Shown: one piece after another, positions 1 through 64,000 of the stretch | How positions within the stretch are numbered: the stretch's first letter is position 1 | Layout of the letters: each line of letters begins with the position of its first letter | From: a virus | Virus record (IMG/VR): IMGVR_UViG_3300032087_006189 | Direction: 5' to 3' (one strand) | Length of the DNA: 64,000 nucleotides | Program-made: the position numbers and the translations under genes | Notes under the pieces: generated by a model | What the model was told of the DNA's origin: nothing | What the model saw: the letters and a program-made list of their open reading frames with translations, nothing else | Databases searched by the model: none

Positions 1-1152
1 TGCTGCGCCAAGAATCGTCGTCTTCGTGTGATTGGAAACGAACTGCAGGGGATTGGTCTGGGTGGGAAGCTGTGCCGCCTTGAACGGCTTGAGAATCGCA
101 GCGCCGTACCCAGATGCCGACGCAGGGATGATCTCTTGGATTGAGTTCTTGCGGTCAACATTGTTTCGGATCTTGCGAGTCAGGGAATATGCCGTCTTCC
201 CCTTTGTCAGCTCTTCTGCGACAAAGTCTTCGACCCCGTAAAGGCGCTTGTTCGCGATTGACTGTCGGTCGTCTTCCTTCGCGCGCCCCTTACTGATGTC
301 CACCAGCTTCTTCGCAGAGAGAAGGAGTGCCTCTCCAGTGATGCTGGAAAACTCCTTTCCGAGCGCAGACTTCATGGTCTGCTTGCTGACTTCCGCACCC
401 TCAAAAGTAGCGCGGGTAAATTCTCGCGCAACGGCAAGGCTGGGCTGCTTGTACTTCGTCTTGTCCCTACGACCTTCAATGGCTTCGTGAAATTTGACGA
501 TGTCAGCTGGCTTGCTGTACCGCTTGTTGACCTCGTAGACCCCATCTCCGAGCGCAGCTCGAATCTTGGCGTCGTCGATTCCCATCGCGTTGAGAATGGG
601 GATTACTGGAATCTTACGAGTAGAAGATCCTCCGCTTTTGATCTGAAGGTAGATGAAGCCAACCTTCTTGGGGTCTCTTCTTTCGATGAAGATGTCGAAC
701 GAGCCCACCTTGCTACCTGCTGCCACATTCCACTTGGCAACCAAGTCCCCGTTCTGGGCCTCTGCGTGGTACGCGCCGGGGTTTAGGCGGAACACACTAT
801 CGAACTGCTTCTCATTTCCATCAACAATGAAGCTGTAGCGCGTGGTGATCTTGGGCAGCTTCCCCAAGGTTCTCTTTCGCTGATCAATGACCTTGCCGGT
901 TTCTTTTTCAATCAGCCGAAAATGTCCGACAATGTCAGGTCCCCAAGTGTTGCCATTGAGTCGTGCATCCAGCTGGCTGTCATAGTTCGCGGGATTGAAC
1001 TTGGCAGATCCTGTCGCAGAGTCGTCTTCGATCTCGAGCTTTGTCAGCTCAAGCCGGTGAACGTTTCCCTCGATCGGAAACTGCGAAGAAATGGCTTCTT
1101 TGGTCTTCTGGACCAGAAGCCTGTAGGACTCGAGGGGGTTCAGATTCGGCAT
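1..1152 (-). CDS. Multisubunit RNA polymerase beta-like subunit, N-terminal 384 aa (continues past window start)
   Basis: Translated manually, not in the ORF track. ATG at 1152 with GGAGA upstream; frame open to base 1. Contains GKLPKITTRYSFIVDGNEKQFDSVFRLNPGAY (cf. RpoB [32 protein letters not shown]), RKIPVIPILNAMG (cf. RKLPATIILRAL) and QTNPLQFVSNHTKTTILG (cf. DQNNPLSEITHKRRISALG), in RpoB order. Confidence 0.88.
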   Translation of the reverse strand, partial: MPNLNPLESYRLLVQKTKEAISSQFPIEGNVHRLELTKLEIEDDSATGSAKFNPANYDSQLDARLNGNTWGPDIVGHFRLIEKETGKVIDQRKRTLGKLPKITTRYSFIVDGNEKQFDSVFRLNPGAYHAEAQNGDLVAKWNVAAGSKVGSFDIFIERRDPKKVGFIYLQIKSGGSSTRKIPVIPILNAMGIDDAKIRAALGDGVYEVNKRYSKPADIVKFHEAIEGRRDKTKYKQPSLAVAREFTRATFEGAEVSKQTMKSALGKEFSSITGEALLLSAKKLVDISKGRAKEDDRQSIANKRLYGVEDFVAEELTKGKTAYSLTRKIRNNVDRKNSIQEIIPASASGYGAAILKPFKAAQLPTQTNPLQFVSNHTKTTILGAA

Positions 1153-1179
1153 GAAACTTCTCTCCGGAAACCGTCATAA
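1152..1179 (+). promoter_or_regulatory. Putative phage promoter TGAAA-N16-GTCATAA
   Basis: Copy 1 of a motif present at all five divergent junctions. Confidence 0.55.
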
Positions 1180-1219
1180 CTATAACAGCCGGAACATAGC
1201 CACCGGCATTGGAGTACAC

Positions 1220-1321
1220 ATGACCACGATGTTCATTCATTTGTCGTTCTGCAGCACCGATCCCGCCGATGAAGGGGGCAACGACCCCTTCGGCGGCACT
1301 GACCGCTTCGGAGAGTGGTAG
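1220..1321 (+). CDS. Small hypothetical peptide (33 aa, MTTMFIHLSF...FGEW)
   Basis: GGAG RBS at 1211, ATG at 1220, downstream of the promoter motif; below the ORF track cutoff. Confidence 0.3.
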   Translation: MTTMFIHLSFCSTDPADEGGNDPFGGTDRFGEW

Positions 1322-1413
1322 TGATTTCGACGATCTTCTGGATGGCTGCCATTGTAGCAGCCATCCAGAGTTCTTCGGACATCATCGACGATGAGATCAA
1401 TGCCGAAGAGTAA
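1315..1413 (+). CDS. Small hypothetical peptide (32 aa, hydrophobic N-half, acidic tail)
   Basis: GTG start; overlaps both neighbours; VVISTIFWMAAIVAAIQSSSDIIDDEINAEE. Confidence 0.3.
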   Translation: MVVISTIFWMAAIVAAIQSSSDIIDDEINAEE

Positions 1414-1735
1414 GAAAAGCAGCCTCCGGGCTCGGCTTCGTGCCGAGCTCGGGGCGCTGCCCGATCGACCACACGCTACTGTTTTACTCCCTAAAACTCA
1501 AGAGGAGGACACGCTACAGCACTACTGTCCGCTGATTGAGGAGAAGTGCGGACTGATGGAGTGCCGGGGGTGTGAGGCCATTCACAGCGCAATCTCCTAC
1601 GACGAAACCTGGGTCTGCTCAGAGTGCGTGGGAGAGGGCCTCAAGCCACATCCGTACTGGACTGCTGGAGATTGCGACAGCTGCGGGGACTACAGTAGCT
1701 TTCTGATCTTGGTGACAGATGCCGATACCGTATGA
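1391..1735 (+). CDS. Cys-rich hypothetical protein (several CxxC, putative Zn-binding); start may be 1400
   Basis: CRGC, CSEC and CDSC motifs. Confidence 0.6.
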   Translation: MRSMPKSKKSSLRARLRAELGALPDRPHATVLLPKTQEEDTLQHYCPLIEEKCGLMECRGCEAIHSAISYDETWVCSECVGEGLKPHPYWTAGDCDSCGDYSSFLILVTDADTV

Positions 1736-1970
1736 GTGTGAATGGTGCGGAGCAGCGGCAGCAAGGAATGAGAAGATGGTGTGCCTCTCTCGGCACACCG
1801 TTCTTCGTGGCCCTCGCCACTACCGCCTCAAAGAAGCAGAATTCTCAGACCAGGGACCTGAGATCATGCTGCACGAAGCCTGCCTCATCCAGAACTCAAA
1901 GGAGATTCTGGAGAGGCTGTACGAGGGAGTTCAGGTCGATCCTCCGAAGAAATGGAAGATCTCGGCTTAG
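1719..1970 (+). CDS. Hypothetical protein (CxxC...HxxC)
   Basis: CEWC and HEAC motifs; overlaps upstream gene; converges on the portal stop. Confidence 0.55.
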   Translation: MPIPYECEWCGAAAARNEKMVCLSRHTVLRGPRHYRLKEAEFSDQGPEIMLHEACLIQNSKEILERLYEGVQVDPPKKWKISA

Positions 1971-4021
1971 CCGACCTGTCTTCCGGGATCGGCCTGCGGA
2001 TTTCCGGCCGGCGCGGGGTTCTTCATCGCGTCGGCCGGGTTTGTCTGGGAGCCCCGGTCATTCATTAGCTGTACTACCAGCTTGTAGAGCGGCGGGTTTT
2101 CCATCTGCATCTGCTGGAGGGCCTGGTACATGGCGTCCTCACCCTGCTCTCTTTTTAGCGTGCGGAAATACGACGCCGCTCTTTGCGCGATGTACCGAAG
2201 GTCTACGCCGCCAGAACCAGGCTGAACTTGCGACTGCATCCCTGCCATTGCGGCTGGCATGCCTGCCTGGTTCGGGCCTTGCGCGTTTTCTTCGTACGCT
2301 GTGGCCCCTTCCGGAAGTCCTGGCGTCTGCTGGGCAGCATCTCCGCCCTGCTGCTGCTGCTGCTGCGGCTGTTGGGCCTGCGCAGCTTGCTGTTGCTGCA
2401 TCTGCTGAGCCTGGGCCTGCTGCTGCGCCTGCATCTGCTGCTGCTGCATTTCCATCTGGGCTTGCCCCTGCGCCTTGAGCGTGAGGGCTTGAGCTTTTGC
2501 CTGATACCGAGAAGTACGGAGCTGGGCCTCGCCCTGAATATCGGCAGCAGCGACCTGCATTCTGCGGTTGGACTGGAGCTGCTTCTTGATCTCCTCGCCC
2601 ATGCGCTCGGATTCCAGATCGAAGTTCTCTCCGATCTCCTCCATGAGGCGGCGATCCGAAATCTTCTGTGCCTGGTTGAGCTGCAGATAGAACATCGACC
2701 GCTGAAGGTCGTCTGCCATGCGGAACTTGTCGAACCGAGTGGGCACCTTCGGCCACTGCATGAACGATGCGATTTTGCCCATGATGAAGCGGTTCACGAG
2801 CTCATGGCGCTGCTTGTTGTACCCGAGGAACATGTTCTCGAGTGCGCGCAGCGAGGTGCTCGATCCACTCCACTGCAGGCCGCCGAAGATGAACTCGACC
2901 GGGATACCCGCACCCGCAAGCATCTGCTCTGCCAAAAGCCGCATCTCTTGGTACATCAGCAGGGCTCGACCCTGTCCGCCGATCTGCTGAAACCCAATGT
3001 TCACGGGCAAGACCGGGATGTAGTTGTGATCGCGCTTCCACATGTTGATCTCTTCATCAACGCGGCGCTTCCAGTTGGTCAGGTTGTACGACCCATACGG
3101 CCCTTCATTACCTCCCGTGTTCTGTCCCGGGAAGATCATCCGCATCGGGACGATGTTCTCCATCAAGACAGCCTCGTTCGCCTTCTTCATCACCTGCAAG
3201 TAGAACGCATCCTTGAGCAGGGGGAAGATCAGGGGAGTGCCCCAGCCCTGATCCTTCTGCGCGATGGTCGGGCGCTTGAGGTGGTAGAGGTTGTCCTCTG
3301 AGAACAGGAGCGACTTTCGCTTGCGCGCAGCTTCAAGAAACTCGATGGGCAGAGACTCGACCGTGTCCTTGTCCCCCATCTTGATGTCGTTGACGACACT
3401 ACGAGGGAGCCGGAAGTAGTACTTCGTGTGGCCGGTGATCTCGTTGTGCTTGATATCGATGTTCTCGGGGTTCCAGCGCACGAGACGGATCTTGCGGAAG
3501 CTCCGCATGTAGACATCGTGCTGCTTGGCGTAGCCCTGGTGTCCGCAGTCACACTTGTGGATGTAGAACTGTGAGTTGCGCCACTTGTAGCGGAAGCGGT
3601 TGGTCTTTGCGCGGTACCGGGTCTTGCAAGAGGAGCAGATCAGGTACTTCTCAAACGGCAGGAAGACCGAAACAAACGCGTTGCCGTAGACGAAGTAGTC
3701 GAGACCGACCTCGACTTGGAACGACCGCAGCTTTAGGTGGTCCTCTACCCCCTTGTAAAGCTTCTGCAGCTCCGGATCTTCGGTCTCGAATACCAGCGGA
3801 GTAACTGGATACTCTGCCATCTTCGAACATGCGGCGTTGATGACCGGATTCGTCAGGTAGTAGTACCGACACCACTTATGCAGCTCATGCTGGTTCGCTG
3901 GAAGAAACTGCTGAGAAACATCGAAGAAGGGGGACGGGTAGCGAATCCCGAAGCCGCGACCACCCTCGGCCGTGACTGGGCGCGGATTGAACCGGTTTAC
4001 TTCGCTTGTGATCACATTCAT
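1967..4021 (-). CDS. Portal protein with Cys-rich insertion and Gln-rich C-terminal extension
   Basis: YYLTNPVINAACSKMAEYP, DYFVYGNAF, LYHLK and GWGTPLI motifs typical of portal proteins; 684 aa. Confidence 0.72.
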   Translation of the reverse strand: MNVITSEVNRFNPRPVTAEGGRGFGIRYPSPFFDVSQQFLPANQHELHKWCRYYYLTNPVINAACSKMAEYPVTPLVFETEDPELQKLYKGVEDHLKLRSFQVEVGLDYFVYGNAFVSVFLPFEKYLICSSCKTRYRAKTNRFRYKWRNSQFYIHKCDCGHQGYAKQHDVYMRSFRKIRLVRWNPENIDIKHNEITGHTKYYFRLPRSVVNDIKMGDKDTVESLPIEFLEAARKRKSLLFSEDNLYHLKRPTIAQKDQGWGTPLIFPLLKDAFYLQVMKKANEAVLMENIVPMRMIFPGQNTGGNEGPYGSYNLTNWKRRVDEEINMWKRDHNYIPVLPVNIGFQQIGGQGRALLMYQEMRLLAEQMLAGAGIPVEFIFGGLQWSGSSTSLRALENMFLGYNKQRHELVNRFIMGKIASFMQWPKVPTRFDKFRMADDLQRSMFYLQLNQAQKISDRRLMEEIGENFDLESERMGEEIKKQLQSNRRMQVAAADIQGEAQLRTSRYQAKAQALTLKAQGQAQMEMQQQQMQAQQQAQAQQMQQQQAAQAQQPQQQQQQGGDAAQQTPGLPEGATAYEENAQGPNQAGMPAAMAGMQSQVQPGSGGVDLRYIAQRAASYFRTLKREQGEDAMYQALQQMQMENPPLYKLVVQLMNDRGSQTNPADAMKNPAPAGNPQADPGRQVG
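2340..2460 (-). repeat. CAG-rich poly-Gln tract in portal C-terminus
   Basis: Runs of ctgctg on the + strand encode MQQQQMQAQQQAQAQQMQQQQAAQAQQPQQQQQQ. Confidence 0.85.
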
Positions 4022-5076
4022 GACTGCTCACCACTCTGCCCGAATGCCCGGTCTACCAAAGATCCTGCGCCTCCGGCAATGTCTCCTGCCGCTCCCTCAA
4101 GAGGGGCCATAGCCAAGCCCGCAGCCGCGGGAACGAGCATCTTCTGACTGAAGAGTGACCTCTGGCTTGCCAGGGAGGGATCGATCTTCTTGAGGAGGGG
4201 ATTGAAGACATTGGACTTTGAGAGTCCCATGTTTCTTCCAGCCAGAAGATGCGCAGTCCCTGCCGTAAGGCCGGCACCGACTGCTCCTCTGGCCAGCCTC
4301 TCTGTGACGCCCCGCTTGTTACCGTACTCGTCAGTACTTGGGGCTGCCCCACCGAGACCCCCGATAGCTGCGCCGCCAACTTCCATAGCGCGCTCTCCCG
4401 GAATGTACGTCCCGATACCTCCGCGAAGGTTGACGCCCTGATCGGCCGCTTCTTGCCCGATCCTTCGGTATACGGACTCAATGTCTTTGTAGTCTACTCT
4501 GCCTGCCTTCTGGGCTTCTTGAATAGCCTTGATGTCTCTCTGAAGCCCTGCGCTGGCCTCAAATCCCTTCTCACCTTTAAGCCAGCTGCGCAGACCTCCC
4601 GATGAACGCTCGCCGACAGACATCCAGCCGCCACGTCTGGCCGCTCCCGCCCCTTCTCTTAGAGCATCATGCTGTGTGGCAGTTCCCCTAAGCGCGTCTT
4701 CGAAGGCCTCGTTCATGATCTCTACACGCTTTGACTGAGCGGCTCTCCGAGAAAACTTGTCGGCGCCTTCTCCAACGAAGCTCGCTCCGGTGTTCATCCC
4801 TCGGCGCATAGCCTGAACTGGGTTTTTGGCCGCGGCCGATACGTTGCCCAAAAACTTCTTGGCAGCTTTCGGGTTTGTAGCCAGCGCGCCAGCTGCGACA
4901 AGGCCTCCAGCAGCGCCCAGGGCGCCCATGGTTCCGCCAAAGTTTCTTTTGAAAAACCCAGGCTTCTTCTGTTGCTGTTGCGGCTGTGGCTGAGCAGCAG
5001 TCACGGGCTTGGCAGGCTGAAGCGCAGACAGCTTGGTCATCTCTTCAGAAAACGCCCGAAACACCAAAGTGTTCAT
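4018..5076 (-). CDS. Gly/Ala-rich putative internal virion protein
   Basis: 352 aa; N-terminal AFSEEMTKLSA; hydrophobic Gly/Ala segments; coupled to the portal gene. Confidence 0.6.
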   Translation of the reverse strand: MNTLVFRAFSEEMTKLSALQPAKPVTAAQPQPQQQQKKPGFFKRNFGGTMGALGAAGGLVAAGALATNPKAAKKFLGNVSAAAKNPVQAMRRGMNTGASFVGEGADKFSRRAAQSKRVEIMNEAFEDALRGTATQHDALREGAGAARRGGWMSVGERSSGGLRSWLKGEKGFEASAGLQRDIKAIQEAQKAGRVDYKDIESVYRRIGQEAADQGVNLRGGIGTYIPGERAMEVGGAAIGGLGGAAPSTDEYGNKRGVTERLARGAVGAGLTAGTAHLLAGRNMGLSKSNVFNPLLKKIDPSLASQRSLFSQKMLVPAAAGLAMAPLEGAAGDIAGGAGSLVDRAFGQSGEQS

Positions 5077-5867
5077 CTTCTTACTCCCGCCGAAGCTCGA
5101 TAAGAGAGCAACTGCTGAACTCCCTCAACTATCTTGTACGCGCAGATGTCATCTGCAGTTTCTTTGGCTGCCCGCCTACCGGTCAGTAGGTCTACCAGAG
5201 CTTTCTGTACTCCGGCAGTCGGGTACTTCTGGACTGTTCGGACCTTAGACCCGTCGTACCTTTTTTTGAGATCGGGACATGGCTCCAGCTTCATCAAGCT
5301 GTCTGCATTGTACCGATCGGTACAGTAGCTACAAAGGCCATCACGCTTCGGGCTTTCCTCATTTCCGCATTCGTCGCAGATCTGAGTCACACCTGAGATG
5401 AGCTCATTCACGAAGTCCAAAGGCTCGGGTACATACCAGATTCCAGAATCCAGGAGCTGCGCAGCGATGTACCGCTGAACCTCTTCTGCGTAGTCTGGAA
5501 CATTCGTGGCCGGTCCCAGCTCTCTTCGGATCTGATTGGCTACATCCACCGCCACCATCATCTCGCCAACAGAGTGGTCATCGAGATGGGAGACGGTAGG
5601 GATCTTGCCATTCAAGCCCTGACAGACAGTATGAAAGGTCTGCCAGCTATCCCAGAACCTGTCGTGATTCGCGACAGCAATCGCGGACAACAGCTTGAAA
5701 AATGCTGCACGAGAGATGTTGGCCTGGGTTCGATCTTCCACCGACTGCTTGATGACCGCAGGCTCCCATTCGAGTGCCTCCGGCCCAAACATAGCCAGAT
5801 AAGACTTGAGAAGAACGATCGGGTGCGTTTTCTCGTCTTTGAAGATTTCGGCCTCAGTAGCCGCCAT
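5073..5867 (-). CDS. Hypothetical protein with Zn ribbon (CDEC...CSYC)
   Basis: Likely start ATG 5867 (MAATEAE) overlapping the end of the upstream gene. Confidence 0.7.
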   Translation of the reverse strand: MAATEAEIFKDEKTHPIVLLKSYLAMFGPEALEWEPAVIKQSVEDRTQANISRAAFFKLLSAIAVANHDRFWDSWQTFHTVCQGLNGKIPTVSHLDDHSVGEMMVAVDVANQIRRELGPATNVPDYAEEVQRYIAAQLLDSGIWYVPEPLDFVNELISGVTQICDECGNEESPKRDGLCSYCTDRYNADSLMKLEPCPDLKKRYDGSKVRTVQKYPTAGVQKALVDLLTGRRAAKETADDICAYKIVEGVQQLLSYRASAGVRR

Positions 5868-6948
5868 TGTCGGTATCCCGGGACTGCGATGCCAGTCGTG
5901 CCACAAGGACCTGCTGCTCGAGAGGCATCGACTTGAACGATGCTACTGGATCCTTGCGGAACCGATCACGAATGTCCTCGGTGAACACATCTTCCATCGC
6001 GTTCGAAGCCATGCTGCCGGAGTAGCGGCGAAGCTGCGTCTCGGTAACGTAATCACCGCCGTGATTCCAAGAGTATTCCGCTTGCTTTTCCGTAGCAAAA
6101 ACAGCAAGAACCGGGTTGGGCAGTGCCGACCCATACTTGTTCAGGAGACCTGCACGCTCATCCATCAGGAACAGCGCCTCAACCACATCATCTGGATCCA
6201 TCGCTGAAGCCATCTTGCTGAGGCGGATGTAGTCCTTCTGGTAGTCCTCGTTTGCGGTGTACTGCGCTCTGCGCGAGGCAACCTTTTCGAACCGAGGGTT
6301 CAGGCTTGTTCCACTGTACTGGAAGATGTGCGAAGGGACGGAAGCACCGACAGCAGATGCCAGCTTGACGACATCTACCGCTGCTTCGTGCTTGTCGTAG
6401 GGATCCATCTCGTCCCAAGCACGGATAGTCTCGGAGATAGCATCAAAGGCACTGGCTTCCTTGACCTGACCTCGGTGCGTGGGCTCTGCCATGCCGCGGC
6501 CCATGGGGCGCATGACCTGAGAAGGCTCATACACATCGGGGTTGCTGTACTGCGTTGATGAAGCGGTCTTGACATAGAGCCGGCGACCGTCTCCCGGAGT
6601 GTCCAGGTCTTGTGCTGCCAGCAAGGCCAGAGCAGGATGCGGACCCATTCCGAAGTCCTCAGCCGCGTTCAGCAGATTTGCAGAAGCAACCTTCACAGCC
6701 TCGGGAGGGAGGTTGTGATCGACATTCATCAGGTACCACTGAGACATCAGAGTGTTGCCCGGATCGTGGCAGGCGAACTTTCTGTGCTCCTTGCCCTCGC
6801 TGTCTACGAGGATGACAGCGAAATCTCGATCAAGGAGATCGTCCCGCTCTTTCCACTGGGCGGTCTTCAGCAACTCAGCGGCAGATTGGGCCATTCCTGA
6901 CTGCCGAAAGCTCGCGCAGAGATCGTCGTGCTGGTCGATCACGGGCAT
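5854..6948 (-). CDS. Putative head/prohead protein with repeated KxAS motifs
   Basis: AGGAG RBS; six exact KxAS plus KTAQ and KQAE in 364 aa; first gene of the portal operon. Confidence 0.65.
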   Translation of the reverse strand: MPVIDQHDDLCASFRQSGMAQSAAELLKTAQWKERDDLLDRDFAVILVDSEGKEHRKFACHDPGNTLMSQWYLMNVDHNLPPEAVKVASANLLNAAEDFGMGPHPALALLAAQDLDTPGDGRRLYVKTASSTQYSNPDVYEPSQVMRPMGRGMAEPTHRGQVKEASAFDAISETIRAWDEMDPYDKHEAAVDVVKLASAVGASVPSHIFQYSGTSLNPRFEKVASRRAQYTANEDYQKDYIRLSKMASAMDPDDVVEALFLMDERAGLLNKYGSALPNPVLAVFATEKQAEYSWNHGGDYVTETQLRRYSGSMASNAMEDVFTEDIRDRFRKDPVASFKSMPLEQQVLVARLASQSRDTDNGGY

Positions 6949-6969
6949 TTTTTTGCTCCTAAAGAGGGA

Positions 6970-6996
6970 TGCAAGATTTCGAATACGCTGTCATAA
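6970..6996 (+). promoter_or_regulatory. Putative phage promoter TGCAA-N15-GTCATAA for the replication operon
   Basis: Copy 2 of the motif; ~34 nt before ATG 7030. Confidence 0.6.
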
Positions 6997-7029
6997 GCGT
7001 AATAGCACACCAAACGGAGGTTAGTGCAA

Positions 7030-7470
7030 ATGGGAAGATTCTCTAGCCGGTTTTCCGACGACGATGACGACGATACACGCCGCCCATCAAAGCCGGAATG
7101 CTATGGCGATCCTGACTACTACGATATCACGCACCAAGATTGTCGCGCATGCAGTTTCAAGGGTACCTGCAAGCTGAAGGTATCCGCGCTTGAGCGAGAA
7201 GAGAGTAGGGGCCGGCGCAAAAGTCGGTCTCGCAGTGAAGAAAGAGGCCGATCTTCCGGCAGGATGGTGCGGAAGAGGGACCTCGACCTCGACCGTGAGT
7301 ACGAGTACGAAGATGCGAATGAGGAAGACACTTTCTTCTCGGTGCTCGCCTACAACTCGACGCTAAATGCCGCAACGGTGATGGCGTCGACCCTCACAAA
7401 TTCCCTCGGGGACCTACCTCGCAAGAGATACCGACCCCAGGCACAGAGAAAGCGGAGGATTGAAGATTGA
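7030..7470 (+). CDS. Hypothetical protein with Cys cluster (C-x11-CxxC-x5-C) and Arg/Ser-rich tract
   Basis: GGAGG RBS at 7016-7020; first gene of the replication operon. Confidence 0.7.
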   Translation: MGRFSSRFSDDDDDDTRRPSKPECYGDPDYYDITHQDCRACSFKGTCKLKVSALEREESRGRRKSRSRSEERGRSSGRMVRKRDLDLDREYEYEDANEEDTFFSVLAYNSTLNAATVMASTLTNSLGDLPRKRYRPQAQRKRRIED

Positions 7471-8840
7471 TCAGACTGCCGATCCTGGAAGACGATGTCG
7501 CCTACCAAGGTCGGCATCTTTTTCTTCCAAAAACTCGTGTGAAGAAGAGTGTGATGGAAGGGATGCTGACATTCGGGGACGATCCCTCGGTTGGAAGCAG
7601 AGATCTGGTGGTTGACCACATCAATCACATCCAGGTCCCTCGCTACACACTGAGCGATGAGCAGTTGGATGCGCTGGGATGTGAGGTAAAGAAGATTCAG
7701 CCCACATTTGAGCGCATCTCTCTGAACGCAAAATCCACCTTCTCGATTCGCCCGAATCAGAGAGAGGCGTGGGAGCATCTTCGGGAAGCCGATCGAGGGG
7801 TCTTGAACTTAGCCTGCGGCAAGGGAAAGACTGTCCTCGGCTGGCTAAAGGCTGCGCACGAGAAGGTTCCGACCCTCGTTGTTAGCCCGCAGAGAGCGCA
7901 CCTCGACAACTGGCTTGCGGAGCTCAACGAGTTCTTCGACCATGACGGAGAGGTGGGCTGGATTCAGGGAAAGAGATTCGAGTACGAAGCAGACATCTGC
8001 ATGTCTACCGTGCAGACCCTCGCTGCTCGCGCGGAAGAAGGGAGACTGCCGCCGGACTTCTACAGTCGATTCGGTCTCGTCATCTACGACGAGTGCCACA
8101 TCATGGCTGCGGACTTCTTCTCGAAGGCAAGTGCCGTGGGCTCAGGCATCCGCCTGGGCCTTACGGCCACGCCGACAAGAACAGACAAGTGTGAGGGGGT
8201 CTTCTTCTCTCACTTAGGTCCTGTGTTCTACAGCGACATCACGCAAGACCTGACCCCGACTGTCTTTGTTCTGGAGACCGGGGTGTTCTATTCGGATGCC
8301 GAACGGCGCTCGATGCTGGACAAGACCGGGCAGATGAACATTGGTCGCCTGCACAAGACGCTGGCGGCAAGTGCGGACAGGAACGTGTTGATCCAAGAGA
8401 TCATCGACCAGTGCCTGGCGAGAAAGAGAACGATCTACGCGCTGTCCCACGGGCCAGAGCACATCGAAGAAATGCAGAAGCAAAACCCCGGCAGCACGGT
8501 GATTCATGGTGGGACGAAGTCTTCCGACCGCCTTGAGCTATTGAACGCAGGGAGCTTGGTGTTTGCATCCATCGGAGTGGGCGCAGCAGCCTACAATCGG
8601 AAGGATTTAGACACGCTTATTTTGATGACTCCGTTCGCTGCACGGGCTCACTCAGCCATCACATTCCAGCAGAGTGTGGGGAGGATCCTCCGGGCCTTGC
8701 CCGGAAAGAGGGATCCATGGGTGTTCTTGCTGATGGACAAGTCTATCGACACCTGCCGGGGAATGATTCACTCGTTGATCCGGAAGTCAAAAGAGAGCGG
8801 ATATCGAGTGATAACGAAATGGAACTGGAAAGACATATAG
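7467..8840 (+). CDS. Superfamily 2 DExH helicase (UvsW/ResIII-like)
   Basis: Walker A LACGKGKT, DECH, LGLTATP, motif VI QSVGRILR. Confidence 0.92.
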   Translation: MIRLPILEDDVAYQGRHLFLPKTRVKKSVMEGMLTFGDDPSVGSRDLVVDHINHIQVPRYTLSDEQLDALGCEVKKIQPTFERISLNAKSTFSIRPNQREAWEHLREADRGVLNLACGKGKTVLGWLKAAHEKVPTLVVSPQRAHLDNWLAELNEFFDHDGEVGWIQGKRFEYEADICMSTVQTLAARAEEGRLPPDFYSRFGLVIYDECHIMAADFFSKASAVGSGIRLGLTATPTRTDKCEGVFFSHLGPVFYSDITQDLTPTVFVLETGVFYSDAERRSMLDKTGQMNIGRLHKTLAASADRNVLIQEIIDQCLARKRTIYALSHGPEHIEEMQKQNPGSTVIHGGTKSSDRLELLNAGSLVFASIGVGAAAYNRKDLDTLILMTPFAARAHSAITFQQSVGRILRALPGKRDPWVFLLMDKSIDTCRGMIHSLIRKSKESGYRVITKWNWKDI

Positions 8841-8849
8841 GAGGTTCGA

Positions 8850-9563
8850 ATGATCGGACTCGACGCAATCCGCGCGCTGAGCGAGGAGTACAGTCACTGT
8901 GACCGGTGCCCGGTTCTGTGCGAAAGTCGAACAGCGCCCGTGTTCGGGACTGGAAGTGTGACGGCAGACATCCTCTATGTGGGAGAAGCACCGTCACTTG
9001 AAGAGGATGAGCAAGGGCTGCCTTTTGTTGGCCCCTCTGGAAGGATGCTCCTGCAGCTACTCGAAAAGAAGTGGCCAGCAGACGAGGAGCTGGATCAGAT
9101 CCGCACGATTGAAGACAACGACGAATACTTCGATCAACTGGCGGACTACATGTACGACCGGGTGTTCATCACCAACTCGGTCCTCTGTCGGACAGAAGAT
9201 GACCGCACTCCTTCGGCTACTGAGCTTAAGGAATGCCGGGAGCGGCTGCATCAGACCATCTATGCCGTCGATCCTATCATCATCTTGGCCGGCGGTAAGA
9301 CGGCGGCCAGCAACCTGGTTGGAAAGAAAGTGGGGATTCTGGATCGACGCGGAGACCTGATGGACATCACCATCCAGTCTCCGGTGACGGGAAGGGACAT
9401 CCGCTACGCGATGCTGCCAGTGCTCGACTGTGGCTTCCTCCTTCGCAAGGGGGACAGCGCGCTGGTGAGAGAGAAGAAGGGCCACACCTACGACACTCTG
9501 GGCGACTTTGGCTACGCCTTGGAGATTGTGAAAACCCATAAACGCCTGACAAGGAGGGCATGA
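8850..9563 (+). CDS. Uracil-DNA glycosylase, family 4-like (Fe-S)
   Basis: CDRCPVLC, VFGTG, VGEAPSLEED, PFVGPSG, TNSVLCR...TP...EC. Confidence 0.88.
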   Translation: MIGLDAIRALSEEYSHCDRCPVLCESRTAPVFGTGSVTADILYVGEAPSLEEDEQGLPFVGPSGRMLLQLLEKKWPADEELDQIRTIEDNDEYFDQLADYMYDRVFITNSVLCRTEDDRTPSATELKECRERLHQTIYAVDPIIILAGGKTAASNLVGKKVGILDRRGDLMDITIQSPVTGRDIRYAMLPVLDCGFLLRKGDSALVREKKGHTYDTLGDFGYALEIVKTHKRLTRRA

Positions 9564-9985
9564 TGGAAGCGGTAAACAAGCTGACTGAGGTAGGGGCTCG
9601 GCTCCAAGAGGTCCGGGATGCGCTGAGCGCGAGCGAGCCTGAGCTGATGGAAGAGCTGGAATCTCTGACAGCAGAGAAGGAGAAGCTGGCTGAGCTGGCA
9701 AAGAAGGAACTTCGCGAGAAGGGAGTTGGCAAGCACGAGATCGGAGGATTCTCGTTCCGCGTGTCTCCCGGCAAGACTGTCCGCAAGTGGGACATTGAGG
9801 AGATCAAGGAGCTGGCCGAGGAGCTGGGCCACGAAGAGCTGCTTGAGAAGTACAATGTGTTCAAGGTCGATGTGGACACCAAGCAGATCGAGCGGCTTCC
9901 GCCGGAGATCAAGGTCCACTACCAAGACCTCTACGAAGAGACCGCGTACTCAGCTCGAGTCACGATTCCCAAGGAACTCAAGTGA
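9560..9985 (+). CDS. Hypothetical protein, N-terminal coiled coil
   Basis: ATGA-coupled in operon; Glu/Lys-rich heptads. Confidence 0.75.
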   Translation: MMEAVNKLTEVGARLQEVRDALSASEPELMEELESLTAEKEKLAELAKKELREKGVGKHEIGGFSFRVSPGKTVRKWDIEEIKELAEELGHEELLEKYNVFKVDVDTKQIERLPPEIKVHYQDLYEETAYSARVTIPKELK

Positions 9986-10293
9986 TCCGAGTCGAGGTCA
10001 TTCATGGAGATGACCGTAGGCTGGCGCACATTCCCGTAGAGGAGGTACTGGACATGGACGATTTGCAAGAACTGGTAGGGGATGGCAAAGGGCATGTCAG
10101 TGTCGCCATGTCCTACGGCGACAAGGACTATGGCAACGGATTCGAGGTCCGGGTATCTGTGGGGCTGACCTGCAACCAGGATCGAGATACCCTCGACGAG
10201 GCCCGCTCGCTGGCTCTTGAGCTGGCGGTGGATCACCTCGTAGAAGCCAAGACGCAGGCAGAGGAAACCTATGCGGAGCTCTCACGCAAGTGA
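9982..10293 (+). CDS. Hypothetical protein
   Basis: GTGA overlap with upstream gene; 103 aa. Confidence 0.7.
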   Translation: MIRVEVIHGDDRRLAHIPVEEVLDMDDLQELVGDGKGHVSVAMSYGDKDYGNGFEVRVSVGLTCNQDRDTLDEARSLALELAVDHLVEAKTQAEETYAELSRK

Positions 10294-10558
10294 TGTAGAC
10301 ATCGACATCGTGCGCGTTGAGATCACTCCAGCAACTGCCGAGATCAAAGTGACCTACTTCGTACGCCTTGAAAACAAGGTGTACGAAGGGATCATCGGAG
10401 GGGGAGAAACCCAGTTCTCGAATGAGACACTGGGCCCCCAGATCTTGGAACTCGTAGAGAAGATGCAGGCCCAGATCAAGATCGATCTGGGTCTTGCGTC
10501 CGAAGATGCTCAACCCATTGACTCCCTAACAACCACACGAGACGAGATTGAACTGTAA
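10271..10558 (+). CDS. Hypothetical protein
   Basis: GAGG RBS; TAATG overlap with the helicase gene. Confidence 0.65.
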   Translation: MRSSHASDVDIDIVRVEITPATAEIKVTYFVRLENKVYEGIIGGGETQFSNETLGPQILELVEKMQAQIKIDLGLASEDAQPIDSLTTTRDEIEL

Positions 10559-11967
10559 TGTCGCACCCAGAGCTGGAGCTGATCAGCAACATTCTCGAAG
10601 CTGGAGACTTTCAAACCGTAAAGAAGAAGGGACTGACCTCAGAGTGGTTCACTCTTGAAGCCGCTCAGGAAGCCTACACTTGGCTGTGGTCAGAGTTCCA
10701 TGACCCGCAGCAGCGGGGAGAGGTCCCGACTGTAGACAGGTTCCTGCGGAAGTTCCCGAACTTCGACTTCTGCCCTTCCCGGAACTCGCTCAATGCCCTG
10801 ATTGATGATGTTCGCACTCAGAAGGTGCAGGCAGATCTACAGGGCATCCTGAATGAGATGCAGGAAGACATTCTCGAAGGGGAAGATCCCGCACTGATCC
10901 TCGACTCGTTCCTTCCCAAGATTCGCAAGATGAATGTGGAGGCGCATGAGGATGACGGCATCCTCCTGTCGAGTTCCGTCGAGCTACTGCGCCAGCAGTA
11001 CAACACGCATGCCGAAGCAGGCGGCGTTGTTGGGATCCCCTATCCGTGGGAAATCCTGAACCAAAAGACCGGTGGCATGAGAGATGAAGAGTTCATCGTC
11101 ATCTATGGCCGACCCGGCAACATGAAGACCTGGATCGCTTGCGTCATCGCGGCAAGAGCGTATCTGGACAACTACCGCGTGATGGTTTTCTCAAAAGAAA
11201 TCTCTCGCGAAGCCATGCTGACGCGTATCAGCTCAGTACTTGGCGAAGTGGACTACGACCGGCTTCGCCGCGGAGTCCTGTCCGATGATGATGCCGACGA
11301 CTTCTTCGACTTGATGGAGGACTTGGCAGAGACAGAGGAGGAAGATCAGGAGGGTGCCCATCGTAGAGCCCTGCTGTTCATCAGCGACAAAGGGAAGCGG
11401 AAGGGCAGCACTGTTGAAGACTTGATTGCCGCAGCAGAGCGATTTCGACCCGACCTGATTGTTGTTGACGGCTTCTACCTGATGCGCGATGGTCGCTCTG
11501 GTCAGCGTACAGCGGACTGGAAGCAGATCAGCCACATCTCACAGGACTTGAAGGGCATGGCTCAGTTCGTGTCCTGTCCTGTAGTCGGCACCACACAGGC
11601 AAACCGGGCAAATGCCAAGGAGCCTTCGGGAGATCTGGACGACCTGTCTTTCGCAGACGGTATCGGTCAGGACGCGGACATTGCGTTCCGCGTGTTCCGC
11701 GGTCCGAACCCCAGTGGTAGAGGGGCTTCCGTCTTGTTCGTGTTCTCTAAGAGCAGAGAAACTGTCATTCCGCCATTCGTCATCAACGCATGGCCCGGTG
11801 GAGACTTCTCTGTTCAGCAGGCAAACGCGAACATCAAGCAGTTCCTTGAGCAGAAGAAGCAGATGGAGATGCAGGAACGTGCCGACCAAAATGGCGGCGC
11901 AGGAGAAACCGAAGAAAAGAAGAAGAAACGCAAGCCCAAGAAGAGGGACGGTGGATTCAGAGCTTGA
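10558..11967 (+). CDS. dnaB: DnaB-like (SF4) replicative helicase
   Basis: Walker A YGRPGNMKT, FSKE, Walker B LIVVDG, LKGMA, QANR, IGQDAD, KSR. Confidence 0.9.
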   Translation: MSHPELELISNILEAGDFQTVKKKGLTSEWFTLEAAQEAYTWLWSEFHDPQQRGEVPTVDRFLRKFPNFDFCPSRNSLNALIDDVRTQKVQADLQGILNEMQEDILEGEDPALILDSFLPKIRKMNVEAHEDDGILLSSSVELLRQQYNTHAEAGGVVGIPYPWEILNQKTGGMRDEEFIVIYGRPGNMKTWIACVIAARAYLDNYRVMVFSKEISREAMLTRISSVLGEVDYDRLRRGVLSDDDADDFFDLMEDLAETEEEDQEGAHRRALLFISDKGKRKGSTVEDLIAAAERFRPDLIVVDGFYLMRDGRSGQRTADWKQISHISQDLKGMAQFVSCPVVGTTQANRANAKEPSGDLDDLSFADGIGQDADIAFRVFRGPNPSGRGASVLFVFSKSRETVIPPFVINAWPGGDFSVQQANANIKQFLEQKKQMEMQERADQNGGAGETEEKKKKRKPKKRDGGFRA

Positions 11968-12916
11968 TTATCTCGATGTCTACCAGAAGTACGTGTCCGG
12001 ACTCCGCAAAGGGTCTGGGCACAACTTTATGGGATTCTGCCCGATACACGGAGAGGAGCCAGGAAAGAGCAAGCCCAGCCTCTCTGTGAACATCGAAAAT
12101 GGACTGTGGAACTGCTTTGCGGGATGCGGAGGAGGAAACCTCAAACAGTTCTTGGAGCAAGTGGGCGAGAAGCGGTCAACTATTGACCGAGTAGCAAAGA
12201 AGTTCAAGTCAAAGCCGAGGAAACGTAGTACAAAGAAAAGGTCGGAACCGGCCACCGAACTGCCTGAGCGTCTGCTTGGTTTGTTCGACTGGTGCCCCAC
12301 ACAGCTATTGCGTGAGGGTTTCGACGAGAAAGTGCTCCTTGACAATGATGTTGGATACGACAAGAAATACTCCCGGATTACATTCCCTATTCGGAATAAA
12401 AAAGGGAGATTAGTTGGGATCGTCGGAAGGCGCCCAACCGGAGAGCCGGGAGGCAAGTACAAGGTCTACACGACCGAGCTTTCTGGCTATGGACTCGACG
12501 TTCCTTCATTCTCGAAGGGACAACATCTTTGGCGGATCGACAAGGTCGCCCAAGAGCTCCGGCGAGCACGGAAACCCGTGTACATCGTCGAGGGCTTCAA
12601 AGCGGCACTGTGGTTCTGTCAATCCGGGCTGACGAATGTGGTGGCTCTCATGGGCAGCCACATGACCGATGCCCAACAACGGTTGATTGAGTCTCTCGGA
12701 CCGGTCGCGATTGCGTGTCTCGATAATGATGATGCGGGTCGTAAAGGAACGCTGAAACTCAGTCAAAAACTTCAGGCGACACGGCTATATGTGGTCCCCC
12801 TTCCAGAAGGCATCCATCAACCAGATGACCTGACAGGAGAGGAGCTGCGTGAGCTGTGTAGCACCCCAGTAAACATCAGTGAGGCCAAGAGACAATGGCA
12901 AGAAAAATCCCTCTGA
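11951..12916 (+). CDS. dnaG: DnaG-like primase (CHC2 Zn finger + TOPRIM)
   Basis: CPIHGE...WNCFAGC, RITFPI, GR, KY, IVEGF, DNDDAG; likely GTG start at 11951 rather than 11612. Confidence 0.9.
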   Translation: MDSELDYLDVYQKYVSGLRKGSGHNFMGFCPIHGEEPGKSKPSLSVNIENGLWNCFAGCGGGNLKQFLEQVGEKRSTIDRVAKKFKSKPRKRSTKKRSEPATELPERLLGLFDWCPTQLLREGFDEKVLLDNDVGYDKKYSRITFPIRNKKGRLVGIVGRRPTGEPGGKYKVYTTELSGYGLDVPSFSKGQHLWRIDKVAQELRRARKPVYIVEGFKAALWFCQSGLTNVVALMGSHMTDAQQRLIESLGPVAIACLDNDDAGRKGTLKLSQKLQATRLYVVPLPEGIHQPDDLTGEELRELCSTPVNISEAKRQWQEKSL

Positions 12917-14022
12917 GTGCAAACCGCGGGCGTCGCGGTGGAAATGGTGGTGGCCGTCGCCGCCGTAATGGCTGGTCCTGCAAGTGGTCGGACGAGCTGA
13001 AAGTAAAGAAAGACGAGAGCGCTTGGATCCAGTTGACCAAGGCTACCTACCGGGCACATGGCGAAGATGGGGAAGTTCCCTTCTTCTCCGCCCCGATGTT
13101 CAAGCTCCAGTACGCGAACAGATGGGGAGGCACCTCCTACGGCTACTTCCGTGGGAATGGTGGCGATGACTGCACGCTGCAGCAGCTTGCGGACAGTCAA
13201 GATCCGAATGTCCAGGAGCCGAAGTACGGAGAGCCGAACCGGTTCTTTGTCAATGTGGTCCACTACGCTCTCTACCACCGAGAGCCGGTGGTCAAGAACG
13301 GGGAAACCCTGACCTACTCGCAGGGCAAGCTCAAGGGCCAGCCCGTGTACCGCTGGGAAGAGGTCAAGTCCATTCGGGACCGGAAGCAGTTGCTGAAGGA
13401 TCCGGATAGCGAGAACCTCGGGTTCTACCGCAAGAAGTTCCTCGAGCTTCCTGCTACCCAGTTCCGTGTTGTGCAGGAGATCAACCGCAAGGCTCGATCC
13501 ATGTGCAAGTGCGGCGGTGCCCTGTTCCCGTCCGTCTTCATCTGCGGAAACTGCGAAGAGGTTCTCCTCGATGTAGATGATGCAGACATGACAGATTCGG
13601 AGATTGCCAACTATGGCGATCAGGACATCCGCTGCCGTCACTGCGGCGAGGTGGATTTCCCGCAGGCGGAGTACGACTGCGACTCCTGCGACAATCCCCG
13701 TCCGCACGAGTACTACGAGGTCGCTGCCAAGATCAAGAAGGTCATTGGTAGCACTGGGTACCCCACCCTTGCGCTCGATACCGTTGTCCCGCTTACAGAG
13801 ATGACTTTCGAGAACAAGGAACCGGTGGTTGAGCCGGATCCAGATGACCCCGAAAAGATGGTCTACACCGAGGAACCCCTCGAGAAGATCGCAGAAGCCC
13901 AGTTCGACTTCGATGAGTACACCACCCCGAAGACGAACGCAGAATACTCGGACATGCTCGGACTCCGAGAGGGCGACATTGGCTATGCGTCGAGCGCGAA
14001 GCGGTACAACAAGTTCCGCTGA
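12895..14022 (+). CDS. Putative single-stranded DNA-binding protein with Zn-ribbon insertion
   Basis: Lies between primase and polymerase; aromatic-rich beta segments; CKC, CGNC, CRHC, CDSC; acidic C-terminal region; followed by a stable hairpin. Function inferred from context. Confidence 0.5.
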   Translation: MARKIPLSANRGRRGGNGGGRRRRNGWSCKWSDELKVKKDESAWIQLTKATYRAHGEDGEVPFFSAPMFKLQYANRWGGTSYGYFRGNGGDDCTLQQLADSQDPNVQEPKYGEPNRFFVNVVHYALYHREPVVKNGETLTYSQGKLKGQPVYRWEEVKSIRDRKQLLKDPDSENLGFYRKKFLELPATQFRVVQEINRKARSMCKCGGALFPSVFICGNCEEVLLDVDDADMTDSEIANYGDQDIRCRHCGEVDFPQAEYDCDSCDNPRPHEYYEVAAKIKKVIGSTGYPTLALDTVVPLTEMTFENKEPVVEPDPDDPEKMVYTEEPLEKIAEAQFDFDEYTTPKTNAEYSDMLGLREGDIGYASSAKRYNKFR

Positions 14023-14029
14023 ATGAACT

Positions 14030-14057
14030 GAGGGGCGGCCCTTCGGGGCTGCCCCTC
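14030..14057 (+). terminator. GC-rich cUUCGg hairpin without U-tract (attenuator or stability element)
   Basis: gaggggcggccc-ttcg-gggctgcccctc. Confidence 0.65.
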
Positions 14058-14073
14058 CTATGCGGAGATTGTT

Positions 14074-16479
14074 ATGAGGTTCAAGAATGTCATTACGCCT
14101 GAACCGCTGTACATAGACACGGCGAAGGAGGCGCAGAAGCTGGCGCAGACCATGATGGGTCTGGATCGCGTAGGCTTCGACACAGAGACCACTGGCCTGA
14201 ACAAGGTCGGGGCTCGCATCAAGTTCTTCTCCTTCGGGTGGGAAGGAACACGATTTTGCGCACCTGTGCGACTTCTTGCGGAGTTTGCCGAGGTGCTTGA
14301 AAACCCCGAGATTGCGAAGTGCATGACCAATGCCAAGTTCGACATGCACATGGCATACAACCACGGGATTCTGATCCAGGGCCACATCTATGACACTGTT
14401 GCGATGGACTGGCTGCTGGATGAAAACAGGCAAGGCCGACACGGCCTGAAGTTCTGCGCTGCGGACTATCTCGGGCTTCGTATGGCGCCTTTCAAGCAGG
14501 TCTTTGGGTCTGTGGGCAAGATCGACAAAGAGGTAGAAACGCTGTGCCACATGCACGATGCGCTTGAGGCGGAAGATCGTGGCGCAGCCCTTGAGCTCTT
14601 AGCCCTTGTTGGGCAGCTTGAGATGGACGAAGAGGTCTTGGATGACCTGAAGAAAGTGTCTCAGAAGCTCAGCGTTGGACGCGAAACTCCATCAAAGCTG
14701 TGGGGTGCTAGCCAAGTCCTGAAGATCGCGCGTAAGTACGGCCTTTGTCCGACTACGCGCGGCAAGGGCGGCTACATCTCTGACTTCTCCGAGCTTGTTG
14801 GCATGGGCCCAGTGGCGAAGGAAGACAGAGAAGAGGAGCGTTATCTCATCTCAGACACCTATGCGCTGATTGAGGCACACGAGTACATTATTCAGGAGCT
14901 GTCAACGAAGTCTTCGGACGACTTGGAGCCGCTGGAGCTGATTCAGCTTCTTGTAGGAGACTACGCCTCTCTTGATGCGTGGGCTTCGTTCAAGCTGACT
15001 GCGGTACTTGAAGAGCTGCTCCGAGACGAGGAGATGCAGCCTGGAATCAGTCTGATGGACTACTACGAAAGCAAGACCGCAGACATGATGAAGATCCTTT
15101 GGATGATGGAGCGCAGAGGATTCCAGCTTGATGTGGATGCGATTGGAGAGCTGAACGCTCCCATGGAAAAGGACATTGAGCGGCTGGAGCGCGAGTTCGT
15201 CGCACTTGCCGGCTGGAATGCAAATCCCAACAGCCCGAAGCAGATGGTCGAACTTTTCTTTGAAGAAAAGAACGGCAAATGGGTCGATCCATTTGGGAAT
15301 CAGCCCAGAAAGATGAGCAAAGGCGGAACTACTGGGGTCAAGCGTCCAAGTATTTCCAAAGATGTGATTGAGGACTGGGCTGAGCGCGGGAATGATCTTG
15401 CGATCTGTCTTCGAGATCACCGCGTCCTGAAGAAGCTGCACAGCACCTACATCGACGCCCTGCCAAAGAAAGTAGATGGCAGGCATCGAATCCACACAGA
15501 TCTCAAGATTGCGGGCACGGTCACTGGCCGTCTCTCCTCTGGAGATCCCAACCTCCAGAACATCCCTTCTCGCGGGGATTGGGGGCGTAAGATTCGAGAG
15601 TTCTTTGTCGCAGGTCAGTGGGGATCGGCAGATGATTTCTGCCTGCCTAGTGTGGCGCACATTTCCCCGCCAAAGCTCAAACGCTCACAGCAAATGAGCT
15701 TGATTGTTGCGGACTACGAGCAGCTTGAGATGCGGATCATGGCCCACATGAGTGGAGACAAGACCATGATCGACACCATTCGTAGTGGGAAAGACCTTCA
15801 CTCTATGACTGGTGCGCTGGCTGTGGGTGCTGACTACGATCTCATCGTCGCGGCAAAGAAGGCGGACGATCCTACGAAGGAGCAGAAGGCGCTGATCGAG
15901 CTGCGCGCAGCGATGAAGGCAGTTGGTTTCGGCCTGCTGTACGGCATTGGGGCAAAGAAGCTCGGCATGCAGCTCGGACTGCCGATGGTCAAGAAGCTGA
16001 GCCGGAGCGGTCGCTACTACGAGACCTGCCCAGAAGCAGAGGAGTTGATCGAGAAGTACTTCAACATCTATCCAGAGGTCTACAACTTCATTGAGGACAC
16101 GCACTTCCAGTGCGAGGACGATCTGTTCGTTCAGACCATCTTGGGCAGATACCGGAGACTTCCAGACATCCTCTCGAAAGAGAAGGGTCTTTCGCTCCAG
16201 GCACAGCGTCAGTCGGTGAACTCTCGGATTCAGGGTTCGGCGGCAGACATCGTGACAGAAGCGATGATCAACTGTGAGACCAGCCCTCTGCTGCGCAAGC
16301 TTGGCGTGCGGATGCTGATGCAGATCCACGACGAGCTGGTGTTTGAGGTGCCGAAGATTCCGGAGATCGAAGAACAGGCAAAGGAAGAGATTCGCCGGTG
16401 CATGGAGAACCCCTTCGACATGGAGGTGCCCATTCTCATCAGCATGGACTGTGCTCACTCATGGGGTGAAGCAAAGTGA
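14074..16479 (+). CDS. polA: DNA polymerase family A (3'-5' exonuclease + polymerase, no 5' nuclease domain)
   Basis: FDTETTG, NAKFD, YASLDA, TVTGRLSSGDPNLQNIP, motif A ADYEQLEMR, motif B KAVGFGLLYG, motif C QIHDELVFE. Confidence 0.96.
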   Translation: MRFKNVITPEPLYIDTAKEAQKLAQTMMGLDRVGFDTETTGLNKVGARIKFFSFGWEGTRFCAPVRLLAEFAEVLENPEIAKCMTNAKFDMHMAYNHGILIQGHIYDTVAMDWLLDENRQGRHGLKFCAADYLGLRMAPFKQVFGSVGKIDKEVETLCHMHDALEAEDRGAALELLALVGQLEMDEEVLDDLKKVSQKLSVGRETPSKLWGASQVLKIARKYGLCPTTRGKGGYISDFSELVGMGPVAKEDREEERYLISDTYALIEAHEYIIQELSTKSSDDLEPLELIQLLVGDYASLDAWASFKLTAVLEELLRDEEMQPGISLMDYYESKTADMMKILWMMERRGFQLDVDAIGELNAPMEKDIERLEREFVALAGWNANPNSPKQMVELFFEEKNGKWVDPFGNQPRKMSKGGTTGVKRPSISKDVIEDWAERGNDLAICLRDHRVLKKLHSTYIDALPKKVDGRHRIHTDLKIAGTVTGRLSSGDPNLQNIPSRGDWGRKIREFFVAGQWGSADDFCLPSVAHISPPKLKRSQQMSLIVADYEQLEMRIMAHMSGDKTMIDTIRSGKDLHSMTGALAVGADYDLIVAAKKADDPTKEQKALIELRAAMKAVGFGLLYGIGAKKLGMQLGLPMVKKLSRSGRYYETCPEAEELIEKYFNIYPEVYNFIEDTHFQCEDDLFVQTILGRYRRLPDILSKEKGLSLQAQRQSVNSRIQGSAADIVTEAMINCETSPLLRKLGVRMLMQIHDELVFEVPKIPEIEEQAKEEIRRCMENPFDMEVPILISMDCAHSWGEAK

Positions 16480-16778
16480 ATCAAGCAGAGATGGAGAAGG
16501 AAGTCGCGAGGCGCACTGGGCTGCCATTACCCGCAGTACGCCTCGTGATTTCCTCATTAAAAGAGGTGATGTCGGAGAGTCTTCGGAGACAGCAAGATGT
16601 TGTCTTCCGGGGCCTGTTCCGCATCACCTGCGTTTCGCGGGACATGACGACCTTCCGCACAGCGCAAGGATCAGACGAGCCAGAGAGGTATACGAGTAGT
16701 AAGTTGATCATGGGCATCCGCCCTGTTCGTGCCTTTCGAAAGGAGCTCAACAAATGGACAAGTACGCAGTCGTCGTAG
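16476..16778 (+). CDS. HU/IHF-like DNA-binding protein
   Basis: MNQAEMEKEVARRTGL...VVFRGLFRI...IRPVRAFRKELN fits the HU pattern. Confidence 0.75.
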   Translation: MNQAEMEKEVARRTGLPLPAVRLVISSLKEVMSESLRRQQDVVFRGLFRITCVSRDMTTFRTAQGSDEPERYTSSKLIMGIRPVRAFRKELNKWTSTQSS

Positions 16779-16936
16779 ATGAGTCTCACGCCAAGACCGC
16801 AGCAGCGAAGGGTTCCTGCCCTTCATGCGGGTCGGGGCGTGTCAACACAACGGGGCTTACGCCCCACTGCCCCAACTGTGGCACACAGCCTTGGGAGAAA
16901 AATGCCAAGAGGAAAGAAGCCCGCAGCCGCTGGTAA
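16754..16936 (+). CDS. Small Zn-ribbon protein
   Basis: AAGGAG RBS; CPSCG...CPNCG. Confidence 0.65.
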   Translation: MDKYAVVVDESHAKTAAAKGSCPSCGSGRVNTTGLTPHCPNCGTQPWEKNAKRKEARSRW

Positions 16937-18053
16937 AGGCGCTGCTGGAGTCATCAACAAGCTGAAGAGCAAGTACCCTGGCCGGGTGTTTACGGCCGGG
17001 GAGTACACGATGCCCTGGATGATCAAGAGACTTCCGACTGGGATTCTCGATCTGGACATCGCACTGGGAGGAGGTCTGCCCGCTGGAGGCATGACCTTCC
17101 TGACGGGAAAGCAGGGCGTGGGCAAGAACTGGCTTGCCAATCAGGTGATTCGCAATCATCAGGAGCGCCACGGAGATGCAACGAATGTCGCAGTAGTCTC
17201 TACTGAGATGGTCTACGACAAGGAGTTCGCACAGCTTTGCGGCGTGCGGATTGCAATGTCGGACTCAGAGATTGAGGCCCTGCGGCAGATCTACGAAGAT
17301 GAGGGCGAAGAGTTCACCGATGAGTACGAAGCTCAGCTTCGATCTCAGATTGGGGAGTTCGTTACTGTCCCTCCCTCGATCGCAGAAGAGTCCCTTCAGA
17401 TCGCAATCGACTTGATCGCCAGCCGAGAGTTCGATCTGGTCTTGATTGACTCCTTCGGCTCTCTGCTGACGGAGCACGATGACGAGTCCGAGCTTGGGGA
17501 TTCCGCACGAGTGGGTGGAGCAGCGATGCTCAATACTCGGTTTGCGCGAAAGCTGAACACTGCGCTCGGACCAGACAAGGACGGCAACCCCAACCTGACC
17601 TGTGTGATCGGCATCAACCAGGTGCGTGACAACACGGACAGAGCCAACAAGTACAGTCCAAAGACGATTGAGGCGGGTGGCTGGGCTCTGAAGCACGCCC
17701 GATGGGTGACGATTCAGATGTCTCCGCAGGCAAAGGTCAAGAACGGCAAGATCCCTATCGGAAAGACTGTACGGTGGGAGATCACCAAGCAGAAAGCCGG
17801 CGGGCATGAAGGAGCCTCTGGCACCTATGACTTCCTGTTCAGCCATACTGGGATTGACCACCCAGCTCACACGGTCTCTGTCGCCGCGGATTACGATGTG
17901 CTCACCCGTAAGGGAGCCTGGTACTTCTACGGTGACGATCAGATTGGGCAGGGCGCATCAAACGCTGCCGAGTTTGTGATTGAGAACGGCCTGCTCGAGA
18001 AGATCGAAGCAGACACGCTCCGTGCAGCGGGTGTTCGCTGCCGGTACGGGTGA
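16902..18053 (+). CDS. recA: RecA-like recombinase
   Basis: PTGILDLDIALGGGLPAG, GKQGVGKN, LIDS, INQVR, GGWALKH, KGAWYFYGDDQIGQG; start at 16902 (MPRGKK). Confidence 0.92.
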   Translation: MPRGKKPAAAGKGAAGVINKLKSKYPGRVFTAGEYTMPWMIKRLPTGILDLDIALGGGLPAGGMTFLTGKQGVGKNWLANQVIRNHQERHGDATNVAVVSTEMVYDKEFAQLCGVRIAMSDSEIEALRQIYEDEGEEFTDEYEAQLRSQIGEFVTVPPSIAEESLQIAIDLIASREFDLVLIDSFGSLLTEHDDESELGDSARVGGAAMLNTRFARKLNTALGPDKDGNPNLTCVIGINQVRDNTDRANKYSPKTIEAGGWALKHARWVTIQMSPQAKVKNGKIPIGKTVRWEITKQKAGGHEGASGTYDFLFSHTGIDHPAHTVSVAADYDVLTRKGAWYFYGDDQIGQGASNAAEFVIENGLLEKIEADTLRAAGVRCRYG

Positions 18054-18526
18054 GCAAGAGACCAACCTGCCCGGTCTGTAAGGGTATCAATCTCTCGTCA
18101 TGGTCAATGGGGAAGGTCCGCTGCAAAACCTGCGGCAGGGCCTTCCCCAAGCATGAGATCATGTCCGAAGAGTATGTGCCGAAGAAGCCGAGAAAGGGCA
18201 GGAGTACGCGCAAGCAGGCAGACAAGCAAGAGCGGCGCGTCGCGAAACAAGTGGGCGGTAGGCAGACCATCGCCTCTGGGCAGACTCCGGTGGATAAAGC
18301 AGACGTGCGGTCAGATACTGTCCGCGTCGAATGTAAATACACCGATAAGAAGTCATACTCTCTAAAGGCAGCGGACTTAGCGAAAGTGGCATCACAGGCC
18401 ACCGGGGACCAAATGCCGCTGTTCTATGTCGAGTTCAGGGAAGAAGGAGAGGCATACTACGTGGTCCCCGAACACTGGTTCTTACAGCTATTGGAGCTCT
18501 ACGAGAATGATCAGAACGATTGCTGA
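18050..18526 (+). CDS. PD-(D/E)xK Holliday junction resolvase-like protein with N-terminal Zn ribbon
   Basis: QERRVAK...ASG...KADV...VECK; CPVC and CKTC. Confidence 0.75.
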   Translation: MSKRPTCPVCKGINLSSWSMGKVRCKTCGRAFPKHEIMSEEYVPKKPRKGRSTRKQADKQERRVAKQVGGRQTIASGQTPVDKADVRSDTVRVECKYTDKKSYSLKAADLAKVASQATGDQMPLFYVEFREEGEAYYVVPEHWFLQLLELYENDQNDC

Positions 18527-19316
18527 CCTCGAGGGTCTGACCCCCGAGGAGATTGAAGAAGCGAGAAGTCGAGTAAACCTTCGCGGCCTGTACTACCTGG
18601 GCGTGAAGAGAAATGGGCAGCAAGAGGGACTGACCCTTGATGAATACGAGCAGTGGCGGGAGCAGGAGCCCGACCTCAAGTGTGCCCCTTGCCGCGGTAC
18701 AGGTCTGACCAAGACCTACCACCGTAGCGTCGGCACCATTCACGCAAGTTCTGCCCATACCTGCGTGCGTCGCCTGTACTACGATGTAGACGGGTCATAC
18801 CGTCCGAAGCAGTACATCAAGCCAGAGCTGCAGATCACATTCGCGATGGGTCACGCCATTCACGATGTGGTCCAGAAGGCGCTGCATACGGCGCTGCCCG
18901 GCAAGTTCCAAGATGAGGTCAAGGTAGACCTTGATGAGGCCATGGTGCTGGGCAGCAGCACAGACGGCGTTGTTGAGCTTGATCATGCGCGGGTGCTTTT
19001 GGAAATCAAGAGCATTGGCAGCGAGTTCGACAAACTCACCAAGCCCAAGCGCGAGCACCTTACACAGGCGGCAGGCATCTACGCAACCGCAATGGATACG
19101 CCGTTCATCAGCTTCTTGTATGTGAGCAAGAAGTGGCCGCACGATGTGAAGGAGTTCGTCGTTACCTACGATGAGAAGTACTACCGTCGCTGGTGGAAGA
19201 GCAAGGGCTCCGTCGTAGAGGAAGCGCTGGACAAGGGAGAACCGCCGATTGCGGACGGGACGAAGGATGACTGCGGGTTCTGTCCGTATGCGTACTTCTG
19301 CCCGCAAAAGCAGTAG
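18507..19316 (+). CDS. Cas4-like PD-(D/E)xK exonuclease (Fe-S)
   Basis: HASSAHTCVRR, GHAIHD, DG...LEIKS, Q...Y, C-terminal CGFCPYAYFC; start at 18507. Confidence 0.82.
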   Translation: MIRTIADLEGLTPEEIEEARSRVNLRGLYYLGVKRNGQQEGLTLDEYEQWREQEPDLKCAPCRGTGLTKTYHRSVGTIHASSAHTCVRRLYYDVDGSYRPKQYIKPELQITFAMGHAIHDVVQKALHTALPGKFQDEVKVDLDEAMVLGSSTDGVVELDHARVLLEIKSIGSEFDKLTKPKREHLTQAAGIYATAMDTPFISFLYVSKKWPHDVKEFVVTYDEKYYRRWWKSKGSVVEEALDKGEPPIADGTKDDCGFCPYAYFCPQKQ

Positions 19317-19324
19317 GAGGGGAC

Positions 19325-19873
19325 ATGGCAAGAGGGAAGAAGACTGACTTCACTGTCAGCCTGCAAGAGGGCGAAGACATGTACTCTGGTGCCGCAGAGC
19401 GGGCACTGGAGCGTGTCGCAGACTTGGGGCTTGATGTCCCAGCGCGCCCGATCGACAACAACGGCAATCTTTTCGATGGCCGAATCCCGCCGAATGTGTC
19501 GGACTTCACAACTCGAGAGCTGGCTGACCTGTACACGATGATGTGCGGGTATGCCGACTATCTCGAGAACCTCTGCACGGTAGCGCGCGCAGATGTGCTG
19601 AACTCCGACAAGAAGCTGAAGATGACGAAGGCTCTTGTTCGCAAGAGCAAGACTGGTACTGCACAGGACAAGGAAGACCTCTGCATCTCCGATGTTCGCT
19701 ACATCGAGGCAGACATTTCCTATGTCGAGGCGAAGACCTACCTCGAACTACTCGAGGGCTTGAACAAAGCTGCTTCTCGGGACCGGTCAGTGCTGTCGCG
19801 CCTGATCGAGACCAAGAAGATGGAGCTGGACAACAAGCGCCGAGATCGAAATGCCCGAAACTACCGCTCTTAG
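19325..19873 (+). CDS. Helical protein, possibly UvsY-like recombination mediator
   Basis: GGAGG RBS; long amphipathic helices; within the recombination cluster. Function is inference only. Confidence 0.45.
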   Translation: MARGKKTDFTVSLQEGEDMYSGAAERALERVADLGLDVPARPIDNNGNLFDGRIPPNVSDFTTRELADLYTMMCGYADYLENLCTVARADVLNSDKKLKMTKALVRKSKTGTAQDKEDLCISDVRYIEADISYVEAKTYLELLEGLNKAASRDRSVLSRLIETKKMELDNKRRDRNARNYRS

Positions 19874-20324
19874 TCTTTGGGTGCCGTTCCTTCCTCCGTC
19901 GGAGAACCGCATTCGAGTTCACCGGCGGCAGGGAGGGCAGGTCTACAGCAAGGAAGCCAGAGACTTCAAAACGCAGTTCTCGGACTATATGCGAGAGAAC
20001 TACTTCATTCAGATCAACCAGTTTGTTGCGGAGCATACCGAGCAGTCCATCTACTCGGTAACGATGGTCTTCACTATGGAGACGCTCATCAACAAAGGGT
20101 GGGCTAAAAAGAAGGCGAAAACGCTCTATAAGAAAGTAGACGTCGGCAACCGGCGTAAGCTCATAGAAGACTGTCTTTCTACTGCCTTTGGCGAGATCGA
20201 CGATTCACTCTTCTTTGAGCTTCATCTAAGGAAGGAGATGGGTCCTGAACAAGGTGTTGAGATCCTTGTTGAGAGGGTCGCTCCAGAGCTGTTTGGAGTC
20301 CCCCATGTCACACGAGCTGAATAA
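19851..20324 (+). CDS. rusA: RusA-like Holliday junction resolvase
   Basis: LPPSEN, DVGNRRKLIEDCL, IDDS. Confidence 0.8.
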   Translation: MPETTALSLWVPFLPPSENRIRVHRRQGGQVYSKEARDFKTQFSDYMRENYFIQINQFVAEHTEQSIYSVTMVFTMETLINKGWAKKKAKTLYKKVDVGNRRKLIEDCLSTAFGEIDDSLFFELHLRKEMGPEQGVEILVERVAPELFGVPHVTRAE

Positions 20325-20598
20325 GACAGAGCTGATCGAACTCCTTCGGGAGGAAGACCACGGCAATGTCAGTAGAGCAAACAAGCGAGACTCGCTTGAG
20401 GCGGCATTGGATAGCGATGTCGACCTGGAGGAGTGCCCGCTTGAAGAAAGACGCGCTTCGATGCAGCGACACATCAAGCGCAACTGGAGAAGGATTCGGA
20501 CTCAGCTGCCCCGGTGCAACGGCAAATGCGAGACCTTCGGGTGTCCAGATGCCATCGTCATCGGCTGCTGGTTCCGATTCAAGGACGAAATCCTATGA
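20305..20598 (+). CDS. Hypothetical Cys-containing protein
   Basis: GGAG RBS, start at 20305; C-terminal CNGKC...CP...C. Confidence 0.7.
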   Translation: MSHELNKTELIELLREEDHGNVSRANKRDSLEAALDSDVDLEECPLEERRASMQRHIKRNWRRIRTQLPRCNGKCETFGCPDAIVIGCWFRFKDEIL

Positions 20599-21491
20599 CT
20601 TGGGAGCCCTGCGTCACCTGCGCGAGGCTCCGCAAGTGCAATGAGGTGGATCACAACCTCCTCCTTGAGGGAGGGGGTTGTTCCCTTCACGAGGTCGTTC
20701 ACGAAGGCGTTGTGTGCGCCCGCCTTCGAATCATGGACGAGTTTGGCGCTCAGGCAATACCCACAAAAAGTAACCTAAAGAAAGGGGTTATCGTTATGGC
20801 TGGAAAAGTTTCCAAGACCGCAGCAAACAAGCGCACTCTCCGCGCACTCGGCAAGGCGCTCGGGGTCATCCCCCGTGGCGGCGCAAGCTTCAAGCTCTCT
20901 GCCGAAGAGATCTGCCAGATGATCATGGATACCGGCGACGAGCGGTTCGCCAACCTCGATCAGATGAGCGACGACGAAGTATCCTCGATCGATGTTGACT
21001 CTACATCCGCCCCTGCTCCGAAGAAGGAAGAGCCCGCTGAGGAGTCTGCTGAGGAAACGGCAGGGGAAGAAGCTGCAGAGGAAGTCGAGGAAGAGAAGCC
21101 CGCGCCCAAGAAGCGCACCCGCCGTGCGCGCAAGCCGAAGGTAGAGGAGCCCGTAGAAGAGGAGTCGGATGATTCCGACGAGGACACCTCTGACGAGGAC
21201 AGCGCACCGTCGAAGCGCAAGCCCGCTGCACGCCGTGGTCGCCGTCCCAGCCGCAAGGCACCGGCCAAGTCTGAGTCGGCAGGGTCTGTCGATCTCAGCA
21301 AGCTGGAAGAGATGGTCAAGGTCATTGGCGAGGCAGGCGACGATCGCGACAAGAAGATCAAGGCCCTCGGCAAGATGCTTGAGGCTCTGGTCGAGAAGAT
21401 CGACGCGATCGACGGCTTCCTGACCTATGAGTACAACCAGGACGCCGAGGGAAACGAGATCGGCAGCCTCACGGAAGTGGACTGGACCTGA
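20595..21491 (+). CDS. Acidic/basic low-complexity protein; two candidate in-frame starts (20595, 20796)
   Basis: ATGA coupling at 20595; purine-rich AAGAAAGGGG before ATG 20796; Glu-rich and Lys/Arg-rich blocks; C-terminal coiled coil. Confidence 0.75.
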   Translation: MTWEPCVTCARLRKCNEVDHNLLLEGGGCSLHEVVHEGVVCARLRIMDEFGAQAIPTKSNLKKGVIVMAGKVSKTAANKRTLRALGKALGVIPRGGASFKLSAEEICQMIMDTGDERFANLDQMSDDEVSSIDVDSTSAPAPKKEEPAEESAEETAGEEAAEEVEEEKPAPKKRTRRARKPKVEEPVEEESDDSDEDTSDEDSAPSKRKPAARRGRRPSRKAPAKSESAGSVDLSKLEEMVKVIGEAGDDRDKKIKALGKMLEALVEKIDAIDGFLTYEYNQDAEGNEIGSLTEVDWT

Positions 21492-21623
21492 TCGAGCGCA
21501 GCGAAGCTGAGCTCCTGCAGATGGGAGAGCAGGCACTTGCCTCCCTATTGCAGGAGGCCGGCTACTTGCTCGGAGAAGGGGAAGAGGCGCTCAATATGAT
21601 TCGCCGTCTTTCCGTGTAGCTGC

Positions 21624-21654
21624 GAGGCCCCTGCAAATGCAGGGGCCTCTTTTT
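21624..21654 (+). terminator. Rho-independent terminator ending the replication operon
   Basis: gaggcccctgca-aa-tgcaggggcctc-ttttt. Confidence 0.85.
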
Positions 21655-21658
21655 AGCC

Positions 21659-24600
21659 CTACCAACCGCCGTCAGACAGTCGGTCGGTGATCCATGAGAG
21701 CTTCGCCCCGCGGAACTTGACGACAGGAGTGGCAATTTCTGAGTCAGACCGGTCACAGAGCTCAAAGAGTTTTGAAAAGAGAGCCTGAGACCTAAACTCG
21801 TTTCGGAACTGCTGGTAGGACTCGCTTGCTCCCGATGGCGTAACTACCGTAGTGAAGGCAATTGGGCCATCAGCGGTAGTGTTGATGGTAGCGTCAAGCG
21901 CAGTCTTGACTGCCGCCATCCATCGGGGGGCCATGTAGAGCTCAGATCCCAGCTTACTGGCTGCACTGTAAAGCGCCCTGCCAATTGACCACCCATTAGA
22001 GTTGTCAATAGAGGACCAGATTCCGCCGTGCGGGATAGAACCGGGCCATGACCCTGTTTTGTCAATCTGCGACTGGTCTGACGTGAGAGAAAACGCCGTC
22101 CCGAACAAGACCACGGACCTATTATCGGATCTCTTGTTTCTTCTGCGAATCAGGTGGCCAGAAAACGATGTAGCAGAATGAACCATGCTGCCGTTCAATA
22201 CTGCCGCGTTACTCGCGCCGTCTGCCGCAGAGTCTGCCAAGGGACGTGCTGCGAGACGGAACTCCCCGTACTCCCCCACAGCAGTCGGCTTGATACCAGG
22301 AAAGGCCTCTGTCCAAGAGTAAGCCGCAGTGCGCTTTGCATCTTCGGTTTCTCCTGGAGCCCACCCAGGAATGAAACACTGAGATCCTTCTTTCCGCCTA
22401 CAGCCAATGTAGAACTCTACTGTCGCAAAATACGTGTAGCGTCTACGGTCGCAGAACCTCTTGTTTAGAGCCCCAGCGGTCATGTCAATCACGACAGGGA
22501 ACTGCTTCTCGACGTCCCCCGTCCCTACTGATTCAGAGGACAGGTCCAACTCCTGTTCGTGCAAGAGTTCAGAGAATCCGAGCAAAGAGGTCTCATCTGT
22601 AGCAGCCGTGCCCCGGCTGTACAGATGCTGGGGCTGATTTTCGTCTCCGGAGATGTTGTACCTCCAAAGTCGAACTGTGACGCCCTCCCGGGCACGCCAC
22701 GCGGAAAGATCCGACCAATCGGTAAACGCAGAGGTTTTTGTCGGAGAGCTTCTCCAGACCCCAAAAGTCCTGTACTGGGTGTAGCCAAGCGTCCCGCCGG
22801 GAACAGTCCTTCCGTCCGCAGGCACAAAGCCCAAGTTGATCTGGAGCTTGGACAGCATTGCGCCGTGGGGTGGGGACAGGGGAACCACGAAGCCGGTTTT
22901 TCCGGGCATTTGCCAGAAATCCGGATTTACACGGTCATCACCAGTTCGGTACGAACCAGTCGAGTCAAGAATATCGGATGGGTCAATGTGGTTTTTGGAA
23001 AACTCCCATTTTTCAGCATCTGAATCCGAGTCCTCTGGCTGATCGGCCCCATAGGACGTCAGGCCAAGAATGTCCTGATCGTCGCTCGTCATCTTTCTTC
23101 CAGCACCGAAGTAGCAATACTGGAAGTAGAAAAGCGGGTCGTAGTACGGGTGGTACGCGTTGATCGTCGCGGCGTTAGAGCCCACCTTGAAGAACGAAGA
23201 TCCTTCGTAGTAGGGGCGGTAATACCGCACTACGGTCAGTACGTGCGACACATACGCCTCAATTCCGCCCGTAGTGTTGGAAGTTACGATCTCTCCCGAA
23301 GAGTTCTCAGGCTTGGTGTTCTGCGGCCCTTCCCACAAAATCAAGGGAGTGGCGTAGCTCGGATACCGCCATCTGCGGATATTCGACGAGTAGGATCGAC
23401 CTCGAACATCGGCGCGGACATATGCCCCGTATCCGGTGTAGACCCTCAGTTCCCTACTCACCGCCGGGTAGGATGCATAGTGCGTCACGTAGTTATTATC
23501 ATCGGAATATGAAACAAGCCAGAATGCCCCATTACTCGTGTTCGTGACATTACCGAGCGAGTACTCAGTCAGCAGCGGGCCCTTATGGGCATCGCCATAG
23601 GGCGTAAAGGTGAGTGAAGTGGTTTGTTCGGAAGCTAGGCGATGCCCTGGATGAGTAACCTCGCCAGTTGGGGCCTTTTGTGGATCACTCAGCTCAAAGA
23701 TAGGGAGCACTCCCGTATCGGCGCCCTCTTGAACACCGGTAGAGTCGGTAGGCCCGTAAACAAACTGCTCTGTTGCCAGCACAGAATCATCGAACCACCG
23801 CTCTCCCAAAGTCAGGTTTGAGCTATTCGTATCGTTTTCCGCCAGCGGCAAGTCTTCGTTCTGCAGCTGCTTGACTTCCGCTGGACCTACGACTTGATGC
23901 CCCAAGATCGGAGTATGGGTGCGAAGGCCGGCGGCGCGAAGGACGCCCTGAAGCTTCAGATTGCCCTTGAACAAGCCCTCTTCAAGAGCCTGGACTCGGA
24001 AACTGCGGATGTAGTAGACGCCGTACTCTGTCAGCCCAAAGAAATGTGGACCGAGAGCACCTGATAGTGACGGATACGATCCCGGCGGGAGAGTCATGTC
24101 GAGACGAACAGCAAACGAGTTAGGATCTCGAGTGTCCGTGAAGCTCTGGTCTGGGTTCCATTGAAGGAAATCTACCGTGTACCGATTGAGCGTGGTCCCT
24201 CGTGATACGGTGACTCGGTGTGTGTTGCCAATGATCGTCTCAGTTGCTGGATCTCCCACATTGTCCACGAGGGCTACGGTAATATCCCGCTCATCTACAG
24301 ACCCGTAGTAAACCGCGTCAAACACGATTCTAAACGCCGTGTTGTTGGCGATCAGATCTGACAGGCCCTTGAAGTACAGCTGTACTCTGCCTGCCTCCGT
24401 GCTCAACTTGTAGACTACGATCTTAGTGCCGGAACCCTTGAAAATATCTCCGGGCAGACCCTCGTTTGGAGCAATCCTGGCTCTGGTAGTAGACCCAGAA
24501 ACAACCCGAGCAAACACCTCATGCTTGTGAGAGGTGTAATCCAAGAAGGTATCTTCTCCGCTGCTCAGGCCAGACTCGTATAGATCTCCTGAGACAAACG

Positions 24601-27600
24601 GCAGGTTTGAGGCCCCTGGAATTCGGGTACGAACCCCATCAAGGGCACTCTCAACAGCCTGCCAGACCGTATAGTCTCTGGCATCGAGGCTACCGAGACT
24701 TTCGCTCTCGAAGAAAAGCTGCCCAGCATGTCCCCCAAGAGATCTCTCGGAGAACAAGTCTCCAAAGAAGTTTCCGAGGGCACCTCGAGCAGACTGCCCG
24801 TGCTGCGCAGTGATCAGTGGGCGCAAGCTGCCGGCCCCAACCTCTTCTTCAATAGAGGATGAAACGGGCCCATATTGGGTTCCGTAGCCCATGCTCGCAC
24901 TGACAGACGAGGTCTGGGTGGTTGCCCCGGGCTCTGCATCGAAGGCAATGATGCCCGTGCCGATCTCTGAGTAGTCTGCAAGGTCTAGGTACGAGTAATG
25001 CCACCTACGACCATACGCGCGCAGAGAGTATGTGCTGTCCGGGGGAACAGAAGTTGAATCCTGCTTTTTGAGGGCAAAGACAATGTCCCCGGCAAGTTCC
25101 CGTACTGCTACAACGGTGCCCGCGTAGGTACCGCCATCAAGCTCGATACCAAGATGCACCAGCTCGCTCAGAGAGCGGCTTGAGATTCCCTCTGGGATGT
25201 CAGCTTGGGCGACCACCACGGTGTAGTCATAGGACAGATTGAATAGGCGCGTGGCGGTGGGAGATGCTGACGCAGCAGGAGCAGCTGTAGTCTGAACGCT
25301 CGAAACTTCCGCGACCAGGTAGGGGCTTCCAAGCCAAGCGGCACCATCTCCCCAGAATACCGGAGGAGGATTTGAGAGGTCGGTGTACCCCGGACGGAGT
25401 TCGTTGAAGGTGCCGGAACCTCCGGTGTAGATACCAGAGGATTCGTGCCTCGGAGAAAAGAGACTGCCCCGAAGGGTCATCCCTTCTCCCGCCCCTACAT
25501 GGGTGGCCTCCCACTCCTCCACTACGAGAGTGGCCGGATACAGGTCTTCAGACTGCAGCCCCGTAGAAAAAGTCTTCTTTCTCCAGAAAACTCCGGCGGG
25601 GTCATGGCCCTCTTGCTCTGACCGAACCCCTGCCGCTCCCCAGTTTCCTCCGATGCTCCGGTCGGACTCTGTAAATCTCAGATCGTGTGTAGAAGTATCA
25701 GAGATGACATGCACACCGCTCTGCCCACGCCCAGCAGAGGTAGAGGCAGACGGGGATCCAGTAACTCGGATCAATGCACCGTACGCGGGAGCATAAGAAG
25801 TCACCTGAATCGCCGGCCCAACACTGACATCGTGCATACTGGCAGTGGTGTTCAGGGCACTAAATCTCGAGTCATTTGCGGTAACCAAAAGGCCCGCGCC
25901 AAGACCCGACCATCCCGCACGGATTCCATACCCGTAGGGAGCTACGGGGGATCCCGGAACCAACGGTCCCATTTCCTGATGTACGCTGAGAGCCGCGCGA
26001 GCCTCTACCACTGTGCCGAAAATCGGAACGCCTACCCCTACGCGAAGCGTGTAGAAGGCAAAGGTCACCGCAGTAGGAGTAGTGACGCTAAGTGGTGAGC
26101 CGTCGAGTCCTCGCAAAGTACAAGTACTGGGGCCAAGCTGGTACAGCTCGTACATACCCGCGTACTCAGTGGATGTGACCTTTACGAAGGTCTTCCCACC
26201 ATGGATGTTTGCGGAGCGAAGAGATGTACTTGCGTGCGTGACCGGGTAGATTCCACGAAGATCATCTACATCAAGTAGCGCACCCCCTGCAGAGATAGCA
26301 GAAATCGCGCTTCCGCTAAGAGTGCCTTCCAGCTCAGCCAGGTTCGAGTTTGAACCAGTAGTGCTGATGTACGCAGCCTTCGTCACATGCTCGAAGTGCG
26401 CGAAGGACAGGTCGCTACCAGATGTCCCGTCGTTGACCTTTGTGTGATGGAACCCACCAGCGAGGGCAGACTCGGTCACCGAGCTGATTGCAGCTTGGAA
26501 GTCGGGGAGGAAGTCGTCGTACAGCGTCCATGCGGAAACACTCGATCCTGAATCGAGAAGATCGACGCTAATCTGGTGTGGAGGCGGAACCAGCTCGACT
26601 GTGCGCGCATCCAACAGTCGGTGGACACGCCAGTCCACATACTCATCGGTGCCGATGGTGAGGTCGATTGAGCGCCCTACATCTGCGAGGGTGAACTCAT
26701 CACCATCGCGAACTTGAAGCAGGTTTCCGGCCAAGATCTCGTCTGCAGAAGTGGAACCAGAGCGAACTGCCGAGCGGCTGTTTGTGGACTCCTGCATGTG
26801 CAGCGTGATGGGACGGCCATCTACTGTGGCGTGGAAGCCGCCACCCTTGTCGTTGCCCTGCCCCTGGTACACGCCATCGAAGTTGAGCTTTTGGTGCAGG
26901 TTCTTGAGAACCCAAGCATCCACTTCTTCTGCCGAGTTCACCGCAGGAACAAGCAGGAAGTCCCGGGGAACCTCGCCAAACTCATTCTTCATGCCGAGGA
27001 CGATCTTGATGCCGCCGGCAGGCATACGGGGCAGTCGGGGCTCAAAGCCGAGGTAGAGATTGTTCTCGAATACCCCGTTGGCTTTTACAATCAGAGAGCC
27101 GCCAGCATCGTTGTTCAGCAGGTGCAGATTGTTTTCATCAATCGGGCGAACAACAATCTCGGTCTCAGAGACCACCACATCAACGATGTAGTCGCCGTTG
27201 TGGTTGATTGGTGTCGAGTAGGACGAGCTGGAGATGGTGACGATGTCTCCGGGCTCTACGAGATTTGTCTCGAACGTAGCGGAGGAGCACTTGATCGTCG
27301 CCCCGTCGATGATCTCGGTGATCGTTACCGAGGTCTGCTTCGTCGCGTCTGTTGCAGGAGTCTGCGAAAGCACACTCCTGTACGTATCGAACACAGTGTC
27401 GTTACTGATTGGGAGGAGACTTGCGCCAGTGTTGTCGAATACAGACGACGCACCCGGGCCTGTAGGCGCGTACGCAACGGTTCCGACTCCCACGACCCGG
27501 CTACCGGGAACTGTGTCGTCCCAGTGCAGAATCTCATTCCAGTCGCTATCGAGGACTGCGAAGTACTTTGAGATGTCCGCAAGGCTGGCATCGTGCGGGA

Positions 27601-28378
27601 GATCGACGAAAATGTCTGTGGCCAAGATACCAGAAAGGCCATCCGAAACGCTGGCTCTAAGATCGATGCCCTTGATTTCCCCAGTGACTCCATCAATATC
27701 CAGTCGAGGGCTTCCCGCGGGGATATCAAGCACAACCGGGACCGCTACACCACGGACCATCTTCACCTGGTGGTTGTCCAAGTTCTTCGACAGGCTGTGA
27801 AGTGCGCGGTTGAAATTCTCGCTGGTCCGATCTTCTCCTCGCGCAACGAAGCTCGAGCTCGGGCGGTTGCCCTGCGTCATGGCGCGAGGTGAAGAGGATG
27901 CCAGGTCTCCGGCTGTGACCGTAGCGGCTGGATGCGGGTGGACCGCAAACCCCAACAAAGGGGCCAGATCGTTGAAACCGCTCGTCTCCGGAAGAACGCG
28001 AATTAGGGCCGGAGTAGTTCCTCCCACATATCCAGATTGCGTTGACCGAATCGCCAGTACGCCTTCTTCTGCCGTCGCCTCTACAGGCACGGGGCTAAAA
28101 GAGGATGCCCTCAAATTGATCGCATCTACAATCTCTTGCAGGGTCAGAGACCCCACACCGGAGAACTGGACATCGATCAGGTTCACCGATTCCGTGCTGA
28201 GGGCCAGTTCAAATGATGCGCTACCGCCGCCAATTACGGCGTTGACGGTATCAAATTCGCCATCAAGGTTGATGTGCTCAGTCCCGAAAATCACGGGCTG
28301 AGAAATGACGGCGTTGTCGGTCTGGCTCGCCAGGAAGGGCCGGCGGGTGTAGTCACTCACAGAAACCTCACTTCCCAA
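21659..28378 (-). CDS. Giant virion structural protein (tail fibre/baseplate-associated), 2239 aa
   Basis: Ser/Gly/Thr- and beta-rich; last gene of the baseplate module; shares the GD...G.Y.I module with neighbours. Confidence 0.7.
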   Translation of the reverse strand: MGSEVSVSDYTRRPFLASQTDNAVISQPVIFGTEHINLDGEFDTVNAVIGGGSASFELALSTESVNLIDVQFSGVGSLTLQEIVDAINLRASSFSPVPVEATAEEGVLAIRSTQSGYVGGTTPALIRVLPETSGFNDLAPLLGFAVHPHPAATVTAGDLASSSPRAMTQGNRPSSSFVARGEDRTSENFNRALHSLSKNLDNHQVKMVRGVAVPVVLDIPAGSPRLDIDGVTGEIKGIDLRASVSDGLSGILATDIFVDLPHDASLADISKYFAVLDSDWNEILHWDDTVPGSRVVGVGTVAYAPTGPGASSVFDNTGASLLPISNDTVFDTYRSVLSQTPATDATKQTSVTITEIIDGATIKCSSATFETNLVEPGDIVTISSSSYSTPINHNGDYIVDVVVSETEIVVRPIDENNLHLLNNDAGGSLIVKANGVFENNLYLGFEPRLPRMPAGGIKIVLGMKNEFGEVPRDFLLVPAVNSAEEVDAWVLKNLHQKLNFDGVYQGQGNDKGGGFHATVDGRPITLHMQESTNSRSAVRSGSTSADEILAGNLLQVRDGDEFTLADVGRSIDLTIGTDEYVDWRVHRLLDARTVELVPPPHQISVDLLDSGSSVSAWTLYDDFLPDFQAAISSVTESALAGGFHHTKVNDGTSGSDLSFAHFEHVTKAAYISTTGSNSNLAELEGTLSGSAISAISAGGALLDVDDLRGIYPVTHASTSLRSANIHGGKTFVKVTSTEYAGMYELYQLGPSTCTLRGLDGSPLSVTTPTAVTFAFYTLRVGVGVPIFGTVVEARAALSVHQEMGPLVPGSPVAPYGYGIRAGWSGLGAGLLVTANDSRFSALNTTASMHDVSVGPAIQVTSYAPAYGALIRVTGSPSASTSAGRGQSGVHVISDTSTHDLRFTESDRSIGGNWGAAGVRSEQEGHDPAGVFWRKKTFSTGLQSEDLYPATLVVEEWEATHVGAGEGMTLRGSLFSPRHESSGIYTGGSGTFNELRPGYTDLSNPPPVFWGDGAAWLGSPYLVAEVSSVQTTAAPAASASPTATRLFNLSYDYTVVVAQADIPEGISSRSLSELVHLGIELDGGTYAGTVVAVRELAGDIVFALKKQDSTSVPPDSTYSLRAYGRRWHYSYLDLADYSEIGTGIIAFDAEPGATTQTSSVSASMGYGTQYGPVSSSIEEEVGAGSLRPLITAQHGQSARGALGNFFGDLFSERSLGGHAGQLFFESESLGSLDARDYTVWQAVESALDGVRTRIPGASNLPFVSGDLYESGLSSGEDTFLDYTSHKHEVFARVVSGSTTRARIAPNEGLPGDIFKGSGTKIVVYKLSTEAGRVQLYFKGLSDLIANNTAFRIVFDAVYYGSVDERDITVALVDNVGDPATETIIGNTHRVTVSRGTTLNRYTVDFLQWNPDQSFTDTRDPNSFAVRLDMTLPPGSYPSLSGALGPHFFGLTEYGVYYIRSFRVQALEEGLFKGNLKLQGVLRAAGLRTHTPILGHQVVGPAEVKQLQNEDLPLAENDTNSSNLTLGERWFDDSVLATEQFVYGPTDSTGVQEGADTGVLPIFELSDPQKAPTGEVTHPGHRLASEQTTSLTFTPYGDAHKGPLLTEYSLGNVTNTSNGAFWLVSYSDDNNYVTHYASYPAVSRELRVYTGYGAYVRADVRGRSYSSNIRRWRYPSYATPLILWEGPQNTKPENSSGEIVTSNTTGGIEAYVSHVLTVVRYYRPYYEGSSFFKVGSNAATINAYHPYYDPLFYFQYCYFGAGRKMTSDDQDILGLTSYGADQPEDSDSDAEKWEFSKNHIDPSDILDSTGSYRTGDDRVNPDFWQMPGKTGFVVPLSPPHGAMLSKLQINLGFVPADGRTVPGGTLGYTQYRTFGVWRSSPTKTSAFTDWSDLSAWRAREGVTVRLWRYNISGDENQPQHLYSRGTAATDETSLLGFSELLHEQELDLSSESVGTGDVEKQFPVVIDMTAGALNKRFCDRRRYTYFATVEFYIGCRRKEGSQCFIPGWAPGETEDAKRTAAYSWTEAFPGIKPTAVGEYGEFRLAARPLADSAADGASNAAVLNGSMVHSATSFSGHLIRRRNKRSDNRSVVLFGTAFSLTSDQSQIDKTGSWPGSIPHGGIWSSIDNSNGWSIGRALYSAASKLGSELYMAPRWMAAVKTALDATINTTADGPIAFTTVVTPSGASESYQQFRNEFRSQALFSKLFELCDRSDSEIATPVVKFRGAKLSWITDRLSDGGW

Positions 28379-29007
28379 ATCACGCGGAGAGTAAACGAAG
28401 GTGTCTTGGTCACGGGCTCAAAGGTCTTGTACGCCATTGGCGCACGATCTTTGGAGCCTGCCCAACCAGTCACAACAGTAGGATTTCCGCTGCTATCGAG
28501 CGTGCTCCAATCATCTGTCGGCTCACCGTCCGTAAAGAGCCCGGCCTCAGTCAAGATGACATTGGAGCCGATGCTCAACTCAGTCTGTCCGAACTCGCGA
28601 ACAAAGCGAACAGCAGTTCTGGATGAGGTCGAGCTCAGAACAGGGAAGGTAGCGGGCACCTTCAGCGGGGCGAGGAACTCGCCGGGAGCATATGGCAGGC
28701 CATCTACGAGGCTGGTGATGTTTGCAACCTCCGGCTGAGATCCGCCGCCCATGCCAACAAAGGCAATACGGTCATTGCGAAAGGCCCACTCATCGCCCGT
28801 TGCAGAAGCACGGAATGTCTTGAGGGAGATCAACTCGGCAAGATACTCACGGCCAGTCAGGGTCCAGATATTTGAGCCCTCGACATGCTGCCGGAGTCTG
28901 CCGTTCTCGTGCGTCTCGATGTTGACATATCCCTCGATGGCGGGCGCAGACTTGCAGTCTTCTACGACCTTACGGCCGAACCAGGGAATGAGCTTGGCGA
29001 TGTTCAT
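28357..29007 (-). CDS. Baseplate/tail-fibre attachment-type structural protein
   Basis: NIWTLTGREYLA, IAFVGMGGG, LTEAGLF, AYKTFEPVTKT...LRVIWE resemble tail-collar/fibre N-terminal domains. Confidence 0.6.
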   Translation of the reverse strand: MNIAKLIPWFGRKVVEDCKSAPAIEGYVNIETHENGRLRQHVEGSNIWTLTGREYLAELISLKTFRASATGDEWAFRNDRIAFVGMGGGSQPEVANITSLVDGLPYAPGEFLAPLKVPATFPVLSSTSSRTAVRFVREFGQTELSIGSNVILTEAGLFTDGEPTDDWSTLDSSGNPTVVTGWAGSKDRAPMAYKTFEPVTKTPSFTLRVIWEVRFL

Positions 29008-29192
29008 AGCGACAGCCTCCGGCTGATGTCTTCTGCTTCCTCTAAGCTGACGCCGAAGTTCTTCGCAATCAGTTTTGGATCCACAGGTCCGCCGTCAAAG
29101 GATTGTAGCCCACCTCTGCGGTGCTGGCTTTTTTGGCCGCCCTGAATGAGGAGGGTGTCCTGCACTTTGGGCGTATCTTTTTTGGAGATCAT
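29004..29192 (-). CDS. Small hypothetical protein
   Basis: ATGA-coupled on both sides; GAGG RBS. Confidence 0.55.
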   Translation of the reverse strand: MISKKDTPKVQDTLLIQGGQKSQHRRGGLQSFDGGPVDPKLIAKNFGVSLEEAEDISRRLSL

Positions 29193-32100
29193 ACCTCAAC
29201 CTTGCCCTTCGCAGGAGTCTCTCTGCGGAAGATCCTACCAGTAAAGAAGGCGGCGGGAGATACCGATGGATCTTCTGCCAGCTCGAATGTCGAGTTGACT
29301 GCGTCAATCGACAGAATCAAGATCTCCCACAGAGACCCGTCATATTCGAACTCAAAAAAGTCTCCGGGACGTACCCCGATGGTATCTGGGTTCTCCTGAG
29401 TGGTCGTTACGGTAGTTCCGCTGATGTAGAAGTCAGCATCCCTTGTGAAAGTCCCTCCGGTAAGTGTCTCAGCAGAGGGGAACGAGGACTCGATCGTCAC
29501 ATCGGCCCCGGAGACCCCAGAGATGATGTAGACGCCGTGTGAGAGGGACGTAGTCTCGGAGTCGGTGGCCGGATCTACGCTCTTACCGTCTACGGGGTTC
29601 GGGTACCCATCGCTATCAGGATCGGTCCATGTAGGATCGAGCACGAGCAAGTCTCCAACAGCGGCACTGGAGGCGCTGGAGAGGGTGGCCGTGTTCCCGC
29701 TCACGAAGACACTTCCACTTGCGTCTACAGCTGTGAGCGGGACATAAATATCCAGCTCCACAGTGTCGTAGCCCATCAGCCTCTCGAGGCGGGTGTCGGA
29801 GTCTTCCTCCGAGTCCTCGAAGACGAGCTTATGGATCTCGATATTTTCGATCGGATTTGGGCCAGGTATTGCGCGGTCAATGTAGACCTTATCCCCAACA
29901 ACGCCGACAATCTCATAGACATCATTGTTGTCTGTATCGTAGAGCCGATCGTCTCGCTCAATATCGTAGAGCAGGGCATCTGTAAGGGTCACGAACGATT
30001 CGCCGACAACGCTGCTTGCGGCGCTCGTTAGAATCGGGTTGTCGGCAAGTGCCCATCTCTCGATGCGGTAGGTGCCTGTGTCTGTGCTGGGCAGGGCCGT
30101 AGCAAGGGTCAGCTTGGTCTCTTGGTCTTCGAACAGCTCTGGCAGTCCAGTTCCCGCCCCACTTGCTGTGTCGTAGACTCCTACATCTTCGATTAGGTAC
30201 ACACCCTTGTTGGTGCCGCTGGTCACAATCAAGCGATCACCTGCAGCGGCCCCATCTGACTTAAACGAAGCCGCGGTATCTACGAGCACTACGCGTGAGT
30301 ACGTCACGGCCTCTACTGAGGTGAAGTCTTCAACGGCTGTTGATGTGCCGGAGCAAATGACCGGGCCGTCGTCCCGGAAGATTTGGAACTTGACGTCCGT
30401 GTCTGCCACGATTGAGCCAATCGGCATGGCCCTTGGTGTCTCCCCCGAAACCTGCACCACAGTCAGTTGAGTAGCAGAGTCGACCGAGCTCACTTCAAAC
30501 ACACTGCGGTTGTACCCTGTGAGTACAAACAGCTTGTCTCCTTCCTTGATGAGATCTTTGCCCAAGACCTCTACTTCGTCCGGGAACTTCTCGTTGATGC
30601 GCGGCAGCGTCGTCAATGTGCCCGTGAAGCCGCCTCTGGCCGATGTGACAACACCGGAACCAGCGGTCATCACGAGATCGTCCCCCTGAAAGAGGGTGCG
30701 CGTGGACCGGCTTCCGAAGTCTGCGCGGCGCAGTACCATGCCGCTGCCGTTGTAGTCGTCGAAAGCTGCGGTCGCTTCACGGCTAAACGCAGGGTCGTCC
30801 TTGAAGTACATGTCCATTTCAAGGTCGAAATCGACCTCTACCTGCACGGTATCGAGCAGTGATAGGACAGCGACAATGCTGGGCTTGGTGTAAATCGGTC
30901 GGATTTTTGAAAGAAAATCCGCCGCAAGCGGGATGTCACGAGAGTCTACTGCCCGGACATCAATCTCGGCTTGCCAGGTGTGGTACTTCTGAAGCTCGGT
31001 CGCACCCGGTACATCGGAGTACTCCCTCCACCAGTTTGGTCGAACCAAGCGATCCGTGATGATGACGGAGTTGGTCAGCGGAGTAAAGGGAGGGAGGAAG
31101 TCTCCTTCTGCAAAGGTAGACCCGGTCAGCGGGTTCGTGCCGAGGCCCTTGAACTTACTGAGGCTGTAGAGGTCTGAGCGCCGGTATCTGTAGACATTTA
31201 GAAGACCTGTACCCGTACCTTCGTTGTCCAGCTCCTCGACGATCACTCGCCCATAGGTCGCGCTAAACTCGGGTTCAATCGTGACAATCTCGCTGGGCTT
31301 TTCAGTGACTGGAAGATCCAGAACGATGTGCGATCCGATCTCTGAGCTACGAAGCGTAGGCCCCGATGCCCACGAGTACATCAGTCCGGCGATCGCGGAG
31401 CGGTAAGTGAGCTGGGTGGTGCCGAACTCGTCCAGCCGGGCCTTCGTCATCCCTACCAGTACACCAAAGTTGTCCTCAATGTACTTCGAGTTGTCCAGCA
31501 GCACCATTGGTGCCCACAGAGACGCAGGAGCAGGATCTGCCGCGGTAAACGAACGGTTCAGCTCGATGAACTGGCCTTGCCCGCGCCTGCGAATGACATA
31601 CTCGAGAGAGGTCTGGGATGCGACAGGGAGCTTTCCGTCTGCGACTCGACCGCTGATTCTCATCTCTGTTTCGGAGATCACAGCGGTAATCGCGAACTTG
31701 CCCTGGCTGAGACCCGTTGTGATCTCAAGCTCATCCCCTGGACGAACACCCCGAAAAATGAGAGAGGTGTCGTCTACCAGAACCCGCGAAGACCCGGATG
31801 TCGTAGAGAGGGCCGCTCCCGTCAACTCCGTCTGAGTCAGCGCGTAGTCGTTATTCTCCGACATCTGTACTGGAGCTCGGGAAATGGAGCGGGTTGTGGA
31901 GTCTGTGAAAGACTGCACATACCCCTCATCTGCTTCACTCACCTGCTCGGGCTTGATGTACTCGAAGAGCGCGGGGATCGAGAAAACCTCGTGTTCCATC
32001 TCCCCTTCGGGATCAATCGCGACTCTCGAGTTGCGAATAATTCGCGTAGGGCGGACCAAGATGTTGAAGTACTCGGGAACTCGGATCGATGTGGTGGGAT

Positions 32101-34048
32101 CGAGGGGGAGGTTCCGGTGATCGTTCTTGAACTCGGAGCTGTGAAGGAGAGAGTAGATATCCAGTGCGTGCGAGGAAAGAGTGGCCTCTCCAGACTCGGA
32201 CAAAGTGACTGTCGGGATCGCCAAACGGGATGAGATCTCAAGCAGGTCTTCGTCATCGATAGTACCGGTATGGAATCCGGTGTCTGTCCTTCCAAGCGGA
32301 ATCTCTTCGGTCCCAAAGTCGAAGGCAATCTCGTTTCTTTGCGCCCCAAGCACCTGTGCGGAGAACTTCGCTGCGATCTCCAGGTCTGTCCGCATCACCT
32401 CAAACTCGAGCAGGTCTCCGGCAGAGACCCCGTATGCCTCGAAGTCTTCGATCTCGTGACTCCGGAGAGTAGGGCAAACCCTCCACTTGATGCCCTCTCT
32501 CCCAGAAGGAGCGGTCTTTCCCTGTAGGGTAACGGCCCACAGGTCTCCTCGACCGCCCTCGTCCTCTGGGGAGAGCCCAGTCAGCTCCTCAACTGCCGCA
32601 ATCTTGTGCCCGACTCCGTCAAGCACCATCATTCGGTCGCGAATGCCGAGATGGAGATTGATAGAGTATGAAATTTCCTCTGGATAGACTGTGCCCTCAA
32701 TGGCGTTCGCGACTACAACCCCAGTGAACGAGTCATTGATAGAGGCGATCTCGTACGATCTGTCTGTGCGCTCTCCGCTGGTGATACGAATTCTCGCGCC
32801 CTCTACTGAATCTACGACATGCCGAGATTCCAGCAAGACTTCAAAATTGCTGGTGACTGTCCCTGTGCCGACAAGCGCGCCGGTATTGAACTCACTGAAG
32901 TCAGCATCTGCTTTTGGAATGTAGACAGTATCGGTAAACGCAGTCTGCGGAACCTGAAAACTTGCGCGCACTCCCTTGAGCACCTCATACACCATATTTG
33001 AACCTGCAATGGTGACAGAAGATTCAAGCTCAATTCGCGTCGAAGACAGCACCTGCTTCACTACATGAAGTCCAGAGTTTCTTCCGCGGAGAATACGAAC
33101 CCTGTCTCCGGGCTCTACTCCCAAAGCTACGAAATCCTTAGAAAGGTCGTAGACTTCATCCAGCGCGGATGCCGAGGCAACAAGGTTTGTGCCAGAAGTC
33201 TTCAGCTCTGGTCCAATCAGAGGCTTCCCTTCTGACAGGATGTAGCCTGTGCGCGCCGCATTGAGTCGGTTGATCAGGTACGACCCGGCGCTGGTGCCGC
33301 TGTACAGGGTCATCGTAGAACCAATAGCGCGGATAGTAGTGGGACCAGAGATGATTACTTCTCTCTTGGAAATCACTACGGCCGATCCGACGAACGACAC
33401 CGATCCCGTAAATCCGGAATCCCCACTCTGCATCCCGCCGTAGATCACATCAACCGTGCTGGGGTCGAGTGTCATTTCCGGGCTGTACTTCATCCACCGA
33501 GTCTGGAAAAGCGGCTGCACAGAAGAGATGGACTTGGCTCTATCCACCTGAAATGCGCGCAAAAAGTCTGAGGCAACAGACTGGCTGATCCCCGACCACA
33601 CAATCGGAAAGACCTCTCGATCGTTGACCAGGGACCAGAAGTCGGACAGCACATTGAACATGAAAGTGCCGTCGACATGATTTCTGCGAACCGCAGGAAC
33701 TACCGCAGGAGAGAAAAAGGCGGCGCACTCCACAGTATCGCTACGAACGCCGTCTGCTACAACATACAGGGCAACCACATAGGTCCCCGTGACATCCCCC
33801 TCAAGCTCGACCGCCTTGTCTGAGGTCTCTGATACAACCAGCGCCGCAGTGCTTCCATCTGGCTTTACTGTCAGCTCCCAGTAGAGAGTCAGTCCCTCAT
33901 AAGAGCCATCCACTGTAGATCCCGCGCCGCTAAACAGGATGCGGGTACCGATGACGCCAGTGGACTCTTCTGGCGTGACTCGAGCAACCGGCTTTGCCCT
34001 GAATGCTTCGACTTCAAAGCGAGTAGTCTCGGTTGCGCTACTGCTCAT
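29189..34048 (-). CDS. Giant baseplate wedge-associated protein, 1619 aa
   Basis: N-terminal PKD/Ig-like segment; YSWASGPT...LDLP and FLSKIRPIYT segments; many repeated beta modules. Confidence 0.65.
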   Translation of the reverse strand: MSSSATETTRFEVEAFRAKPVARVTPEESTGVIGTRILFSGAGSTVDGSYEGLTLYWELTVKPDGSTAALVVSETSDKAVELEGDVTGTYVVALYVVADGVRSDTVECAAFFSPAVVPAVRRNHVDGTFMFNVLSDFWSLVNDREVFPIVWSGISQSVASDFLRAFQVDRAKSISSVQPLFQTRWMKYSPEMTLDPSTVDVIYGGMQSGDSGFTGSVSFVGSAVVISKREVIISGPTTIRAIGSTMTLYSGTSAGSYLINRLNAARTGYILSEGKPLIGPELKTSGTNLVASASALDEVYDLSKDFVALGVEPGDRVRILRGRNSGLHVVKQVLSSTRIELESSVTIAGSNMVYEVLKGVRASFQVPQTAFTDTVYIPKADADFSEFNTGALVGTGTVTSNFEVLLESRHVVDSVEGARIRITSGERTDRSYEIASINDSFTGVVVANAIEGTVYPEEISYSINLHLGIRDRMMVLDGVGHKIAAVEELTGLSPEDEGGRGDLWAVTLQGKTAPSGREGIKWRVCPTLRSHEIEDFEAYGVSAGDLLEFEVMRTDLEIAAKFSAQVLGAQRNEIAFDFGTEEIPLGRTDTGFHTGTIDDEDLLEISSRLAIPTVTLSESGEATLSSHALDIYSLLHSSEFKNDHRNLPLDPTTSIRVPEYFNILVRPTRIIRNSRVAIDPEGEMEHEVFSIPALFEYIKPEQVSEADEGYVQSFTDSTTRSISRAPVQMSENNDYALTQTELTGAALSTTSGSSRVLVDDTSLIFRGVRPGDELEITTGLSQGKFAITAVISETEMRISGRVADGKLPVASQTSLEYVIRRRGQGQFIELNRSFTAADPAPASLWAPMVLLDNSKYIEDNFGVLVGMTKARLDEFGTTQLTYRSAIAGLMYSWASGPTLRSSEIGSHIVLDLPVTEKPSEIVTIEPEFSATYGRVIVEELDNEGTGTGLLNVYRYRRSDLYSLSKFKGLGTNPLTGSTFAEGDFLPPFTPLTNSVIITDRLVRPNWWREYSDVPGATELQKYHTWQAEIDVRAVDSRDIPLAADFLSKIRPIYTKPSIVAVLSLLDTVQVEVDFDLEMDMYFKDDPAFSREATAAFDDYNGSGMVLRRADFGSRSTRTLFQGDDLVMTAGSGVVTSARGGFTGTLTTLPRINEKFPDEVEVLGKDLIKEGDKLFVLTGYNRSVFEVSSVDSATQLTVVQVSGETPRAMPIGSIVADTDVKFQIFRDDGPVICSGTSTAVEDFTSVEAVTYSRVVLVDTAASFKSDGAAAGDRLIVTSGTNKGVYLIEDVGVYDTASGAGTGLPELFEDQETKLTLATALPSTDTGTYRIERWALADNPILTSAASSVVGESFVTLTDALLYDIERDDRLYDTDNNDVYEIVGVVGDKVYIDRAIPGPNPIENIEIHKLVFEDSEEDSDTRLERLMGYDTVELDIYVPLTAVDASGSVFVSGNTATLSSASSAAVGDLLVLDPTWTDPDSDGYPNPVDGKSVDPATDSETTSLSHGVYIISGVSGADVTIESSFPSAETLTGGTFTRDADFYISGTTVTTTQENPDTIGVRPGDFFEFEYDGSLWEILILSIDAVNSTFELAEDPSVSPAAFFTGRIFRRETPAKGKVEV

Positions 34049-36327
34049 GGGTCTGTGTCCACAAAGTCGATGAAGGTATTGGCCTTAGTGCCGTAGATCT
34101 TCGACTCAAGTGTCTCACGGCTGGCCCCGAGGGTCACAGCGTAGTCATAGCCGGAACCCAGACAGACCGCCGCCATGCGGAGATCGACATCCATTCTATT
34201 GTACTTCGTCCCGAAAGACAGCGTAGGAATGGAGCCGATGGCTACTGTCAGTCCAGACAGGAGGTCGTCTACGTCCGCCTTTGAGGCGACGCTGACATCT
34301 TCCCAGGGGATGTCGATGCTGGGCTCAGACTCAAAATCGATGAAGAGGCGAAGTCCTTTGCCGGGCTGGTACGAGAGCAGGTAGTAGTGCTCGGTGGTTG
34401 GATCGATTGAAGTAGAGATCAACTGACCAGTTTCGGATGTGGGATTCAGGACCTCTTTGTAGTCCTGCGCGTCTTGACTGACGAAGGCGAAGGTCTCTGA
34501 ACCGTCTTCACTTGTTACGAACTGAAGCTGAATGTATCCAGTTGCAGTCGAACTGATTCCCAGCAGTGCCGGTGACGGAATGCGGACTGCGTTTACCTGA
34601 TCAAACTGGTCTGTGATGTCTCCAATCTTTGCGCGGAAAAGAACTGAGATCCCGCTGATGCCCTCAGAGTACTTTTGGGAGGCATAGGACAGGGAGTAAA
34701 ACCCGTACTGGTCTGTGCCTGTTGGGCGCAGCTGCAAGACTTTGGAAACCACTGTGGCCGGCGCAGTACCGTTGTACACCCACGAGCTAAAGTCTCCTTC
34801 ATGCGCAATCGCTGCTTCGGGCATAAAGAAGAAGTTTTCTACGGTAAAGTACCCCTCATAGGAGTAGGTAGACCCGTCTTGGTCCAAGAAACCAAGATCG
34901 AGCCGAGGAGACCCCGTATCCGTCAGCGCAGTCAGGGCAGTAGACCGAAATGAGAAGTCTGTCTCCGCAAGCAAAGACTCTGCGGCCGTGCAGAACAGCT
35001 CCGATGACTTGAGATAGGTCAAGATTTTTGGAGCCGTAGCACCCCAATCAAACTCCACGGTCTCATAGTTGCTTGGGAGCTCCAGATTTCCAGTTCCAGT
35101 TCCCCCTGCATCATCGTAAAAGCCGAACTGCTTTGTTCCGTCGTCAAGAAATCTAAGCCGGTACTGGTGGCTGCCATTTCCGACACTAAATCCGACTCCT
35201 GTATTCCAGGAGGCCGCATGGACAGATTGCTGTGGTCGGCCCCATAGAAACATCAACCAAGAGTCATTGGCACAGCGAGGCTCCTCTGAGCGCACCACGG
35301 AGTTCTGGCTGCCAGCACTCTGAAAGATCAAAGACTCAGAGGTATCCAAGTAGGTAAATAAGTTTCTGCGCATCCGGCTTACATCTGCGCGCGTAGCTGC
35401 GTGGAGTAGCCCAGTTGCCTCCGCAGTCCCCGCTTGTCCGAAGACAACTCCGCCTCCGGAAACGAGAGCTTCGCCATGGCCCTCGAGGATCATTTTGTAG
35501 ATCTCAAGCTCGCCCGCACGATTTTGGTCAATGCCAATGAATGCCGAGACCACGTCTCCGGCTCCAGGCTCAATGAATCCGAGCCGCGTAGATGCAAGGA
35601 ACTTGCTCAAAGACGAGATGTTGACTTCGTAGGCTCTTTCTTCGTCACCGGTAGACTCGTCAGTCAGCAGAACATACGCCTTGCCTGTGTGTCCTGACGC
35701 GTCGAATACGATTCGGATGGAGTGCGTAGGCTGGTCCCAGTCGTGGTCAAATCTGACTGTTGTGCGGGTGCCAGAGGAGTCCTCTGCTGGGCCCCCAATC
35801 TCCAGGTACTTGTTGGCACCGTCATCGCAGCAAAAGATGAAGATGCCAGTATTGCTGGCCCAATGCGCCATTCCCAGCATTACACCGTTGTACTCGCTGT
35901 TGGTCTGGTACTCGGTCGCGGGCCCTGTGCCTGGAAGTACAGGGACAGAGAATCGGAACTCTGCCCCACAAGTGCGGGATGGGGTAGATGCCGCCCTACA
36001 AAACATCGTATTTGAGGACTTGGTTCCTGGAGCGGTCAGGACCAGAACATCATCCCCTACAGTCATAGAGGACGTGTCCAGAACCAGAGTAGCCCGGTCG
36101 GCTGTGGCTGTATCAGGAACCCCATCTCGAAAGATGTCGAACAGAAACGGAGCTTGTAGGGGGAGCTCTTGCGCTTCGTAGACGACACTCGAAAATGTAG
36201 CCAGAGCAACTACCGAGCTTCGATCCACTCGATTGTCTGAGTCCCTGACTCCGAAGTAAATCGGCTGAGTCGGGGAAAACTCCTCACCCTCCGAAGGAGT
36301 GAGGTTGACCTCGACGGGATCAGCCAT
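34045..36327 (-). CDS. Virion structural protein, beta-rich, 760 aa
   Basis: Coupled within the baseplate module; aromatic/beta composition. Confidence 0.6.
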   Translation of the reverse strand: MADPVEVNLTPSEGEEFSPTQPIYFGVRDSDNRVDRSSVVALATFSSVVYEAQELPLQAPFLFDIFRDGVPDTATADRATLVLDTSSMTVGDDVLVLTAPGTKSSNTMFCRAASTPSRTCGAEFRFSVPVLPGTGPATEYQTNSEYNGVMLGMAHWASNTGIFIFCCDDGANKYLEIGGPAEDSSGTRTTVRFDHDWDQPTHSIRIVFDASGHTGKAYVLLTDESTGDEERAYEVNISSLSKFLASTRLGFIEPGAGDVVSAFIGIDQNRAGELEIYKMILEGHGEALVSGGGVVFGQAGTAEATGLLHAATRADVSRMRRNLFTYLDTSESLIFQSAGSQNSVVRSEEPRCANDSWLMFLWGRPQQSVHAASWNTGVGFSVGNGSHQYRLRFLDDGTKQFGFYDDAGGTGTGNLELPSNYETVEFDWGATAPKILTYLKSSELFCTAAESLLAETDFSFRSTALTALTDTGSPRLDLGFLDQDGSTYSYEGYFTVENFFFMPEAAIAHEGDFSSWVYNGTAPATVVSKVLQLRPTGTDQYGFYSLSYASQKYSEGISGISVLFRAKIGDITDQFDQVNAVRIPSPALLGISSTATGYIQLQFVTSEDGSETFAFVSQDAQDYKEVLNPTSETGQLISTSIDPTTEHYYLLSYQPGKGLRLFIDFESEPSIDIPWEDVSVASKADVDDLLSGLTVAIGSIPTLSFGTKYNRMDVDLRMAAVCLGSGYDYAVTLGASRETLESKIYGTKANTFIDFVDTDP

Positions 36328-39300
36328 TGTTCACTTCCGAGGAAACAAGGATTCTCTCTTGCCCGATTCCTGCGGTGTCCGTTGTGACCGGAGTACCGGG
36401 GATGTAGAAGGTCGTACGGTGACTGCCGTTGAAGTCGTTCTCTACATTCCCGATTCTATCAGTAGAACGAGTCAGTACGCGCCTACGATCGAGGTCATGG
36501 GTCACGATCTGCAGGATGATCGGATGCCGGTAAGAGCCGACGTTGTTGGAGTGCAGGAACTTCTCCAGCTCAGACACATCCAGCACATCTTCAGGCTCCA
36601 GCCCATTGATGTAGTTCGCAATCTCCAGCGCCATCTTCGCCCTGTTGCCCCCTGTTGCGGAGATGTCCAGGTACACGAAGGAGGGCAGGAAGTGACGAGC
36701 CAGGGGATCGGCACACAGGATTCTATTGAGGTTCGAGCTCAGTAGTGCCTGTACCCGTCCCACATCCGACGAGAACTCGTGAGTGACCAAGAATCCAGCA
36801 CCATTGAGCGGGATCCGGTTTTCGAGGGTGTCGTCGAGGTCATCCGGCAGGAAAGACGGAGAGAAGTAGATCTTGCACTGCTCAGCCGCACTGTAGGAAT
36901 AGAGCGGGTCTACGACCTGCATGCGGTAGCCATCCGACTCGTATGTCCCGAATACGGGAGTCAGGATGGTGTCCTTTGGCAGGTTGTAAACCGGTCGGCC
37001 TCCGAGAGACTGGGCCCGCAGGTCCATGTAGTACAGACCGTTCTCGGTTCCCTGCGCTTTCATCTCGGTAGAGGACATGTGGACCACATGGGGACGCACC
37101 ACCTCGTAGGGCTGCTTGTACCCGCGAATCGGCCCATAGGTCTCAAGGTTGCGCTGCTGCTCATAAGGAGTCTTGAGCATCCCGCCGTCGTATGCGCAGA
37201 GCAAGTATGAAGAGGACCGCTCAGTTGAGGCATGGACATAGACCACTCTCCACTGAGACGGAACACCGCTGTAAATGCGGATTGGCCGCACTCCAACCAG
37301 CTCCGATCCTCCGTCGATTGAGGACTCCTCAACCTCGTCGATAGGGGCCTTGACCACACTCCAGTGGATGCCCGTCTCTGTGACCGGGAACGCATCTCGA
37401 TCAAGGGTAACGGTGGCGCCATCCGAGCTGACAGAGAGGATCTGGTAGCTGCCATCTACACCCGGATAGTCGGACAGGTACATGGTGAGATACCGGCCAA
37501 CATCGTCCTGAATGAAAGGAGCGTTCAGGTCCGTAAAGGTATCCGTTTCCTCGATCGATCCTTCATTCCCCGAGCGGTAGATGTGCCGCGTGGTGATCGG
37601 CATCGGAGAGTCAATCGAGATGTAGGTGTCTCCTACTTCGGTGATTCTGTATCCAGAAGCCCCGTCTCCTTCTTCGATGAATACATAGTCACCCGGACGA
37701 ACGGTGTCGGTGTCCAAATCCGAAGAAGGAGACAGGAACGAGAACTCGGATGACCCGTAGTTAAGCGAAGGGATACGAAGGACGGACGACCCCACCTGCA
37801 TGGTGACGGCAACCACTCGATCCTGCTTTGCTGGAACAGACTCAGAGCCCGTGGTCGCGGTCTCAAGCAATCTCCGCTGCTCGTACACATGAAGGAAGTC
37901 CGATCCCGCGCGCACTCCTCCTGTCAAGAACGAGGGGAGCAGTGGGTCAGAGGGCAGTACCTTGAATGCGGTAGCCTCCGCGTAGTGTGCCCCCAAAGCA
38001 GAATCTCTTGGAAGCTCATTGGGAAGGGTGCGACCCTCTCTCGTTGCCCCCGGAAACACCTGTTGCGGAAGCTCTGTGGCAGTTGCCGTAAACAGCAGCT
38101 CCTCTGCCCCGGAGGGAACAGACAGCAAGGTCGGAGCGTGCGGATGGTGCATCCGCTCCTGCAGCTCCCCAGGAGACGAAGTTCCGTAATCTACCGATTC
38201 GATTTCAAAAAATCTCTGCAAAGTCGGGGCAACCGCCGAAAGGGATGCCACGCCAACTAGGGGAGCAGCCAAAGTAGCTGAGTCAAGAGGGGACAGATAT
38301 CTGACAGCTACGGTTGCGCTTCCTCCAACCGTGATTGCAGTTCCCGGAGGAATAGTCTCTGGTACGAAGAACTGGACGACATCGTTCCCGCCAGATCCCA
38401 CACGAACAAACTCAAGCGCGTTGAGTTCGCGGCAAATGACGTGGTGGTCGAGGATTCCGTGTGATGGCGTGACATACGATGCTGCGGAATAGAGGCTAGT
38501 AGCCTCTTCCTTGGTGCCGGGAACCCCTCCCCAAGAGATTGTTGTAGTCCCCGATGTAGACGATCCGGACAGTTCCAAGTCTGCGTAGTTTACGCTGTCA
38601 AAAGTAGCGGCAGTACTCGAAGCGTTGAGGGTCGCGGTGCTTCCCGTAGTCACCCAGTTTCCGTTTGAGCTTCCAGTGCTCCTAGCAAACTCAATACTCT
38701 GCAGGAAGCCGCTATCGCCTGGAGTAAGCGTCATTGACAGATCAATGCCTGTTGCGGAGTCTACTGCCTCAAAGCTCAAGCTGAAGTCGAATGTACCAAA
38801 AACAGTAGATCCGATTTCCGAAAACTCAAAACTTGGGTAGCTCGTAAGCCCTCCGACAAAACGGTCGATCACACACTTTTTGATGAATTCAGTGATCTCT
38901 GTGCCGCTTAGGCCTCCCAGTCCAGCGTAGATGGAGGTCGGAGTTGCCTCGCTCAGATCTGCCAGCAGAAGTGCTGGGGAAGACGCCCATTGAGTGGGAT
39001 CGTCGATCTGTGGATCCACATGAGTAGTCCCTGTTGGAGGAGCGCCTCCCTCTGCCGTAGCCCCCGCTATATCGATTTCCGTAAAGGTGGATGCGGCACT
39101 TACTGAAGATGGGGCCGATACCGCAGTTCCATTAATCGTCACGGCATCCGCAGTATTAAGCGTAGCATCCACGAGAAGAGTGACCACGCCGTCTGCCGTA
39201 GAATAAATGACGCCGCGAATTGTCGCGTTTGTGGACCCTTGGGTAACGGTATCCCCGATTGAGGGATTGCCGATGGTTCCGACACTTCCCGCAAATGTGG

Positions 39301-42300
39301 CTGACCCCAAAAGAACTGTGACTGTAGCCCTAAACTCCGTCTGTGTGCGGTCGAGGCTGTCTACGGCGTACGCGGCGCTTCCGAGATTGAGATACGCTTC
39401 GTAAAATGGAATCCCGTCGTCGGTAAATCCAAGGTGGCGGAAGCCATCTTCTGCGTCCCCCGCGACAGCCGAGAGGTAAGTTCCCTCTCCCTGCACCACA
39501 GAAGTTAGAGTTACGGTCACCGAGGGAATCGGAAGTCCGCCGAAGGCGCTGATTCTGGAGGTTTGCACTCCGGTGACCGTGACCAATACTCGCCCTTCAG
39601 AGGTGTCGAGCGCATCCTGTAACAGGGTTTGCAGCTCCTCAATATCGGTCGTCTCCGAGATCTCCGCAGAGACGGTAGCCGTCAGGGTTTCTCTGGATAG
39701 GCCCTTTTCGATAATACATGTAAGAGTTTTTCCAGCTGCGGAAGTAAGTGGGAGCGTCACTACTGCTCCAGTGATGGACGCAGCCTCAGTTACTTCTTCA
39801 TTCCACGAGTAACCCAAGCACGCGCTGGGTCCGTAGGCCGTGACTGAGGTGGGCTCCGTGAAGTACAGGCGGGCAATCTGCTCCGCCGTAGGCGAACCCA
39901 CAACGTAGTCGTCAAAGAATCCTGCTGTGATCTTCTTGAGCACCGATTCGGGAGACACCACCAGCTCAGACGGGACGGTGTAGCCCGCTGAATCCAGCGT
40001 CTTAAACAGCCAAGTAAAGGATTCCTGTACGATTTCCCAGGGGTTTACAGTATCCCCTGCAGTAGGGCCTGTGCTGACGCTTGCAGACACATTGAATGTG
40101 GGACCACTCAATGACAGGCCACCAGAAGATGTACTGGCAGGGAAGAAGTCGGACAGCCCCTGGTATGGGTTGACCGGAAACTCGTTTTTGATCTTTACGA
40201 TGGCAAATGTGTAGGCCACGCGGTCATCGAGGTAGTCCGGAGTCCCCGACGAGCTGTCTGCGGTGACAATGCTGCCGCCATGGTACAGCTTGTAGGTGTA
40301 GACCTTGTCGATGACATAGGAGCCCGCGTTTGCGCCATGCGACACAGTCAGGATGTCTCCAGACTTTGCGCGAGACAGCGCAGCCGGTGTGTTCCGCAGT
40401 TCGCCGTTGTTGTAGTCCTCCATCGCACGAACGAAGGTCGTCTCGTCACTAAAGGCGCCCTTCCAGTCGAACTCTGGAGCAGCAATGAAGGTGTTGTTGC
40501 AGTTGTCGAACAACGCCTTCGGAATCAGAATTTCGTACTGCGCGATGATGGAATGCGAAGCATCAATCGGATCGAGCGTAAATGGAGCGAACAGGTCGAA
40601 AAATGACCGGAAGTCGTCACCCAGCCCGAAGTCCTCAGTAAGGGAGGTCAGCCAAGACCTGATCTCTCCCAAGAAATCTGTCACCTCTGTAGGCAGATTG
40701 ATGCTGAGATGGTTTTGCAGGGCATGGCCTGAAGTCCCGGAGGCATCTTGAGCCAGCGTAATGACGGCGACATAGTCGTCATCTGAAGGCAGGCACTCGT
40801 CAGTAATGCAGGTTCCCGGACGACCTGAATACTGCGTGATGGTCTTCATGTCCGCCTGAAGAATCGTTCCATCAGGGGACCGCAGACCGGAACCGTTGCT
40901 GACGGCACCAGTTGCGCTGTCTACATCGTAAGCGACCAGTCGTACATGGGATGTCGGTGCCCAGTTCTGTCCGGCATCGGGCATCACAAAGCCGTTGAGG
41001 CCGCGGTAGGATTCCCGTGCCCCAGAGAAGCTCTCTACCGCCCGTGCCCCGACAGGGAGAGCCGGAGGCACGGCGTAGCCAGTAGACTGTCCCTGCGCGT
41101 CTTGGACGACCATCCCTTGCGGGGAAACTCGAACCAGCGGCCGGGAAAGGCCGGAGCCTGCCGCAAACAGCCTGAAACTGGCATTGGCATCTGTAGACGG
41201 CATGACTGTATCGAGGATTGGTGCTCTTCCTCGGAGAGCTGCGTCAAACCCGGTGATCTCGTAGACTCCCACATTTGGGCCGTCCAATACCTCGATAGTC
41301 GCCCCCTCTGTCGCCCCGTAGCTGATGAGGTCCACAGAAGTCCGGACAGTGGCAGAGCCGATGACCATGTCCAGATCATTCGCGGCTTGCCCAGCAAAGG
41401 GGTACAGCGGCGCTCTCGGCTCGAAAGCATCAACCACTACCTCATCCACTACTCGGAATCGGTAATCGCTGCCAAGAACCGTCATCGCAGAATCAAGGAC
41501 AAGCTCCGGTCCCTGCACATCCATGATCTTGTAGGTGCCCGAATCAGGGCTGTCGATGATCGTCAGGGTCATGCCCCGAGTCACTCCGTAGTCTGCCCAC
41601 AGGGTCTGCTCTACCGAGGTGATGGTGCCGATTGCTCCGGAGGACTCACCAATGATTTCCGTGTACTGCGTCCACTCGTTGTCTCGGGTGTTCCCGACGA
41701 GATCGATGTACTGATCGGTGTTATTGACATCGACCGCGATGGCGCCAGTATCCATCTCCTTCGTCGCCGTGGAGCTGTTGTAGAGACGGATTACCTCTCC
41801 CTCGATGAACACAGGGACTGAAGATCGGGAGAAGGTCAGGCGAAGACGGGCATTGACCTTGTTTTCGAGTGCCCCGTACTCCTTCAGAGTCGCAGGAATC
41901 TCATCCTTGCTGATGGTACAGAGCGTCGTACCCTCGAGTACGCTCACTTCACTTGATGCGGAAGAGAGCACAGAGCTGGTCGAAGAGCTCTGCGATGGGC
42001 GCACGAATACATCGTAGTGGCCGCCGATGTGGACTTGGTCGTCGCGGACCACAATCTCATCAGCATCATCTGGGTTGGTAATACCGCCTGGAATTCCGGA
42101 GATGCGAATCTCAGCCCGATCATACGCGGAGGCAAACACGGCAGGCAGCAGCCCAGGAATCATGGCTCCTGGAGGAGCATCCACTTCTGGTGCTTGGTTG
42201 AGCCGAAGCAAGTAGATCGTAGGAATGCCCTCAAGGTCTCCAGAGCTTTCGTAGAGTACTTCCTCAACTGTAAACCGCTGGTTCTCGGCGATTGCCTGAG

Positions 42301-43318
42301 TCCCGTACAGAAACTGCCAGAAGTTCAGGTCGATTGAACCGCCGTCGCGAATCCGACGATTACCGTCTCTGCCCTTGTTTTCAAACATCGAGAGCAGGAA
42401 CATGTACCTGCCGAGGATGAAGCTCATCCCAGAGCAGATGACATCGGACCCACCTGCGCCGGTAATCTTGTCCCGCTGCATCTCGGGATCTCCGAAGCCC
42501 ACGACCTCGATGTTTCGGATGCCGGGGAACTCAGAGAACAGACGCGCACGGATACCGCGCCGAGTGTTGAGACTGCGCTCAGTCAGCGCGGTCTGAGTCC
42601 GAGCGAGCAGCTCCGGACCGGTCTCTTCATCCGAACCATTGCTGAACCCGACCAGATTTGTCACTCGGATGGCAGAGCCGATACCCGATACCGTGCTGAT
42701 CTGTTCTGGCTCGATGTTGAAGGCGTCGCCTACATCTTCTGCGATCACGCCAATATCGACATAGTAGAGCTGGCCGGAACGCTGGGCAGCCACGATTTCG
42801 GGACGGAAGAACTGGGGCGTGATTGGGAAGAAGCCCAGTCCGCCCGCGTCAAAACGGACATCGGCAAGAATGGAGACGAATGTAGGATTCGCGAAGAAGA
42901 TGCGGACGGTGCCCGTGGCACGAGAACCCGTCTTGCGAGTCACAAAGAAGTTGGCCGCAAGGTCTTCGGCATCTACCGTTCGCATCTGCTCCGCGTTGCG
43001 AACAGACTGCCCCGTGCGGATGATCTGAATCTCGCGCTTGAACGCTTCTAGCATCAGCTGCAGAGGGCGTACTACAATATCGACGATGGCATCGCCGTTC
43101 TGAGCGGAGATCGAAGGGAACTCTTGGCGAAGGCGGGTAATCAGGAAGTCTTCGATGTCTGTATCGAACGGGTCAATAGACAGCGCCTCAAAGACAGGGG
43201 CAACAACCTGCCCATAGATCGACCCGTTCTCAGACAGGTCGAGCGTGGGGTCGTATGCCTCGAGACGCTCAACGAGGAGGTCCCGGATCTGGGAGGCCTG
43301 AGTTCCGGTGTTTGCCAT
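36320..43318 (-). CDS. Baseplate J/gp6-like wedge protein, greatly expanded (2332 aa)
   Basis: N-terminal RKTGSRATGTVRIF, VIAEDVGDAFNI, VTNLVGFSNGSDEETGPELLAR; C-terminal IANYINGLEPEDVLDVSEL; follows the gp25-like gene. Confidence 0.8.
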   Translation of the reverse strand: MANTGTQASQIRDLLVERLEAYDPTLDLSENGSIYGQVVAPVFEALSIDPFDTDIEDFLITRLRQEFPSISAQNGDAIVDIVVRPLQLMLEAFKREIQIIRTGQSVRNAEQMRTVDAEDLAANFFVTRKTGSRATGTVRIFFANPTFVSILADVRFDAGGLGFFPITPQFFRPEIVAAQRSGQLYYVDIGVIAEDVGDAFNIEPEQISTVSGIGSAIRVTNLVGFSNGSDEETGPELLARTQTALTERSLNTRRGIRARLFSEFPGIRNIEVVGFGDPEMQRDKITGAGGSDVICSGMSFILGRYMFLLSMFENKGRDGNRRIRDGGSIDLNFWQFLYGTQAIAENQRFTVEEVLYESSGDLEGIPTIYLLRLNQAPEVDAPPGAMIPGLLPAVFASAYDRAEIRISGIPGGITNPDDADEIVVRDDQVHIGGHYDVFVRPSQSSSTSSVLSSASSEVSVLEGTTLCTISKDEIPATLKEYGALENKVNARLRLTFSRSSVPVFIEGEVIRLYNSSTATKEMDTGAIAVDVNNTDQYIDLVGNTRDNEWTQYTEIIGESSGAIGTITSVEQTLWADYGVTRGMTLTIIDSPDSGTYKIMDVQGPELVLDSAMTVLGSDYRFRVVDEVVVDAFEPRAPLYPFAGQAANDLDMVIGSATVRTSVDLISYGATEGATIEVLDGPNVGVYEITGFDAALRGRAPILDTVMPSTDANASFRLFAAGSGLSRPLVRVSPQGMVVQDAQGQSTGYAVPPALPVGARAVESFSGARESYRGLNGFVMPDAGQNWAPTSHVRLVAYDVDSATGAVSNGSGLRSPDGTILQADMKTITQYSGRPGTCITDECLPSDDDYVAVITLAQDASGTSGHALQNHLSINLPTEVTDFLGEIRSWLTSLTEDFGLGDDFRSFFDLFAPFTLDPIDASHSIIAQYEILIPKALFDNCNNTFIAAPEFDWKGAFSDETTFVRAMEDYNNGELRNTPAALSRAKSGDILTVSHGANAGSYVIDKVYTYKLYHGGSIVTADSSSGTPDYLDDRVAYTFAIVKIKNEFPVNPYQGLSDFFPASTSSGGLSLSGPTFNVSASVSTGPTAGDTVNPWEIVQESFTWLFKTLDSAGYTVPSELVVSPESVLKKITAGFFDDYVVGSPTAEQIARLYFTEPTSVTAYGPSACLGYSWNEEVTEAASITGAVVTLPLTSAAGKTLTCIIEKGLSRETLTATVSAEISETTDIEELQTLLQDALDTSEGRVLVTVTGVQTSRISAFGGLPIPSVTVTLTSVVQGEGTYLSAVAGDAEDGFRHLGFTDDGIPFYEAYLNLGSAAYAVDSLDRTQTEFRATVTVLLGSATFAGSVGTIGNPSIGDTVTQGSTNATIRGVIYSTADGVVTLLVDATLNTADAVTINGTAVSAPSSVSAASTFTEIDIAGATAEGGAPPTGTTHVDPQIDDPTQWASSPALLLADLSEATPTSIYAGLGGLSGTEITEFIKKCVIDRFVGGLTSYPSFEFSEIGSTVFGTFDFSLSFEAVDSATGIDLSMTLTPGDSGFLQSIEFARSTGSSNGNWVTTGSTATLNASSTAATFDSVNYADLELSGSSTSGTTTISWGGVPGTKEEATSLYSAASYVTPSHGILDHHVICRELNALEFVRVGSGGNDVVQFFVPETIPPGTAITVGGSATVAVRYLSPLDSATLAAPLVGVASLSAVAPTLQRFFEIESVDYGTSSPGELQERMHHPHAPTLLSVPSGAEELLFTATATELPQQVFPGATREGRTLPNELPRDSALGAHYAEATAFKVLPSDPLLPSFLTGGVRAGSDFLHVYEQRRLLETATTGSESVPAKQDRVVAVTMQVGSSVLRIPSLNYGSSEFSFLSPSSDLDTDTVRPGDYVFIEEGDGASGYRITEVGDTYISIDSPMPITTRHIYRSGNEGSIEETDTFTDLNAPFIQDDVGRYLTMYLSDYPGVDGSYQILSVSSDGATVTLDRDAFPVTETGIHWSVVKAPIDEVEESSIDGGSELVGVRPIRIYSGVPSQWRVVYVHASTERSSSYLLCAYDGGMLKTPYEQQRNLETYGPIRGYKQPYEVVRPHVVHMSSTEMKAQGTENGLYYMDLRAQSLGGRPVYNLPKDTILTPVFGTYESDGYRMQVVDPLYSYSAAEQCKIYFSPSFLPDDLDDTLENRIPLNGAGFLVTHEFSSDVGRVQALLSSNLNRILCADPLARHFLPSFVYLDISATGGNRAKMALEIANYINGLEPEDVLDVSELEKFLHSNNVGSYRHPIILQIVTHDLDRRRVLTRSTDRIGNVENDFNGSHRTTFYIPGTPVTTDTAGIGQERILVSSEVNNG

Positions 43319-43326
43319 GGATTCCT

Positions 43327-43965
43327 CTAAAGCACGACGCCCGCGACGACGCTTGAACCGCTCTCTGCGATGAGGCGTAGCCTAACATCCAGGGCGGTAT
43401 CTCTGGCGCTGTATTCCGCGGTAAGAACTTGCACAGAAGAGAGCTTCTCTTCTGGCGAAAGGTCGATGCGATCGGATTGATCCTCGAGTATTTGCGACAC
43501 TGCCGTTTGTACCTTCGTAGCCACAAGTGCCCCAACTGCCGTAGCCGCTACAGGAATCGGGCCCAGAAGACTAAGAAGACCGCCACCCCGGTTGGGCGCA
43601 AAGATGTCTCGAGAGGGAGAGGTCAGCAAGATCTTCAAGAAGCGCTGAACCAAGTAGGTTGATGCGTTGAGCATCGTAGAGGGGACTGCCGACTCGAAGG
43701 AAATGACCGTGCTGCGGGCGCCATCTACCTCCGTCTTCAGAACGCTGACACTGCGGATAGGGGTAGCAAACTGGGTACTGGGGACATCTGCAAGGATTCT
43801 CGTGCTGCTGAGAACCACGAATGTCGGGGACTTGTCACCATTGATGAGCACGGAAGCCGTGTTCTGGAAATCTTCCCCCTTGATGTCGAGGGACGAGCCG
43901 CCAGAAAAGAAGTCGATCGCGGAGACCTTTGCAGTGCTCTGAAAAGCAACGAGAGGGAAATCCAT
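43327..43965 (-). CDS. gp25/W-like baseplate protein with N-terminal IPT/TIG-like domain
   Basis: LDIKGEDF...VLING...VLSSTRI; LVQRFLKILLTSPSRDIFAPNRGGGLLSLLG. Confidence 0.65.
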   Translation of the reverse strand: MDFPLVAFQSTAKVSAIDFFSGGSSLDIKGEDFQNTASVLINGDKSPTFVVLSSTRILADVPSTQFATPIRSVSVLKTEVDGARSTVISFESAVPSTMLNASTYLVQRFLKILLTSPSRDIFAPNRGGGLLSLLGPIPVAATAVGALVATKVQTAVSQILEDQSDRIDLSPEEKLSSVQVLTAEYSARDTALDVRLRLIAESGSSVVAGVVL

Positions 43966-43968
43966 GGA

Positions 43969-44352
43969 CTACTCCCAAGTAGACAAAAGCTGCTGCAAAG
44001 AGGAGATTGCTCCGCCAGGGGAAATTGGCGTGCCCATCAGCGCCGCGCGAAGGCCCCGGATCCTTTGAAGTTTGCCCGAAGTCGCGCGAGTAGGCAATGT
44101 GCCAGTGGAGTAAGTCGTGGTAGCCGTCCCTGCACTGGGGAGCCCAGGAATCTCTACGATCTCCTTCGCCTCTGAGTCGATACGTAGCACCTCATCTTCG
44201 ATGCTGGTCACGATTGTCGTGCCTTGAACGAAGTTCGCGTACTCCTCCGACGCCACTTCAGTCAGCGCGGATGTGATCAGGTTAAGCACCTGTGCGGCAG
44301 TCTCTCGGGTCTGGGCCCTACGCTGCAGGGCGGAACGGTACGATCCCTTCAC
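43969..44352 (-). CDS. Hypothetical protein
   Basis: In-operon, GTGA overlap. Confidence 0.6.
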   Translation of the reverse strand: MKGSYRSALQRRAQTRETAAQVLNLITSALTEVASEEYANFVQGTTIVTSIEDEVLRIDSEAKEIVEIPGLPSAGTATTTYSTGTLPTRATSGKLQRIRGLRAALMGTPISPGGAISSLQQLLSTWE

Positions 44353-45692
44353 AGCGCACTCCGGAGGTTGGTGACAAACCGGCCGAGTGCCTCGTCAATG
44401 CCGGCGATCGAAGAAGATGCTCCACGAGGGTCTTCCTCAAAGAGGGCAGTAATATCCCCGCGCAAGATCTTCTCGTCTGCGGCGAAGAAGCCTTCGTCCC
44501 GGAACAGATCCCGAAGCCGATCAATCGTGGCGGTAGCGGCGGGCGGCTCCTCTACATTTAGCGCCCGCAAAGCAGCCAGCGCGTCCGTAGAGTCATCCAC
44601 ATCGGTTCCCAGTACTGACAAGGAGTGCTGTGCGTCAACGGTCAGAGGGGCAATCAGTACGGCTTGGCCCGCAATCCGCGCCGCAGCCTTACTCGCGTCT
44701 GGACGGCTGTGCAAAGACAGAGGCCTGGTCACTTGCTGCGCGCTGATGTCGAATACGAACTGCACGGCATCCGAGAAGGCCCTGAAGGTCGCATACCCCG
44801 GGTCCGCGATGAACACTGACTCCACAGAGGTCACCTCATCTGCCACCGTCACCGAGCTCTCTGCTACGGCAGACACCGCCGTCTGTACACCGCCTATGTT
44901 GATCACATCACCGACCTGGATACCGAGCAGGGCGGGGCTGGTGTCGAAGGTCAGAGTGGTCCCAGAAGCCACAACACCGAAGGGGAACGGGATCGAGAGG
45001 TCTTTATGGAGCTGGTAGCGAATCGAGGGAGAACGCGACATGGACTCGAGCGAGCCGATAGACAGGGCAATCTCCACTGCCCGATCCATTGAAGGCGTCT
45101 GCTGCGCGGCTTGAAACAGCTTCTCGTACACGGGGCCAGTTGCCACAGATTCAAGCAGGGACAGGGACTGGCCCTCAAAGGCTGCGACCGACAGGATTGA
45201 GCGCACATCAGACAGGCGCAGCTCGACTTCACGCTGAATGGCTGACAGGCGATCAAGGGTGACCGGCTCAGTAGACCTTCTTCTGCGGACAGACTGCTGT
45301 GTGATGCCCCGGAGCGCCGAAGCGGCCTCCGACTTCAGCGCGGACAGCGGCACCTGTGTGCCGTTGATCCGCTTCTGAACCAGCGTGCGGAGACCTTCCG
45401 CATTGTCTTCGAGGTCTGCTTCCGGGCCTTCGATGAAGTCTGAGATCAGGGAGACCAGCTTGCACAGCAGTCCGTGGATGTTGGACATCTCCTGCAGAAC
45501 TGTGCCTCGATGCCGGGCCTTCATGTAGTTGAGGATGCCGGGCTCGCTCATCAGCAACTGGGCAGCGGCAGCTCGAGTCTGGTCCCAAGTCTGCCGACGC
45601 TCCTCATACCCTACGCGCGGAGCGTCCTCCCGCCTCTTGATCGAGAGGCGAGACGCTACAAGGTCGTCGCTAAGGGTAATCTTGGAAGACAT
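44349..45692 (-). CDS. Hypothetical structural protein, 447 aa
   Basis: In-operon; mainly helical with one GIQVGDVINI module. Confidence 0.65.
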   Translation of the reverse strand: MSSKITLSDDLVASRLSIKRREDAPRVGYEERRQTWDQTRAAAAQLLMSEPGILNYMKARHRGTVLQEMSNIHGLLCKLVSLISDFIEGPEADLEDNAEGLRTLVQKRINGTQVPLSALKSEAASALRGITQQSVRRRRSTEPVTLDRLSAIQREVELRLSDVRSILSVAAFEGQSLSLLESVATGPVYEKLFQAAQQTPSMDRAVEIALSIGSLESMSRSPSIRYQLHKDLSIPFPFGVVASGTTLTFDTSPALLGIQVGDVINIGGVQTAVSAVAESSVTVADEVTSVESVFIADPGYATFRAFSDAVQFVFDISAQQVTRPLSLHSRPDASKAAARIAGQAVLIAPLTVDAQHSLSVLGTDVDDSTDALAALRALNVEEPPAATATIDRLRDLFRDEGFFAADEKILRGDITALFEEDPRGASSSIAGIDEALGRFVTNLRSAL

Positions 45693-46588
45693 CAGGTCAC
45701 AGTCACCGTGATGGTATCGAATGTGACAGATACCTCAGGAGTGCGCGTAGCAGCAGTAAATGGTGAGCTGAAGGAAATCGTGCAAGAGCCGGCAGAGACT
45801 CCCTCAATGGTCAGGATTCCCTCGCTCAGGGACACAGTAGCCACATCCGTGTCGCTGCTTTCCACAGACACGAGGCCTGCAGCGTACTGCGTGGACGTTT
45901 CCGTGGTGTACGGCGTGGTTCTACCGCTGGAAAGAACTGCAGACACCGAGACGGTCGTAGACGCATCCGCAGCCACAGACACGGTACTGCTGCCCAGATC
46001 TACTCGAGCAACGTAGGGCCAGATCAAGTCTGTAAAACCCGCCGAGCTCGTATCAGGGACATGAACGGGAAACACCGTGTTGCCATAGGACTCGACTACC
46101 GCGTCGTAGATACAGTTGCGGAGCAAGTCGAACTCGAAGTACCCATCAGAGTCAGAGACCGCAATGACCTTTTCGTTGCCGGTAGCCATACCTCCGCTGA
46201 TACGGATCTTGTCGAGGAGCATGAACTCAGCCGTGACTTCAGGCAGATATTGTCCAGCAGCCCCGATCACATAGCCACTGATACGACAGAGGTTTGTCTG
46301 GGTAGCTGGGGGGCGAGTATCAAGATTATCTCCCGACACCTCGAACTCAGAATCCTCCGTGACCTCAACGCTGAGTTTCTTCGCAAAACTAAAGCCCTGC
46401 TTGAAGAATCTGACCCAGTAAGTCGCCAGAGGAAGCTCAAAAGTCACTTCCCCAGAAGAGTCGGTATCTCCGCTGTCAATGAAGGTCGCGCCATCAGATG
46501 AGAACACGAAAACCGTGACTGCGGTGACGGGCGTAGCCTTCGTGGCATCGCTCGCGTCATAGGTGTAGAGCGTGACTGATGCCATCAC
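45692..46588 (-). CDS. Virion protein with beta-sandwich domains and C-terminal Ig-like (Big_2) domain
   Basis: TDSSGEVTF, SDSDGYFEF, ESSDTDVATVS...GILTIEGVSAGSCTI. Confidence 0.7.
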   Translation of the reverse strand: MMASVTLYTYDASDATKATPVTAVTVFVFSSDGATFIDSGDTDSSGEVTFELPLATYWVRFFKQGFSFAKKLSVEVTEDSEFEVSGDNLDTRPPATQTNLCRISGYVIGAAGQYLPEVTAEFMLLDKIRISGGMATGNEKVIAVSDSDGYFEFDLLRNCIYDAVVESYGNTVFPVHVPDTSSAGFTDLIWPYVARVDLGSSTVSVAADASTTVSVSAVLSSGRTTPYTTETSTQYAAGLVSVESSDTDVATVSLSEGILTIEGVSAGSCTISFSSPFTAATRTPEVSVTFDTITVTVT

Positions 46589-47250
46589 GACCTCCGAGGC
46601 AGTTCGGTGAGCTCAAGCTCTTGTACCTCAAGGAGATCGTCCCCTTGTGCGGCAAGCTCAAAGATGTCGATCGTGGACTGGTCGGGAATGGTGACATTTC
46701 GCACCAAGGAAGTCCCAGAGATTGCGAGAAGTCCCGTAATACCTCGGACAACAGTAAAGGACACTGCCCCGGTAGCGTCTGATACCGCAGTCACATCTCC
46801 TGCAACGAATCCCACACCGGTGAGTCGCGAATCTTCCGTGTTTGGCGTAAACCGAACATAGACGCCCTGCTTGTAGTCTCCAGCTGCGTCAATGAACGTG
46901 CCGGTAAGTGTGCAGGTATTGCTTGACCCTACATCGGGCGCATCGGGGACATCGACCTCTGATGCCTCCGTTAGCGCAAAGATGGTGTCCGTTGACGAGT
47001 AATCGGTTCCCGAGACCGTGAACTCCCACAGCAAAGAGTACTCTCCCGCTGTCGCAGGGGTCCAAGCTGCCTCGTAGACTCCGGTGCTGGAATTGGTCGG
47101 GCTTGTGATCGTTTCTACGACCGCGGCATCTTTACTGATCGTCAGAGTCGGGGCTGAATCCGCATTGATCAAGTACGCGCTTCCGCCTTCGGTCGTGAAC
47201 TGGATCGTAAGTATTGAGGTCGTTTCCTGACCTACTGCTTTGAACGCCAT
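46585..47250 (-). CDS. Virion protein, Ig-like beta-sandwich
   Basis: STGVYEAAWTPATAGEYSLLWEFTV; Thr/Ser-rich. Confidence 0.65.
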   Translation of the reverse strand: MAFKAVGQETTSILTIQFTTEGGSAYLINADSAPTLTISKDAAVVETITSPTNSSTGVYEAAWTPATAGEYSLLWEFTVSGTDYSSTDTIFALTEASEVDVPDAPDVGSSNTCTLTGTFIDAAGDYKQGVYVRFTPNTEDSRLTGVGFVAGDVTAVSDATGAVSFTVVRGITGLLAISGTSLVRNVTIPDQSTIDIFELAAQGDDLLEVQELELTELPRRS

Positions 47251-47663
47251 CAGGAGCTCCTGACCGAAAAGGCGAGGGTGCCGGCAGTCCCTTCAATGAT
47301 CTTTGGCACTGAGGTAGAGGTGCCGCCCTCGGATGGGTTTTCTGTGATTACAGAGGTGGATGCAGCTTCGGTAGCCGACGCGGTTGCGGCATAGAACCGA
47401 GAGACTGTCGTTCCCTGGATCACATTACTGGAGTCTCTTGCGACATACTGTACGAAGTACCACCCGGCCGAAGCCGGGGTGTACGTGCCGGTATACACCT
47501 TTCGATCATCGGTGCTGAACGCCGACTTTTCGGTCAAAGTCACATCAGAAGACGAGTCATCTTCCGCAAAAACAACCGATGCGGTAACTGCAAGGCCCGT
47601 TGAGTCCGAGAAGAACGACAGCACAAACTCTTCGCCAGTGTGGGCTGAAGTAGAAGAGATCAT
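47250..47663 (-). CDS. Virion protein, Ig-like
   Basis: AGGAG RBS, ATG at 47663; YTGTYTPASAGWYFVQY resembles the downstream gene. Confidence 0.6.
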   Translation of the reverse strand: MISSTSAHTGEEFVLSFFSDSTGLAVTASVVFAEDDSSSDVTLTEKSAFSTDDRKVYTGTYTPASAGWYFVQYVARDSSNVIQGTTVSRFYAATASATEAASTSVITENPSEGGTSTSVPKIIEGTAGTLAFSVRSS

Positions 47664-48151
47664 GCAGAGACTCCTACGCCACCCAGACAAGATGCGGTAC
47701 CGCCGTACACTCCGTTGACAACTCGGAGAGGGGCGAACTTCTGCCCGTCAAAGGCGGCACAAAAGGTTCTTTGGATGGAGTTCGAGACAAATATACCATG
47801 CAGGTGAAAGACATACTCTCCAACGTCGATGATCTTCCCAGGGATGCCCAGCAAGATCTGCGACTGCTGCTGCGGAGTGTGCTCGCCCTCCCACTGTTTT
47901 TGCGGGATGGGGTCTCCTGGAAGAAAGACCATATACGCGAAGCAGTCTTCTTCTGGAAGAAAATGAGTTGATATTTCCTTTCCAGTGGGGTCGTTTGACA
48001 GCTGGCTGGGGACTGCACTGAAGGAGTCCTCACCTGTGCGAACAAAACGAATAAGGCTCGCAACCACTGCAGCGGAGCGAGCCTCTCTTCTTTTTACGCA
48101 GCCGTCAAGAATCTGGCTGCTCATTTTTAGGGCTTCCCAGTCCAGACGCAT
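47660..48151 (-). CDS. Hypothetical protein
   Basis: AGGAG RBS; ATGA overlap with the next gene. Confidence 0.55.
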   Translation of the reverse strand: MRLDWEALKMSSQILDGCVKRREARSAAVVASLIRFVRTGEDSFSAVPSQLSNDPTGKEISTHFLPEEDCFAYMVFLPGDPIPQKQWEGEHTPQQQSQILLGIPGKIIDVGEYVFHLHGIFVSNSIQRTFCAAFDGQKFAPLRVVNGVYGGTASCLGGVGVSA

Positions 48152-48509
48152 CGTCTCCTACCTCTGCGGCCTTTGCCAAGGTGGCAGCTAGCTGTTCCGC
48201 AGCAGTCTTTACGTCGTTGAAGACAGATCCGCCACACTGCGCAATGATTGAGGGAATCATGTGCTTTGGGATATCCAGACCAACCGAGTAGTTAGCCAGC
48301 AGAATACCCAGTACGCTGATGATCTTCTCATACTGATGGCGAACCAGGGGAGGATACTCATTCCCGAGAAGGTCATAGAGCTGGCCAGTCTCGCTGTTGT
48401 AGATGGCTCGCTCTCCCGCAGGATCGGCTACTACGGCTGAAACTGCTGCCTTGAGGGAGGTACGAGCAGATTTTCCACCGCCTACAAACTTCCATACACG
48501 CTTTGCCAT
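48105..48509 (-). CDS. Hypothetical protein
   Basis: GGAG upstream; 134 aa. Confidence 0.65.
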   Translation of the reverse strand: MAKRVWKFVGGGKSARTSLKAAVSAVVADPAGERAIYNSETGQLYDLLGNEYPPLVRHQYEKIISVLGILLANYSVGLDIPKHMIPSIIAQCGGSVFNDVKTAAEQLAATLAKAAEVGDDASGLGSPKNEQPDS

Positions 48510-48590
48510 TTTCTAGGTGCTCCGTTACAATTTGTGCAGAAGTAGGTGCCTTCCCCAGCACAGTAGCACCCAGCCTAGCCCTCGGCAAAC

Positions 48591-48624
48591 AAAAAGCCCC
48601 CTCCGGCATCCGCCGGAGGGGGCT
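48591..48624 (-). terminator. Rho-independent terminator after the fibrous protein gene
   Basis: 13-bp stem agccccctccggc/gccggagggggct followed by a T-run on the minus strand. Confidence 0.85.
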
Positions 48625-48641
48625 ACTACTATGCAACTAGA

Positions 48642-50534
48642 TCAGAACGAGCCGAACTGACCAAGCGGAGCGACCGCGTTGCGCAGGGTGAGGTTGCGGG
48701 TAGCGTAGAAGAACGCACGCGTCGAGGAGGGGTCCGAGTCAGCGCACTGGAAGTCGAACTGAACGACACCGTTGTGGCCAGCAGGAACCTTGAGGAAGAT
48801 CTCAAAGACGCCAGTGGAGACCCGCTTCATCAGGTGCCAGCCGTCGAAGAGGCCGCTGCTGCCGGAAGCCGTAGCTGTGGCAAGGGCGGTGGAGCCGGAG
48901 TCCTCGTAGACGCGGTTGTTGCCGCTGGCGGTGATCTCCGACCCATTCTCGTACACCTTGACAGCGACATGACCGTTGCCGGAGGTGCCGCCAGTCTCAG
49001 TATCGGGCTCCTCAAGCTGGCCGGTGACACCGTCGCGCACCTGAACGGCAATGCGGACGTAGGTGTCCGTGCTGCCAGCGTAGATGAGCTCGGGAGCCGA
49101 GGGGATGAGGCGGGCATTCACGCCAGTCTGCAGGGCATCAACCTTGGCAGCCATTGCAGCGATCTTACCGAAGACGGTGGCATCGCTGGACACGTCAGCG
49201 TTGTCACCAAGCTCGCTGATCAGGGTACCAAGGTCAGAATCCAGGGCGGACAGACCGTGGGTGCCGTGGGTCAGGTTGTCGGCAAGGGCCTTGACTGCGG
49301 CAATGTCTGCAGACACGGACGCTCCGGCAGGAGCACCGAGGCGATCGTAGTTGTCAGTCACGGCAGTCTTGATGGCACCGAGGCCGTCGGTGCCGTTGTC
49401 CAGATCATTCTGAACTCCAGCAACTGCTGACTTGATGGCAGCGAGGCCGTTGGTACCATCTTCGAGGTAGCTGTTGGTCTCGTCGATTACGCCCTTAGCC
49501 GTGGACAGGTCGTCGCCAAGCTTCCGAACCTTTGCGTGCAGCGAGCCAGAGCTGTAGTTGGTGGCAGCCAGATCACTGGCAGCGCCCACGGCGGTGACAA
49601 TGGCATCTACCTCGGTATCAACCTTGGCGTACACATCGGCAACATCGGCACCCAGCTTACGGACCATTGCCATCAGCTTCTTGTCGGTGCCGTAGTCAGC
49701 GGCAGCGCTGTCGCCGAGCGCGCCAAGCATGCCCTCAATGTCATCCACGTTGCCGCTGATGGTATTGAGCTTGCCGTCCATGGTGGACAGGGTGCTATCA
49801 ATAGCGCCAGTATCGGTCACGATACGGTTGTGGATCTCGGCAAGAGCAGCAGAGACGGTAGCGGGGGAGGTGATTCCCGTGTAGCTAGCGGCGCTGATGT
49901 CACCAATTTCTGTCTGCATGTTGCCAAGAGCTGTATCGATGTCGTCCGTCTCAGCTGCGACCTGCTTGATGGCAGCGAAGAGGGATCCGCTCAGAGATGC
50001 AGCATCGGCGTTGGTGCCGATCTTGGTCTTGTTGCTGCCCGCATCGGTGGCAGCGGCCTGAGCCTCGTCAAAGACGATCTTGAGGGCAGCAGCAACGCTT
50101 GCCGGGCTACCTGCGATACCAGCTGCACTGACATCGCCGATCTCGGTCTGGACTTCCTGAATCTCTGCGTACAGGTTGGTGCTGTCGTTGAACAGGCCTC
50201 CGGCACCAGTTGCACCCATTGCGCTCAGGGCATCACCAATGTGGTCCTGGGGGGCGTAGGCCCAGGCCTGAACACGGACAACCTCTTGCCCTGCTGAAAC
50301 CGTGGCGTAGTACATCTTGCCGGCGGTCATGTTGCCGGCGGCAACCTTGAGGGCGTACAGGCCGCCAGCAAGCTCTACGGTGCTGGAGGTGACGGTGCTA
50401 TGGGCGCTGCCGGAGGTAGCGTCGTTTACCTCATAGACATTGGCCGTCAGAGTCAGGCCGGTAGAGGAGAACTGAAGCGGGAAGTAGGCATCTTTCCCGG
50501 AGGGAATAACGCGCTCGAACATCATGGAAGCCAT
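48642..50534 (-). CDS. Segmented coiled-coil fibre protein (fibritin/whisker-like)
   Basis: Central Ala/Asp/Gly-rich heptad segments with internal repeats, globular beta-rich ends, own terminator. Confidence 0.6.
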   Translation of the reverse strand: MASMMFERVIPSGKDAYFPLQFSSTGLTLTANVYEVNDATSGSAHSTVTSSTVELAGGLYALKVAAGNMTAGKMYYATVSAGQEVVRVQAWAYAPQDHIGDALSAMGATGAGGLFNDSTNLYAEIQEVQTEIGDVSAAGIAGSPASVAAALKIVFDEAQAAATDAGSNKTKIGTNADAASLSGSLFAAIKQVAAETDDIDTALGNMQTEIGDISAASYTGITSPATVSAALAEIHNRIVTDTGAIDSTLSTMDGKLNTISGNVDDIEGMLGALGDSAAADYGTDKKLMAMVRKLGADVADVYAKVDTEVDAIVTAVGAASDLAATNYSSGSLHAKVRKLGDDLSTAKGVIDETNSYLEDGTNGLAAIKSAVAGVQNDLDNGTDGLGAIKTAVTDNYDRLGAPAGASVSADIAAVKALADNLTHGTHGLSALDSDLGTLISELGDNADVSSDATVFGKIAAMAAKVDALQTGVNARLIPSAPELIYAGSTDTYVRIAVQVRDGVTGQLEEPDTETGGTSGNGHVAVKVYENGSEITASGNNRVYEDSGSTALATATASGSSGLFDGWHLMKRVSTGVFEIFLKVPAGHNGVVQFDFQCADSDPSSTRAFFYATRNLTLRNAVAPLGQFGSF

Positions 50535-50582
50535 GGTAGAAACCTCGGAGTGTCAGTGAGAGGCGCTGTATCTACGCGGCGC

Positions 50583-50795
50583 TTAGACTTTTCTGATTTG
50601 ATTTTTCAGAGTCTGGTATGTGTTGAAGAACCGGCACTCAGGCGTACTGGGCCAGGTTGACTCCATGCTGTCCAGATCGGAATCTGAGATCTCGAATACC
50701 CAGGATACTCTACGTCCTGATCGCTTTACGGATGCAATCCGGTATCCGTTTGCCACCAGGTATGCGGCAAAGCTCATGTCTTGTGTTTCGTACAT
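50583..50795 (-). CDS. DUF5659-like small phage protein
   Basis: YETQDMSFAAYLVANGY...VSWVFE...FFNTYQTLKNQI. Confidence 0.65.
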   Translation of the reverse strand: MYETQDMSFAAYLVANGYRIASVKRSGRRVSWVFEISDSDLDSMESTWPSTPECRFFNTYQTLKNQIRKV

Positions 50796-51031
50796 TACGT
50801 CAAGGCCGCGGACAGCAGGGGCAGGAACTCGGCAGCAAAGGCCTCGGAGTGCAGTCTTCCCAATTCTATCGTACGGCGTTGGAGTTGTCGAGTGCCGGTC
50901 CTGCCCTCAAGCACTACCAGTAGCAGCTCTTTTTCTCGCAAAAGACGGGCTTCTTCTTTGCGCAAGAGGGCATCGACCTGCGCTCCCAAAGACGCGACCA
51001 TAGAGGCATACGGGCCTGCTGCTTCAGCCAT
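50795..51031 (-). CDS. Hypothetical coiled-coil protein
   Basis: One-base stop/start overlaps on both sides. Confidence 0.55.
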   Translation of the reverse strand: MAEAAGPYASMVASLGAQVDALLRKEEARLLREKELLLVVLEGRTGTRQLQRRTIELGRLHSEAFAAEFLPLLSAALT

Positions 51032-51861
51032 CAGAACGCATCCATGTAGTCTTTGTACTTTTTGGCAATCCGGTTTTTGACCTGAGAAACCTTCGACGGG
51101 CTCCAGCCAAGATTCTTTGCGATCTGACCCATGTTCTCGGTCTTTGGCTTCCCATTCTTGCCAAACAGATATTCGAAGACTGCCTGCTCCTCCAGGGTCA
51201 GGTCATAGGGCAGCATTTCGACGATTTCTCGGTGAACTGAGGAAGTCTCCTCAAATGGATTCACATCGAATCCGCCCTCACCGAGTGTAGGAATCGCAAA
51301 GATGTCGGGGCGCACCTCTTTTGCGAGCCGCTCGACCTTCTTGACGCTGATCTTCATTCGATCTGCGATCTCAATGGAGGTCGGATCTCTATTGAGCTCT
51401 TCGCGCAGGATGTCTTTGGTGCGCTGATACTCGCCGATCTTGTTCGCCTGAGACTCCACGATTCTTGTGAAGTTCTGGTGCTTCTTCACATACCGGTTCA
51501 GGCCACGGAGGTTGTTCGTGACATGAGTGGAAATCACCGCGCCCTTGGCGGGGTCGTACTTGCGCAGAGCCTTCACAGTCAGTGACCGCGCCTCTGCCTC
51601 GACCGTGGGGCGGTACATGCGCGGAGGCGTATGTCGGTTGACCTGAGACGTGATGACCGGATTGAGCGCAGTCAAGAGGGGCTGCAGCTTCTCAGGGTCC
51701 TCATTGGAAGTCTTCCACTGGCGCCACAGATCGATCTCCTTGGCCGCCTTGCCCGTGTACGGGCGAAACTTGCCAGTCTTGTAGTCCTTGGTCCCCCAGG
51801 TTTTCGGAAACTGGTAGGGGTCCTTGGCTGCAATTTTGAGGAGTCGATCCTTGACGGCCAT
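51031..51861 (-). CDS. Sigma70-family sigma factor, group 3 (FliA/SigF-like)
   Basis: Region 2 KALRKYDPAKGAVISTHV; region 3 EELNRDPTSIEIADRMKISVKKV; region 4 LTLEEQAVF...MGQIAKNLGWSPSKVSQVKNRIAKK. Confidence 0.88.
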   Translation of the reverse strand: MAVKDRLLKIAAKDPYQFPKTWGTKDYKTGKFRPYTGKAAKEIDLWRQWKTSNEDPEKLQPLLTALNPVITSQVNRHTPPRMYRPTVEAEARSLTVKALRKYDPAKGAVISTHVTNNLRGLNRYVKKHQNFTRIVESQANKIGEYQRTKDILREELNRDPTSIEIADRMKISVKKVERLAKEVRPDIFAIPTLGEGGFDVNPFEETSSVHREIVEMLPYDLTLEEQAVFEYLFGKNGKPKTENMGQIAKNLGWSPSKVSQVKNRIAKKYKDYMDAF

Positions 51862-51863
51862 GG

Positions 51864-52109
51864 CTACTTCTTCTGCGCGCGGTCCACGAGCTTGCCAGCC
51901 TCTCGAGCAGACATGCCCAGTCGGACATTGCGGCCGTAGTGCTCTTTGTTCGTGTAGAGGCTGCTGAGCTGCTTGTATGCACGCTCACCAAGAACATCCC
52001 GACTCTTGAACAGTTCATCGAGGAGCTGATTCGTGTGTCGAACATTGAGTTTTTCGGCACCCTCAGAGAGCTGGCCATCTACACTGCGCTGAAAGAGCTC
52101 GGACATCAC
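51864..52109 (-). CDS. Hypothetical protein
   Basis: In-operon, 81 aa. Confidence 0.6.
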   Translation of the reverse strand: MMSELFQRSVDGQLSEGAEKLNVRHTNQLLDELFKSRDVLGERAYKQLSSLYTNKEHYGRNVRLGMSAREAGKLVDRAQKK

Positions 52110-52345
52110 ATTCCCTCGTTTTTGCGGAATCTGCTCATAAACCCGGTCTGCTTGAGCAGCTGCTTTTGCTGGTACTCACGCTGACGGCGTGCCACCTTAC
52201 CCTCCCGGGCATCTTGCAGCAGGTCTTTACCGAGAGCACCAGCAGCAAGTCCGCCAGCCCCGATAAGCACTCCTTGCCCACGAGTAAGGGCAGCAATCTT
52301 GTGCATTTCGTCAAAGCAGGCAGCAAGCATCGCCGAGTGGATCAT
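52106..52345 (-). CDS. Small putative internal virion protein
   Basis: GAGG RBS; ACFDEMHKIAA followed by a Gly/Ala hydrophobic stretch, similar to the N-terminus of 4018..5076. Confidence 0.6.
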   Translation of the reverse strand: MIHSAMLAACFDEMHKIAALTRGQGVLIGAGGLAAGALGKDLLQDAREGKVARRQREYQQKQLLKQTGFMSRFRKNEGM

Positions 52346-52346
52346 A

Positions 52347-55300
52347 TCAACCTCGTTTTCCGATTCCGGAGGCTCCGGACAGAGCGACGGAACCCTGGAT
52401 TCGCCTCTTGTATAACTCTACACGATCGGCTCGTTCAAGTCTCGGATCCATCCTATCACCTTCTCCGCCATTCAGGTTGAATGTGGGAGTTCCAGATGAA
52501 GTGAGGCTACTGGACAGATCTATGTCTTTTAGATCAAGGTACTCGAGCTTTCCACCATACTCCGCAGACGAAGAGAAACATACGGCATTCGAGTGGTATC
52601 CACCGTAGTATTTTGGAGCGTCCCCGACAGGGGCCGGAGCAGCAGAGAATGACCTAGTCGTAGTGTCGTAGAAATAGGATTTCGAAGCCAAAACCTCGAG
52701 CTGATTTGCGATCGGCCTTCGAGTGAAGTCGTAGATGTAAGACAGCGTATCCTCAGTGATGCCGCCAGTTACTTGCGCTGCAGATTTCTTGGCGTATCGC
52801 AAAGCCACGACATCTACTGCCTCTTCGACGCTTCGCACGGAATATCTCGTATTGGTCACGAGGTCTGTGATCGCCGCCGTCCCAAAAAACGGACCATAAA
52901 TCTTCCCGGTAATGTTGTTTGCGCTGTAATCATCGGAGATCCAGATCGGCCGAATTGCCTCCTCTACCGGAAGCAGGGCCGATCTTCTTGATCTCTCTGA
53001 AATTACACCAACAAACCGATCTCCCGGAAGAACAGCTGGGATGACCAGGTCGTTGCCCACCATGTAGCCTACAAGGTCCATATAGTCGGCGAACTCAAAC
53101 TCCATGCCCGGCTCGGGAAAGTACTTCTTGATCTGAATCTCAACATCGCCTACATCACCAAGAAGCGTAAAGAAGGCAGGACTCCTAAAGTCTTTTACGA
53201 TGATCAAGACTTCTGAATTTCCGTTTTCCCACGTACCCGATGTGACGGTGCCACCCTGATATTCGACCTCTGGCAGGGTCAGCTCTTTCCGCGCTTCTTG
53301 GTCAACTGCTCGATCACCCAAGTCTCCTGTAAGTACCGATGCAGAGAGCGAGGGCTGAGGATCGGATGTAACTGTGAGCCCGTAAATCAGATCTGAGAAT
53401 GACTGAAAGCCCAAGGTAGCCGCCACGGCGTACCAAAAAAAGGCTTGATCTCCCGTCGCAGTACTGGCGATGTTTGAAGTAATTCCTCCGCCAATAGACA
53501 GGTCAGCATTTCCAGAGGCTTCTACTCTGGTAATAACTGCATCTTGAATTGTCAGGGTGCCGTCACTGCCAATCAGCTCAGAAAATATATCATCCGACTG
53601 GTCTCCAGTACGGTGTGAGCGCACCTGAGACAGACGCACCTGAGTCTGTGCTCCGCCCTGACTGATTGAGTGAGTGACAGACTGAACCATGCCTAGCTTG
53701 AATGATCTCGGAGAAGATGTAGGAGACGAAAGCGCATCCTCCATCGCAATCTCTGAAGATGTCATTGTCGAGTCGATGACCAGAGCGGGGAACCCGGGAA
53801 TGATGTGGGGGCTGATGCTCAGGCTTAGGGATGCGGATCTAGCTGCGTATCGACTCGTAAGAAGACGAAAATGCGCAACCTTTGAGGCATAGGTACCGAA
53901 AGTTTCTCTATCTTCGACTGTAGATGCGTCGGTAACAGGATTCTTGAGGCCGAAGTAGATGGCGTCAGTCATGCGCTCGAACTTCGGGACGATGCCACTG
54001 AATTTCTCGTGGTCGAAGATCAGATTGGATGTGGCCCGCTCCCCCAGTGCGGAAGCAAGGCTGGCCCCAGTCAGCTCCGGCGCAAAGAAGTACCGGTTCA
54101 GGATCGCGCTATCTGATGTCGCAAACTCGAATCCCACATCGAGTTGAAGACGGGAAGCTTCCCGGATCAATTCTCGGCTTGTAGAAAACGACTGGATCAT
54201 GTCAGGGAAGATGACATTGCTCTTTGGCGGCGGACAAAACCACACGTCTGGACGAACGATGTGCGTGTAGAGGGCTTCCCGACTCCCAGATACGCCTGTG
54301 CCTATGATCTCTGAGGCCTTGGTGGTTGTGACGTTGTTCTTTCCGACACCAAAGTCTTTAATTTGGACATGCACCGGGTCCCACCCTAGCCCCATGACTT
54401 CGACAAGCAGCGGGCACGTCGTGCCCCCAAAGAGCTTTTCTTTCCCCGCCCCGAGGTATGCGAGGTTGTGGGCTGCAGCCAACGTCTCTGCTTGTTGGTA
54501 GAAAAGGACATAGTCCTTGGCAATTTGAATGTCCAAGTCGAAGCGAGTCAGGCCGCCCGGGTACTTGTCGCCAGTCAGATGAAAGCGGACTTGGGTTTCA
54601 AAAGCTGCGAGATTGAGGGTAGAAGGATCTACGCGCGTAGTTGTCGCCAACGTGAAAAGGGCTCGGCGCAGGTTTTTGTACCAAGTACCGGTGGTGGTCG
54701 CGTCCTTAATGGGCGTGCCTGGCTTATGAAACTCATAGGGTAGGCCTACGCCCCACTTGGAGGGGTTTCCCTTTGACTCTGTGTCGTCCTTGTAGGAAAA
54801 CACGAAGTCCATCGCAAGCCCCCACTCATGGGCGATTGCCTTGTCATCGGTGCCGGGCTCTCTAAACGCGCTCGACAGATGGACAGTCGCCGGAGAGCTC
54901 AGACCCGTTGCTGCAAATGAGTTGAGGGCCGTGAGGAACGGAATGAGCTGCTCATGGAACTCCGCTTGAATGAAGAACTCTACTTTATCGCTGATCAAGA
55001 ACTCATCGTATTGAGCCCGTTGTTCCTCTGTAAGCTCCCCAATGAGCTGCTTTAGTGACGAAAACTTCGGGATGTCCCGATTCGGCTTACCGGGGCTGTC
55101 TGTGCTGTTGCCGGGGAGGTATCGGGCGCAGGGATTCGGCACCATCTCGTAGAACACATATTCAAACACGATCGAGGTGAGTTGGCGGAAGCTCATGACC
55201 TGGCCTCTGTCAGCCAGCCTCTTTGTCAGCCACTCTGAAAACTGCTTGACCTGAAACACCTGTGAAGCGGTCTCTCCAGAGTCCCCAACAACCGATTCCA

Positions 55301-55931
55301 AAAAGCGGACTCGGCGCTCCTGAACAGACACAAACTGATTCAACCCGTATGAGAGCCCTTGAACCCCGCACAGAATCTCAAGTACCGCAAGCAGTCCTCC
55401 CAGAAGGGTCTGCTTACCTGAGTGCTGTGGCATAGATGGGCTTTTGGTAAGAGCTCTGCGGATTACCTCTTCTGGGTTGTTGGTGATGTTGTCAAACAGC
55501 AGGTTCTGCGCGCCTAAGAAAATAGATGTATCTCGGACAATGGTGTTGCTTTCAGTGTCCTGGCCCCCGATTCGTGCCTGGTAGAGGTAGTTCGTATCGA
55601 GGACATTTGAGAAGTCGAGGCATGTCAAAGTGGCGCTTCTGGAGCCCATTCCTGCCTTGTTGCTCGATACCCCGAACAGCTCTCCGCAAAACAGCAGCTT
55701 GTAGTGGGTGTCCAGTGGGGCCTCTCTCCCACTTCTCCGGAATGCCATGTGGTCCAAGTAGAACAAGTGGACCACTGTGCGCGGGAGAAGTAGGTCCAGA
55801 GAGTCATCCGGCACGATCTCAATGGTTGCTGATGCAGGAGATCCGATCGTCGCCGTCACCGATGCTCCGATCACGGGTACTTGGATCCCCTCAAGAAACA
55901 GCCTGAGATCAAGATAGAAGCCCTGGTTCAC
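52347..55931 (-). CDS. Baseplate hub-like protein with inserted M15-type Zn peptidase domain
   Basis: Hub-like N-terminus (LFLEGIQVPV...ASATIEI...LLFCGE...TLTCLD) and PHIIPGFP...VQSVTHSI; SSAFR...AHEWGLAMD...DPVHVQ. Confidence 0.72.
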   Translation of the reverse strand: MNQGFYLDLRLFLEGIQVPVIGASVTATIGSPASATIEIVPDDSLDLLLPRTVVHLFYLDHMAFRRSGREAPLDTHYKLLFCGELFGVSSNKAGMGSRSATLTCLDFSNVLDTNYLYQARIGGQDTESNTIVRDTSIFLGAQNLLFDNITNNPEEVIRRALTKSPSMPQHSGKQTLLGGLLAVLEILCGVQGLSYGLNQFVSVQERRVRFLESVVGDSGETASQVFQVKQFSEWLTKRLADRGQVMSFRQLTSIVFEYVFYEMVPNPCARYLPGNSTDSPGKPNRDIPKFSSLKQLIGELTEEQRAQYDEFLISDKVEFFIQAEFHEQLIPFLTALNSFAATGLSSPATVHLSSAFREPGTDDKAIAHEWGLAMDFVFSYKDDTESKGNPSKWGVGLPYEFHKPGTPIKDATTTGTWYKNLRRALFTLATTTRVDPSTLNLAAFETQVRFHLTGDKYPGGLTRFDLDIQIAKDYVLFYQQAETLAAAHNLAYLGAGKEKLFGGTTCPLLVEVMGLGWDPVHVQIKDFGVGKNNVTTTKASEIIGTGVSGSREALYTHIVRPDVWFCPPPKSNVIFPDMIQSFSTSRELIREASRLQLDVGFEFATSDSAILNRYFFAPELTGASLASALGERATSNLIFDHEKFSGIVPKFERMTDAIYFGLKNPVTDASTVEDRETFGTYASKVAHFRLLTSRYAARSASLSLSISPHIIPGFPALVIDSTMTSSEIAMEDALSSPTSSPRSFKLGMVQSVTHSISQGGAQTQVRLSQVRSHRTGDQSDDIFSELIGSDGTLTIQDAVITRVEASGNADLSIGGGITSNIASTATGDQAFFWYAVAATLGFQSFSDLIYGLTVTSDPQPSLSASVLTGDLGDRAVDQEARKELTLPEVEYQGGTVTSGTWENGNSEVLIIVKDFRSPAFFTLLGDVGDVEIQIKKYFPEPGMEFEFADYMDLVGYMVGNDLVIPAVLPGDRFVGVISERSRRSALLPVEEAIRPIWISDDYSANNITGKIYGPFFGTAAITDLVTNTRYSVRSVEEAVDVVALRYAKKSAAQVTGGITEDTLSYIYDFTRRPIANQLEVLASKSYFYDTTTRSFSAAPAPVGDAPKYYGGYHSNAVCFSSSAEYGGKLEYLDLKDIDLSSSLTSSGTPTFNLNGGEGDRMDPRLERADRVELYKRRIQGSVALSGASGIGKRG

Positions 55932-57592
55932 AAGATCACCGACATGATTGTTTCAGCAGTACTTGGCTGAATGACTCCAGTTTCTCCGCGGATAACTGCA
56001 CCACGCGCATCTTGCACCAGCCGTCGCTGCTCTGCTGTGCGCTGAGCCTCTGCGATACTTGACTGCATCGCGGCGGTCTGGGCCTTGCTGAGGTTGCCGG
56101 TATTCGGGTTTGTGATGCTCTCTTGAAGCTCTCGACGGTTGTTGACAATGCTGTTTCCGATAGCGAGCGTTGCGATTGCATACGCCCCGCGGCCAACAAG
56201 CCGGAGTGCATCAGAGATAATGGCCTGAGTACGCAAAGTTTGCTGGTACGCAACTGCCTGCGTCTCGAGGGCACTCCGGGAAGTACCAGGGACCGACCCA
56301 GGAAACGGTGCAACCTTGATTCCGAAGGCAGCAAACGCTGCTACTGCTTGTGTGGAGTACAACAGCCGCTCGGGCACATCTCTGTAGAATCTTGCCGTTG
56401 CCTCTGCCTCAGCTGCGTCCGTTACAAATGTGCCATCAACCGGGTAGTTGACATACTCGTCGAAGTTCTGGAAATAATACCGAGAAGTCTCTCTCTGAAA
56501 CTTGAGCAGCGCGTCCGTAAGCAGCTCCCCATCGGTGTTGGTGCGCAATACGACCGTTTTCACCGCGCTCGGAGTATCTGAGAATGCGAGGGTTGGGGCG
56601 CCGAAGAAGTTCGTAAGCGTCTTGTTTCCAAGAGCATCTACATCAGATCCTTCTGCAAATAGCGAGTTTCTCGGAGGCCCACCGGATCCCACAAAGCTCA
56701 ATGGAACGACCATGTTGCGGCCGTACAGGAAGTTTCGGGCCTTCCTGATCACATTGTCGAGAGCTGCGTCAATTGAGTTCAGGGCTCCCATGAGCTTGCC
56801 GAGGGTACCGGGCTCTGACCCCAGAGGAGACAACTTGATGTTTGTCCTCCGTACCGCGGCGGTCGTGCTCTCGTCCAAACGCAGCTGATCGTCTGGGCTG
56901 GCAAGCGCACCTACTCCGAGAAGATCTCCAGAAGCATTCGGATCTCGACGCGGAGCCTCCGGATTGAGCTCTCCCCGAGAAACGCTTTCGACAAACATCG
57001 AGAAGTTGAGCTGGATGACATACGGATCTTGGCTTGAAGCGATGGTTGTGCAGTTGGTGATGTACCCGGAAACAATAGTCTCGTCCCTACCGCTGCCATA
57101 GCGCAGCTGGGCTTTTGTATTTGAGCTGGTAAGCGATGTTCCTCGAAGACGACCTTCGTAGTTCATCCACCACTCTTTGTGCCACTCGAAGTCCGCCGTG
57201 TTGGGGAGGATGGCGGTGCAGTTGATCAACCTCGGCTGCTCTCCGAAGAAGAAGCCGTAGGTCGCCCCGAATGTAGTGATGAACTGCGACTTCTCGTTTC
57301 GCGTCTCCGTGATGTTCTGCAGCAAAAAGTTGTGCGTGTAGTAGGTCGTCTGGGCAGGAGGGGCACTCGTATTGTAAAGAGCCCGCCCTTCTGGCTTGGA
57401 AGAGCCTCCAGCGCCTACGATCGTAATAGAAGCATGAGTGTCTGTCGGGACAACGATGCCTCGCATCGGGCGGCGGATGAACTGCTCCTCGTTCATAGAT
57501 CCAATACTCGTGGATACCGAGTCGGACTGCCCGTTTCCTCTCAAGACCAGATCGGCAGTGAGCAGTGTTTGGAAGACAGCGGGATCGGACAT
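55928..57592 (-). CDS. Tail/baseplate protein (possible tube-initiator-like N-domain)
   Basis: Lies between the tape-measure-like gene and the hub; beta-rich N-domain FLLQNITETRNEKSQFITTFG...FFGEQPR. Confidence 0.5.
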   Translation of the reverse strand: MSDPAVFQTLLTADLVLRGNGQSDSVSTSIGSMNEEQFIRRPMRGIVVPTDTHASITIVGAGGSSKPEGRALYNTSAPPAQTTYYTHNFLLQNITETRNEKSQFITTFGATYGFFFGEQPRLINCTAILPNTADFEWHKEWWMNYEGRLRGTSLTSSNTKAQLRYGSGRDETIVSGYITNCTTIASSQDPYVIQLNFSMFVESVSRGELNPEAPRRDPNASGDLLGVGALASPDDQLRLDESTTAAVRRTNIKLSPLGSEPGTLGKLMGALNSIDAALDNVIRKARNFLYGRNMVVPLSFVGSGGPPRNSLFAEGSDVDALGNKTLTNFFGAPTLAFSDTPSAVKTVVLRTNTDGELLTDALLKFQRETSRYYFQNFDEYVNYPVDGTFVTDAAEAEATARFYRDVPERLLYSTQAVAAFAAFGIKVAPFPGSVPGTSRSALETQAVAYQQTLRTQAIISDALRLVGRGAYAIATLAIGNSIVNNRRELQESITNPNTGNLSKAQTAAMQSSIAEAQRTAEQRRLVQDARGAVIRGETGVIQPSTAETIMSVIL

Positions 57593-57834
57593 CAGCGCAC
57601 CACCGGAACTCGAGTACGAATCAGGCTACTGACCAGATCGTAATCCATGAGGGACTCGTACTCTCGCCCAAGTACGATCTCGCCAATCATCCGATCTACA
57701 GCCTGCTGCGCAATATCGTCGATGACTGGGTACTCCGTGATCCGCACTTCGCGGGTAAGCCCGTCCTCGTCAACGTACTGGAAGATCTCTTCCTTACGCT
57801 CATCAGAGATGCGTTCTACGATTTGCGAGCTCAT
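57592..57834 (-). CDS. Hypothetical protein
   Basis: TGATG-coupled on both sides. Confidence 0.6.
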   Translation of the reverse strand: MSSQIVERISDERKEEIFQYVDEDGLTREVRITEYPVIDDIAQQAVDRMIGEIVLGREYESLMDYDLVSSLIRTRVPVVR

Positions 57835-60800
57835 CAGCCATCCTCTTTCTTTTCTGGGTCAGGAATAAACCCGGCCACATACGAGATGCCCGTCTTGTTG
57901 AGCGTCTCTGCAGTGAGCTGCACCTGCTCAGAGGTTTTTCGGACATTTTGATCTGTTTGATTTAGCAAATTGGCCATTATCTGCTGCTCGGTCTGTCCTC
58001 CGTCAAGCAAAGAGCGCTTGTCCGTGTCGAGCCCGAGGTCGGCTGCCTTGAGCGCACCAATTGCTGAGCCAAGCTTTTTAGCATCAACCTTAATGCTGCT
58101 GCCGGCAATGCTGCCGCCCTGCTCCTTGACAAGCTTTCGGACTTGGTCCTGGCTTAGGCCCATATCCGTCAACTCGGACATCGTCAGCCCGTCGCGGGCC
58201 GCTCGACTAACCGCGGTAGCAGCCTCTACCCCAAATCCCAGCATCTGGGACTCAACATCATCCGCGCCGGTTGCCACAAACCCTTCTTGTGCGAGCTTTT
58301 GAATGCTGCGCTGCAGGGCAGAGAAGTTGGTCTCTGCCTTCCCGGAGTCAAACTGCCGCTCAAGCCCACTCTCCCTAAGGGCGGCCATACCCAGGCTCGA
58401 CAACTGCTCATCCACTCGCCGCTGGGCTTCCTTGTTGACTAGATTTGAGGCAGCAGTTCCAATCTTCTTAAGGAGGCCTGCATCTACTCCTGATGTTCGT
58501 CGTTCGGACGCATTCCTGCCCGTCTTGTGCTGCATGAGAACTTCGAGATCTCTTACATCCTGAGCAGAGATTTTGAGCCCGAATCTCTTGTTCAGTTTCT
58601 TTGCAGCGGCGTCTGGGTCGTTTCCTGCGATGATGTGATCAATCTCTTTTTGGCTTTTTTCATACTTCTGCAAGAGAGCGGAGCTTTCTCCTCCCTGCTC
58701 AATTCGATCGAATGCTTCCTCGAGGTTGCTATCAACCGCAAATCGTGCCGCAGAAAATAGGGCACCGCTTACCCCACCGAATGCGACATTTTGACCTACT
58801 GACCCTATTTTCTCTATAGAGCCAAAAGCAGCGAAAGGAGAGCTAAAGTCCATCGTGAAGTCAGTCGCGCCTCTCGTACCAAACAGTCTGGAGAGATCTT
58901 GTTGGTCGGAACGGGTAGAATCTACCGAAAGCCCGGCATCTTTCTTGTTTTTGAAGTATTCGGCAAGAAGCTGTTCGGTCCGCTCACGATCTTCCGGGGC
59001 AGCTGATTTCAGGGCAATAGCGGCTGCCCGCTCTTCGTCGATACCGATATTTGTTGCGCTGGCTGCGCCGAGGGGGCTCACAATAGAAAGTGCAGATTTT
59101 GCAGCGACATGCTTGAGCCTGCTGCTCGGATCTGCTTGAAACATTATCTGCCTCAGGGCCCCAGAAATATCTGCGTCTGCAGCAGACTTACCAGAGCCTG
59201 CCGCAAAAACTGCGTTTGCTGCCGATGTACCGCGCACGCGAGACACCATGTCATCGGAGACAGATGGAAGAGCCTGCCCAATCATCCCTCGCCGAGCAGC
59301 TTCCCCAATACCCATGGTCCTGCCAGAGCCGGCGCGACCCATCATGGCAGACATGACAGCCTCATCAAGCGCCTCTTGAGTGGTCCCGATTGTCACGCGA
59401 GTACTTCCTTTCCCCAGCATAAACCTCTCGACATCTTGGCTGCTCTCTATGACCCCTCGGTAGTACGAAGAAGCGGCGTCTGTGAGGGGATTGAAGGCAT
59501 CGGAGATGGTTCCCCCAATACGCTGCGCGGCTCCTGACAGGGTCGCGTTTTCCCGAAGTTCTGCTGCCCTCTGGCTTGCCAAGATCTCTTGTTTTAGCGC
59601 CGACAATCTTTGTCCACGGCCGCTCTTTAGTTCTTGCAGCTTACGAACTGCACGACGATCCATGTTGAACTGGGTCTCAGCAACCAGCTGGAAGAGGTCT
59701 TGATCTTCTCCGGCACCCTCTCCAAACATCTCTTCGGTGATCGATCGAACCATACCAAACAGAGCTTCCTGTCCCTGATCTGACTCGAGCATAGACTCCA
59801 TGATGTCTTGGCGACGGGCCGTAAAGGATGCCTGGCCAATTCGGGAGCCACGCTTCCCTCCCCCGATGTCCATCAGCTCGTTTCTAGACAGGTTGCCTTG
59901 CGCCATACGGCGCAGGATTCCTGCATCGATCTCTCCTGTGAACCTCCCAGACTTATCCGTTGCTCCTGCAGCGAGGAGCATTCCAGTTCCCAGTGCTCCT
60001 GACAATCCTCCCATCGTGCCAGCAAGAGTCTGTTGGGCCATCATCTGCGCAGCCTCAAGCGGGGTTGATGCCCCCGTCATGTCCATCATCTCTTCTGCGC
60101 TCATCTGACCAGTGCGGATGGCGTTCATAAACTCGGCGGTCTTTGCGGTGATCATCCCTGCACCGGCACGACCGGACATCTGAGCTCCGCGGGTCATCCC
60201 TGCGCCAGTTCTCTGCATCTGCGCAAACTGCTGAGAGCTCATGCCAAAGCCGCGCATTAGAGTCATGTTGGCGGTGTTGCCCATGACGTCCTGTGCGGAG
60301 TAAAAACCGGACCCCTTCATATCTTTGAAGATCTGCCCGGCTTCCTCCATTGAGGTGCCCAGAGAGCGAGCCATCTGGTGCATGGTCTTACCGAGCTCGG
60401 TCACCTTCTTTGCCAGCTTCTCGGCGTCCTGCACTCCCTGGTGCATCCCCATTTCGGTGAATCGCTCTGTCGCGCGAAGCGCGTCGGACATCGAAACAAA
60501 CGGGTTGTTCGCGTCGATAGCTCGCACACCACGCTGCAGCGTCATCAGATCGTTTTGGCTGAATCCTCGGCCAGTTGTTGGGTCTCCCGAAGCGTTGACA
60601 AACTGCATGTTGCCAAACATGTTTCCGACGGCATTCGCGTTTTGCACTCCCGTATTTGCAATACTCAGTCCAGCGCCTGCGGCCATAAGCCCAAGACCGA
60701 TCGGCCCGCCGGCTAGGGCCATTGGGCTGGCCATGCCGAGAGAAGCTCCTGTACCTAAGGCGGTTGCTCCGGTAAGGACTCCCAAAGAGGTGGCTCCGCC

Positions 60801-61055
60801 GGCCCCAGCCGCACCACCACCAATTGCGGCAATACTAGGAAAAAACCCGGCGGCAATGCCCGCTCCAGAAGCAAGCATTCCCGCTGCACCCGACATTCCC
60901 GTCGCAAGGCCAAGACCGCCCGTTATCAACCGATTGCCAGCGTACGCCCCACCAGTAGCCTGGGCGTGGCCAGTCGGAGCGTAGCTGAAGGTGGGTGGGT
61001 AGTGCGATGAGCCCATATTGGGCTGCATCGGCATCATTCCGGGCTGCGGATACAT
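57834..61055 (-). CDS. Tape-measure-like protein (~1073 aa)
   Basis: Ala/Gly/Met/Gln-rich and helical, with hydrophobic Gly-rich segments; upstream of the hub genes; ATG 61055 with AGGTG RBS. Confidence 0.6.
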   Translation of the reverse strand: MYPQPGMMPMQPNMGSSHYPPTFSYAPTGHAQATGGAYAGNRLITGGLGLATGMSGAAGMLASGAGIAAGFFPSIAAIGGGAAGAGGATSLGVLTGATALGTGASLGMASPMALAGGPIGLGLMAAGAGLSIANTGVQNANAVGNMFGNMQFVNASGDPTTGRGFSQNDLMTLQRGVRAIDANNPFVSMSDALRATERFTEMGMHQGVQDAEKLAKKVTELGKTMHQMARSLGTSMEEAGQIFKDMKGSGFYSAQDVMGNTANMTLMRGFGMSSQQFAQMQRTGAGMTRGAQMSGRAGAGMITAKTAEFMNAIRTGQMSAEEMMDMTGASTPLEAAQMMAQQTLAGTMGGLSGALGTGMLLAAGATDKSGRFTGEIDAGILRRMAQGNLSRNELMDIGGGKRGSRIGQASFTARRQDIMESMLESDQGQEALFGMVRSITEEMFGEGAGEDQDLFQLVAETQFNMDRRAVRKLQELKSGRGQRLSALKQEILASQRAAELRENATLSGAAQRIGGTISDAFNPLTDAASSYYRGVIESSQDVERFMLGKGSTRVTIGTTQEALDEAVMSAMMGRAGSGRTMGIGEAARRGMIGQALPSVSDDMVSRVRGTSAANAVFAAGSGKSAADADISGALRQIMFQADPSSRLKHVAAKSALSIVSPLGAASATNIGIDEERAAAIALKSAAPEDRERTEQLLAEYFKNKKDAGLSVDSTRSDQQDLSRLFGTRGATDFTMDFSSPFAAFGSIEKIGSVGQNVAFGGVSGALFSAARFAVDSNLEEAFDRIEQGGESSALLQKYEKSQKEIDHIIAGNDPDAAAKKLNKRFGLKISAQDVRDLEVLMQHKTGRNASERRTSGVDAGLLKKIGTAASNLVNKEAQRRVDEQLSSLGMAALRESGLERQFDSGKAETNFSALQRSIQKLAQEGFVATGADDVESQMLGFGVEAATAVSRAARDGLTMSELTDMGLSQDQVRKLVKEQGGSIAGSSIKVDAKKLGSAIGALKAADLGLDTDKRSLLDGGQTEQQIMANLLNQTDQNVRKTSEQVQLTAETLNKTGISYVAGFIPDPEKKEDG

Positions 61056-61081
61056 CAAATATCACCTGTTTGGCGGCATAA
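61055..61081 (+). promoter_or_regulatory. Putative phage promoter TCAAA-N15-GGCATAA
   Basis: Copy 3 of the motif; ~27 nt before ATG 61108. Confidence 0.55.
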
Positions 61082-61107
61082 TACCACTAACGGCACAAGG
61101 AGGTATC

Positions 61108-61497
61108 ATGCTGTTTTTGTTCACTGTGGGCACCGTTGTGGTTGCAGGATTGTCGGAGGCTAAAAAGGCCTGGGACGATGAGGCCAAGGAGCTTGAAGAG
61201 ACTGCCGATCTTCGTGATCGGATCTTTCACCGAGGTGGCTGGGACGAGGTCGAGAATCCTGATTGTACATTTCTCGGACTTCAGCCACTGACCCTCTACA
61301 AGCTTCGCCATGGGTTCATGACTTTGTACGAGGTCCAGAAGCACGGAAAGCCCGAAGGCGCAGAAGAGATCACGCTGCTACTGACTGCGGATGAGATTCT
61401 GATTCTGCAGCAGCACGGCTTCGACAGCGAAGCTGGTCTCTTCGTTTTGGGCTCTGCGTACAAGATGGACGCAGAGAGGAGGGAGCACGCCGCTTGA
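61108..61497 (+). CDS. Hypothetical protein with hydrophobic N-terminus
   Basis: AAGGAGGT RBS; MLFLFTVGTVVVAGLS. Confidence 0.7.
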   Translation: MLFLFTVGTVVVAGLSEAKKAWDDEAKELEETADLRDRIFHRGGWDEVENPDCTFLGLQPLTLYKLRHGFMTLYEVQKHGKPEGAEEITLLLTADEILILQQHGFDSEAGLFVLGSAYKMDAERREHAA

Positions 61498-61510
61498 CGG
61501 CGTGCTCCCT
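61480..61510. terminator. 13-bp hairpin between convergent genes
   Basis: agggagcacgccg-cttga-cggcgtgctccct; the upstream stop codon lies in the loop. Confidence 0.7.
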
Positions 61511-61520
61511 TCGGGGAACC

Positions 61521-61718
61521 TCACGTTAGCCTGCACGGACCCATTGGATCGGGCTTGAGGTTCTCAGAGAACTTCCCAGTTTCTTTAGCCACAATAAATG
61601 ACTTGATGATCGCGCGCTCGAACTTCGCCAGCGGCTCCGCACCCTGGCCGCGGAACCACTTCTCGAAGGCATCAATCTGGGCATCCGCGCGAGCCAAAAT
61701 TTCCTTTCTTTCGGTCAT
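61521..61718 (-). CDS. Hypothetical protein (65 aa, MTERKEIL...)
   Basis: GGAG RBS then ATG 61718; protein-like helical sequence. Confidence 0.55.
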   Translation of the reverse strand: MTERKEILARADAQIDAFEKWFRGQGAEPLAKFERAIIKSFIVAKETGKFSENLKPDPMGPCRLT

Positions 61719-61720
61719 AA
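61694..61720 (+). promoter_or_regulatory. Putative phage promoter CCAAA-N15-GTCATAA
   Basis: Copy 4 of the motif; ~18 nt before the ligase ATG. Confidence 0.55.
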
Positions 61721-61737
61721 CAACTCCGGAGGACAAC

Positions 61738-63036
61738 ATGGAATACCTGACACTCTATAGCACTGCCCGTACTGGAGCAGTGCGCGTTTGGGAAATCGCT
61801 GTCGATGAGGACCGGGTAATCACCCGCTTCGGGCAGCTCGATGGAAAGATGCAGGAAGTCGTGGACTACGGCACTGCGAAGAATGTCGGGCGGAGCAATG
61901 AGATCTCCGCCGAAGAAGATGCAGAAAACATGGCGCGTCGCATGGCGCGTCAGAAGATGTTGAAGGGCTACCGAAAGACCCTGGTTCAAGAATCTGACGG
62001 CTTCAATCCGTTCACGGAGGAGGGGCTGCCCAGTGAGCTGTCCTTCTACAAGCCACAGAACTCCATGAGCAAGAAGATGGAGAAGCTGGTTGAAGCGGAA
62101 GAGGCGTGGGCGCTCCGTAAGTACGATGGCGAAATGATGGTCATCGTGAAAGATCTGGACGGAATCGTAGACATCTACAGCCGGCGCATGCTCAGACATC
62201 ACCACAATGAGGAGGACACCGCTTGGCGAGTTCGATTCAACCACCTTGTGTGTGAGATCGAAAACAATGAGCGCATCCCTTCGGGGACTGTTCTTCTCGG
62301 CGAGATGGTTGCCTCTCCTCAGGAAGACAGCCGCTGGTATGTCGCGAAGGTCTTGAAGAGCCTGACTGACCGGGCAATAGATCTGCAGGAGGAGCACGGG
62401 CGTCTGCACTTCATCTGCTGGGATGTGGCCTGGTCAGGCGGAGAGCAGTTGATCGGCAAAGAATCTGTCGGTGTCCGATTGGATTACTGCAGGCTGTACG
62501 CAGGAACCTATCTCCGAGCCCCAGAGATGTTCTTCACCGGACATCCCTTCGACAGCGTCGACGCTCTCCGAGATCTTGCAGCTCGCAAGGGATGGGAAGG
62601 CTTCGTTGTGATCGATCCAGAGGCTACCTACGGAGACAAGGCGTTCAATCTGCGCGGCAAGCCTGACCGTCCCGCGGGTGCCTGTAAGTTGAAGCCGTGC
62701 TTCGAGGACGACTTCATCGCCTACTTCGATCCTGAAGATGGGCACGGCAAGTACGGCCGCGGCAAGTACACGGGAAAGCTCGGTGCGGTCAGCCTGTACC
62801 AGCACACCTCACTCGGCGGGCTCCAGTACATCTGCGAATGCGGCAACGGGTTCACGAAGGAGTTCATCGAGAACAACTCTGACCCCTCGGACTGGCCGAA
62901 GGTGATCGAAGTCAAGTACGAAAGCCGGACGTACAAGGATGCCGATGGGCACGGTACGAACGCACTTCAGTTTCCGCGATTTGTCCGCGTTCGCGAGGAC
63001 AAGGACCCGGACGAGTGCATCAACCCGGAGCTGTGA
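61738..63036 (+). CDS. ATP-dependent DNA ligase with N-terminal WGR-like domain
   Basis: GGAGG RBS, ATG 61738; KYDG, YSR, LLGEM, WD, EGFVV, KLKP, GNGF, FPRF; N-terminal VWEI...VITRFGQLDG. Confidence 0.93.
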   Translation: MEYLTLYSTARTGAVRVWEIAVDEDRVITRFGQLDGKMQEVVDYGTAKNVGRSNEISAEEDAENMARRMARQKMLKGYRKTLVQESDGFNPFTEEGLPSELSFYKPQNSMSKKMEKLVEAEEAWALRKYDGEMMVIVKDLDGIVDIYSRRMLRHHHNEEDTAWRVRFNHLVCEIENNERIPSGTVLLGEMVASPQEDSRWYVAKVLKSLTDRAIDLQEEHGRLHFICWDVAWSGGEQLIGKESVGVRLDYCRLYAGTYLRAPEMFFTGHPFDSVDALRDLAARKGWEGFVVIDPEATYGDKAFNLRGKPDRPAGACKLKPCFEDDFIAYFDPEDGHGKYGRGKYTGKLGAVSLYQHTSLGGLQYICECGNGFTKEFIENNSDPSDWPKVIEVKYESRTYKDADGHGTNALQFPRFVRVREDKDPDECINPEL

Positions 63037-63038
63037 GT

Positions 63039-63067
63039 AAGGGGGCCTTTCGGGGCCCCCTTCTTTT
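63039..63067. terminator. UUCG-loop terminator between convergent genes
   Basis: aagggggcct-ttcg-gggccccctt-ctttt. Confidence 0.8.
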
Positions 63068-63443
63068 AGCCCCCAAAGATGAAAGCTTCCTTCGGGTGCC
63101 CCGCTTCTTCCTTCGCGGCCTCTGCGGCCTTGAACTCGATCTCCCGGAGTTCGGCCTGCTGTGCGCGCTCTTCTTCGGCCTGGGCACGGATGGTATCGAT
63201 CTCCTGTGACCGGGCGTCGATTGCCTCATCTGTGAGGACATCGCCGTCCACCAGCAGGGAGCGGATGGACGCAAGCGTGGTGTCGTGTGACTCCACCGCC
63301 TGTCCTATCACGGCGTCGTTGTCGAACAGACGACGGACTTCCATGATGAGAAGATCAATCCCTTCAGACTGAATCTTCTCCATCGTAGCGATTCTTTGCT
63401 CGAGCTCTTCTACTCTGGCTTCGAGTCTTTCAGTACGGGTCAT
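63066..63443 (-). CDS. Hypothetical acidic coiled-coil protein
   Basis: TGATG coupling; 125 aa. Confidence 0.7.
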   Translation of the reverse strand: MTRTERLEARVEELEQRIATMEKIQSEGIDLLIMEVRRLFDNDAVIGQAVESHDTTLASIRSLLVDGDVLTDEAIDARSQEIDTIRAQAEEERAQQAELREIEFKAAEAAKEEAGHPKEAFIFGG

Positions 63444-63709
63444 CAGTCAATTTCCTCGCTAAGAATGGTACGGACTTCCTTCTCCATCTCGGCAACGCCG
63501 TCCTCCAGTTCCTCTACAATCTCCTCGATGAGATCGGTCGAAACTGGTGCGCCTTCGCACGAGATCTGGGCCAAAGGCTCAGGAACCCCATCACGAGGCA
63601 AGAACCGCGTGCGGAGAATCTGAGCAAGGGTAGACTGCACTGCAGCCCGCCCCTTCAGCTCCTTCACCTCTGTAATCACGGACCCCACAGTCTTCGATGC
63701 TGCTGGCAT
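63443..63709 (-). CDS. Hypothetical protein
   Basis: AAGGAG RBS before ATG 63709 (MPAASK). Confidence 0.65.
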   Translation of the reverse strand: MPAASKTVGSVITEVKELKGRAAVQSTLAQILRTRFLPRDGVPEPLAQISCEGAPVSTDLIEEIVEELEDGVAEMEKEVRTILSEEID

Positions 63710-63735
63710 GAAAAAACTCCTTTTTTCTGCCATAA
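63709..63735 (+). promoter_or_regulatory. Putative phage promoter TGAAA-N15-GCCATAA
   Basis: Copy 5 of the motif; immediately upstream of the candidate ncRNA. Confidence 0.55.
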
Positions 63736-63742
63736 CACTATC

Positions 63743-63984
63743 GTGAAGAAACTGAGAAGTCTCCGGAGAAATCGAGGAAGTACTCACCGCACCCAGGGCG
63801 TACTGGACTGTCCGGGAAAGCTGGGTGTGCTTCTTTTGTTAAGTAATGCCTACCGACGTTTCCGCATGGCTGACAGGGACAGTCTAATGCTGTCCTTAAT
63901 GTCTTCGGGTGAAAAGCCGGCACCGAGACCGGCAATCCCGAGAGTCCTTCCTTTCCTACCCTTGAGATTAGGTCTATTCTTCAC
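63743..63984 (+). ncRNA. Candidate structured ncRNA (~242 nt), family not recognised
   Basis: Terminal stem GTGAAGAA/TTCTTCAC, nested long-range helices and three internal hairpins; starts ~8 nt after the promoter motif. Confidence 0.55.
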
Positions 63985-64000
63985 CGCCCCCTTGATCCCG

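What the first reader, a model, noticed from the sequence alone, without database searches (positions are those of the whole stretch)
1152..63735. Sigma28-like bipartite motif at every divergent strand switch (5 of 5)
Seen on the + strand: TGAAA-N16-GTCATAA (1152-1179), TGCAA-N15-GTCATAA (6970-6996), TCAAA-N15-GGCATAA (61055-61081), CCAAA-N15-GTCATAA (61694-61720) and TGAAA-N15-GCCATAA (63709-63735). Each precedes a plus-strand unit: small genes, the replication operon, the ligase region or the candidate ncRNA. Known: FliA/sigma28 promoters are TAAA-N15-GCCGATAA, and this window encodes a FliA-like sigma. Inference: this is the cognate promoter class for the phage sigma and drives non-structural genes. 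Caveats: GNCATAA alone also occurs inside genes (e.g. ~34820, ~60682) without the AAA box, and parts of four copies overlap start codons of the divergent genes.
Basis: partly seen in the sequence, partly recalled or inferred. Interest (0 to 1): 0.8.

Follow-up and report, generated by a model that had tools for sequence, protein, structure and literature searches.

The report
Phage-specific sigma-28-like early promoter class
The five motif copies are real promoters of a class shared by a whole group of large marine phages; they switch on the non-structural genes and are most likely read by the phage's own sigma factor and RNA polymerase, not by the host's.

Summary
Observation confirmed. All five TnAAA-N15/16-GNCATAA copies lie at the stated coordinates. 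A matrix trained only on six related contigs, without this genome, ranks them 1, 2, 3, 5 and 6 in the 78.5-kb record (19-24 bits; 0.03 such hits expected by chance).

In five related genomes there are 117 copies against about 4 expected, and 110 lie on one strand. About 74 sit directly upstream of co-oriented genes, many in +|+ junctions, which settles the direction. The box spacing is fixed, and a T-R step lies 7-8 nt after ATAA. Site 5 is not a protein-gene strand switch: it drives a conserved ~87-nt RNA that begins exactly at the predicted start.

The geometry matches sigma-28 promoters within 1 bp, but the -10 box lacks their CGA core.

The phage sigma (window 51031-51861) is a divergent sigma-70-family protein and not a FliA orthologue. 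Its -35-reading helix is FliA-type (SKVSQ).

Sigma, one fused beta-beta' RNA polymerase and the motif co-occur in all eight contigs. The cultured relative Salmonella phage Arash has the same architecture (GGTATAA, 1 forward and 40 reverse), and its virions contain the polymerase and sigma.

No transcript start sites were available. The scan found this system before on other DNA (e1-5632067, e1-5736523 and others).

The parts
1152..1187 (+). Promoter copy 1: -35-like TGAAA 1152-1156, -10-like GTCATAA 1173-1179, predicted start A1187 (C-A step). Precedes the small plus-strand ORFs (33-aa ORF at 1220, then 1391/1556-1970). It lies back to back with the start of the fused RNA polymerase gene (ATG at 1152-1150, minus strand).
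   Evidence: 19.1 bits with the matrix trained without this genome. Conserved in relatives, e.g. G001 ...ctaaat-N15-GCCATAAgtataacag.
6970..7004 (+). Promoter copy 2: TGCAA 6970-6974, GTCATAA 6990-6996, predicted start A7004. It heads the 14.5-kb replication module 7024-21491 (SF2 helicase, UDG-family protein, DnaB, family A DNA polymerase, RecA-like protein, Cas4-like nuclease, RusA).
   Evidence: 21.0 bits. Ten homologous loci keep TG[CT]AG-N15-GTCATAA at the same place.
61055..61089 (+). Promoter copy 3: TCAAA 61055-61059, GGCATAA 61075-61081, predicted start A61089. The 19-nt leader carries AAGGAGG and leads to the 129-aa gene 61108-61497.
   Evidence: 23.0 bits. Homologues in L003-L006 read G[GT]CATAA(g)TATAG.
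61694..61728 (+). Promoter copy 4: CCAAA 61694-61698, GTCATAA 61714-61720, predicted start G61728, giving a 10-nt leader to the ATP-dependent DNA ligase gene 61738-63036. The CAT of the -10 box is the start codon of the divergent 65-aa gene 61521-61718, and the spacer and -35 box lie in its first codons.
   Evidence: 22.1 bits. Homologues shown.
63709..63743 (+). Promoter copy 5: TGAAA 63709-63713, GCCATAA 63729-63735, predicted start G63743. It lies between two minus-strand genes and drives a non-coding RNA. In G001, G002 and G004 the -10 box at this place is GGTATAA.
   Evidence: 23.8 bits, the top score in the genome.
63743..63829 (+). Conserved ~87-nt structured RNA transcribed from copy 5. 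Nucleotide conservation in five genomes begins at the predicted start and ends after a 9-bp hairpin, which is followed by a U-run in this genome and in G002. G-U pairs favour the plus strand.
   Evidence: 23 predicted pairs, 4 with compensatory changes. No tRNA and no Rfam family. Single-sequence folding is not significant (z -0.65).
8787..8822 (+). Weaker candidate copy (TCAAA...GTGATAA 8808-8814) 36 nt before the UDG-family gene. It lies inside the last codons of the helicase gene (V-I-T-K-W-N-W), so protein coding may explain its conservation.
   Evidence: 15.8-16.6 bits. Nine relatives have canonical GTCATAA here.
51031..51861 (-). Gene of the phage sigma-70-family factor (276 aa), the proposed reader of the motif. 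It lies among tail and hub genes on the strand that lacks the motif. Its N-terminus reads RLLKIAAKD and its region 4.2 helix reads SKVSQVK.
1..1152 (-). First 384 codons of the 2117-aa single-chain beta-beta' RNA polymerase (record G000 3930-10283), the proposed core enzyme. The NADFDGD catalytic motif is present.
   Evidence: (Rpb2_6 at 217 bits, Rpb1_2 at 112 bits, and others).

Best explanation
The motif is a real bipartite promoter of the sigma-70-family type, specific to a clade of roughly 110-190-kb phages.

Consensus, counted from the G of the -10 box: T(-20) n A A A w (-15), a 15-nt spacer with an A/T patch at -6/-5, G-k-C-A-T-A-A (0 to +6), then a T-R step at +13/+14.

If transcription starts at that purine, ATAA occupies -11 to -8 and the A-rich box occupies about -34 to -30. 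Within 1 bp this is the layout of sigma-28 promoters.

The promoter fires the plus-strand, non-structural units. In this window these are the small genes, the replication module, a 129-aa gene, the ligase and an ~87-nt RNA. In relatives they are long arrays of small early-type genes and tRNAs.

The most likely reader is the phage's own divergent sigma factor bound to the phage's single-chain beta-beta' RNA polymerase. Both are probably made late, carried in the virion and injected, so that these promoters are the first to fire.

Shown here: existence, conservation, orientation, spacing and gene association of the motif, and co-occurrence with the sigma and polymerase genes.

For: (1) Held-out test. 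A matrix from six relatives ranks the five sites 1, 2, 3, 5 and 6 of the genome; the null expectation is 0.03 hits.

(2) Abundance and strand. There are 117 sites of 12 bits or more in five genomes, against 0-8 (mean about 4) in random sequence, and 110 are on one strand. Raw GNCATAA counts: G001 0 forward and 32 reverse, G002 34 and 7, G006 5 and 44, with flat controls.

(3) Direction. 45 sites lie between two co-oriented genes and 29 in divergent junctions. Only about 6 are not upstream of a co-oriented gene, and these are the ncRNA promoter and the site-4 homologues. 80 of the 110 lie in the 6.7% of the DNA that is intergenic. 66 of 109 lie 8-60 nt (nearly all 17-60) before a start codon.

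(4) Fixed spacing. The AAA box peaks at spacer 15 (34% of sites; 24% each at 14 and 16), against a background of 0.8%.

(5) Start site. T at +13 in 79 of 117 sites and a purine at +14 in 116 of 117. Conservation of the site-5 RNA begins exactly there, while the 7 nt between the box and the start vary.

(6) Geometry equals that of the P. aeruginosa sigma-28 promoter, (-36)TCTAAAG(-30) and (-15)GCCGATAA(-8) (PMC12784957).

(7) Sigma. It has regions 2-4. hhalign against E. coli FliA gives 95.5% probability. Its helix SKVSQ aligns with FliA SRVSQ, which holds the S and Q that the paper reports as base-specific -35 contacts. The residue that contacts -12G in sigma-28 (R80) is Asn here, and the promoter has C at -12.

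(8) One sigma, one fused RNA polymerase and the motif are present in all eight contigs examined.

(9) Salmonella phage Arash (polymerase 30% identical, sigma gp10 hhalign E 1.5e-26). It has GGTATAA 1 forward and 40 reverse (control 2 and 5), 32 of them intergenic, with the same T(+13)G(+14) and a box at -21 to -15. The sites lie on the strand opposite its sigma and polymerase genes. The -35 box reads TCCAwAA, and its sigma recognition helix differs. The specificity therefore follows the phage across unrelated hosts.

(10) Arash virion mass spectrometry found the polymerase beta subunit as the most detected protein, plus beta' and sigma Gp10 (PMC10585845).

(11) The sigma shares the N-terminal K-x-[AS]-[ASG] tag found on 16% of minus-strand against 4.3% of plus-strand proteins (p 1.4e-6).
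Against: The sigma and polymerase genes themselves lack the motif and sit in the late-looking block. The model therefore needs virion delivery, which is supported only by proteomics of a 30%-identical relative. In that study 116 proteins, nearly half the proteome, were called virion-associated, and the authors themselves raise carry-over as a possibility.

By overall sequence the sigma is no closer to FliA than to SigA or RpoS. Region 4 on its own finds no sigma in the PDB.

In site 4 and in the candidate at 8808 the motif overlaps coding sequence, so part of its conservation there may be protein-driven.

Vibrio phage D69 has both genes but shows no enrichment of either -10 box.

About a third of the divergent junctions in relatives lack a hit, although some of these may be errors of my gene caller.
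Confidence: 0.62

Rival explanations
1. The motif is a promoter, but a host sigma factor on host RNA polymerase reads it. Candidates are the host's flagellar sigma-28 or a housekeeping sigma with an unusual consensus. The phage sigma would then serve another gene class, for example the virion genes.
For: The layout and the -35 box are sigma-28-like. GGTATAAG preceded by T resembles an extended -10 box, TGnTATAAT. The sigma and polymerase genes lie on the strand without the motif, which is what one would expect if they were late functions. The host of the marine clade is unknown.
Against: The same -10 box and architecture occur in a Salmonella phage and in marine phages, whose hosts differ. It matches neither enterobacterial sigma-70 nor sigma-28: GNCATAA/GGTATAA lacks the CGA core, and the position after ATAA is T in only 1 of 40 Arash sites, although T-7 is a key sigma-70 base. 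Sigma-70-consensus promoters are fewer than in shuffles (3 against 6.7, and 1 against 3.4). No other enriched motif was found that the phage sigma could read instead. Relying on scarce, FlgM-controlled sigma-28 for early genes would be a poor strategy (inference).
Confidence: 0.17
2. The motif is a promoter read by the phage beta-beta' polymerase with a specificity factor other than the recognised sigma, or by the core enzyme alone, as in the sigma-less multisubunit polymerases of phiKZ and AR9.
For: Known phage multisubunit polymerases use no canonical sigma (PMC7598289; PMC7824862). Weak helix-turn-helix hits exist elsewhere in the relatives.
Against: A bipartite signal with a fixed 15-nt spacer and an ATAA box at -11 to -8 is the signature of sigma-70-family recognition. 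The sigma's -35-reading residues fit the A-rich box. Between this clade and Arash, sigma regions 2-3 and the -10 box are both conserved, while region 4 and the -35 box both differ.
Confidence: 0.12
3. The motif is not a promoter. It could be a binding site for a repressor or replication protein, a by-product of start-codon context (TTATGNC on the other strand), or chance.
For: GNCATAA is the reverse complement of a start-codon context, and it is the start codon itself in site 4 and at 20794. The total count of GNCATAA in the window is below expectation.
Against: Most copies lie between co-oriented genes, where no divergent start codon exists. Further points are the fixed upstream AAA box, the T-R step, the constant 17-60-nt distance to ribosome-binding sites, the position in front of tRNAs and of an RNA whose conservation starts at +1, and the held-out ranking.
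Confidence: 0.04

Closest known systems
Bacterial sigma-28 (FliA/SigD/WhiG) promoters, TAAA-N15-GCCGATAA; P. aeruginosa fliC promoter (-36)TCTAAAG(-30) and (-15)GCCGATAA(-8) (PMC12784957)
   Same: A-rich -35 box, a 15-nt spacer counted to the G, ATAA at -11 to -8, and no conserved T at -7. The two -35-contacting residues of the sigma (S...Q in SRVSQ) are kept in the phage sigma as SKVSQ.
   Different: The -10 box is one base shorter and lacks the CGA core: C instead of G before ATAA, or T in some copies and in Arash. The -35 core is TnAAAw rather than TAAAG. There is an extra A/T patch 5-6 nt upstream of the G. The sigma is far below the FliA family cut-off and has Asn where sigma-28 has the -12G-contacting Arg. 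The target genes are phage early and replication genes, not flagellar genes.
Salmonella phage Arash (OQ632216; PMC10585845): RNA polymerase Gp206 and Gp216, sigma Gp10
   Same: Homologous polymerase (30% identity) and sigma (hhalign E 1.5e-26). The sigma lies in the same place, after the hub/cell-wall-hydrolase gene. The promoter architecture is the same: a box at -21 to -15, GG[T/C]ATAA and T-G at +13/+14. The promoters lie on the strand opposite the virion, polymerase and sigma genes. The polymerase and sigma were detected in purified virions.
   Different: The -10 box is invariably GGTATAA(G). The -35 box reads TCCAwAA. The sigma lacks the 35-residue N-terminal leader and has a different recognition helix. 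The polymerase is split into two proteins rather than one chain. The paper does not mention promoters; the Arash motif was found here.
Virion RNA polymerases that start early transcription: N4 vRNAP, and the phiKZ and AR9 virion multisubunit polymerases (PMC7598289)
   Same: The proposed logic is the same: a polymerase made late, packaged, injected and specific for phage early promoters.
   Different: N4 vRNAP is a single-subunit enzyme that reads hairpin promoters. The phiKZ and AR9 enzymes are split, highly diverged and sigma-less. A survey of jumbo phages found either a polymerase or sigma factors, but no sigma in the polymerase-encoding group (PMC7824862). Here a near-canonical beta-beta' enzyme is paired with a true sigma-70-family factor and a two-box promoter.
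Phage sigma factors that redirect host RNA polymerase (T4 gp55 at TATAAATA; SPO1 gp28 and gp33/34)
   Same: A phage-encoded sigma-70-family protein defines a private promoter class for one temporal gene class.
   Different: Those sigmas use the host core enzyme and act on middle or late genes. Here the phage also encodes the core enzyme, and the class it serves is the non-structural, early-looking one.

Membership tests
Sigma-70-family bipartite promoter (general) | Two conserved boxes with a fixed spacer | tested here: met
   The AAA box peaks at 15 nt from the G of GNCATAA (34%; 24% each at 14 and 16; background 0.8%). Information profile.
Sigma-70-family bipartite promoter (general) | Oriented with, and shortly upstream of, the transcribed gene | tested here: met
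   74 of about 80 intergenic sites lie upstream of a co-oriented gene, 45 of them in +|+ junctions. 66 of 109 lie 8-60 nt (nearly all 17-60) before the start codon.
Sigma-70-family bipartite promoter (general) | Transcription starts 6-8 nt downstream of the -10 box | not testable with these tools
   No RNA run holds the sequence. Indirect support: the T-R step at +13/+14, and the site-5 RNA is conserved from exactly that base.
Sigma-28 / FliA-dependent promoter class | -35 box TAAA | tested here: inconclusive
   The consensus is T-n-A-A-A-w (T 68, A 94, A 112 and A 84 of 117). It is A-rich at the same position, but the register differs by one base from TAAAG.
Sigma-28 / FliA-dependent promoter class | -10 box GCCGATAA with the CGA core | tested here: not met
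   The box is G-k-C-ATAA, with C (or T) directly before ATAA in place of G. The 8-mer GCCGATAA does not fit the observed box at any of the aligned sites.
Sigma-28 / FliA-dependent promoter class | Read by a FliA orthologue | tested here: not met
   TIGR02479 scores 41.9 bits against a cut-off of 189.6. RpoD_Cterm scores nearly the same. The PDB profile search ranks SigA and RpoS above FliA. All 48 homologues are metagenomic sequences, several of them on contigs of over 100 kb.
Sigma-70 protein family (the phage sigma, 51031-51861) | Regions 2, 3 and 4 in order | tested here: met
   Sigma70_r3 at 1.6e-10, above its cut-off; r4 is weak at 17.8 bits. hhalign against FliA covers residues 92-263 at 95.5% probability. 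Profile hits to SigA and RpoS span regions 2-4. Pfam region 2 is not detected as such.
Virion-delivered RNA polymerase system (N4 or phiKZ logic) | Polymerase and specificity factor present in the virion | not testable with these tools
   Only by analogy: Arash virion mass spectrometry (PMC10585845). In this phage, the genes lie in the virion block and the sigma carries the N-terminal tag common on that strand.
Bacterial-type multisubunit RNA polymerase core (2117-aa protein) | Beta and beta' domains with the NADFDGD catalytic loop | tested here: met
   Rpb2 domains 2, 6 and 7 are followed by Rpb1 domains 2, 3, 4 and 5 in one chain. The invariant residues N1402, A1403, D1404, D1406, G1407 and D1408 are present.

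The most novel reading that the evidence does not exclude
A widespread and almost unstudied lineage of large phages, from marine phages to Salmonella phage Arash, injects a complete transcription start-up kit. The kit is a near-canonical bacterial-type RNA polymerase without alpha or omega subunits, here as a single chain, together with a true sigma-70-family factor. This holoenzyme reads a private sigma-28-geometry promoter to launch all non-structural genes independently of the host polymerase. It would be the first virion-borne sigma-dependent multisubunit polymerase with a defined two-box promoter.
Probability: 0.45. Interest if true: 0.85.

Novelty: new variant of a known kind. Interest (0 to 1): 0.68.

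Why it matters
The result gives a defined promoter consensus, with predicted start sites, for a phage lineage that encodes both a bacterial-type RNA polymerase and a sigma factor. A survey of jumbo phages did not find that combination: phages there had either a polymerase or sigma factors (PMC7824862).

Because Salmonella phage Arash shares the architecture, and has the polymerase and sigma in its virions, the model can be tested at the bench now.

If it holds, it is a minimal sigma-dependent multisubunit transcription system: one or two polypeptides plus sigma, with no alpha subunit. Such a system is useful for studying how sigma factors read promoters, and as an orthogonal expression system.

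The two related pairs, SKVSQ with TnAAA and the Arash helix with TCCAwAA, offer a natural experiment in -35 specificity.

For annotation, the matrix marks the operon starts, tRNA units and ncRNA units of these uncultured marine phages.

Tried and rejected
(1) RNA evidence. No RNA holder was listed for window 60500-64000. All 20 holders are DNA metagenomes (seawater, estuary, marine), so no start-site mapping was possible and read laying was not used.

(3) Region 4 of the sigma on its own against the PDB returned no sigma, only chance hits.

(4) A second promoter class for the minus-strand genes was sought. K-mer enrichment upstream of 103 minus-strand genes returned only the reverse complement of the plus-strand motif and A/T runs. 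The sigma-70-consensus scan found fewer sites than in shuffles. Extended -10-like boxes on the minus strand at sites 1 and 3 cannot be separated from the A/T-rich discriminator of the plus-strand promoter.

(5) My first gene caller, which chose ORFs by length, gave a noisy strand map in this 56% G+C DNA. I replaced it with a codon-usage caller.

(6) Reading the motif on the minus strand as a phiKZ-like TATG late promoter or as a leaderless start was considered. I dropped it once the +|+ junction copies fixed the direction.

(7) A T7/SP6-like single-subunit promoter (the ACACTAT resemblance at site 5) was considered and rejected. It is not conserved in relatives, and the genome has no single-subunit polymerase.

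(8) Rfam at gathering and at E-value thresholds, and ARAGORN, found nothing for the site-5 RNA. A pattern search for more copies of it found only the four relatives already known.

(9) Vibrio phage D69 shows no enrichment of either GNCATAA or GGTATAA. Its own motif was not sought.

(10) The paper on polymerase-encoding Caudovirales (PMC7481178) mentions neither sigma factors nor promoters. Literature searches for GGTATAA or for a virion sigma found no description of this promoter class.

Full report
**What the window is.** The window is bases 9132-73131 of a 78,495-bp IMG/VR virus record. The record is linear and CheckV estimates it 42% complete. Relatives are contigs of 107-165 kb. The DNA occurs in seawater and estuary metagenomes.

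A codon-usage gene map shows that most genes lie on the minus strand. These include:
- a portal-like protein, baseplate and tail proteins, and several giant proteins;
- a 2117-aa single-chain beta-beta' RNA polymerase whose first 384 codons end at window 1152;
- a 276-aa sigma-70-family protein at 51031-51861.

The plus-strand islands are:
- small ORFs at 1220-1970;
- an 18-gene replication module at 7024-21491 (helicase, UDG-family protein, DnaB, family A polymerase, RecA-like protein, Cas4-like nuclease, RusA);
- a 129-aa gene at 61108-61497;
- an ATP-dependent ligase gene at 61738-63036.

GNCATAA by itself is not over-represented: 9 in the window against 13.7 expected, and there are no further copies in the rest of the record. 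The case therefore rests on context.

To avoid circularity I trained a 37-column matrix on 149 sites from six related contigs, leaving this genome out. The five sites score 19.1-23.8 bits and rank 1, 2, 3, 5 and 6 of all positions on both strands. Markov-1 random genomes give 0.03 hits of 18 bits or more.

Four of the sites sit at the four protein-coding divergent junctions. The fifth lies between two minus-strand genes.

**Is it a family?** In four relatives and this record, anchoring on GNCATAA alone (116 occurrences on the dominant strand) reveals three features that were not built into the search:
- T at -20 and A at -18, -17 and -16 (A at -17 in 90 of 116);
- an A/T patch at -6/-5;
- T at +13 and a purine at +14.

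After refinement there are 117 sites of 12 bits or more, against 0-8 in random sequence, and 110 are on one strand. Raw strand counts are striking: 0 forward and 32 reverse in G001, 34 and 7 in G002, and 5 and 44 in G006, with flat controls. The AAA box peaks sharply at a 15-nt spacer.

In the relatives, 45 sites lie between two co-oriented genes and 29 in divergent junctions. The handful that do not precede a co-oriented gene are the homologues of site 5 (ncRNA) and of site 4 (overlap with the small divergent gene).

80 of the 110 sites lie in the 6.7% of the DNA that is intergenic. 66 of 109 lie 8-60 nt (nearly all 17-60) before a start codon, with a ribosome-binding site in between. In G006 the motif also precedes tRNA genes.

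The strand that carries the virion, polymerase and sigma genes has 329 gene junctions and only five sites. Those five lie in local small-gene regions, not before the virion, polymerase or sigma genes.

**Start site.** No RNA data exist. Two indirect lines agree on the purine at +14:
- the pyrimidine-purine step there;
- site 5, where an ~87-nt segment is nearly identical in five genomes whose flanking proteins are only 55-75% identical.

At site 5 conservation begins at that very base. The seven bases between ATAA and the start vary. Conservation ends after a 9-bp hairpin, which is followed by a U-run in this genome and in G002.

The consensus fold has four compensatory pairs and several G-U pairs that fit only the plus strand. 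There is no Rfam or tRNA match. Single-sequence folding is not significant.

**Comparison with sigma-28.** With +14 as the start, ATAA occupies -11 to -8 and the A-rich box occupies -34 to -30. The P. aeruginosa fliC promoter in the sigma-28 open complex is (-36)TCTAAAG(-30) and (-15)GCCGATAA(-8) (PMC12784957). The layouts therefore agree within one base.

The -10 box, however, lacks the CGA core: C or T stands where sigma-28 promoters have G at -12.

The phage sigma is not a FliA orthologue. It scores 41.9 bits against a cut-off of 189.6. A profile search of the PDB ranks SigA and RpoS above FliA. Its 48 homologues are all metagenomic sequences, several on contigs of over 100 kb.

Even so, hhalign against E. 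coli FliA gives 95.5% probability, and the recognition helices align as SKVSQV and SRVSQL. The paper reports S224 and Q228 of the P. aeruginosa protein as the base-specific -35 contacts. The only S...Q pair four residues apart in that helix is the S and Q of SRVSQ, and both are kept in the phage family (S invariant, Q in 12 of 14 members). Group 1 and 2 sigmas have E and R at the two serine positions (alignment).

The Arg that contacts -12G in sigma-28 (R80, at the W434 position of sigma-70) is Asn in the phage sigma. This fits the changed -12 base, but the link is an inference.

**Who reads it?** Each of the eight contigs examined has one recognisable sigma, one fused polymerase and the motif.

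The strongest argument comes from a cultured distant relative, Salmonella phage Arash. Its polymerase is 30% identical. Its sigma Gp10 is a clear family member (hhalign E 1.5e-26) and sits in the same gene order, after the hub/cell-wall-hydrolase gene.

A blind k-mer search of Arash upstream regions returned GGTATA, GTATAA and TATAAG as the top words. GGTATAA occurs once on the forward and 40 times on the reverse strand of the full record, against a control of 2 and 5. Of the 40 copies located in the 180 kb that I analysed, 32 are intergenic and most lie 18-60 nt before genes. The sites have T at +13 and G at +14 and a box at -21 to -15, and they lie on the strand opposite the sigma and polymerase genes.

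The -10 box is thus shared: GG[T/C]ATAA. GGTATAA also appears in the marine clade at site 5 of G001, G002 and G004. The -35 box differs (TCCAwAA), and so does the Arash recognition helix. Specificity therefore travels with the phage across unrelated hosts and co-varies with the sigma domains.

The Arash box is not a Salmonella sigma-70 or sigma-28 promoter. T follows ATAA in only 1 of 40 sites.

The Arash paper reports the polymerase beta subunit as the most detected virion protein, with beta' and sigma Gp10 also present. It suggests a role in early transcription but does not mention promoters (PMC10585845).

**Proposed mechanism.** The polymerase and sigma are made with the virion proteins, packaged and injected. 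The holoenzyme then fires the TnAAA-N15-GNCATAA promoters in front of the early, replication, tRNA and ncRNA units.

In this phage, the positions of both genes in the virion block support this. So does the sigma's N-terminus (RLLKIAAKD), which matches a K-x-[AS]-[ASG] tag found on 16% of minus-strand and 4.3% of plus-strand proteins (p 1.4e-6). This lead came from earlier notes of the scan and I tested it only coarsely.

What transcribes the minus strand remains open.

At the four divergent junctions the -35 box or spacer overlaps the ribosome-binding site or start codon of the opposite gene. The two transcription units therefore cannot be initiated independently. Whether this acts as a switch is speculation.

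**Limits.** Nothing here is experimental for this clade.

**Relation to the rest of the scan.** Follow-up agents have already described the same system on other genomes. One was a 165-kb river phage with TAAA-N15-GGTCATAA; others were similar. They reached the same reading and named the same closest known system. I reached Arash and the promoter model independently before reading those notes.

Noticed in passing
window 63743-63829 (+): Conserved ~87-nt structured RNA with a 9-bp terminal hairpin (CACCCAG...CUGGGUG) and no Rfam family.
   Followed up: partly
L017:3930-10283 (-), ending at window 1152: Single-chain beta-beta' RNA polymerase of 2117 aa with an intact NADFDGD motif. There is one copy in each of the eight related contigs, and no alpha subunit was noticed. 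The conserved N-terminus NLNP..a.r.L.qKTKEA resembles the tag on virion-strand proteins.
   Followed up: partly
N-termini of minus-strand proteins, e.g. window 51861 (sigma), 52345, 5076 and 64401: A leader of the form hydrophobic-x-x-E/D-hydrophobic-x-K-x-[AS]-[ASG] occurs within the first 28 residues of 58 of 363 minus-strand proteins and 12 of 279 plus-strand proteins in five genomes. It may be a capsid-targeting or protease-processing signal.
   Followed up: partly
Salmonella phage Arash OQ632216 (L077-L085): There are 40 GGTATAA copies on one strand of the full record and 1 on the other. The consensus is TCCAwAA-N14-tGGTATAAGtAa..TG, in front of non-structural genes. The Arash paper does not report this.
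   Followed up: yes
window 48595-48624 (-): Strong intrinsic terminator (13-bp stem, 11 G-C pairs, then TTTTTGTTT) after the 630-aa gene 48642-50534. A similar hairpin stands at the same place in G002 and G004.
   Followed up: no
window 61474-61510: An 11-bp perfect hairpin (GGAGCACGCCG cttga CGGCGTGCTCC) lies between the convergent genes 61108-61497 (+) and 61521-61718 (-), without a U-run. It may be a bidirectional or phage-specific terminator.
   Followed up: no
window 1180-1188 and 61078-61086, minus strand: Extended -10-like boxes (TGtTATAGT and TGgTATTAT) abut the reverse complement of the plus-strand -10 box, about 20 nt upstream of the ATG of the polymerase gene and of the 1073-aa gene. 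The one before the polymerase gene is conserved in G000-G004. They may be overlapping, mutually exclusive divergent promoters, or only the A/T-rich discriminator of the plus-strand promoter.
   Followed up: partly
window 1138: The window has G where the record laid as G000 has A. This is the only difference in 64,000 bases and is synonymous (Asn) in the polymerase gene.
   Followed up: no
G006 (oriented) 112137 and 140134: In a relative, the promoter motif stands directly before tRNA-like sequences (GTCGAGTAGCTCAATGGCAGAGCA...), so the class also drives tRNA genes. This window has no tRNA.
   Followed up: no
window 20796 (+): The 325-aa ORF 20514-21491 probably starts at the ATG at 20796, which has a ribosome-binding site (GAAAGGGG). 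The lone minus-strand GCCATAA at 20794-20800 is simply that start codon read backwards.
   Followed up: no

What the first reader, a model, noticed from the sequence alone, without database searches (positions are those of the whole stretch)
51031..52345. Sigma factor in the tail operon with a head-protein-like N-terminal tag: possibly a virion-packaged sigma
Seen: the sigma gene lies among structural genes and is co-oriented with them. It starts MAVKDRLLKIAAK, ahead of the recognisable sigma core. Two genes upstream, a 79-aa protein has FDEMHKIAA, and the protein next to the portal has FSEEMTKLSA. The putative target promoters drive replication genes, which should be needed before late genes are expressed. 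Inference: the sigma is made late, cleaved at K-x-A, packaged and injected, probably with the phage RNAP, to start the next infection. Known contrast: phiKZ-like virion RNAPs are highly diverged and are not known to use a canonical group-3 sigma, while SPO1 and T4 sigmas act with host core after infection.
Basis: inference. Interest (0 to 1): 0.8.

Follow-up and report, generated by a model that had tools for sequence, protein, structure and literature searches.

The report
Phage sigma factor with capsid-loading tag
A large uncultured phage that carries its own bacterial-type RNA polymerase encodes the matching sigma factor among its tail genes and gives it a short Lys-x-Ala leader, so the sigma is probably packed into the virus particle and injected to start the next infection, though neither packing nor cutting has been measured in this phage.

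Summary
Window 51031-51861 (-) encodes a 276-aa group-3 (SigD/sigma-28-like) sigma factor. It is the seventh gene of a ten-gene tail/baseplate operon that ends in a strong terminator. This position is conserved as far as Salmonella phage Arash and Vibrio phage D69.

The genome has one RNA polymerase, a fused beta::beta' gene beside the portal.

A sigma-28-like motif (AAA-N15-GNCATAA) occurs 29 times in three related genomes. All 29 sites lie on the strand opposite the structural, sigma and polymerase genes.

The sigma's first 12 residues end in K-I-A-A. Half of 125 diverged family representatives that have an N-terminal extension carry K-x-A-[A/S] there (63 against 9 in shuffles). The same motif crowds a scaffold-like head protein and flanks a probable gp21-fold head protease.

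Published virion mass spectrometry of Arash found its orthologous sigma at high peptide density, together with the polymerase, but not Arash's second sigma. That preparation also held replication enzymes, and the Arash sigma has no leader.

Verdict: the virion-packaged reading is the best-supported one (about 0.55) but unproven. The leader of this copy is a weak match. This scan has noted the same leader on sigma factors of related phages before. It is a new variant of known kinds (T4 capsid-targeting tags, phiKZ and N4 virion polymerases).

The parts
51031..51861 (-). Sigma factor gene, 276 aa, group-3 type
   Evidence: Pfam Sigma70_r3 1.6e-10. PHROG 351. PDB profile hits span a whole group-3 sigma. 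AF2 model pLDDT 82; best Foldseek hits are SigD, SigA, sigma-S and SigB.
51826..51861 (-). Leader, residues 1-12, a predicted helix ending in K-I-A-A (candidate capsid-targeting and cleavage tag)
   Evidence: AF2 helix 3-13. Leave-sigma-out matrix score. K-x-A-[A/S] present in 63 of 125 family representatives with an extension, against 9.2 in shuffles.
51754..51825 (-). Rest of the N-terminal extension (residues 13-36, K-D-P-x-Q-F-P-x-x-W block); absent from the Arash and D69 sigmas
   Evidence: Alignment A1; Arash and D69 translations.
51037..51753 (-). Sigma core: sigma2 (residues 37-129), sigma3 (136-182), disordered linker, sigma4 (208-275)
   Evidence: AF2 secondary structure and confidence; alignments to solved sigma factors.
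51864..52109 (-). 81-aa ORF between the leader protein and sigma; function unknown; conserved as a 78-aa ORF in G001
52106..52345 (-). 79-aa protein with the full leader (x-F-D-E-M-x-K-I-A-A) followed by a Gly-rich hydrophobic segment
   Evidence: It is the top matrix score of all proteins.
52347..61058 (-). Upstream genes of the operon: 1074, 80, 554 and 1194 aa. The 554- and 1194-aa proteins are weak homologues of Arash virion proteins gp6 and gp8; the 1074-aa protein corresponds to gp4 by position and size only.
   Evidence: Synteny. BLASTP 1e-4 and 7e-5. Arash virion proteome.
48642..51031 (-). Downstream genes of the operon: 78 aa, 70 aa (DUF5659) and a 630-aa fibritin-like fibre
48595..48624 (-). 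Intrinsic terminator that ends the sigma operon (13-bp stem, 11 G-C pairs, T run)
1..1152 (-). First 384 codons (N-terminal part) of the 2117-aa fused beta::beta' RNA polymerase, the presumed partner of the sigma
   Evidence: Pfam Rpb2_2/6/7 followed by Rpb1_2/3/5 in one ORF. E 1e-125 to bacterial beta'.
4018..5076 (-). 352-aa protein next to the portal with leader F-S-E-E-M-T-K-L-S-A
5854..6948 (-). 364-aa scaffold-like head protein with 4-6 conserved K-x-A-[S/A] sites
   Evidence: Alignment with G001 and G002 homologues; motif counts.
1152..1179 (+). Sigma-28-like promoter motif, facing away from the polymerase gene
6970..6996 (+). Promoter motif in front of the replication operon. Its -35 reads GCAA, so the strict pattern misses it.
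61055..61081 (+). Promoter motif diverging from the start of the sigma operon
61694..61720 (+). Promoter motif in the ligase region
63709..63735 (+). Promoter motif at the right end of the window

Best explanation
The gene encodes the promoter-specificity subunit of the phage's own fused beta::beta' RNA polymerase. It is a compact group-3 sigma (sigma2-sigma3-sigma4).

It is transcribed late, as the seventh gene of a tail/baseplate operon. Its first 12 residues form a short helix ending in Lys-Ile-Ala-Ala. This is a weak copy of a leader (aromatic/Leu-x-x-Glu-Leu/Met-x-Lys-x-Ala-Ala/Ser) that at least ten unrelated protein families of this phage group carry.

The Lys-x-Ala-[Ala/Ser] end of that leader is the motif that crowds the scaffold-like head protein and brackets the probable gp21/assemblin-fold head protease. 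The leader therefore most likely works like the phage T4 capsid-targeting sequence. It would take the sigma, alone or bound to the polymerase, into the prohead, where the protease trims it.

The loaded sigma and polymerase would be ejected with the DNA and start transcription at the AAA-N15-GNCATAA promoters. These promoters drive only the accessory, replication and ligase units on the other strand.

Shown here: sigma identity, operon structure, conserved synteny, promoter distribution, motif enrichment and conservation. Shown in an orthologue by others: presence in virions. Inferred: timing, cleavage, capsid loading, ejection, and which polymerase and promoters the sigma serves.
For: 1. Sigma identity.
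2. Operon: ten tightly packed minus-strand genes, a terminator after the fibre gene, and neither a sigma-70-like nor a phage-type promoter inside.
3. The same gene order (large virion proteins, small ORF, sigma, baseplate-J protein) in Arash and D69 at 31-36% sigma identity.
4. Arash virion mass spectrometry (PMC10585845, with lengths). Sigma gp10 gave 24 unique peptides in 234 aa and 467 spectra, with 100% coverage. That density is as high as the major capsid protein (30 in 307 aa) and the polymerase gp206 (128 in 1525 aa). The replication enzymes checked (primase, ligase, two ATP-dependent helicases, uracil-DNA glycosylase) gave only 2-3 unique peptides each. Arash's second sigma gp196 is not in the table.
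5. One polymerase per genome, bacterial-type and beside the portal.
6. 29 of 29 strict promoter-motif sites lie on the strand opposite the structural, sigma and polymerase genes, against 0.2-0.9 expected per genome.
7. Phi-x-K-x-A-[S/A/G] is enriched: 45 against 11.8 (G001), 26 against 10.2 (G002), 18 against 9.0 (G000), and 27 against 4.8 in the Arash head block. It is concentrated in the scaffold-like protein and beside the protease domain.
8. Probable protease: PHROG head maturation protease at 1.5e-4; T4 gp21 is the top structural hit (Z 5.4, 141 residues, rmsd 3.8). Its Arash homologue gp222 lies in the head module.
9. Sigma family: 63 of 125 representatives at <=50% identity that have an extension carry K-x-A-[A/S] in it, against 9.2 +/- 2.9 in shuffles. 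Density is 11.6 per 1000 aa there and 0.9 in the core.
10. Leave-sigma-out matrix scores.
Against: - No cleavage, packaging or ejection has been measured for this phage or for any leader-bearing relative.
- The Arash preparation was purified on a sucrose gradient only. It listed 116 proteins, including ribonucleotide reductase, ligase and primase, so carry-over of abundant cytoplasmic proteins is possible; the authors say so themselves.
- The Arash and D69 sigmas lack the extension and leader entirely, as do 24 of 149 family representatives. Arash gp10 had 100% coverage.
- This window's copy is a weak match to the leader: it has neither the aromatic residue nor the Glu, and scores 5.5 bits.
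- The protease assignment is modest (Z 5.4; Pfam S77 finds nothing).
- The polymerase of this lineage has no convincing leader.
- The promoter of the structural strand is unknown. A TATA[C/A/G]T-like hexamer next to each divergent promoter could let host polymerase make the sigma and polymerase early.
- The genome copies examined are 42-70% complete, so a second sigma or polymerase could have been missed.
Confidence: 0.55

Rival explanations
1. The sigma is not packaged. It is made with the late genes and acts in the same infection cycle, for example to keep the accessory and replication units transcribed. Host polymerase starts the cycle. The N-terminal extension is then a regulatory or polymerase-docking element, like region 1.1, and the Arash detection is carry-over.
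For: The Arash proteome lists 116 of about 250 proteins, including replication enzymes, and its authors raise contamination themselves. The Arash and D69 sigmas have no leader. TATA[C/A/G]T-like hexamers lie upstream of the structural-strand operons. Residues 13-36 of the extension are modelled at fair confidence, consistent with packing near sigma2.
Against: The same leader sits on at least ten unrelated families, including membrane-like and Zn-ribbon proteins, which a sigma-specific regulatory role does not explain. Peptide density of Arash gp10 equals that of capsid and polymerase proteins and far exceeds that of the replication enzymes checked, while the second sigma gp196 is absent. The sigma lies about 9 kb into a tail operon, and no site of the phage's one recognisable promoter motif faces that strand.
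Confidence: 0.25
2. The sigma is packaged, but the K-I-A-A leader is not the loading or cutting signal. The sigma would enter the capsid by binding the polymerase or another internal protein, and the resemblance of this copy to the leader would be incidental.
For: Arash gp10 is in the virion preparation without any leader and with 100% coverage. This window's copy scores only 5.5 bits. The Arash and D69 polymerase beta subunits begin M-P-K-x-A-S, so a tag may sit on the partner instead.
Against: K-x-A-[A/S] persists in the otherwise unalignable N-termini of half of the representatives that have an extension, about 13-fold denser than in the core. Orthologues in G001 and G002 score 12-14 bits against a matrix that excludes sigma factors.
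Confidence: 0.12
3. The sigma redirects the host core polymerase, as SPO1 gp28 or T4 gp55 do, rather than serving the phage polymerase.
For: It is a canonical sigma-70-family protein whose closest solved relatives are bacterial sigma factors. Reviews state that phage sigma factors act with host core.
Against: In all five genomes checked it occurs together with a bacterial-type phage polymerase. That polymerase aligns over E. coli beta' residues 177-943, a range that includes the clamp helices where sigma2 docks (position from general knowledge). No alpha, omega or other specificity factor was seen. In Arash both proteins are abundant in the same preparation.
Confidence: 0.08

Closest known systems
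Phage T4 capsid-targeting sequence on internal proteins IPI-III and Alt, removed by prohead protease gp21
   Same: A short (about 10-20 aa) N-terminal peptide on unrelated proteins. It ends at the motif that also fills the scaffold/core proteins, and a gp21-fold protease is encoded in the head module. The cargo is ejected with the DNA (PMC7411985).
   Different: The motif is Lys-x-Ala-[Ala/Ser] rather than Leu/Ile-x-Glu, and there is no sequence similarity to the T4 tag. The cargo here is a transcription factor. Nothing has been measured.
Virion RNA polymerases of phiKZ/SPN3US-type jumbo phages and of phage N4
   Same: A phage polymerase carried in the particle and ejected to transcribe early genes from phage-specific promoters. 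The polymerase genes sit among late or structural genes.
   Different: The phiKZ-type enzymes are split into 4-5 diverged beta/beta' pieces and have no sigma homologue. N4 uses a single-subunit enzyme. Here there is one fused, bacterial-type beta::beta' (E 1e-125 to solved beta') plus a canonical sigma.
Salmonella phage Arash gp10 (annotated RpoS-like sigma) and Vibrio phage D69 VPHD69_0011
   Same: Orthologues (31-36% identity over the core) in the same position of the tail operon. The polymerase lies beside the portal. The same Lys-x-Ala-rich head module is present. Arash gp10 was detected in virions.
   Different: They lack the roughly 40-aa N-terminal extension and leader. Their polymerase is split (gp206 and gp216) and its beta subunit starts M-P-K-x-A-S. 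They also have a second, non-virion sigma (gp196) that was not found in the partial genomes of this lineage.
Phage sigma factors that use host core polymerase (SPO1 gp28, T4 gp55, phiEco32 gp36)
   Same: A phage-encoded sigma-70-family protein that directs transcription to phage promoters.
   Different: Those are made after infection and bind host core. This one is encoded with a phage polymerase, in a virion operon, and carries a leader.
FliA/SigD (sigma-28) promoters, TAAA-N15-GCCGATAA
   Same: The phage motif AAA-N15/16-G-N-C-A-T-A-A has the same layout and spacing. B. subtilis SigD is the best structural match of the sigma model.
   Different: The -10 element is one base shorter. A further conserved T-A-G-T-A-G-like block follows it. 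Recognition by this sigma has not been tested.

Membership tests
Sigma-70 family, group 3 (SigD/FliA/SigB-like) | Sigma3 domain | tested here: met
   Pfam Sigma70_r3 41.4 bits against a cut-off of 25.3.
Sigma-70 family, group 3 (SigD/FliA/SigB-like) | Sigma2 domain (regions 1.2-2.4) | tested here: met
   Pfam r2 does not hit. The family profile aligns positions 30-262 to residues 6-252 of S. aureus SigB (8x6g_H) and to regions 2-4 of SigA and RpoS. The AF2 helices 37-129 superpose on solved sigma factors.
Sigma-70 family, group 3 (SigD/FliA/SigB-like) | Sigma4 helix-turn-helix | tested here: met
   Pfam r4 scores 17.8 bits, below the 24.1 cut-off. The profile alignment runs through region 4 of SigB and SigA, and the model has helices 208-275 at pLDDT 85-93.
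Sigma-70 family, group 3 (SigD/FliA/SigB-like) | No region 1.1 and no non-conserved insertion; about 230-280 aa | tested here: met
   276 aa. Only a 36-aa extension precedes sigma2.
Sigma-70 family, group 3 (SigD/FliA/SigB-like) | Binds core polymerase and directs initiation at cognate promoters | not testable with these tools
   Needs biochemistry or a multimer prediction. The promoter motif is present, but its link to this sigma is inferred.
T4-type capsid-targeting sequence | The same short N-terminal peptide on unrelated proteins | tested here: met
   Leaders on at least 10 families in G000, G001 and G002. The sigma orthologues score 12-14 bits and this copy 5.5 bits.
T4-type capsid-targeting sequence | The peptide ends at the head protease's cleavage motif, which also fills the core/scaffold proteins | tested here: inconclusive
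   K-x-A-[S/A] is enriched 2-4-fold genome-wide, occurs 4-6 times in the 364-aa head protein and flanks the protease domain. No cleavage data exist.
T4-type capsid-targeting sequence | A gp21-type prohead protease is encoded | tested here: inconclusive
   PHROG 18299 at 1.5e-4. T4 gp21 is the top hit at Z 5.4, Foldseek probability 0.80. Pfam S77 finds no hit.
T4-type capsid-targeting sequence | Sequence of the T4 tag and its Leu/Ile-x-Glu cut site | tested here: not met
   The motif here is Lys-x-Ala-[Ala/Ser]. It may work like a T4 tag but is not a member by sequence.
T4-type capsid-targeting sequence | The tag is sufficient for capsid loading and is removed in the head | not testable with these tools
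   Needs virion proteomics or tagged reporters.
phiKZ-type virion RNA polymerase system | Polymerase subunits present in virions | tested here: inconclusive
   Known only for the orthologues in Arash, from published mass spectrometry of a preparation that also held replication enzymes.
phiKZ-type virion RNA polymerase system | Split, highly diverged beta/beta' pieces, two polymerase sets, no sigma | tested here: not met
   One fused beta::beta' with strong Pfam and PDB matches, plus a canonical sigma.

The most novel reading that the evidence does not exclude
A whole bacterial-type initiation kit (fused beta::beta' polymerase, canonical sigma and an SNF2-type helicase) is loaded into the capsid through a Lys-x-Ala leader and ejected to run early transcription. 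The tag may sit on either partner of the holoenzyme. In this lineage it is on the sigma. In Arash and D69 it is on the polymerase beta subunit (M-P-K-x-A-S). One tagged subunit would then carry the other in. This would be the first virion-delivered sigma factor. It would also mean that a large, mostly uncultured phage group (534 sigma clusters at E<1e-30) does not depend on host transcription.
Probability: 0.3. Interest if true: 0.85.

Novelty: new variant of a known kind. Interest (0 to 1): 0.68.

Why it matters
The reviews read here state that phages with their own multisubunit polymerases have no sigma, and that phage sigma factors serve host polymerase. This phage group breaks both rules. 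It pairs a bacterial-type fused polymerase with a canonical sigma, and it probably ships both inside the particle.

If true, this would be a third, independent route to host-independent early transcription, after N4 and phiKZ. It would use parts whose biochemistry is already well understood. It would also extend the T4 'address tag' principle to a new cleavage rule (Lys-x-Ala).

The idea can be tested now, because a cultured relative (Salmonella phage Arash) exists. A short, portable capsid-loading tag would also be a useful tool for loading proteins into phage heads.

Tried and rejected
- Pfam and PHROGs on the operon neighbours (1074, 554, 1194, 79, 81 and 78 aa) gave nothing useful. PDB sequence searches of the 1194- and 554-aa proteins found nothing.
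- The ESM Atlas search of the 277-aa head-module protein gave only sub-threshold hits.
- Pfam Peptidase_S77 found no match in any of the five genomes. The protease call rests on a PHROG hit and a modest fold match.
- GNCATAA alone is not over-represented (9 sites against 13.7 expected). Only the bipartite motif is.
- A search for a shared motif upstream of the structural-strand operons found only the reverse complement of the divergent promoters. The late promoter remains unknown.
- No Arash gp196-type second sigma, and no Sigma70_r2 match at all (the window's sigma does not hit r2 either), was found in G000-G003, which are 42-70% complete.
- The Arash supplement holds only the annotation table, with no peptide lists, so new N-termini could not be checked.
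It was rewritten to read the leaders by coordinates.
- The moraphage paper (PMC12619734) was checked and concerns a different lineage without a polymerase.
Full report
**What is there**

The window is bases 9132-73131 of a 78.5-kb viral contig that CheckV rates 42% complete. Identical or related sigma proteins occur on contigs of up to 155-168 kb.

ORF 51031-51861 (-) encodes 276 aa and starts exactly as quoted. It is a sigma-70-family protein on four lines of evidence:
- Pfam Sigma70_r3 at 1.6e-10, and region 4 just below threshold.
- PHROG 351 at 1e-14.
- A family profile that aligns over the whole length of S. aureus SigB and over regions 2-4 of SigA and RpoS.
- An AF2 model (pLDDT 82) with sigma2 at residues 37-129, sigma3 at 136-182, a disordered linker and sigma4 at 208-275. 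Its best structural matches are B. subtilis SigD, SigA, sigma-S, SigB and WhiG.

Residues 1-36 lie outside the canonical sigma: a helix at 3-13, then a loop.

**Context**

Reading along the minus strand, the gene order is: 1074 aa, 80 aa, 554 aa, 1194 aa, 79 aa, 81 aa, sigma, 78 aa, 70 aa, then a 630-aa fibritin-like protein. A 13-bp G+C-rich terminator follows at 48595-48624. The genes overlap or abut. No sigma-70-like or phage-type promoter lies inside the operon.

The same order is found in Salmonella phage Arash and Vibrio phage D69. In Arash it runs gp4, gp5, gp6, gp7, gp8 cell-wall hydrolase, gp9, sigma gp10, gp11, gp12, then the baseplate-J protein gp13. Weak but significant homology links the 554- and 1194-aa proteins to gp6 and gp8, and the 2332- and 1619-aa baseplate-region proteins to gp13 and gp14. 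So the phrase 'in the tail operon, co-oriented' is correct, and the position is conserved down to 31-36% sigma identity.

**The partner polymerase**

A 2117-aa ORF, whose first 384 codons lie at window 1-1152, carries Rpb2 domains 2, 6 and 7 followed by Rpb1 domains 2, 3 and 5. It is therefore a fused beta::beta'. It matches solved bacterial beta' chains at E 1e-125, and the alignment spans E. coli beta' 177-943. There is one copy per genome in G000-G003. In Arash the enzyme is split into gp206 and gp216.

It lies next to the portal, on the structural strand. Only one sigma of this family occurs per genome.

Reviews state that phages with multisubunit polymerases have no sigma and that phage sigma factors serve host core (PMC7824862 and PMC13282480). 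This group does not fit that rule.

**Promoters**

The bipartite pattern NAAA-N14-17-GNCATAA occurs as follows:
- G000: 4 sites, 0.43 expected from shuffles.
- G001: 5 sites, 0.87 expected.
- G002: 20 sites, 0.17 expected.

All 29 sites are on the strand opposite the structural, sigma and polymerase genes. They precede small accessory ORFs and the ligase region. A further site with a variant -35 precedes the replication operon.

The layout resembles sigma-28 promoters, which fits a SigD-like sigma. The link between the motif and this sigma is still inferred. No motif was found for the structural strand. Each structural operon start abuts a divergent promoter, and a TATA[C/A/G]T-like hexamer lies beside it.

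**The leader**

Phi-x-K-x-A-[S/A/G] is over-represented:
- G001: 45 sites against 11.8 +/- 3.7 expected.
- G002: 26 against 10.2.
- G000: 18 against 9.0.

The motif is concentrated in a few proteins. The 364-aa head protein (window 5854-6948) has 4-6 conserved sites and looks like a scaffold.

A 631-aa protein (G001 9744-11639) has the motif at residue 35 and again near residues 291 and 395, and the two internal sites fall in low-confidence linkers of its AF2 model. Its N-terminal domain hits PHROG 'head maturation protease' at 1.5e-4 and has T4 gp21 as the top structural match (Z 5.4, 141 residues, rmsd 3.8; Foldseek probability 0.80). This is suggestive rather than firm. Its Arash homologue gp222 lies in the head module, and the Arash head block is equally rich in the motif (27 against 4.8).

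A longer leader, aromatic/Leu-x-[D/E]-E-[L/M]-x-K-x-[A/S], lies within about 20 residues of the start of at least ten unrelated families.

A matrix built from 19 such leaders, with sigma factors left out, scores the three sigma orthologues as follows:
- This window's sigma: 5.5 bits; 90 of 7040 shuffled N-termini reach that score.
- G001 orthologue: 12.2 bits; 2 of 7040.
- G002 orthologue: 13.7 bits; 0 of 7040.

**Family-wide test**

A profile search of 1.8 billion representatives found 534 clusters at E<1e-30. Of the best 149, 125 have at least 10 residues ahead of the core. Of those, 63 carry K-x-A-[A/S] there, against 9.2 +/- 2.9 in shuffles (maximum 20). The density is 11.6 per 1000 aa in the extension and 0.9 in the core. 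In the wider set, which also counts the 48 close homologues, the Lys sits at a median of residue 11 and Lys/Pro-rich linkers often follow.

So the motif is conserved even where the rest of the extension cannot be aligned. The relatedness of the sequences inflates such comparisons somewhat. Twenty-four representatives, and the Arash and D69 sigmas, have no extension at all.

**Experimental evidence from a relative**

The Arash paper (PMC10585845) analysed sucrose-gradient virions by LC-MS. Unique peptides, with protein lengths, were:
- Sigma gp10: 24 in 234 aa (467 spectra, 100% coverage).
- Polymerase gp206: 128 in 1525 aa.
- Polymerase gp216: 40 in 606 aa.
- Helicase gp217: 38 in 472 aa.
- Major capsid protein: 30 in 307 aa.
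- Portal: 32 in 579 aa.
- Primase, ligase, uracil-DNA glycosylase and two ATP-dependent helicases: 2-3 each.

Arash's second sigma, gp196, is not listed. The authors suggest early transcription as one explanation and carry-over as another. With 116 proteins listed, the preparation was not clean. Even so, the sigma's peptide density sits with the true structural proteins.

**How it most likely works**

The sigma is made late with the tail proteins. It is addressed to the prohead by its leader, or by binding the polymerase, and trimmed after Lys-x-Ala by the head protease. It is then ejected with the fused polymerase, and probably an SNF2-type helicase, and starts transcription at the sigma-28-like promoters of the other strand.

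Two observations hint that one tag may serve the whole holoenzyme. The Arash and D69 polymerase beta subunits begin M-P-K-x-A-S while their sigma factors are bare. Here the sigma is tagged and the polymerase N-terminus is not. This rests on two lineages and is speculation.

**Comparison and novelty**

The mechanism resembles the T4 capsid-targeting sequence (PMC7411985) and the virion polymerases of phiKZ, SPN3US and N4. It is a member of neither family. The cut motif differs from T4, and the polymerase is fused, bacterial-type and sigma-dependent.

The presence of a sigma in Arash virions is in print, but the leader and the promoter logic are not. This scan has noted the same kind of leader on sigma factors of related uncultured phages. 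I treated those notes as leads and re-tested the parts used here.

Verdict: a new variant of known kinds, with confidence 0.55 for the packaged-sigma reading.

Noticed in passing
window 1-1152 (-), continuing to G000 3930-10283: A single 2117-aa ORF fuses all beta and beta' domains of a bacterial-type RNA polymerase. Its alignment to solved beta' chains starts at about E. coli residue 177, so the beta' N-terminal part (the Zn-finger region) is missing or diverged.
   Followed up: partly
G002 36877-39753 (+); homologue at G000 75597-78320 (window 66466-69189, outside the window): The SNF2-family helicase (958 aa in G002) scores 13.3 bits for the leader at residue 3. Arash helicase gp217, next to beta', is as abundant in virions as the polymerase (38 unique peptides); its relationship to this helicase was not tested. 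A helicase may therefore be co-packaged with the polymerase.
   Followed up: partly
L040 10094-10111 (Arash gp206) and L052 about 1501-1518 (Vibrio phage D69): Both polymerase beta subunits begin M-P-K-x-A-S, which is a Lys-x-Ala-Ser motif at the extreme N-terminus. Their sigma factors lack any leader.
   Followed up: partly
L040 657-1694 (Arash gp196); L041 (D69): Arash and D69 have a second sigma of about 345 aa with a clear Sigma70_r2 domain. It is absent from the Arash virion table and was not found in the partial genomes G000-G003.
   Followed up: partly
Homologues of G001 9744-11639 (P0258, P0280, P0287, P0292, P0296, P0297, P0310, P0311): Several homologues of the probable head protease-scaffold protein are about 1000 aa long and carry intein/Hint/LAGLIDADG domains. 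This would be an unusual host gene for inteins.
   Followed up: no
G001 18865-19416, 19425-19985, 24349-24858, 91112-92122; G002 108219-108677, 113734-114177: A second, minimal tag M-[D/N]-K-[I/L/V]-A-A-Y sits at the very start of at least six small proteins, several with glycine-zipper-like segments. Arash gp100 starts M-E-K-Q-A-S in the same way.
   Followed up: no
window 1140-1200, 6949-7023, 61040-61100, and the matching places in G001 and G002: Each structural-strand operon start (polymerase, head, tail) lies 20-60 nt from the reverse complement of a divergent promoter's -10 element. A TATA[C/A/G]T-like hexamer on the structural strand sits beside it. This may be a bidirectional or overlapping late promoter.
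   Followed up: partly
G002 1-30500 (-): Seventeen of the 20 strict promoter-motif sites in G002 fall here, each ahead of small ORFs and followed by a conserved T-A-G-T-A-G-like block. The region looks like an early or accessory cassette array.
   Followed up: partly
window 50583-50795 (-): A 70-aa DUF5659 protein (Pfam 8.9e-5, just under the cut-off) lies two genes downstream of the sigma in the same operon. Its function is unknown.
   Followed up: no
L040 30685-31608 (Arash gp226): The Arash major capsid protein has K-E-A-G near residue 27, and its reported coverage (86.6% of 307 aa) leaves about 41 residues unseen. This is compatible with loss of an N-terminal propeptide at a Lys-x-Ala site.
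   Followed up: no

Follow-up and report, generated by a model that had tools for sequence, protein, structure and literature searches.

A small, structured RNA of about 95 nt is probably encoded by an independently transcribed gene of large uncultured freshwater phages, at position 63743 to about 63839 on the + strand of the DNA analysed here. This DNA, termed the window, is 64,000 nt in length and corresponds to bases 9132–73131 of a 78.5 kb viral record; sequence past the window end was also examined. The limits of the RNA are defined by conservation and covariation, and the 3′ end (63839) is approximate. A first-pass annotation of the window had proposed a structured non-coding RNA of about 242 nt directly behind a phage promoter motif. 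Covariation bears this out for the first ∼95 nt and does not do so for the rest of the 242 nt.

As judged from related phages, the RNA is a new and compact phage small-RNA family that has good comparative support and was previously undescribed. The clade of phages that carries it has genomes of about 165–200 kb. To our knowledge, lytic-type phages have yielded few small RNAs, and hardly any of these has comparative support. The RNA sequence is far more conserved than the proteins encoded around it, and it is present in uncultured phages that apparently carry their own sigma factor. A covariance model of the RNA could serve for the annotation of metagenomes and metatranscriptomes.

Gene context

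Three minus-strand genes, in the order 183-aa open reading frame (ORF), p88 and p125, converge on an ATP-dependent DNA ligase gene found on the + strand. The 183-aa ORF runs from 64401 to 63850 (window 63850–64401, extending past the window end; L002:2982–3533). The p88 gene (63443..63709, 88 aa) has an AAGGAG ribosome binding site (RBS), and its leader is antisense to the RNA. Downstream of it is p125 (63066–63443, 125 aa). Between the convergent ligase and p125 genes there is a GC-rich hairpin (63037–63062) flanked on either side by U/A tracts; this hairpin looks like a bidirectional terminator. The 242 nt feature described by the first-pass annotation is intergenic at 63743–63849, and the remaining half lies opposite the final 45 codons (139–183) of the 183-aa ORF, in antisense.

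Residues 17–101 of the 183-aa ORF match phrog_7595 (E = 3e-30). This module of ∼100 aa is free-standing in hundreds of IMG/VR phages and is also embedded in multi-module proteins of 531 and 555 aa in relatives (L083:1279–2874 + and L084:60–1727 +). Eighty IMG/VR homologues of the ORF end at the position aligned to residue ∼118, and a homologue search with the 65-residue tail (residues 119–183) found none. The codon score of the tail is weak, 0.14 vs ∼0.45 for the neighbouring genes, but is still the best of the six frames. With no homologue and a weak codon score, this extension may represent a recently acquired module or read-through. It starts right behind a K-G-A-A motif. The tail and the C-termini of the relatives' upstream genes share a G-L-G/basic flavour, but the match has an E-value of 2.2.

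The p88 protein is represented by 14 protein clusters. Its model is a confidently predicted prefoldin-like helical hairpin with a beta tip (pLDDT 85) in which the Cys residue is invariant; comparison of the model with the PDB revealed no match at E ≤ 0.001 and gave no functional hint. The p125 protein is a coiled coil with a conserved terminal HPKEAF[IV]FGG. The p88/p125 pair always accompanies the RNA.

Conservation and distribution

Relatives were gathered via p88, via exact core patterns in metagenomes and viral contigs, and via the p88 protein clusters with their contigs, the last of which yielded the more divergent members. Nucleotide similarity to the relatives spans the ligase, p125 and p88 (64–69% identity), reaches about position 63837 and then ends. 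The segment 63743–63829 (∼87 nt) is nearly invariant and displays three substitutions among the first three phages (alignment A1), the flanks of which are ∼67–69% identical. A comparison of 13 lineages shows a handful of variable columns in the block, as against differences at about one position in three in the coding flanks; the flanking genes of these near-invariant lineages are only 60–80% identical, and the adjacent proteins have 54–93% identity. Ten metagenome loci repeat this pattern of a conserved block with diverged flanks. In every contig fetched among the 13 close lineages, the RNA is directly upstream of p88 and on the opposite strand, and the gene on the other side of the RNA differs in almost every lineage. 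Six more contigs of the same phage are identical over 1.85 kb and thus add no variation.

A 14th lineage, L146, has a distant member of the family in a 199 kb phage record that is 95% complete, and the core hairpin is kept. The L146 homologue of p88 aligns at 24% identity and was detected with E = 4e-6 when that one genome was searched. A p125-like gene is nearby, and a 199-aa gene separates the RNA from the p88/p125 homologues. The RNA core of L146 is within a 420 nt gene-free gap (L146:2734–3152, +), and more helices are predicted behind it (195 nt, z −1.6). This lineage may make a longer RNA.

Covariance model R1 detects exactly one copy of the RNA in each of four phage records. Nothing similar to the RNA region is present in 80 phages that share only the phrog_7595 module, and no cultured relatives of the RNA element, p88 or p125 were found. 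A wider query of 1.1 kb matched only the phrog_7595 module, in Roseobacter, Lentibacter and Synechococcus phages, and the ligase gene has only ∼30% identity to distant ligases. The comparative case comprises 14 lineages only, 10 of which are very similar. Constraint acting on both strands, or recombination among phages that infect the same cell, could account for part of the extreme conservation.

Secondary structure and covariation

RNAalifold, applied to 13 distinct sequences, predicts three helices on the + strand. P1 (4 bp, 63743–46/63784–87) closes a purine-rich region of 37 nt, together forming an element at 63743..63787. P2 (9 bp, 63788–96/63821–29) contains the first arm of the structure described in the first-pass annotation (63789–96/63821–28), and this arm is conserved and covaries in relatives. 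P3 (5 bp, 63803–07/63811–15) has a 3 nt loop. Between P2 and P3 there is an internal loop formed by GGCGUA (63797–802) and GAAAG (63816–20), and the long hairpin as a whole encompasses 63788..63829. The 37 nt region inside P1 holds invariant GAAAC, CUCCGGAG and AGUA sequences; it is mostly invariant in the 13 lineages and largely deleted in L146.

The three helices vary in different ways. P1 displays compensatory changes from U-A to C-G in two lineages and from G-C to A-U in one. Seven of the nine P2 pairs have double changes when L146 is included, and P3 varies by C/U changes alone, which keep G.U or G-C pairs on the + strand. The GAAAG loop strand is kept in 14 of 14 lineages, GGCGUA has one change (GGACGUA) in two lineages, and the CGUA/GAAA pattern is invariant in all 14. 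L146 differs from the others at five P2 positions that are changed on both sides, with the internal loops and P3 identical. The unpaired GGCGUA/GAAAG nucleotides are as conserved as the stems, or more so. Such conservation of unpaired nucleotides usually implies a specific macromolecular partner.

The MAFFT alignment of the 13 lineages (A4) has 99.1% of cells paired and compensatory double changes in five of 18 pairs, and one paired position takes four different Watson-Crick pairs. None of 500 shuffles was as good, and sliding of the partners reduced pairing to 30–43%. With L146 added (alignment A5), double changes are found in 10 of the 18 pairs, 98.8% of cells are paired and none of 500 shuffles matches this, although A5 was fitted to the covariance model and is thereby biased in favour of the structure. 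When the strands are compared, 99.1% of cells are paired on the + strand vs 88.9% on the minus strand. G.U pairs account for 24 cells and cluster at two positions where C/U is the only variation; on the minus strand such pairs would turn into A.C mismatches, and the wobble pattern thus shows that the + strand is the folded one. On the minus strand, P3 is broken in nine of the 13 lineages. The unit of ∼98 nt taken by itself shows no excess stability relative to shuffles (z −0.65), and support for the RNA comes from the comparative data. By these data, P1, P2 and P3 are maintained by compensatory changes and the element is a structured non-coding RNA.

Candidate promoter, sigma factor and predicted transcript ends

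A sigma-28-like promoter motif, TGAAA-N15-GCCATAA, is present at 63709..63735 (+) and overlaps the RBS and start codon of p88. Motifs of this class are exclusively on the + strand in the 78 kb record, each time ahead of a + strand unit. Relatives keep the motif class at three orthologous sites, i.e. before the ligase gene, before a small + strand gene and before the RNA. All 13 lineages in which the RNA adjoins p88 share the −10-like sequence [GC]N[CT]ATAAC. The distance from the motif end to the start of the conserved block and of P1 is 8 nt, which is the spacing expected of a start site, and the motif thus places a predicted transcription start at about 63743. The first-pass annotation had put the 5′ end of the RNA at the same position, 8 nt past GCCATAA, and this boundary is conserved in the relatives.

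The phage has a sigma-70-family gene (window 51031–51861). Region 3 of the encoded protein scores above the Pfam threshold, and the best NCBIfam match is to FliA/WhiG, at a sub-threshold score. It is plausible that this phage sigma factor reads the motif.

At the other end of the RNA, the U-rich tract CUUCUUUUGU (63830..63839, +) was flagged as a terminator-like site and is probably the point of intrinsic termination. A U-rich tract is found behind the hairpin in most lineages. It is weak in L084 and L100, and nothing terminator-like directly follows the hairpin in L146.

The ligase leader (61720–61740, +) has the sequence C[CT][CT]CGGAGG directly behind its promoter motif, and this sequence is also present in L083, L084, L100, L101 and L102. 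It resembles the invariant CUCCGGAG of the RNA. The shared motif may be an operator, a pairing site or mere Shine-Dalgarno context.

Proposed function

The RNA is tentatively proposed to be a trans-acting ligand for a conserved protein or RNA partner, with a regulatory or sequestering role in the early/middle phase. A surface for protein or RNA recognition is favoured because the stems covary while the internal loop, the closing pairs of P3 and much of the 37 nt region inside P1 stay fixed. The invariant asymmetric internal loop, together with P3, would form the recognition surface, and the purine-rich 5′ region would provide a second contact. By binding, the RNA would regulate or sequester the partner in the early/middle phase. 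A cis-antisense effect on the late p88 leader may coexist with this role, the RNA being perfectly antisense to that leader. The internal loop presumably reads like a bulged-G/loop-E motif, i.e. xGUA opposite GAA.

A bolder form of the proposal is rather doubtful. Perhaps the RNA is the founding member of a new phage RNA class, in which the loop and the apical hairpin dock a conserved host or phage protein. The partner would be, for example, a component of translation, transcription or defence, and the RNA would act as a decoy or as an RNP subunit for host takeover. If this were true, the RNA would have stayed almost the same over a divergence that took the surrounding proteins down to 24% identity. 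For either form of the proposal, the identity of the partner could reveal a new route by which phages control the host or their own late genes.

Alternative explanations

The main rival to a trans-acting ligand is a cis-antisense role, which we regard as unlikely. The RNA would regulate the late p88/p125 pair in the manner of lambda OOP, by pairing with the minus-strand mRNA leader. This would trigger RNase III cleavage or alter access to the p88 RBS. Opposing transcription would also be disturbed by the promoter itself, given its overlap with the RBS and start codon of p88. The RNA is upstream of and antisense to p88 in all 13 close lineages, despite the differing gene on its other side, and p88/p125 homologues are still nearby in the distant L146. 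There is no minus-strand terminator between the 183-aa ORF and p88, and read-through mRNA should therefore contain the complement of the RNA. In addition, several relatives have UUUCUCC in the minus-strand leader, and this sequence can pair with the Shine-Dalgarno sequence of p88. However, antisense pairing is automatic and requires neither a near-invariant sequence nor conserved internal loops, and antisense control RNAs usually diverge fast. The RNA itself does not overlap the p88 RBS, and the 199-aa gene that intervenes in L146 leaves the RNA of that lineage not antisense to the p88 leader.

It is less likely still that the RNA is a trans-acting small RNA that base-pairs with phage or host mRNAs, with the purine-rich 5′ region as seed and the hairpin and U-tail as an Hfq-type terminator module. 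The layout of promoter, unstructured conserved region and terminator hairpin is consistent with such an RNA. The repeated A-R-N triplets and the invariant CUCCGGAG could pair with Shine-Dalgarno regions, and C[CT][CT]CGGAGG is found in the ligase leader in six lineages; the palindrome of this leader, however, is lost in L100 and L102, where CUCCGGAG stays invariant. Across four phage genomes there is no conserved complementary site of at least 10 nt, and exact matches occur at chance frequency. Matches of 12 nt sit at non-homologous places, and apparently covarying sites are found only in non-homologous genes and on opposite strands. RNAduplex scans of the four phage genomes, which encompassed thousands of sites, revealed no outlier above a heavy background. 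Moreover, L146 lacks most of the 5′ region but retains the loops of the hairpin.

An improbable alternative is that the + strand RNA is incidental and that conservation reflects a structured p88 leader on the minus strand or a DNA-level site, such as an origin, a primer, a packaging site or an operator. The element is within the p88 leader, adjoins a replication gene (the ligase) and includes a perfect 10 bp palindrome, TCTCCGGAGA. Layouts of a promoter with a downstream element are known at phage origins (T4, T7). Against a minus-strand structure, pairing is 88.9% on that strand vs 99.1% on the + strand, and the minus-strand P3 is broken in most lineages, as described above. The compensatory changes point to a folded single strand and not to a site in duplex DNA; GC skew is flat, with no signal of an origin. 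The sequence CTCCGGAG is not promoter-specific, as it has six copies, several of them within genes.

The rod-shaped RNA of ∼242 nt (63743–63984) with a three-arm junction, which was the proposal of the first-pass annotation, is very improbable and is largely refuted by the comparisons. Every helix named in that proposal is indeed present at the positions given, and the RNAfold minimum free energy structure of 63743–63984 consists of the whole rod and the three arms (−86.9 kcal/mol). The stability of the span has a z-score of −2.83, with one of 200 dinucleotide shuffles as good, and the U-tract after the first arm is imperfect, such that some read-through is possible. But conservation covers about 95 nt only, with the first arm and the U-rich tract as its 3′ limit. 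The remainder (63850..63984, +), which supplies the rod with its 3′ strand and includes the second and third arms, is outside the conserved RNA, is antisense to the tail of the 183-aa ORF and has no counterpart in any relative. Covariation among homologues upholds P1–P3 and not the rod, whose 3′ half has no homologues.

The same 242 nt span in nine relatives has z-scores from −1.7 to +1.5 and is not comparably stable. The duplex of the 5′ 47 nt with the downstream flank has an energy of −31.2 kcal/mol, which is equalled or bettered by 59 of 394 random same-strand genome windows and is thus within the genome background. A conserved rod built from other sequence in relatives was also looked for, and above-background pairing between the 5′ region and the flank was found in one of four genomes only. 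Antisense of coding sequence rich in Lys, Arg and Gly is an easy pairing partner for the purine-rich 5′ region. Since the rod is non-conserved, the span in relatives is not comparably stable and the pairing is within background, the z-score of −2.83 reflects a lineage-specific coincidence that had been selected by visual inspection. Downstream of the hairpin in L083 (2850–2880), L088 and L090, the codons that specify KKEKSS, the basic C-terminus of the upstream protein, form an imperfect inverted repeat with the 5′ region of the RNA, which gives a short rod around the hairpin; this is not significant vs background (43/397).

It can practically be dismissed that the element encodes a small leaderless protein with GTG 63743 (+) as its start, or that it extends the N-terminus of p88 on the minus strand: both frames are open in this genome, but protein-level conservation of the + frame, which the first-pass annotation had named as evidence that would count against its RNA, was not found, in that the GTG is replaced by GCA or GCG in L102 and L106, L102 carries two frame-breaking 1 nt insertions, variable columns fall 10/15/8 on codon positions 1/2/3 without a third-position bias, the codon score of the + frame is negative, the downstream peptides are unrelated between lineages, and in L084 the minus-strand frame is not in register with p88.

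Known RNA families and host origin

ARAGORN predicts no tRNA or tmRNA genes in the whole window. An Rfam 15 scan of 1.5 kb revealed no match over the element at E ≤ 10, and a cmscan of 136 nt returned only the hairpin ribozyme (RF00173), with 14.1 bits vs a gathering score of 65 and E = 1.4. No Rfam family scores at the gathering threshold, 6S, tmRNA, RNase P, SRP, phi29 pRNA and known ribozymes included, and these searches agree with the first-pass annotation, which could not assign the feature to tRNA, tmRNA, RNase P or SRP. A 6S-like polymerase decoy was among the possible roles named there, alongside a sponge and a packaging RNA. The 6S-like architecture, a rod of ∼180 nt with a central bubble, is absent, and the conserved unit consists of a 4 bp closing helix and one hairpin.

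The hairpin ribozyme alignment (window 63749–63817, +) places AAACUGAGAAGUC-UCCGGAGAAA on the consensus of the loop-A/helix-3/loop-B strand. By eye, the resemblance of AAACNGNGAAG...CCNGAGAAA to the consensus is striking. The match is nevertheless attributed to chance. It is sub-threshold, and the required helices 3 and 4 conflict with P1, P2 and P3: the partner of helix 3 is taken by P3 and would cross P2. AGAAA is lost in L102. No complementary substrate strand was seen on the + strand.

A host-derived or att sequence was also considered and rejected. Among 185,579 species genomes, a 20-mer of the core has five matches in bacterial genomes, and these are without extended similarity (63–74 of 200 positions) and represent chance matches. 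No bacterial copy of the RNA was found.

Comparison with known systems

Two of the resemblances concern short motifs. In the bulged-G/loop-E (sarcin-ricin) consensus, AGUA is opposite GAA. In the phage RNA, P3 is bordered by CGUA on one strand and by GAA(A) on the opposite strand, oriented as in that motif, a likeness of sequence pattern alone; the RNA differs in that the first position is C and not A, and in that there is no GAGA tetraloop. The likeness to the hairpin ribozyme RF00173 is that of a partial consensus alignment alone (14.1 bits), and the RNA differs from it in that the ribozyme helices clash with P1–P3 and the substrate strand is absent.

At the level of function, the RNA can be compared with 6S RNA, with sponges of the CsrB/RsmZ type and with AsxR and AgvB, which are phage anti-sRNAs (PMC12197685). 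It resembles these in that unpaired nucleotides are conserved like the stems, as recognition by a partner would give. Unlike 6S RNA, it has no rod with a central bubble, and unlike CsrB/RsmZ-type sponges, it has no repeated GGA hairpins and no Rfam match.

Lambda OOP RNA (77 nt) and P22 sar RNA (68/69 nt) are phage cis-antisense small RNAs (PMC12197685). Similar to these, the RNA described here is short, has its own predicted promoter and has a putative end at a hairpin and U-tract. It also runs against the direction of a phage operon and would be complementary to a junction in the mRNA, a likeness of geometry only. There is no relationship in sequence or at the Rfam level. The new RNA differs further in having a sigma-28-like motif, in belonging to a large phage of apparently lytic type and not to a lambdoid phage, and in its invariant internal loop, and its conservation goes far beyond the need of an antisense RNA.
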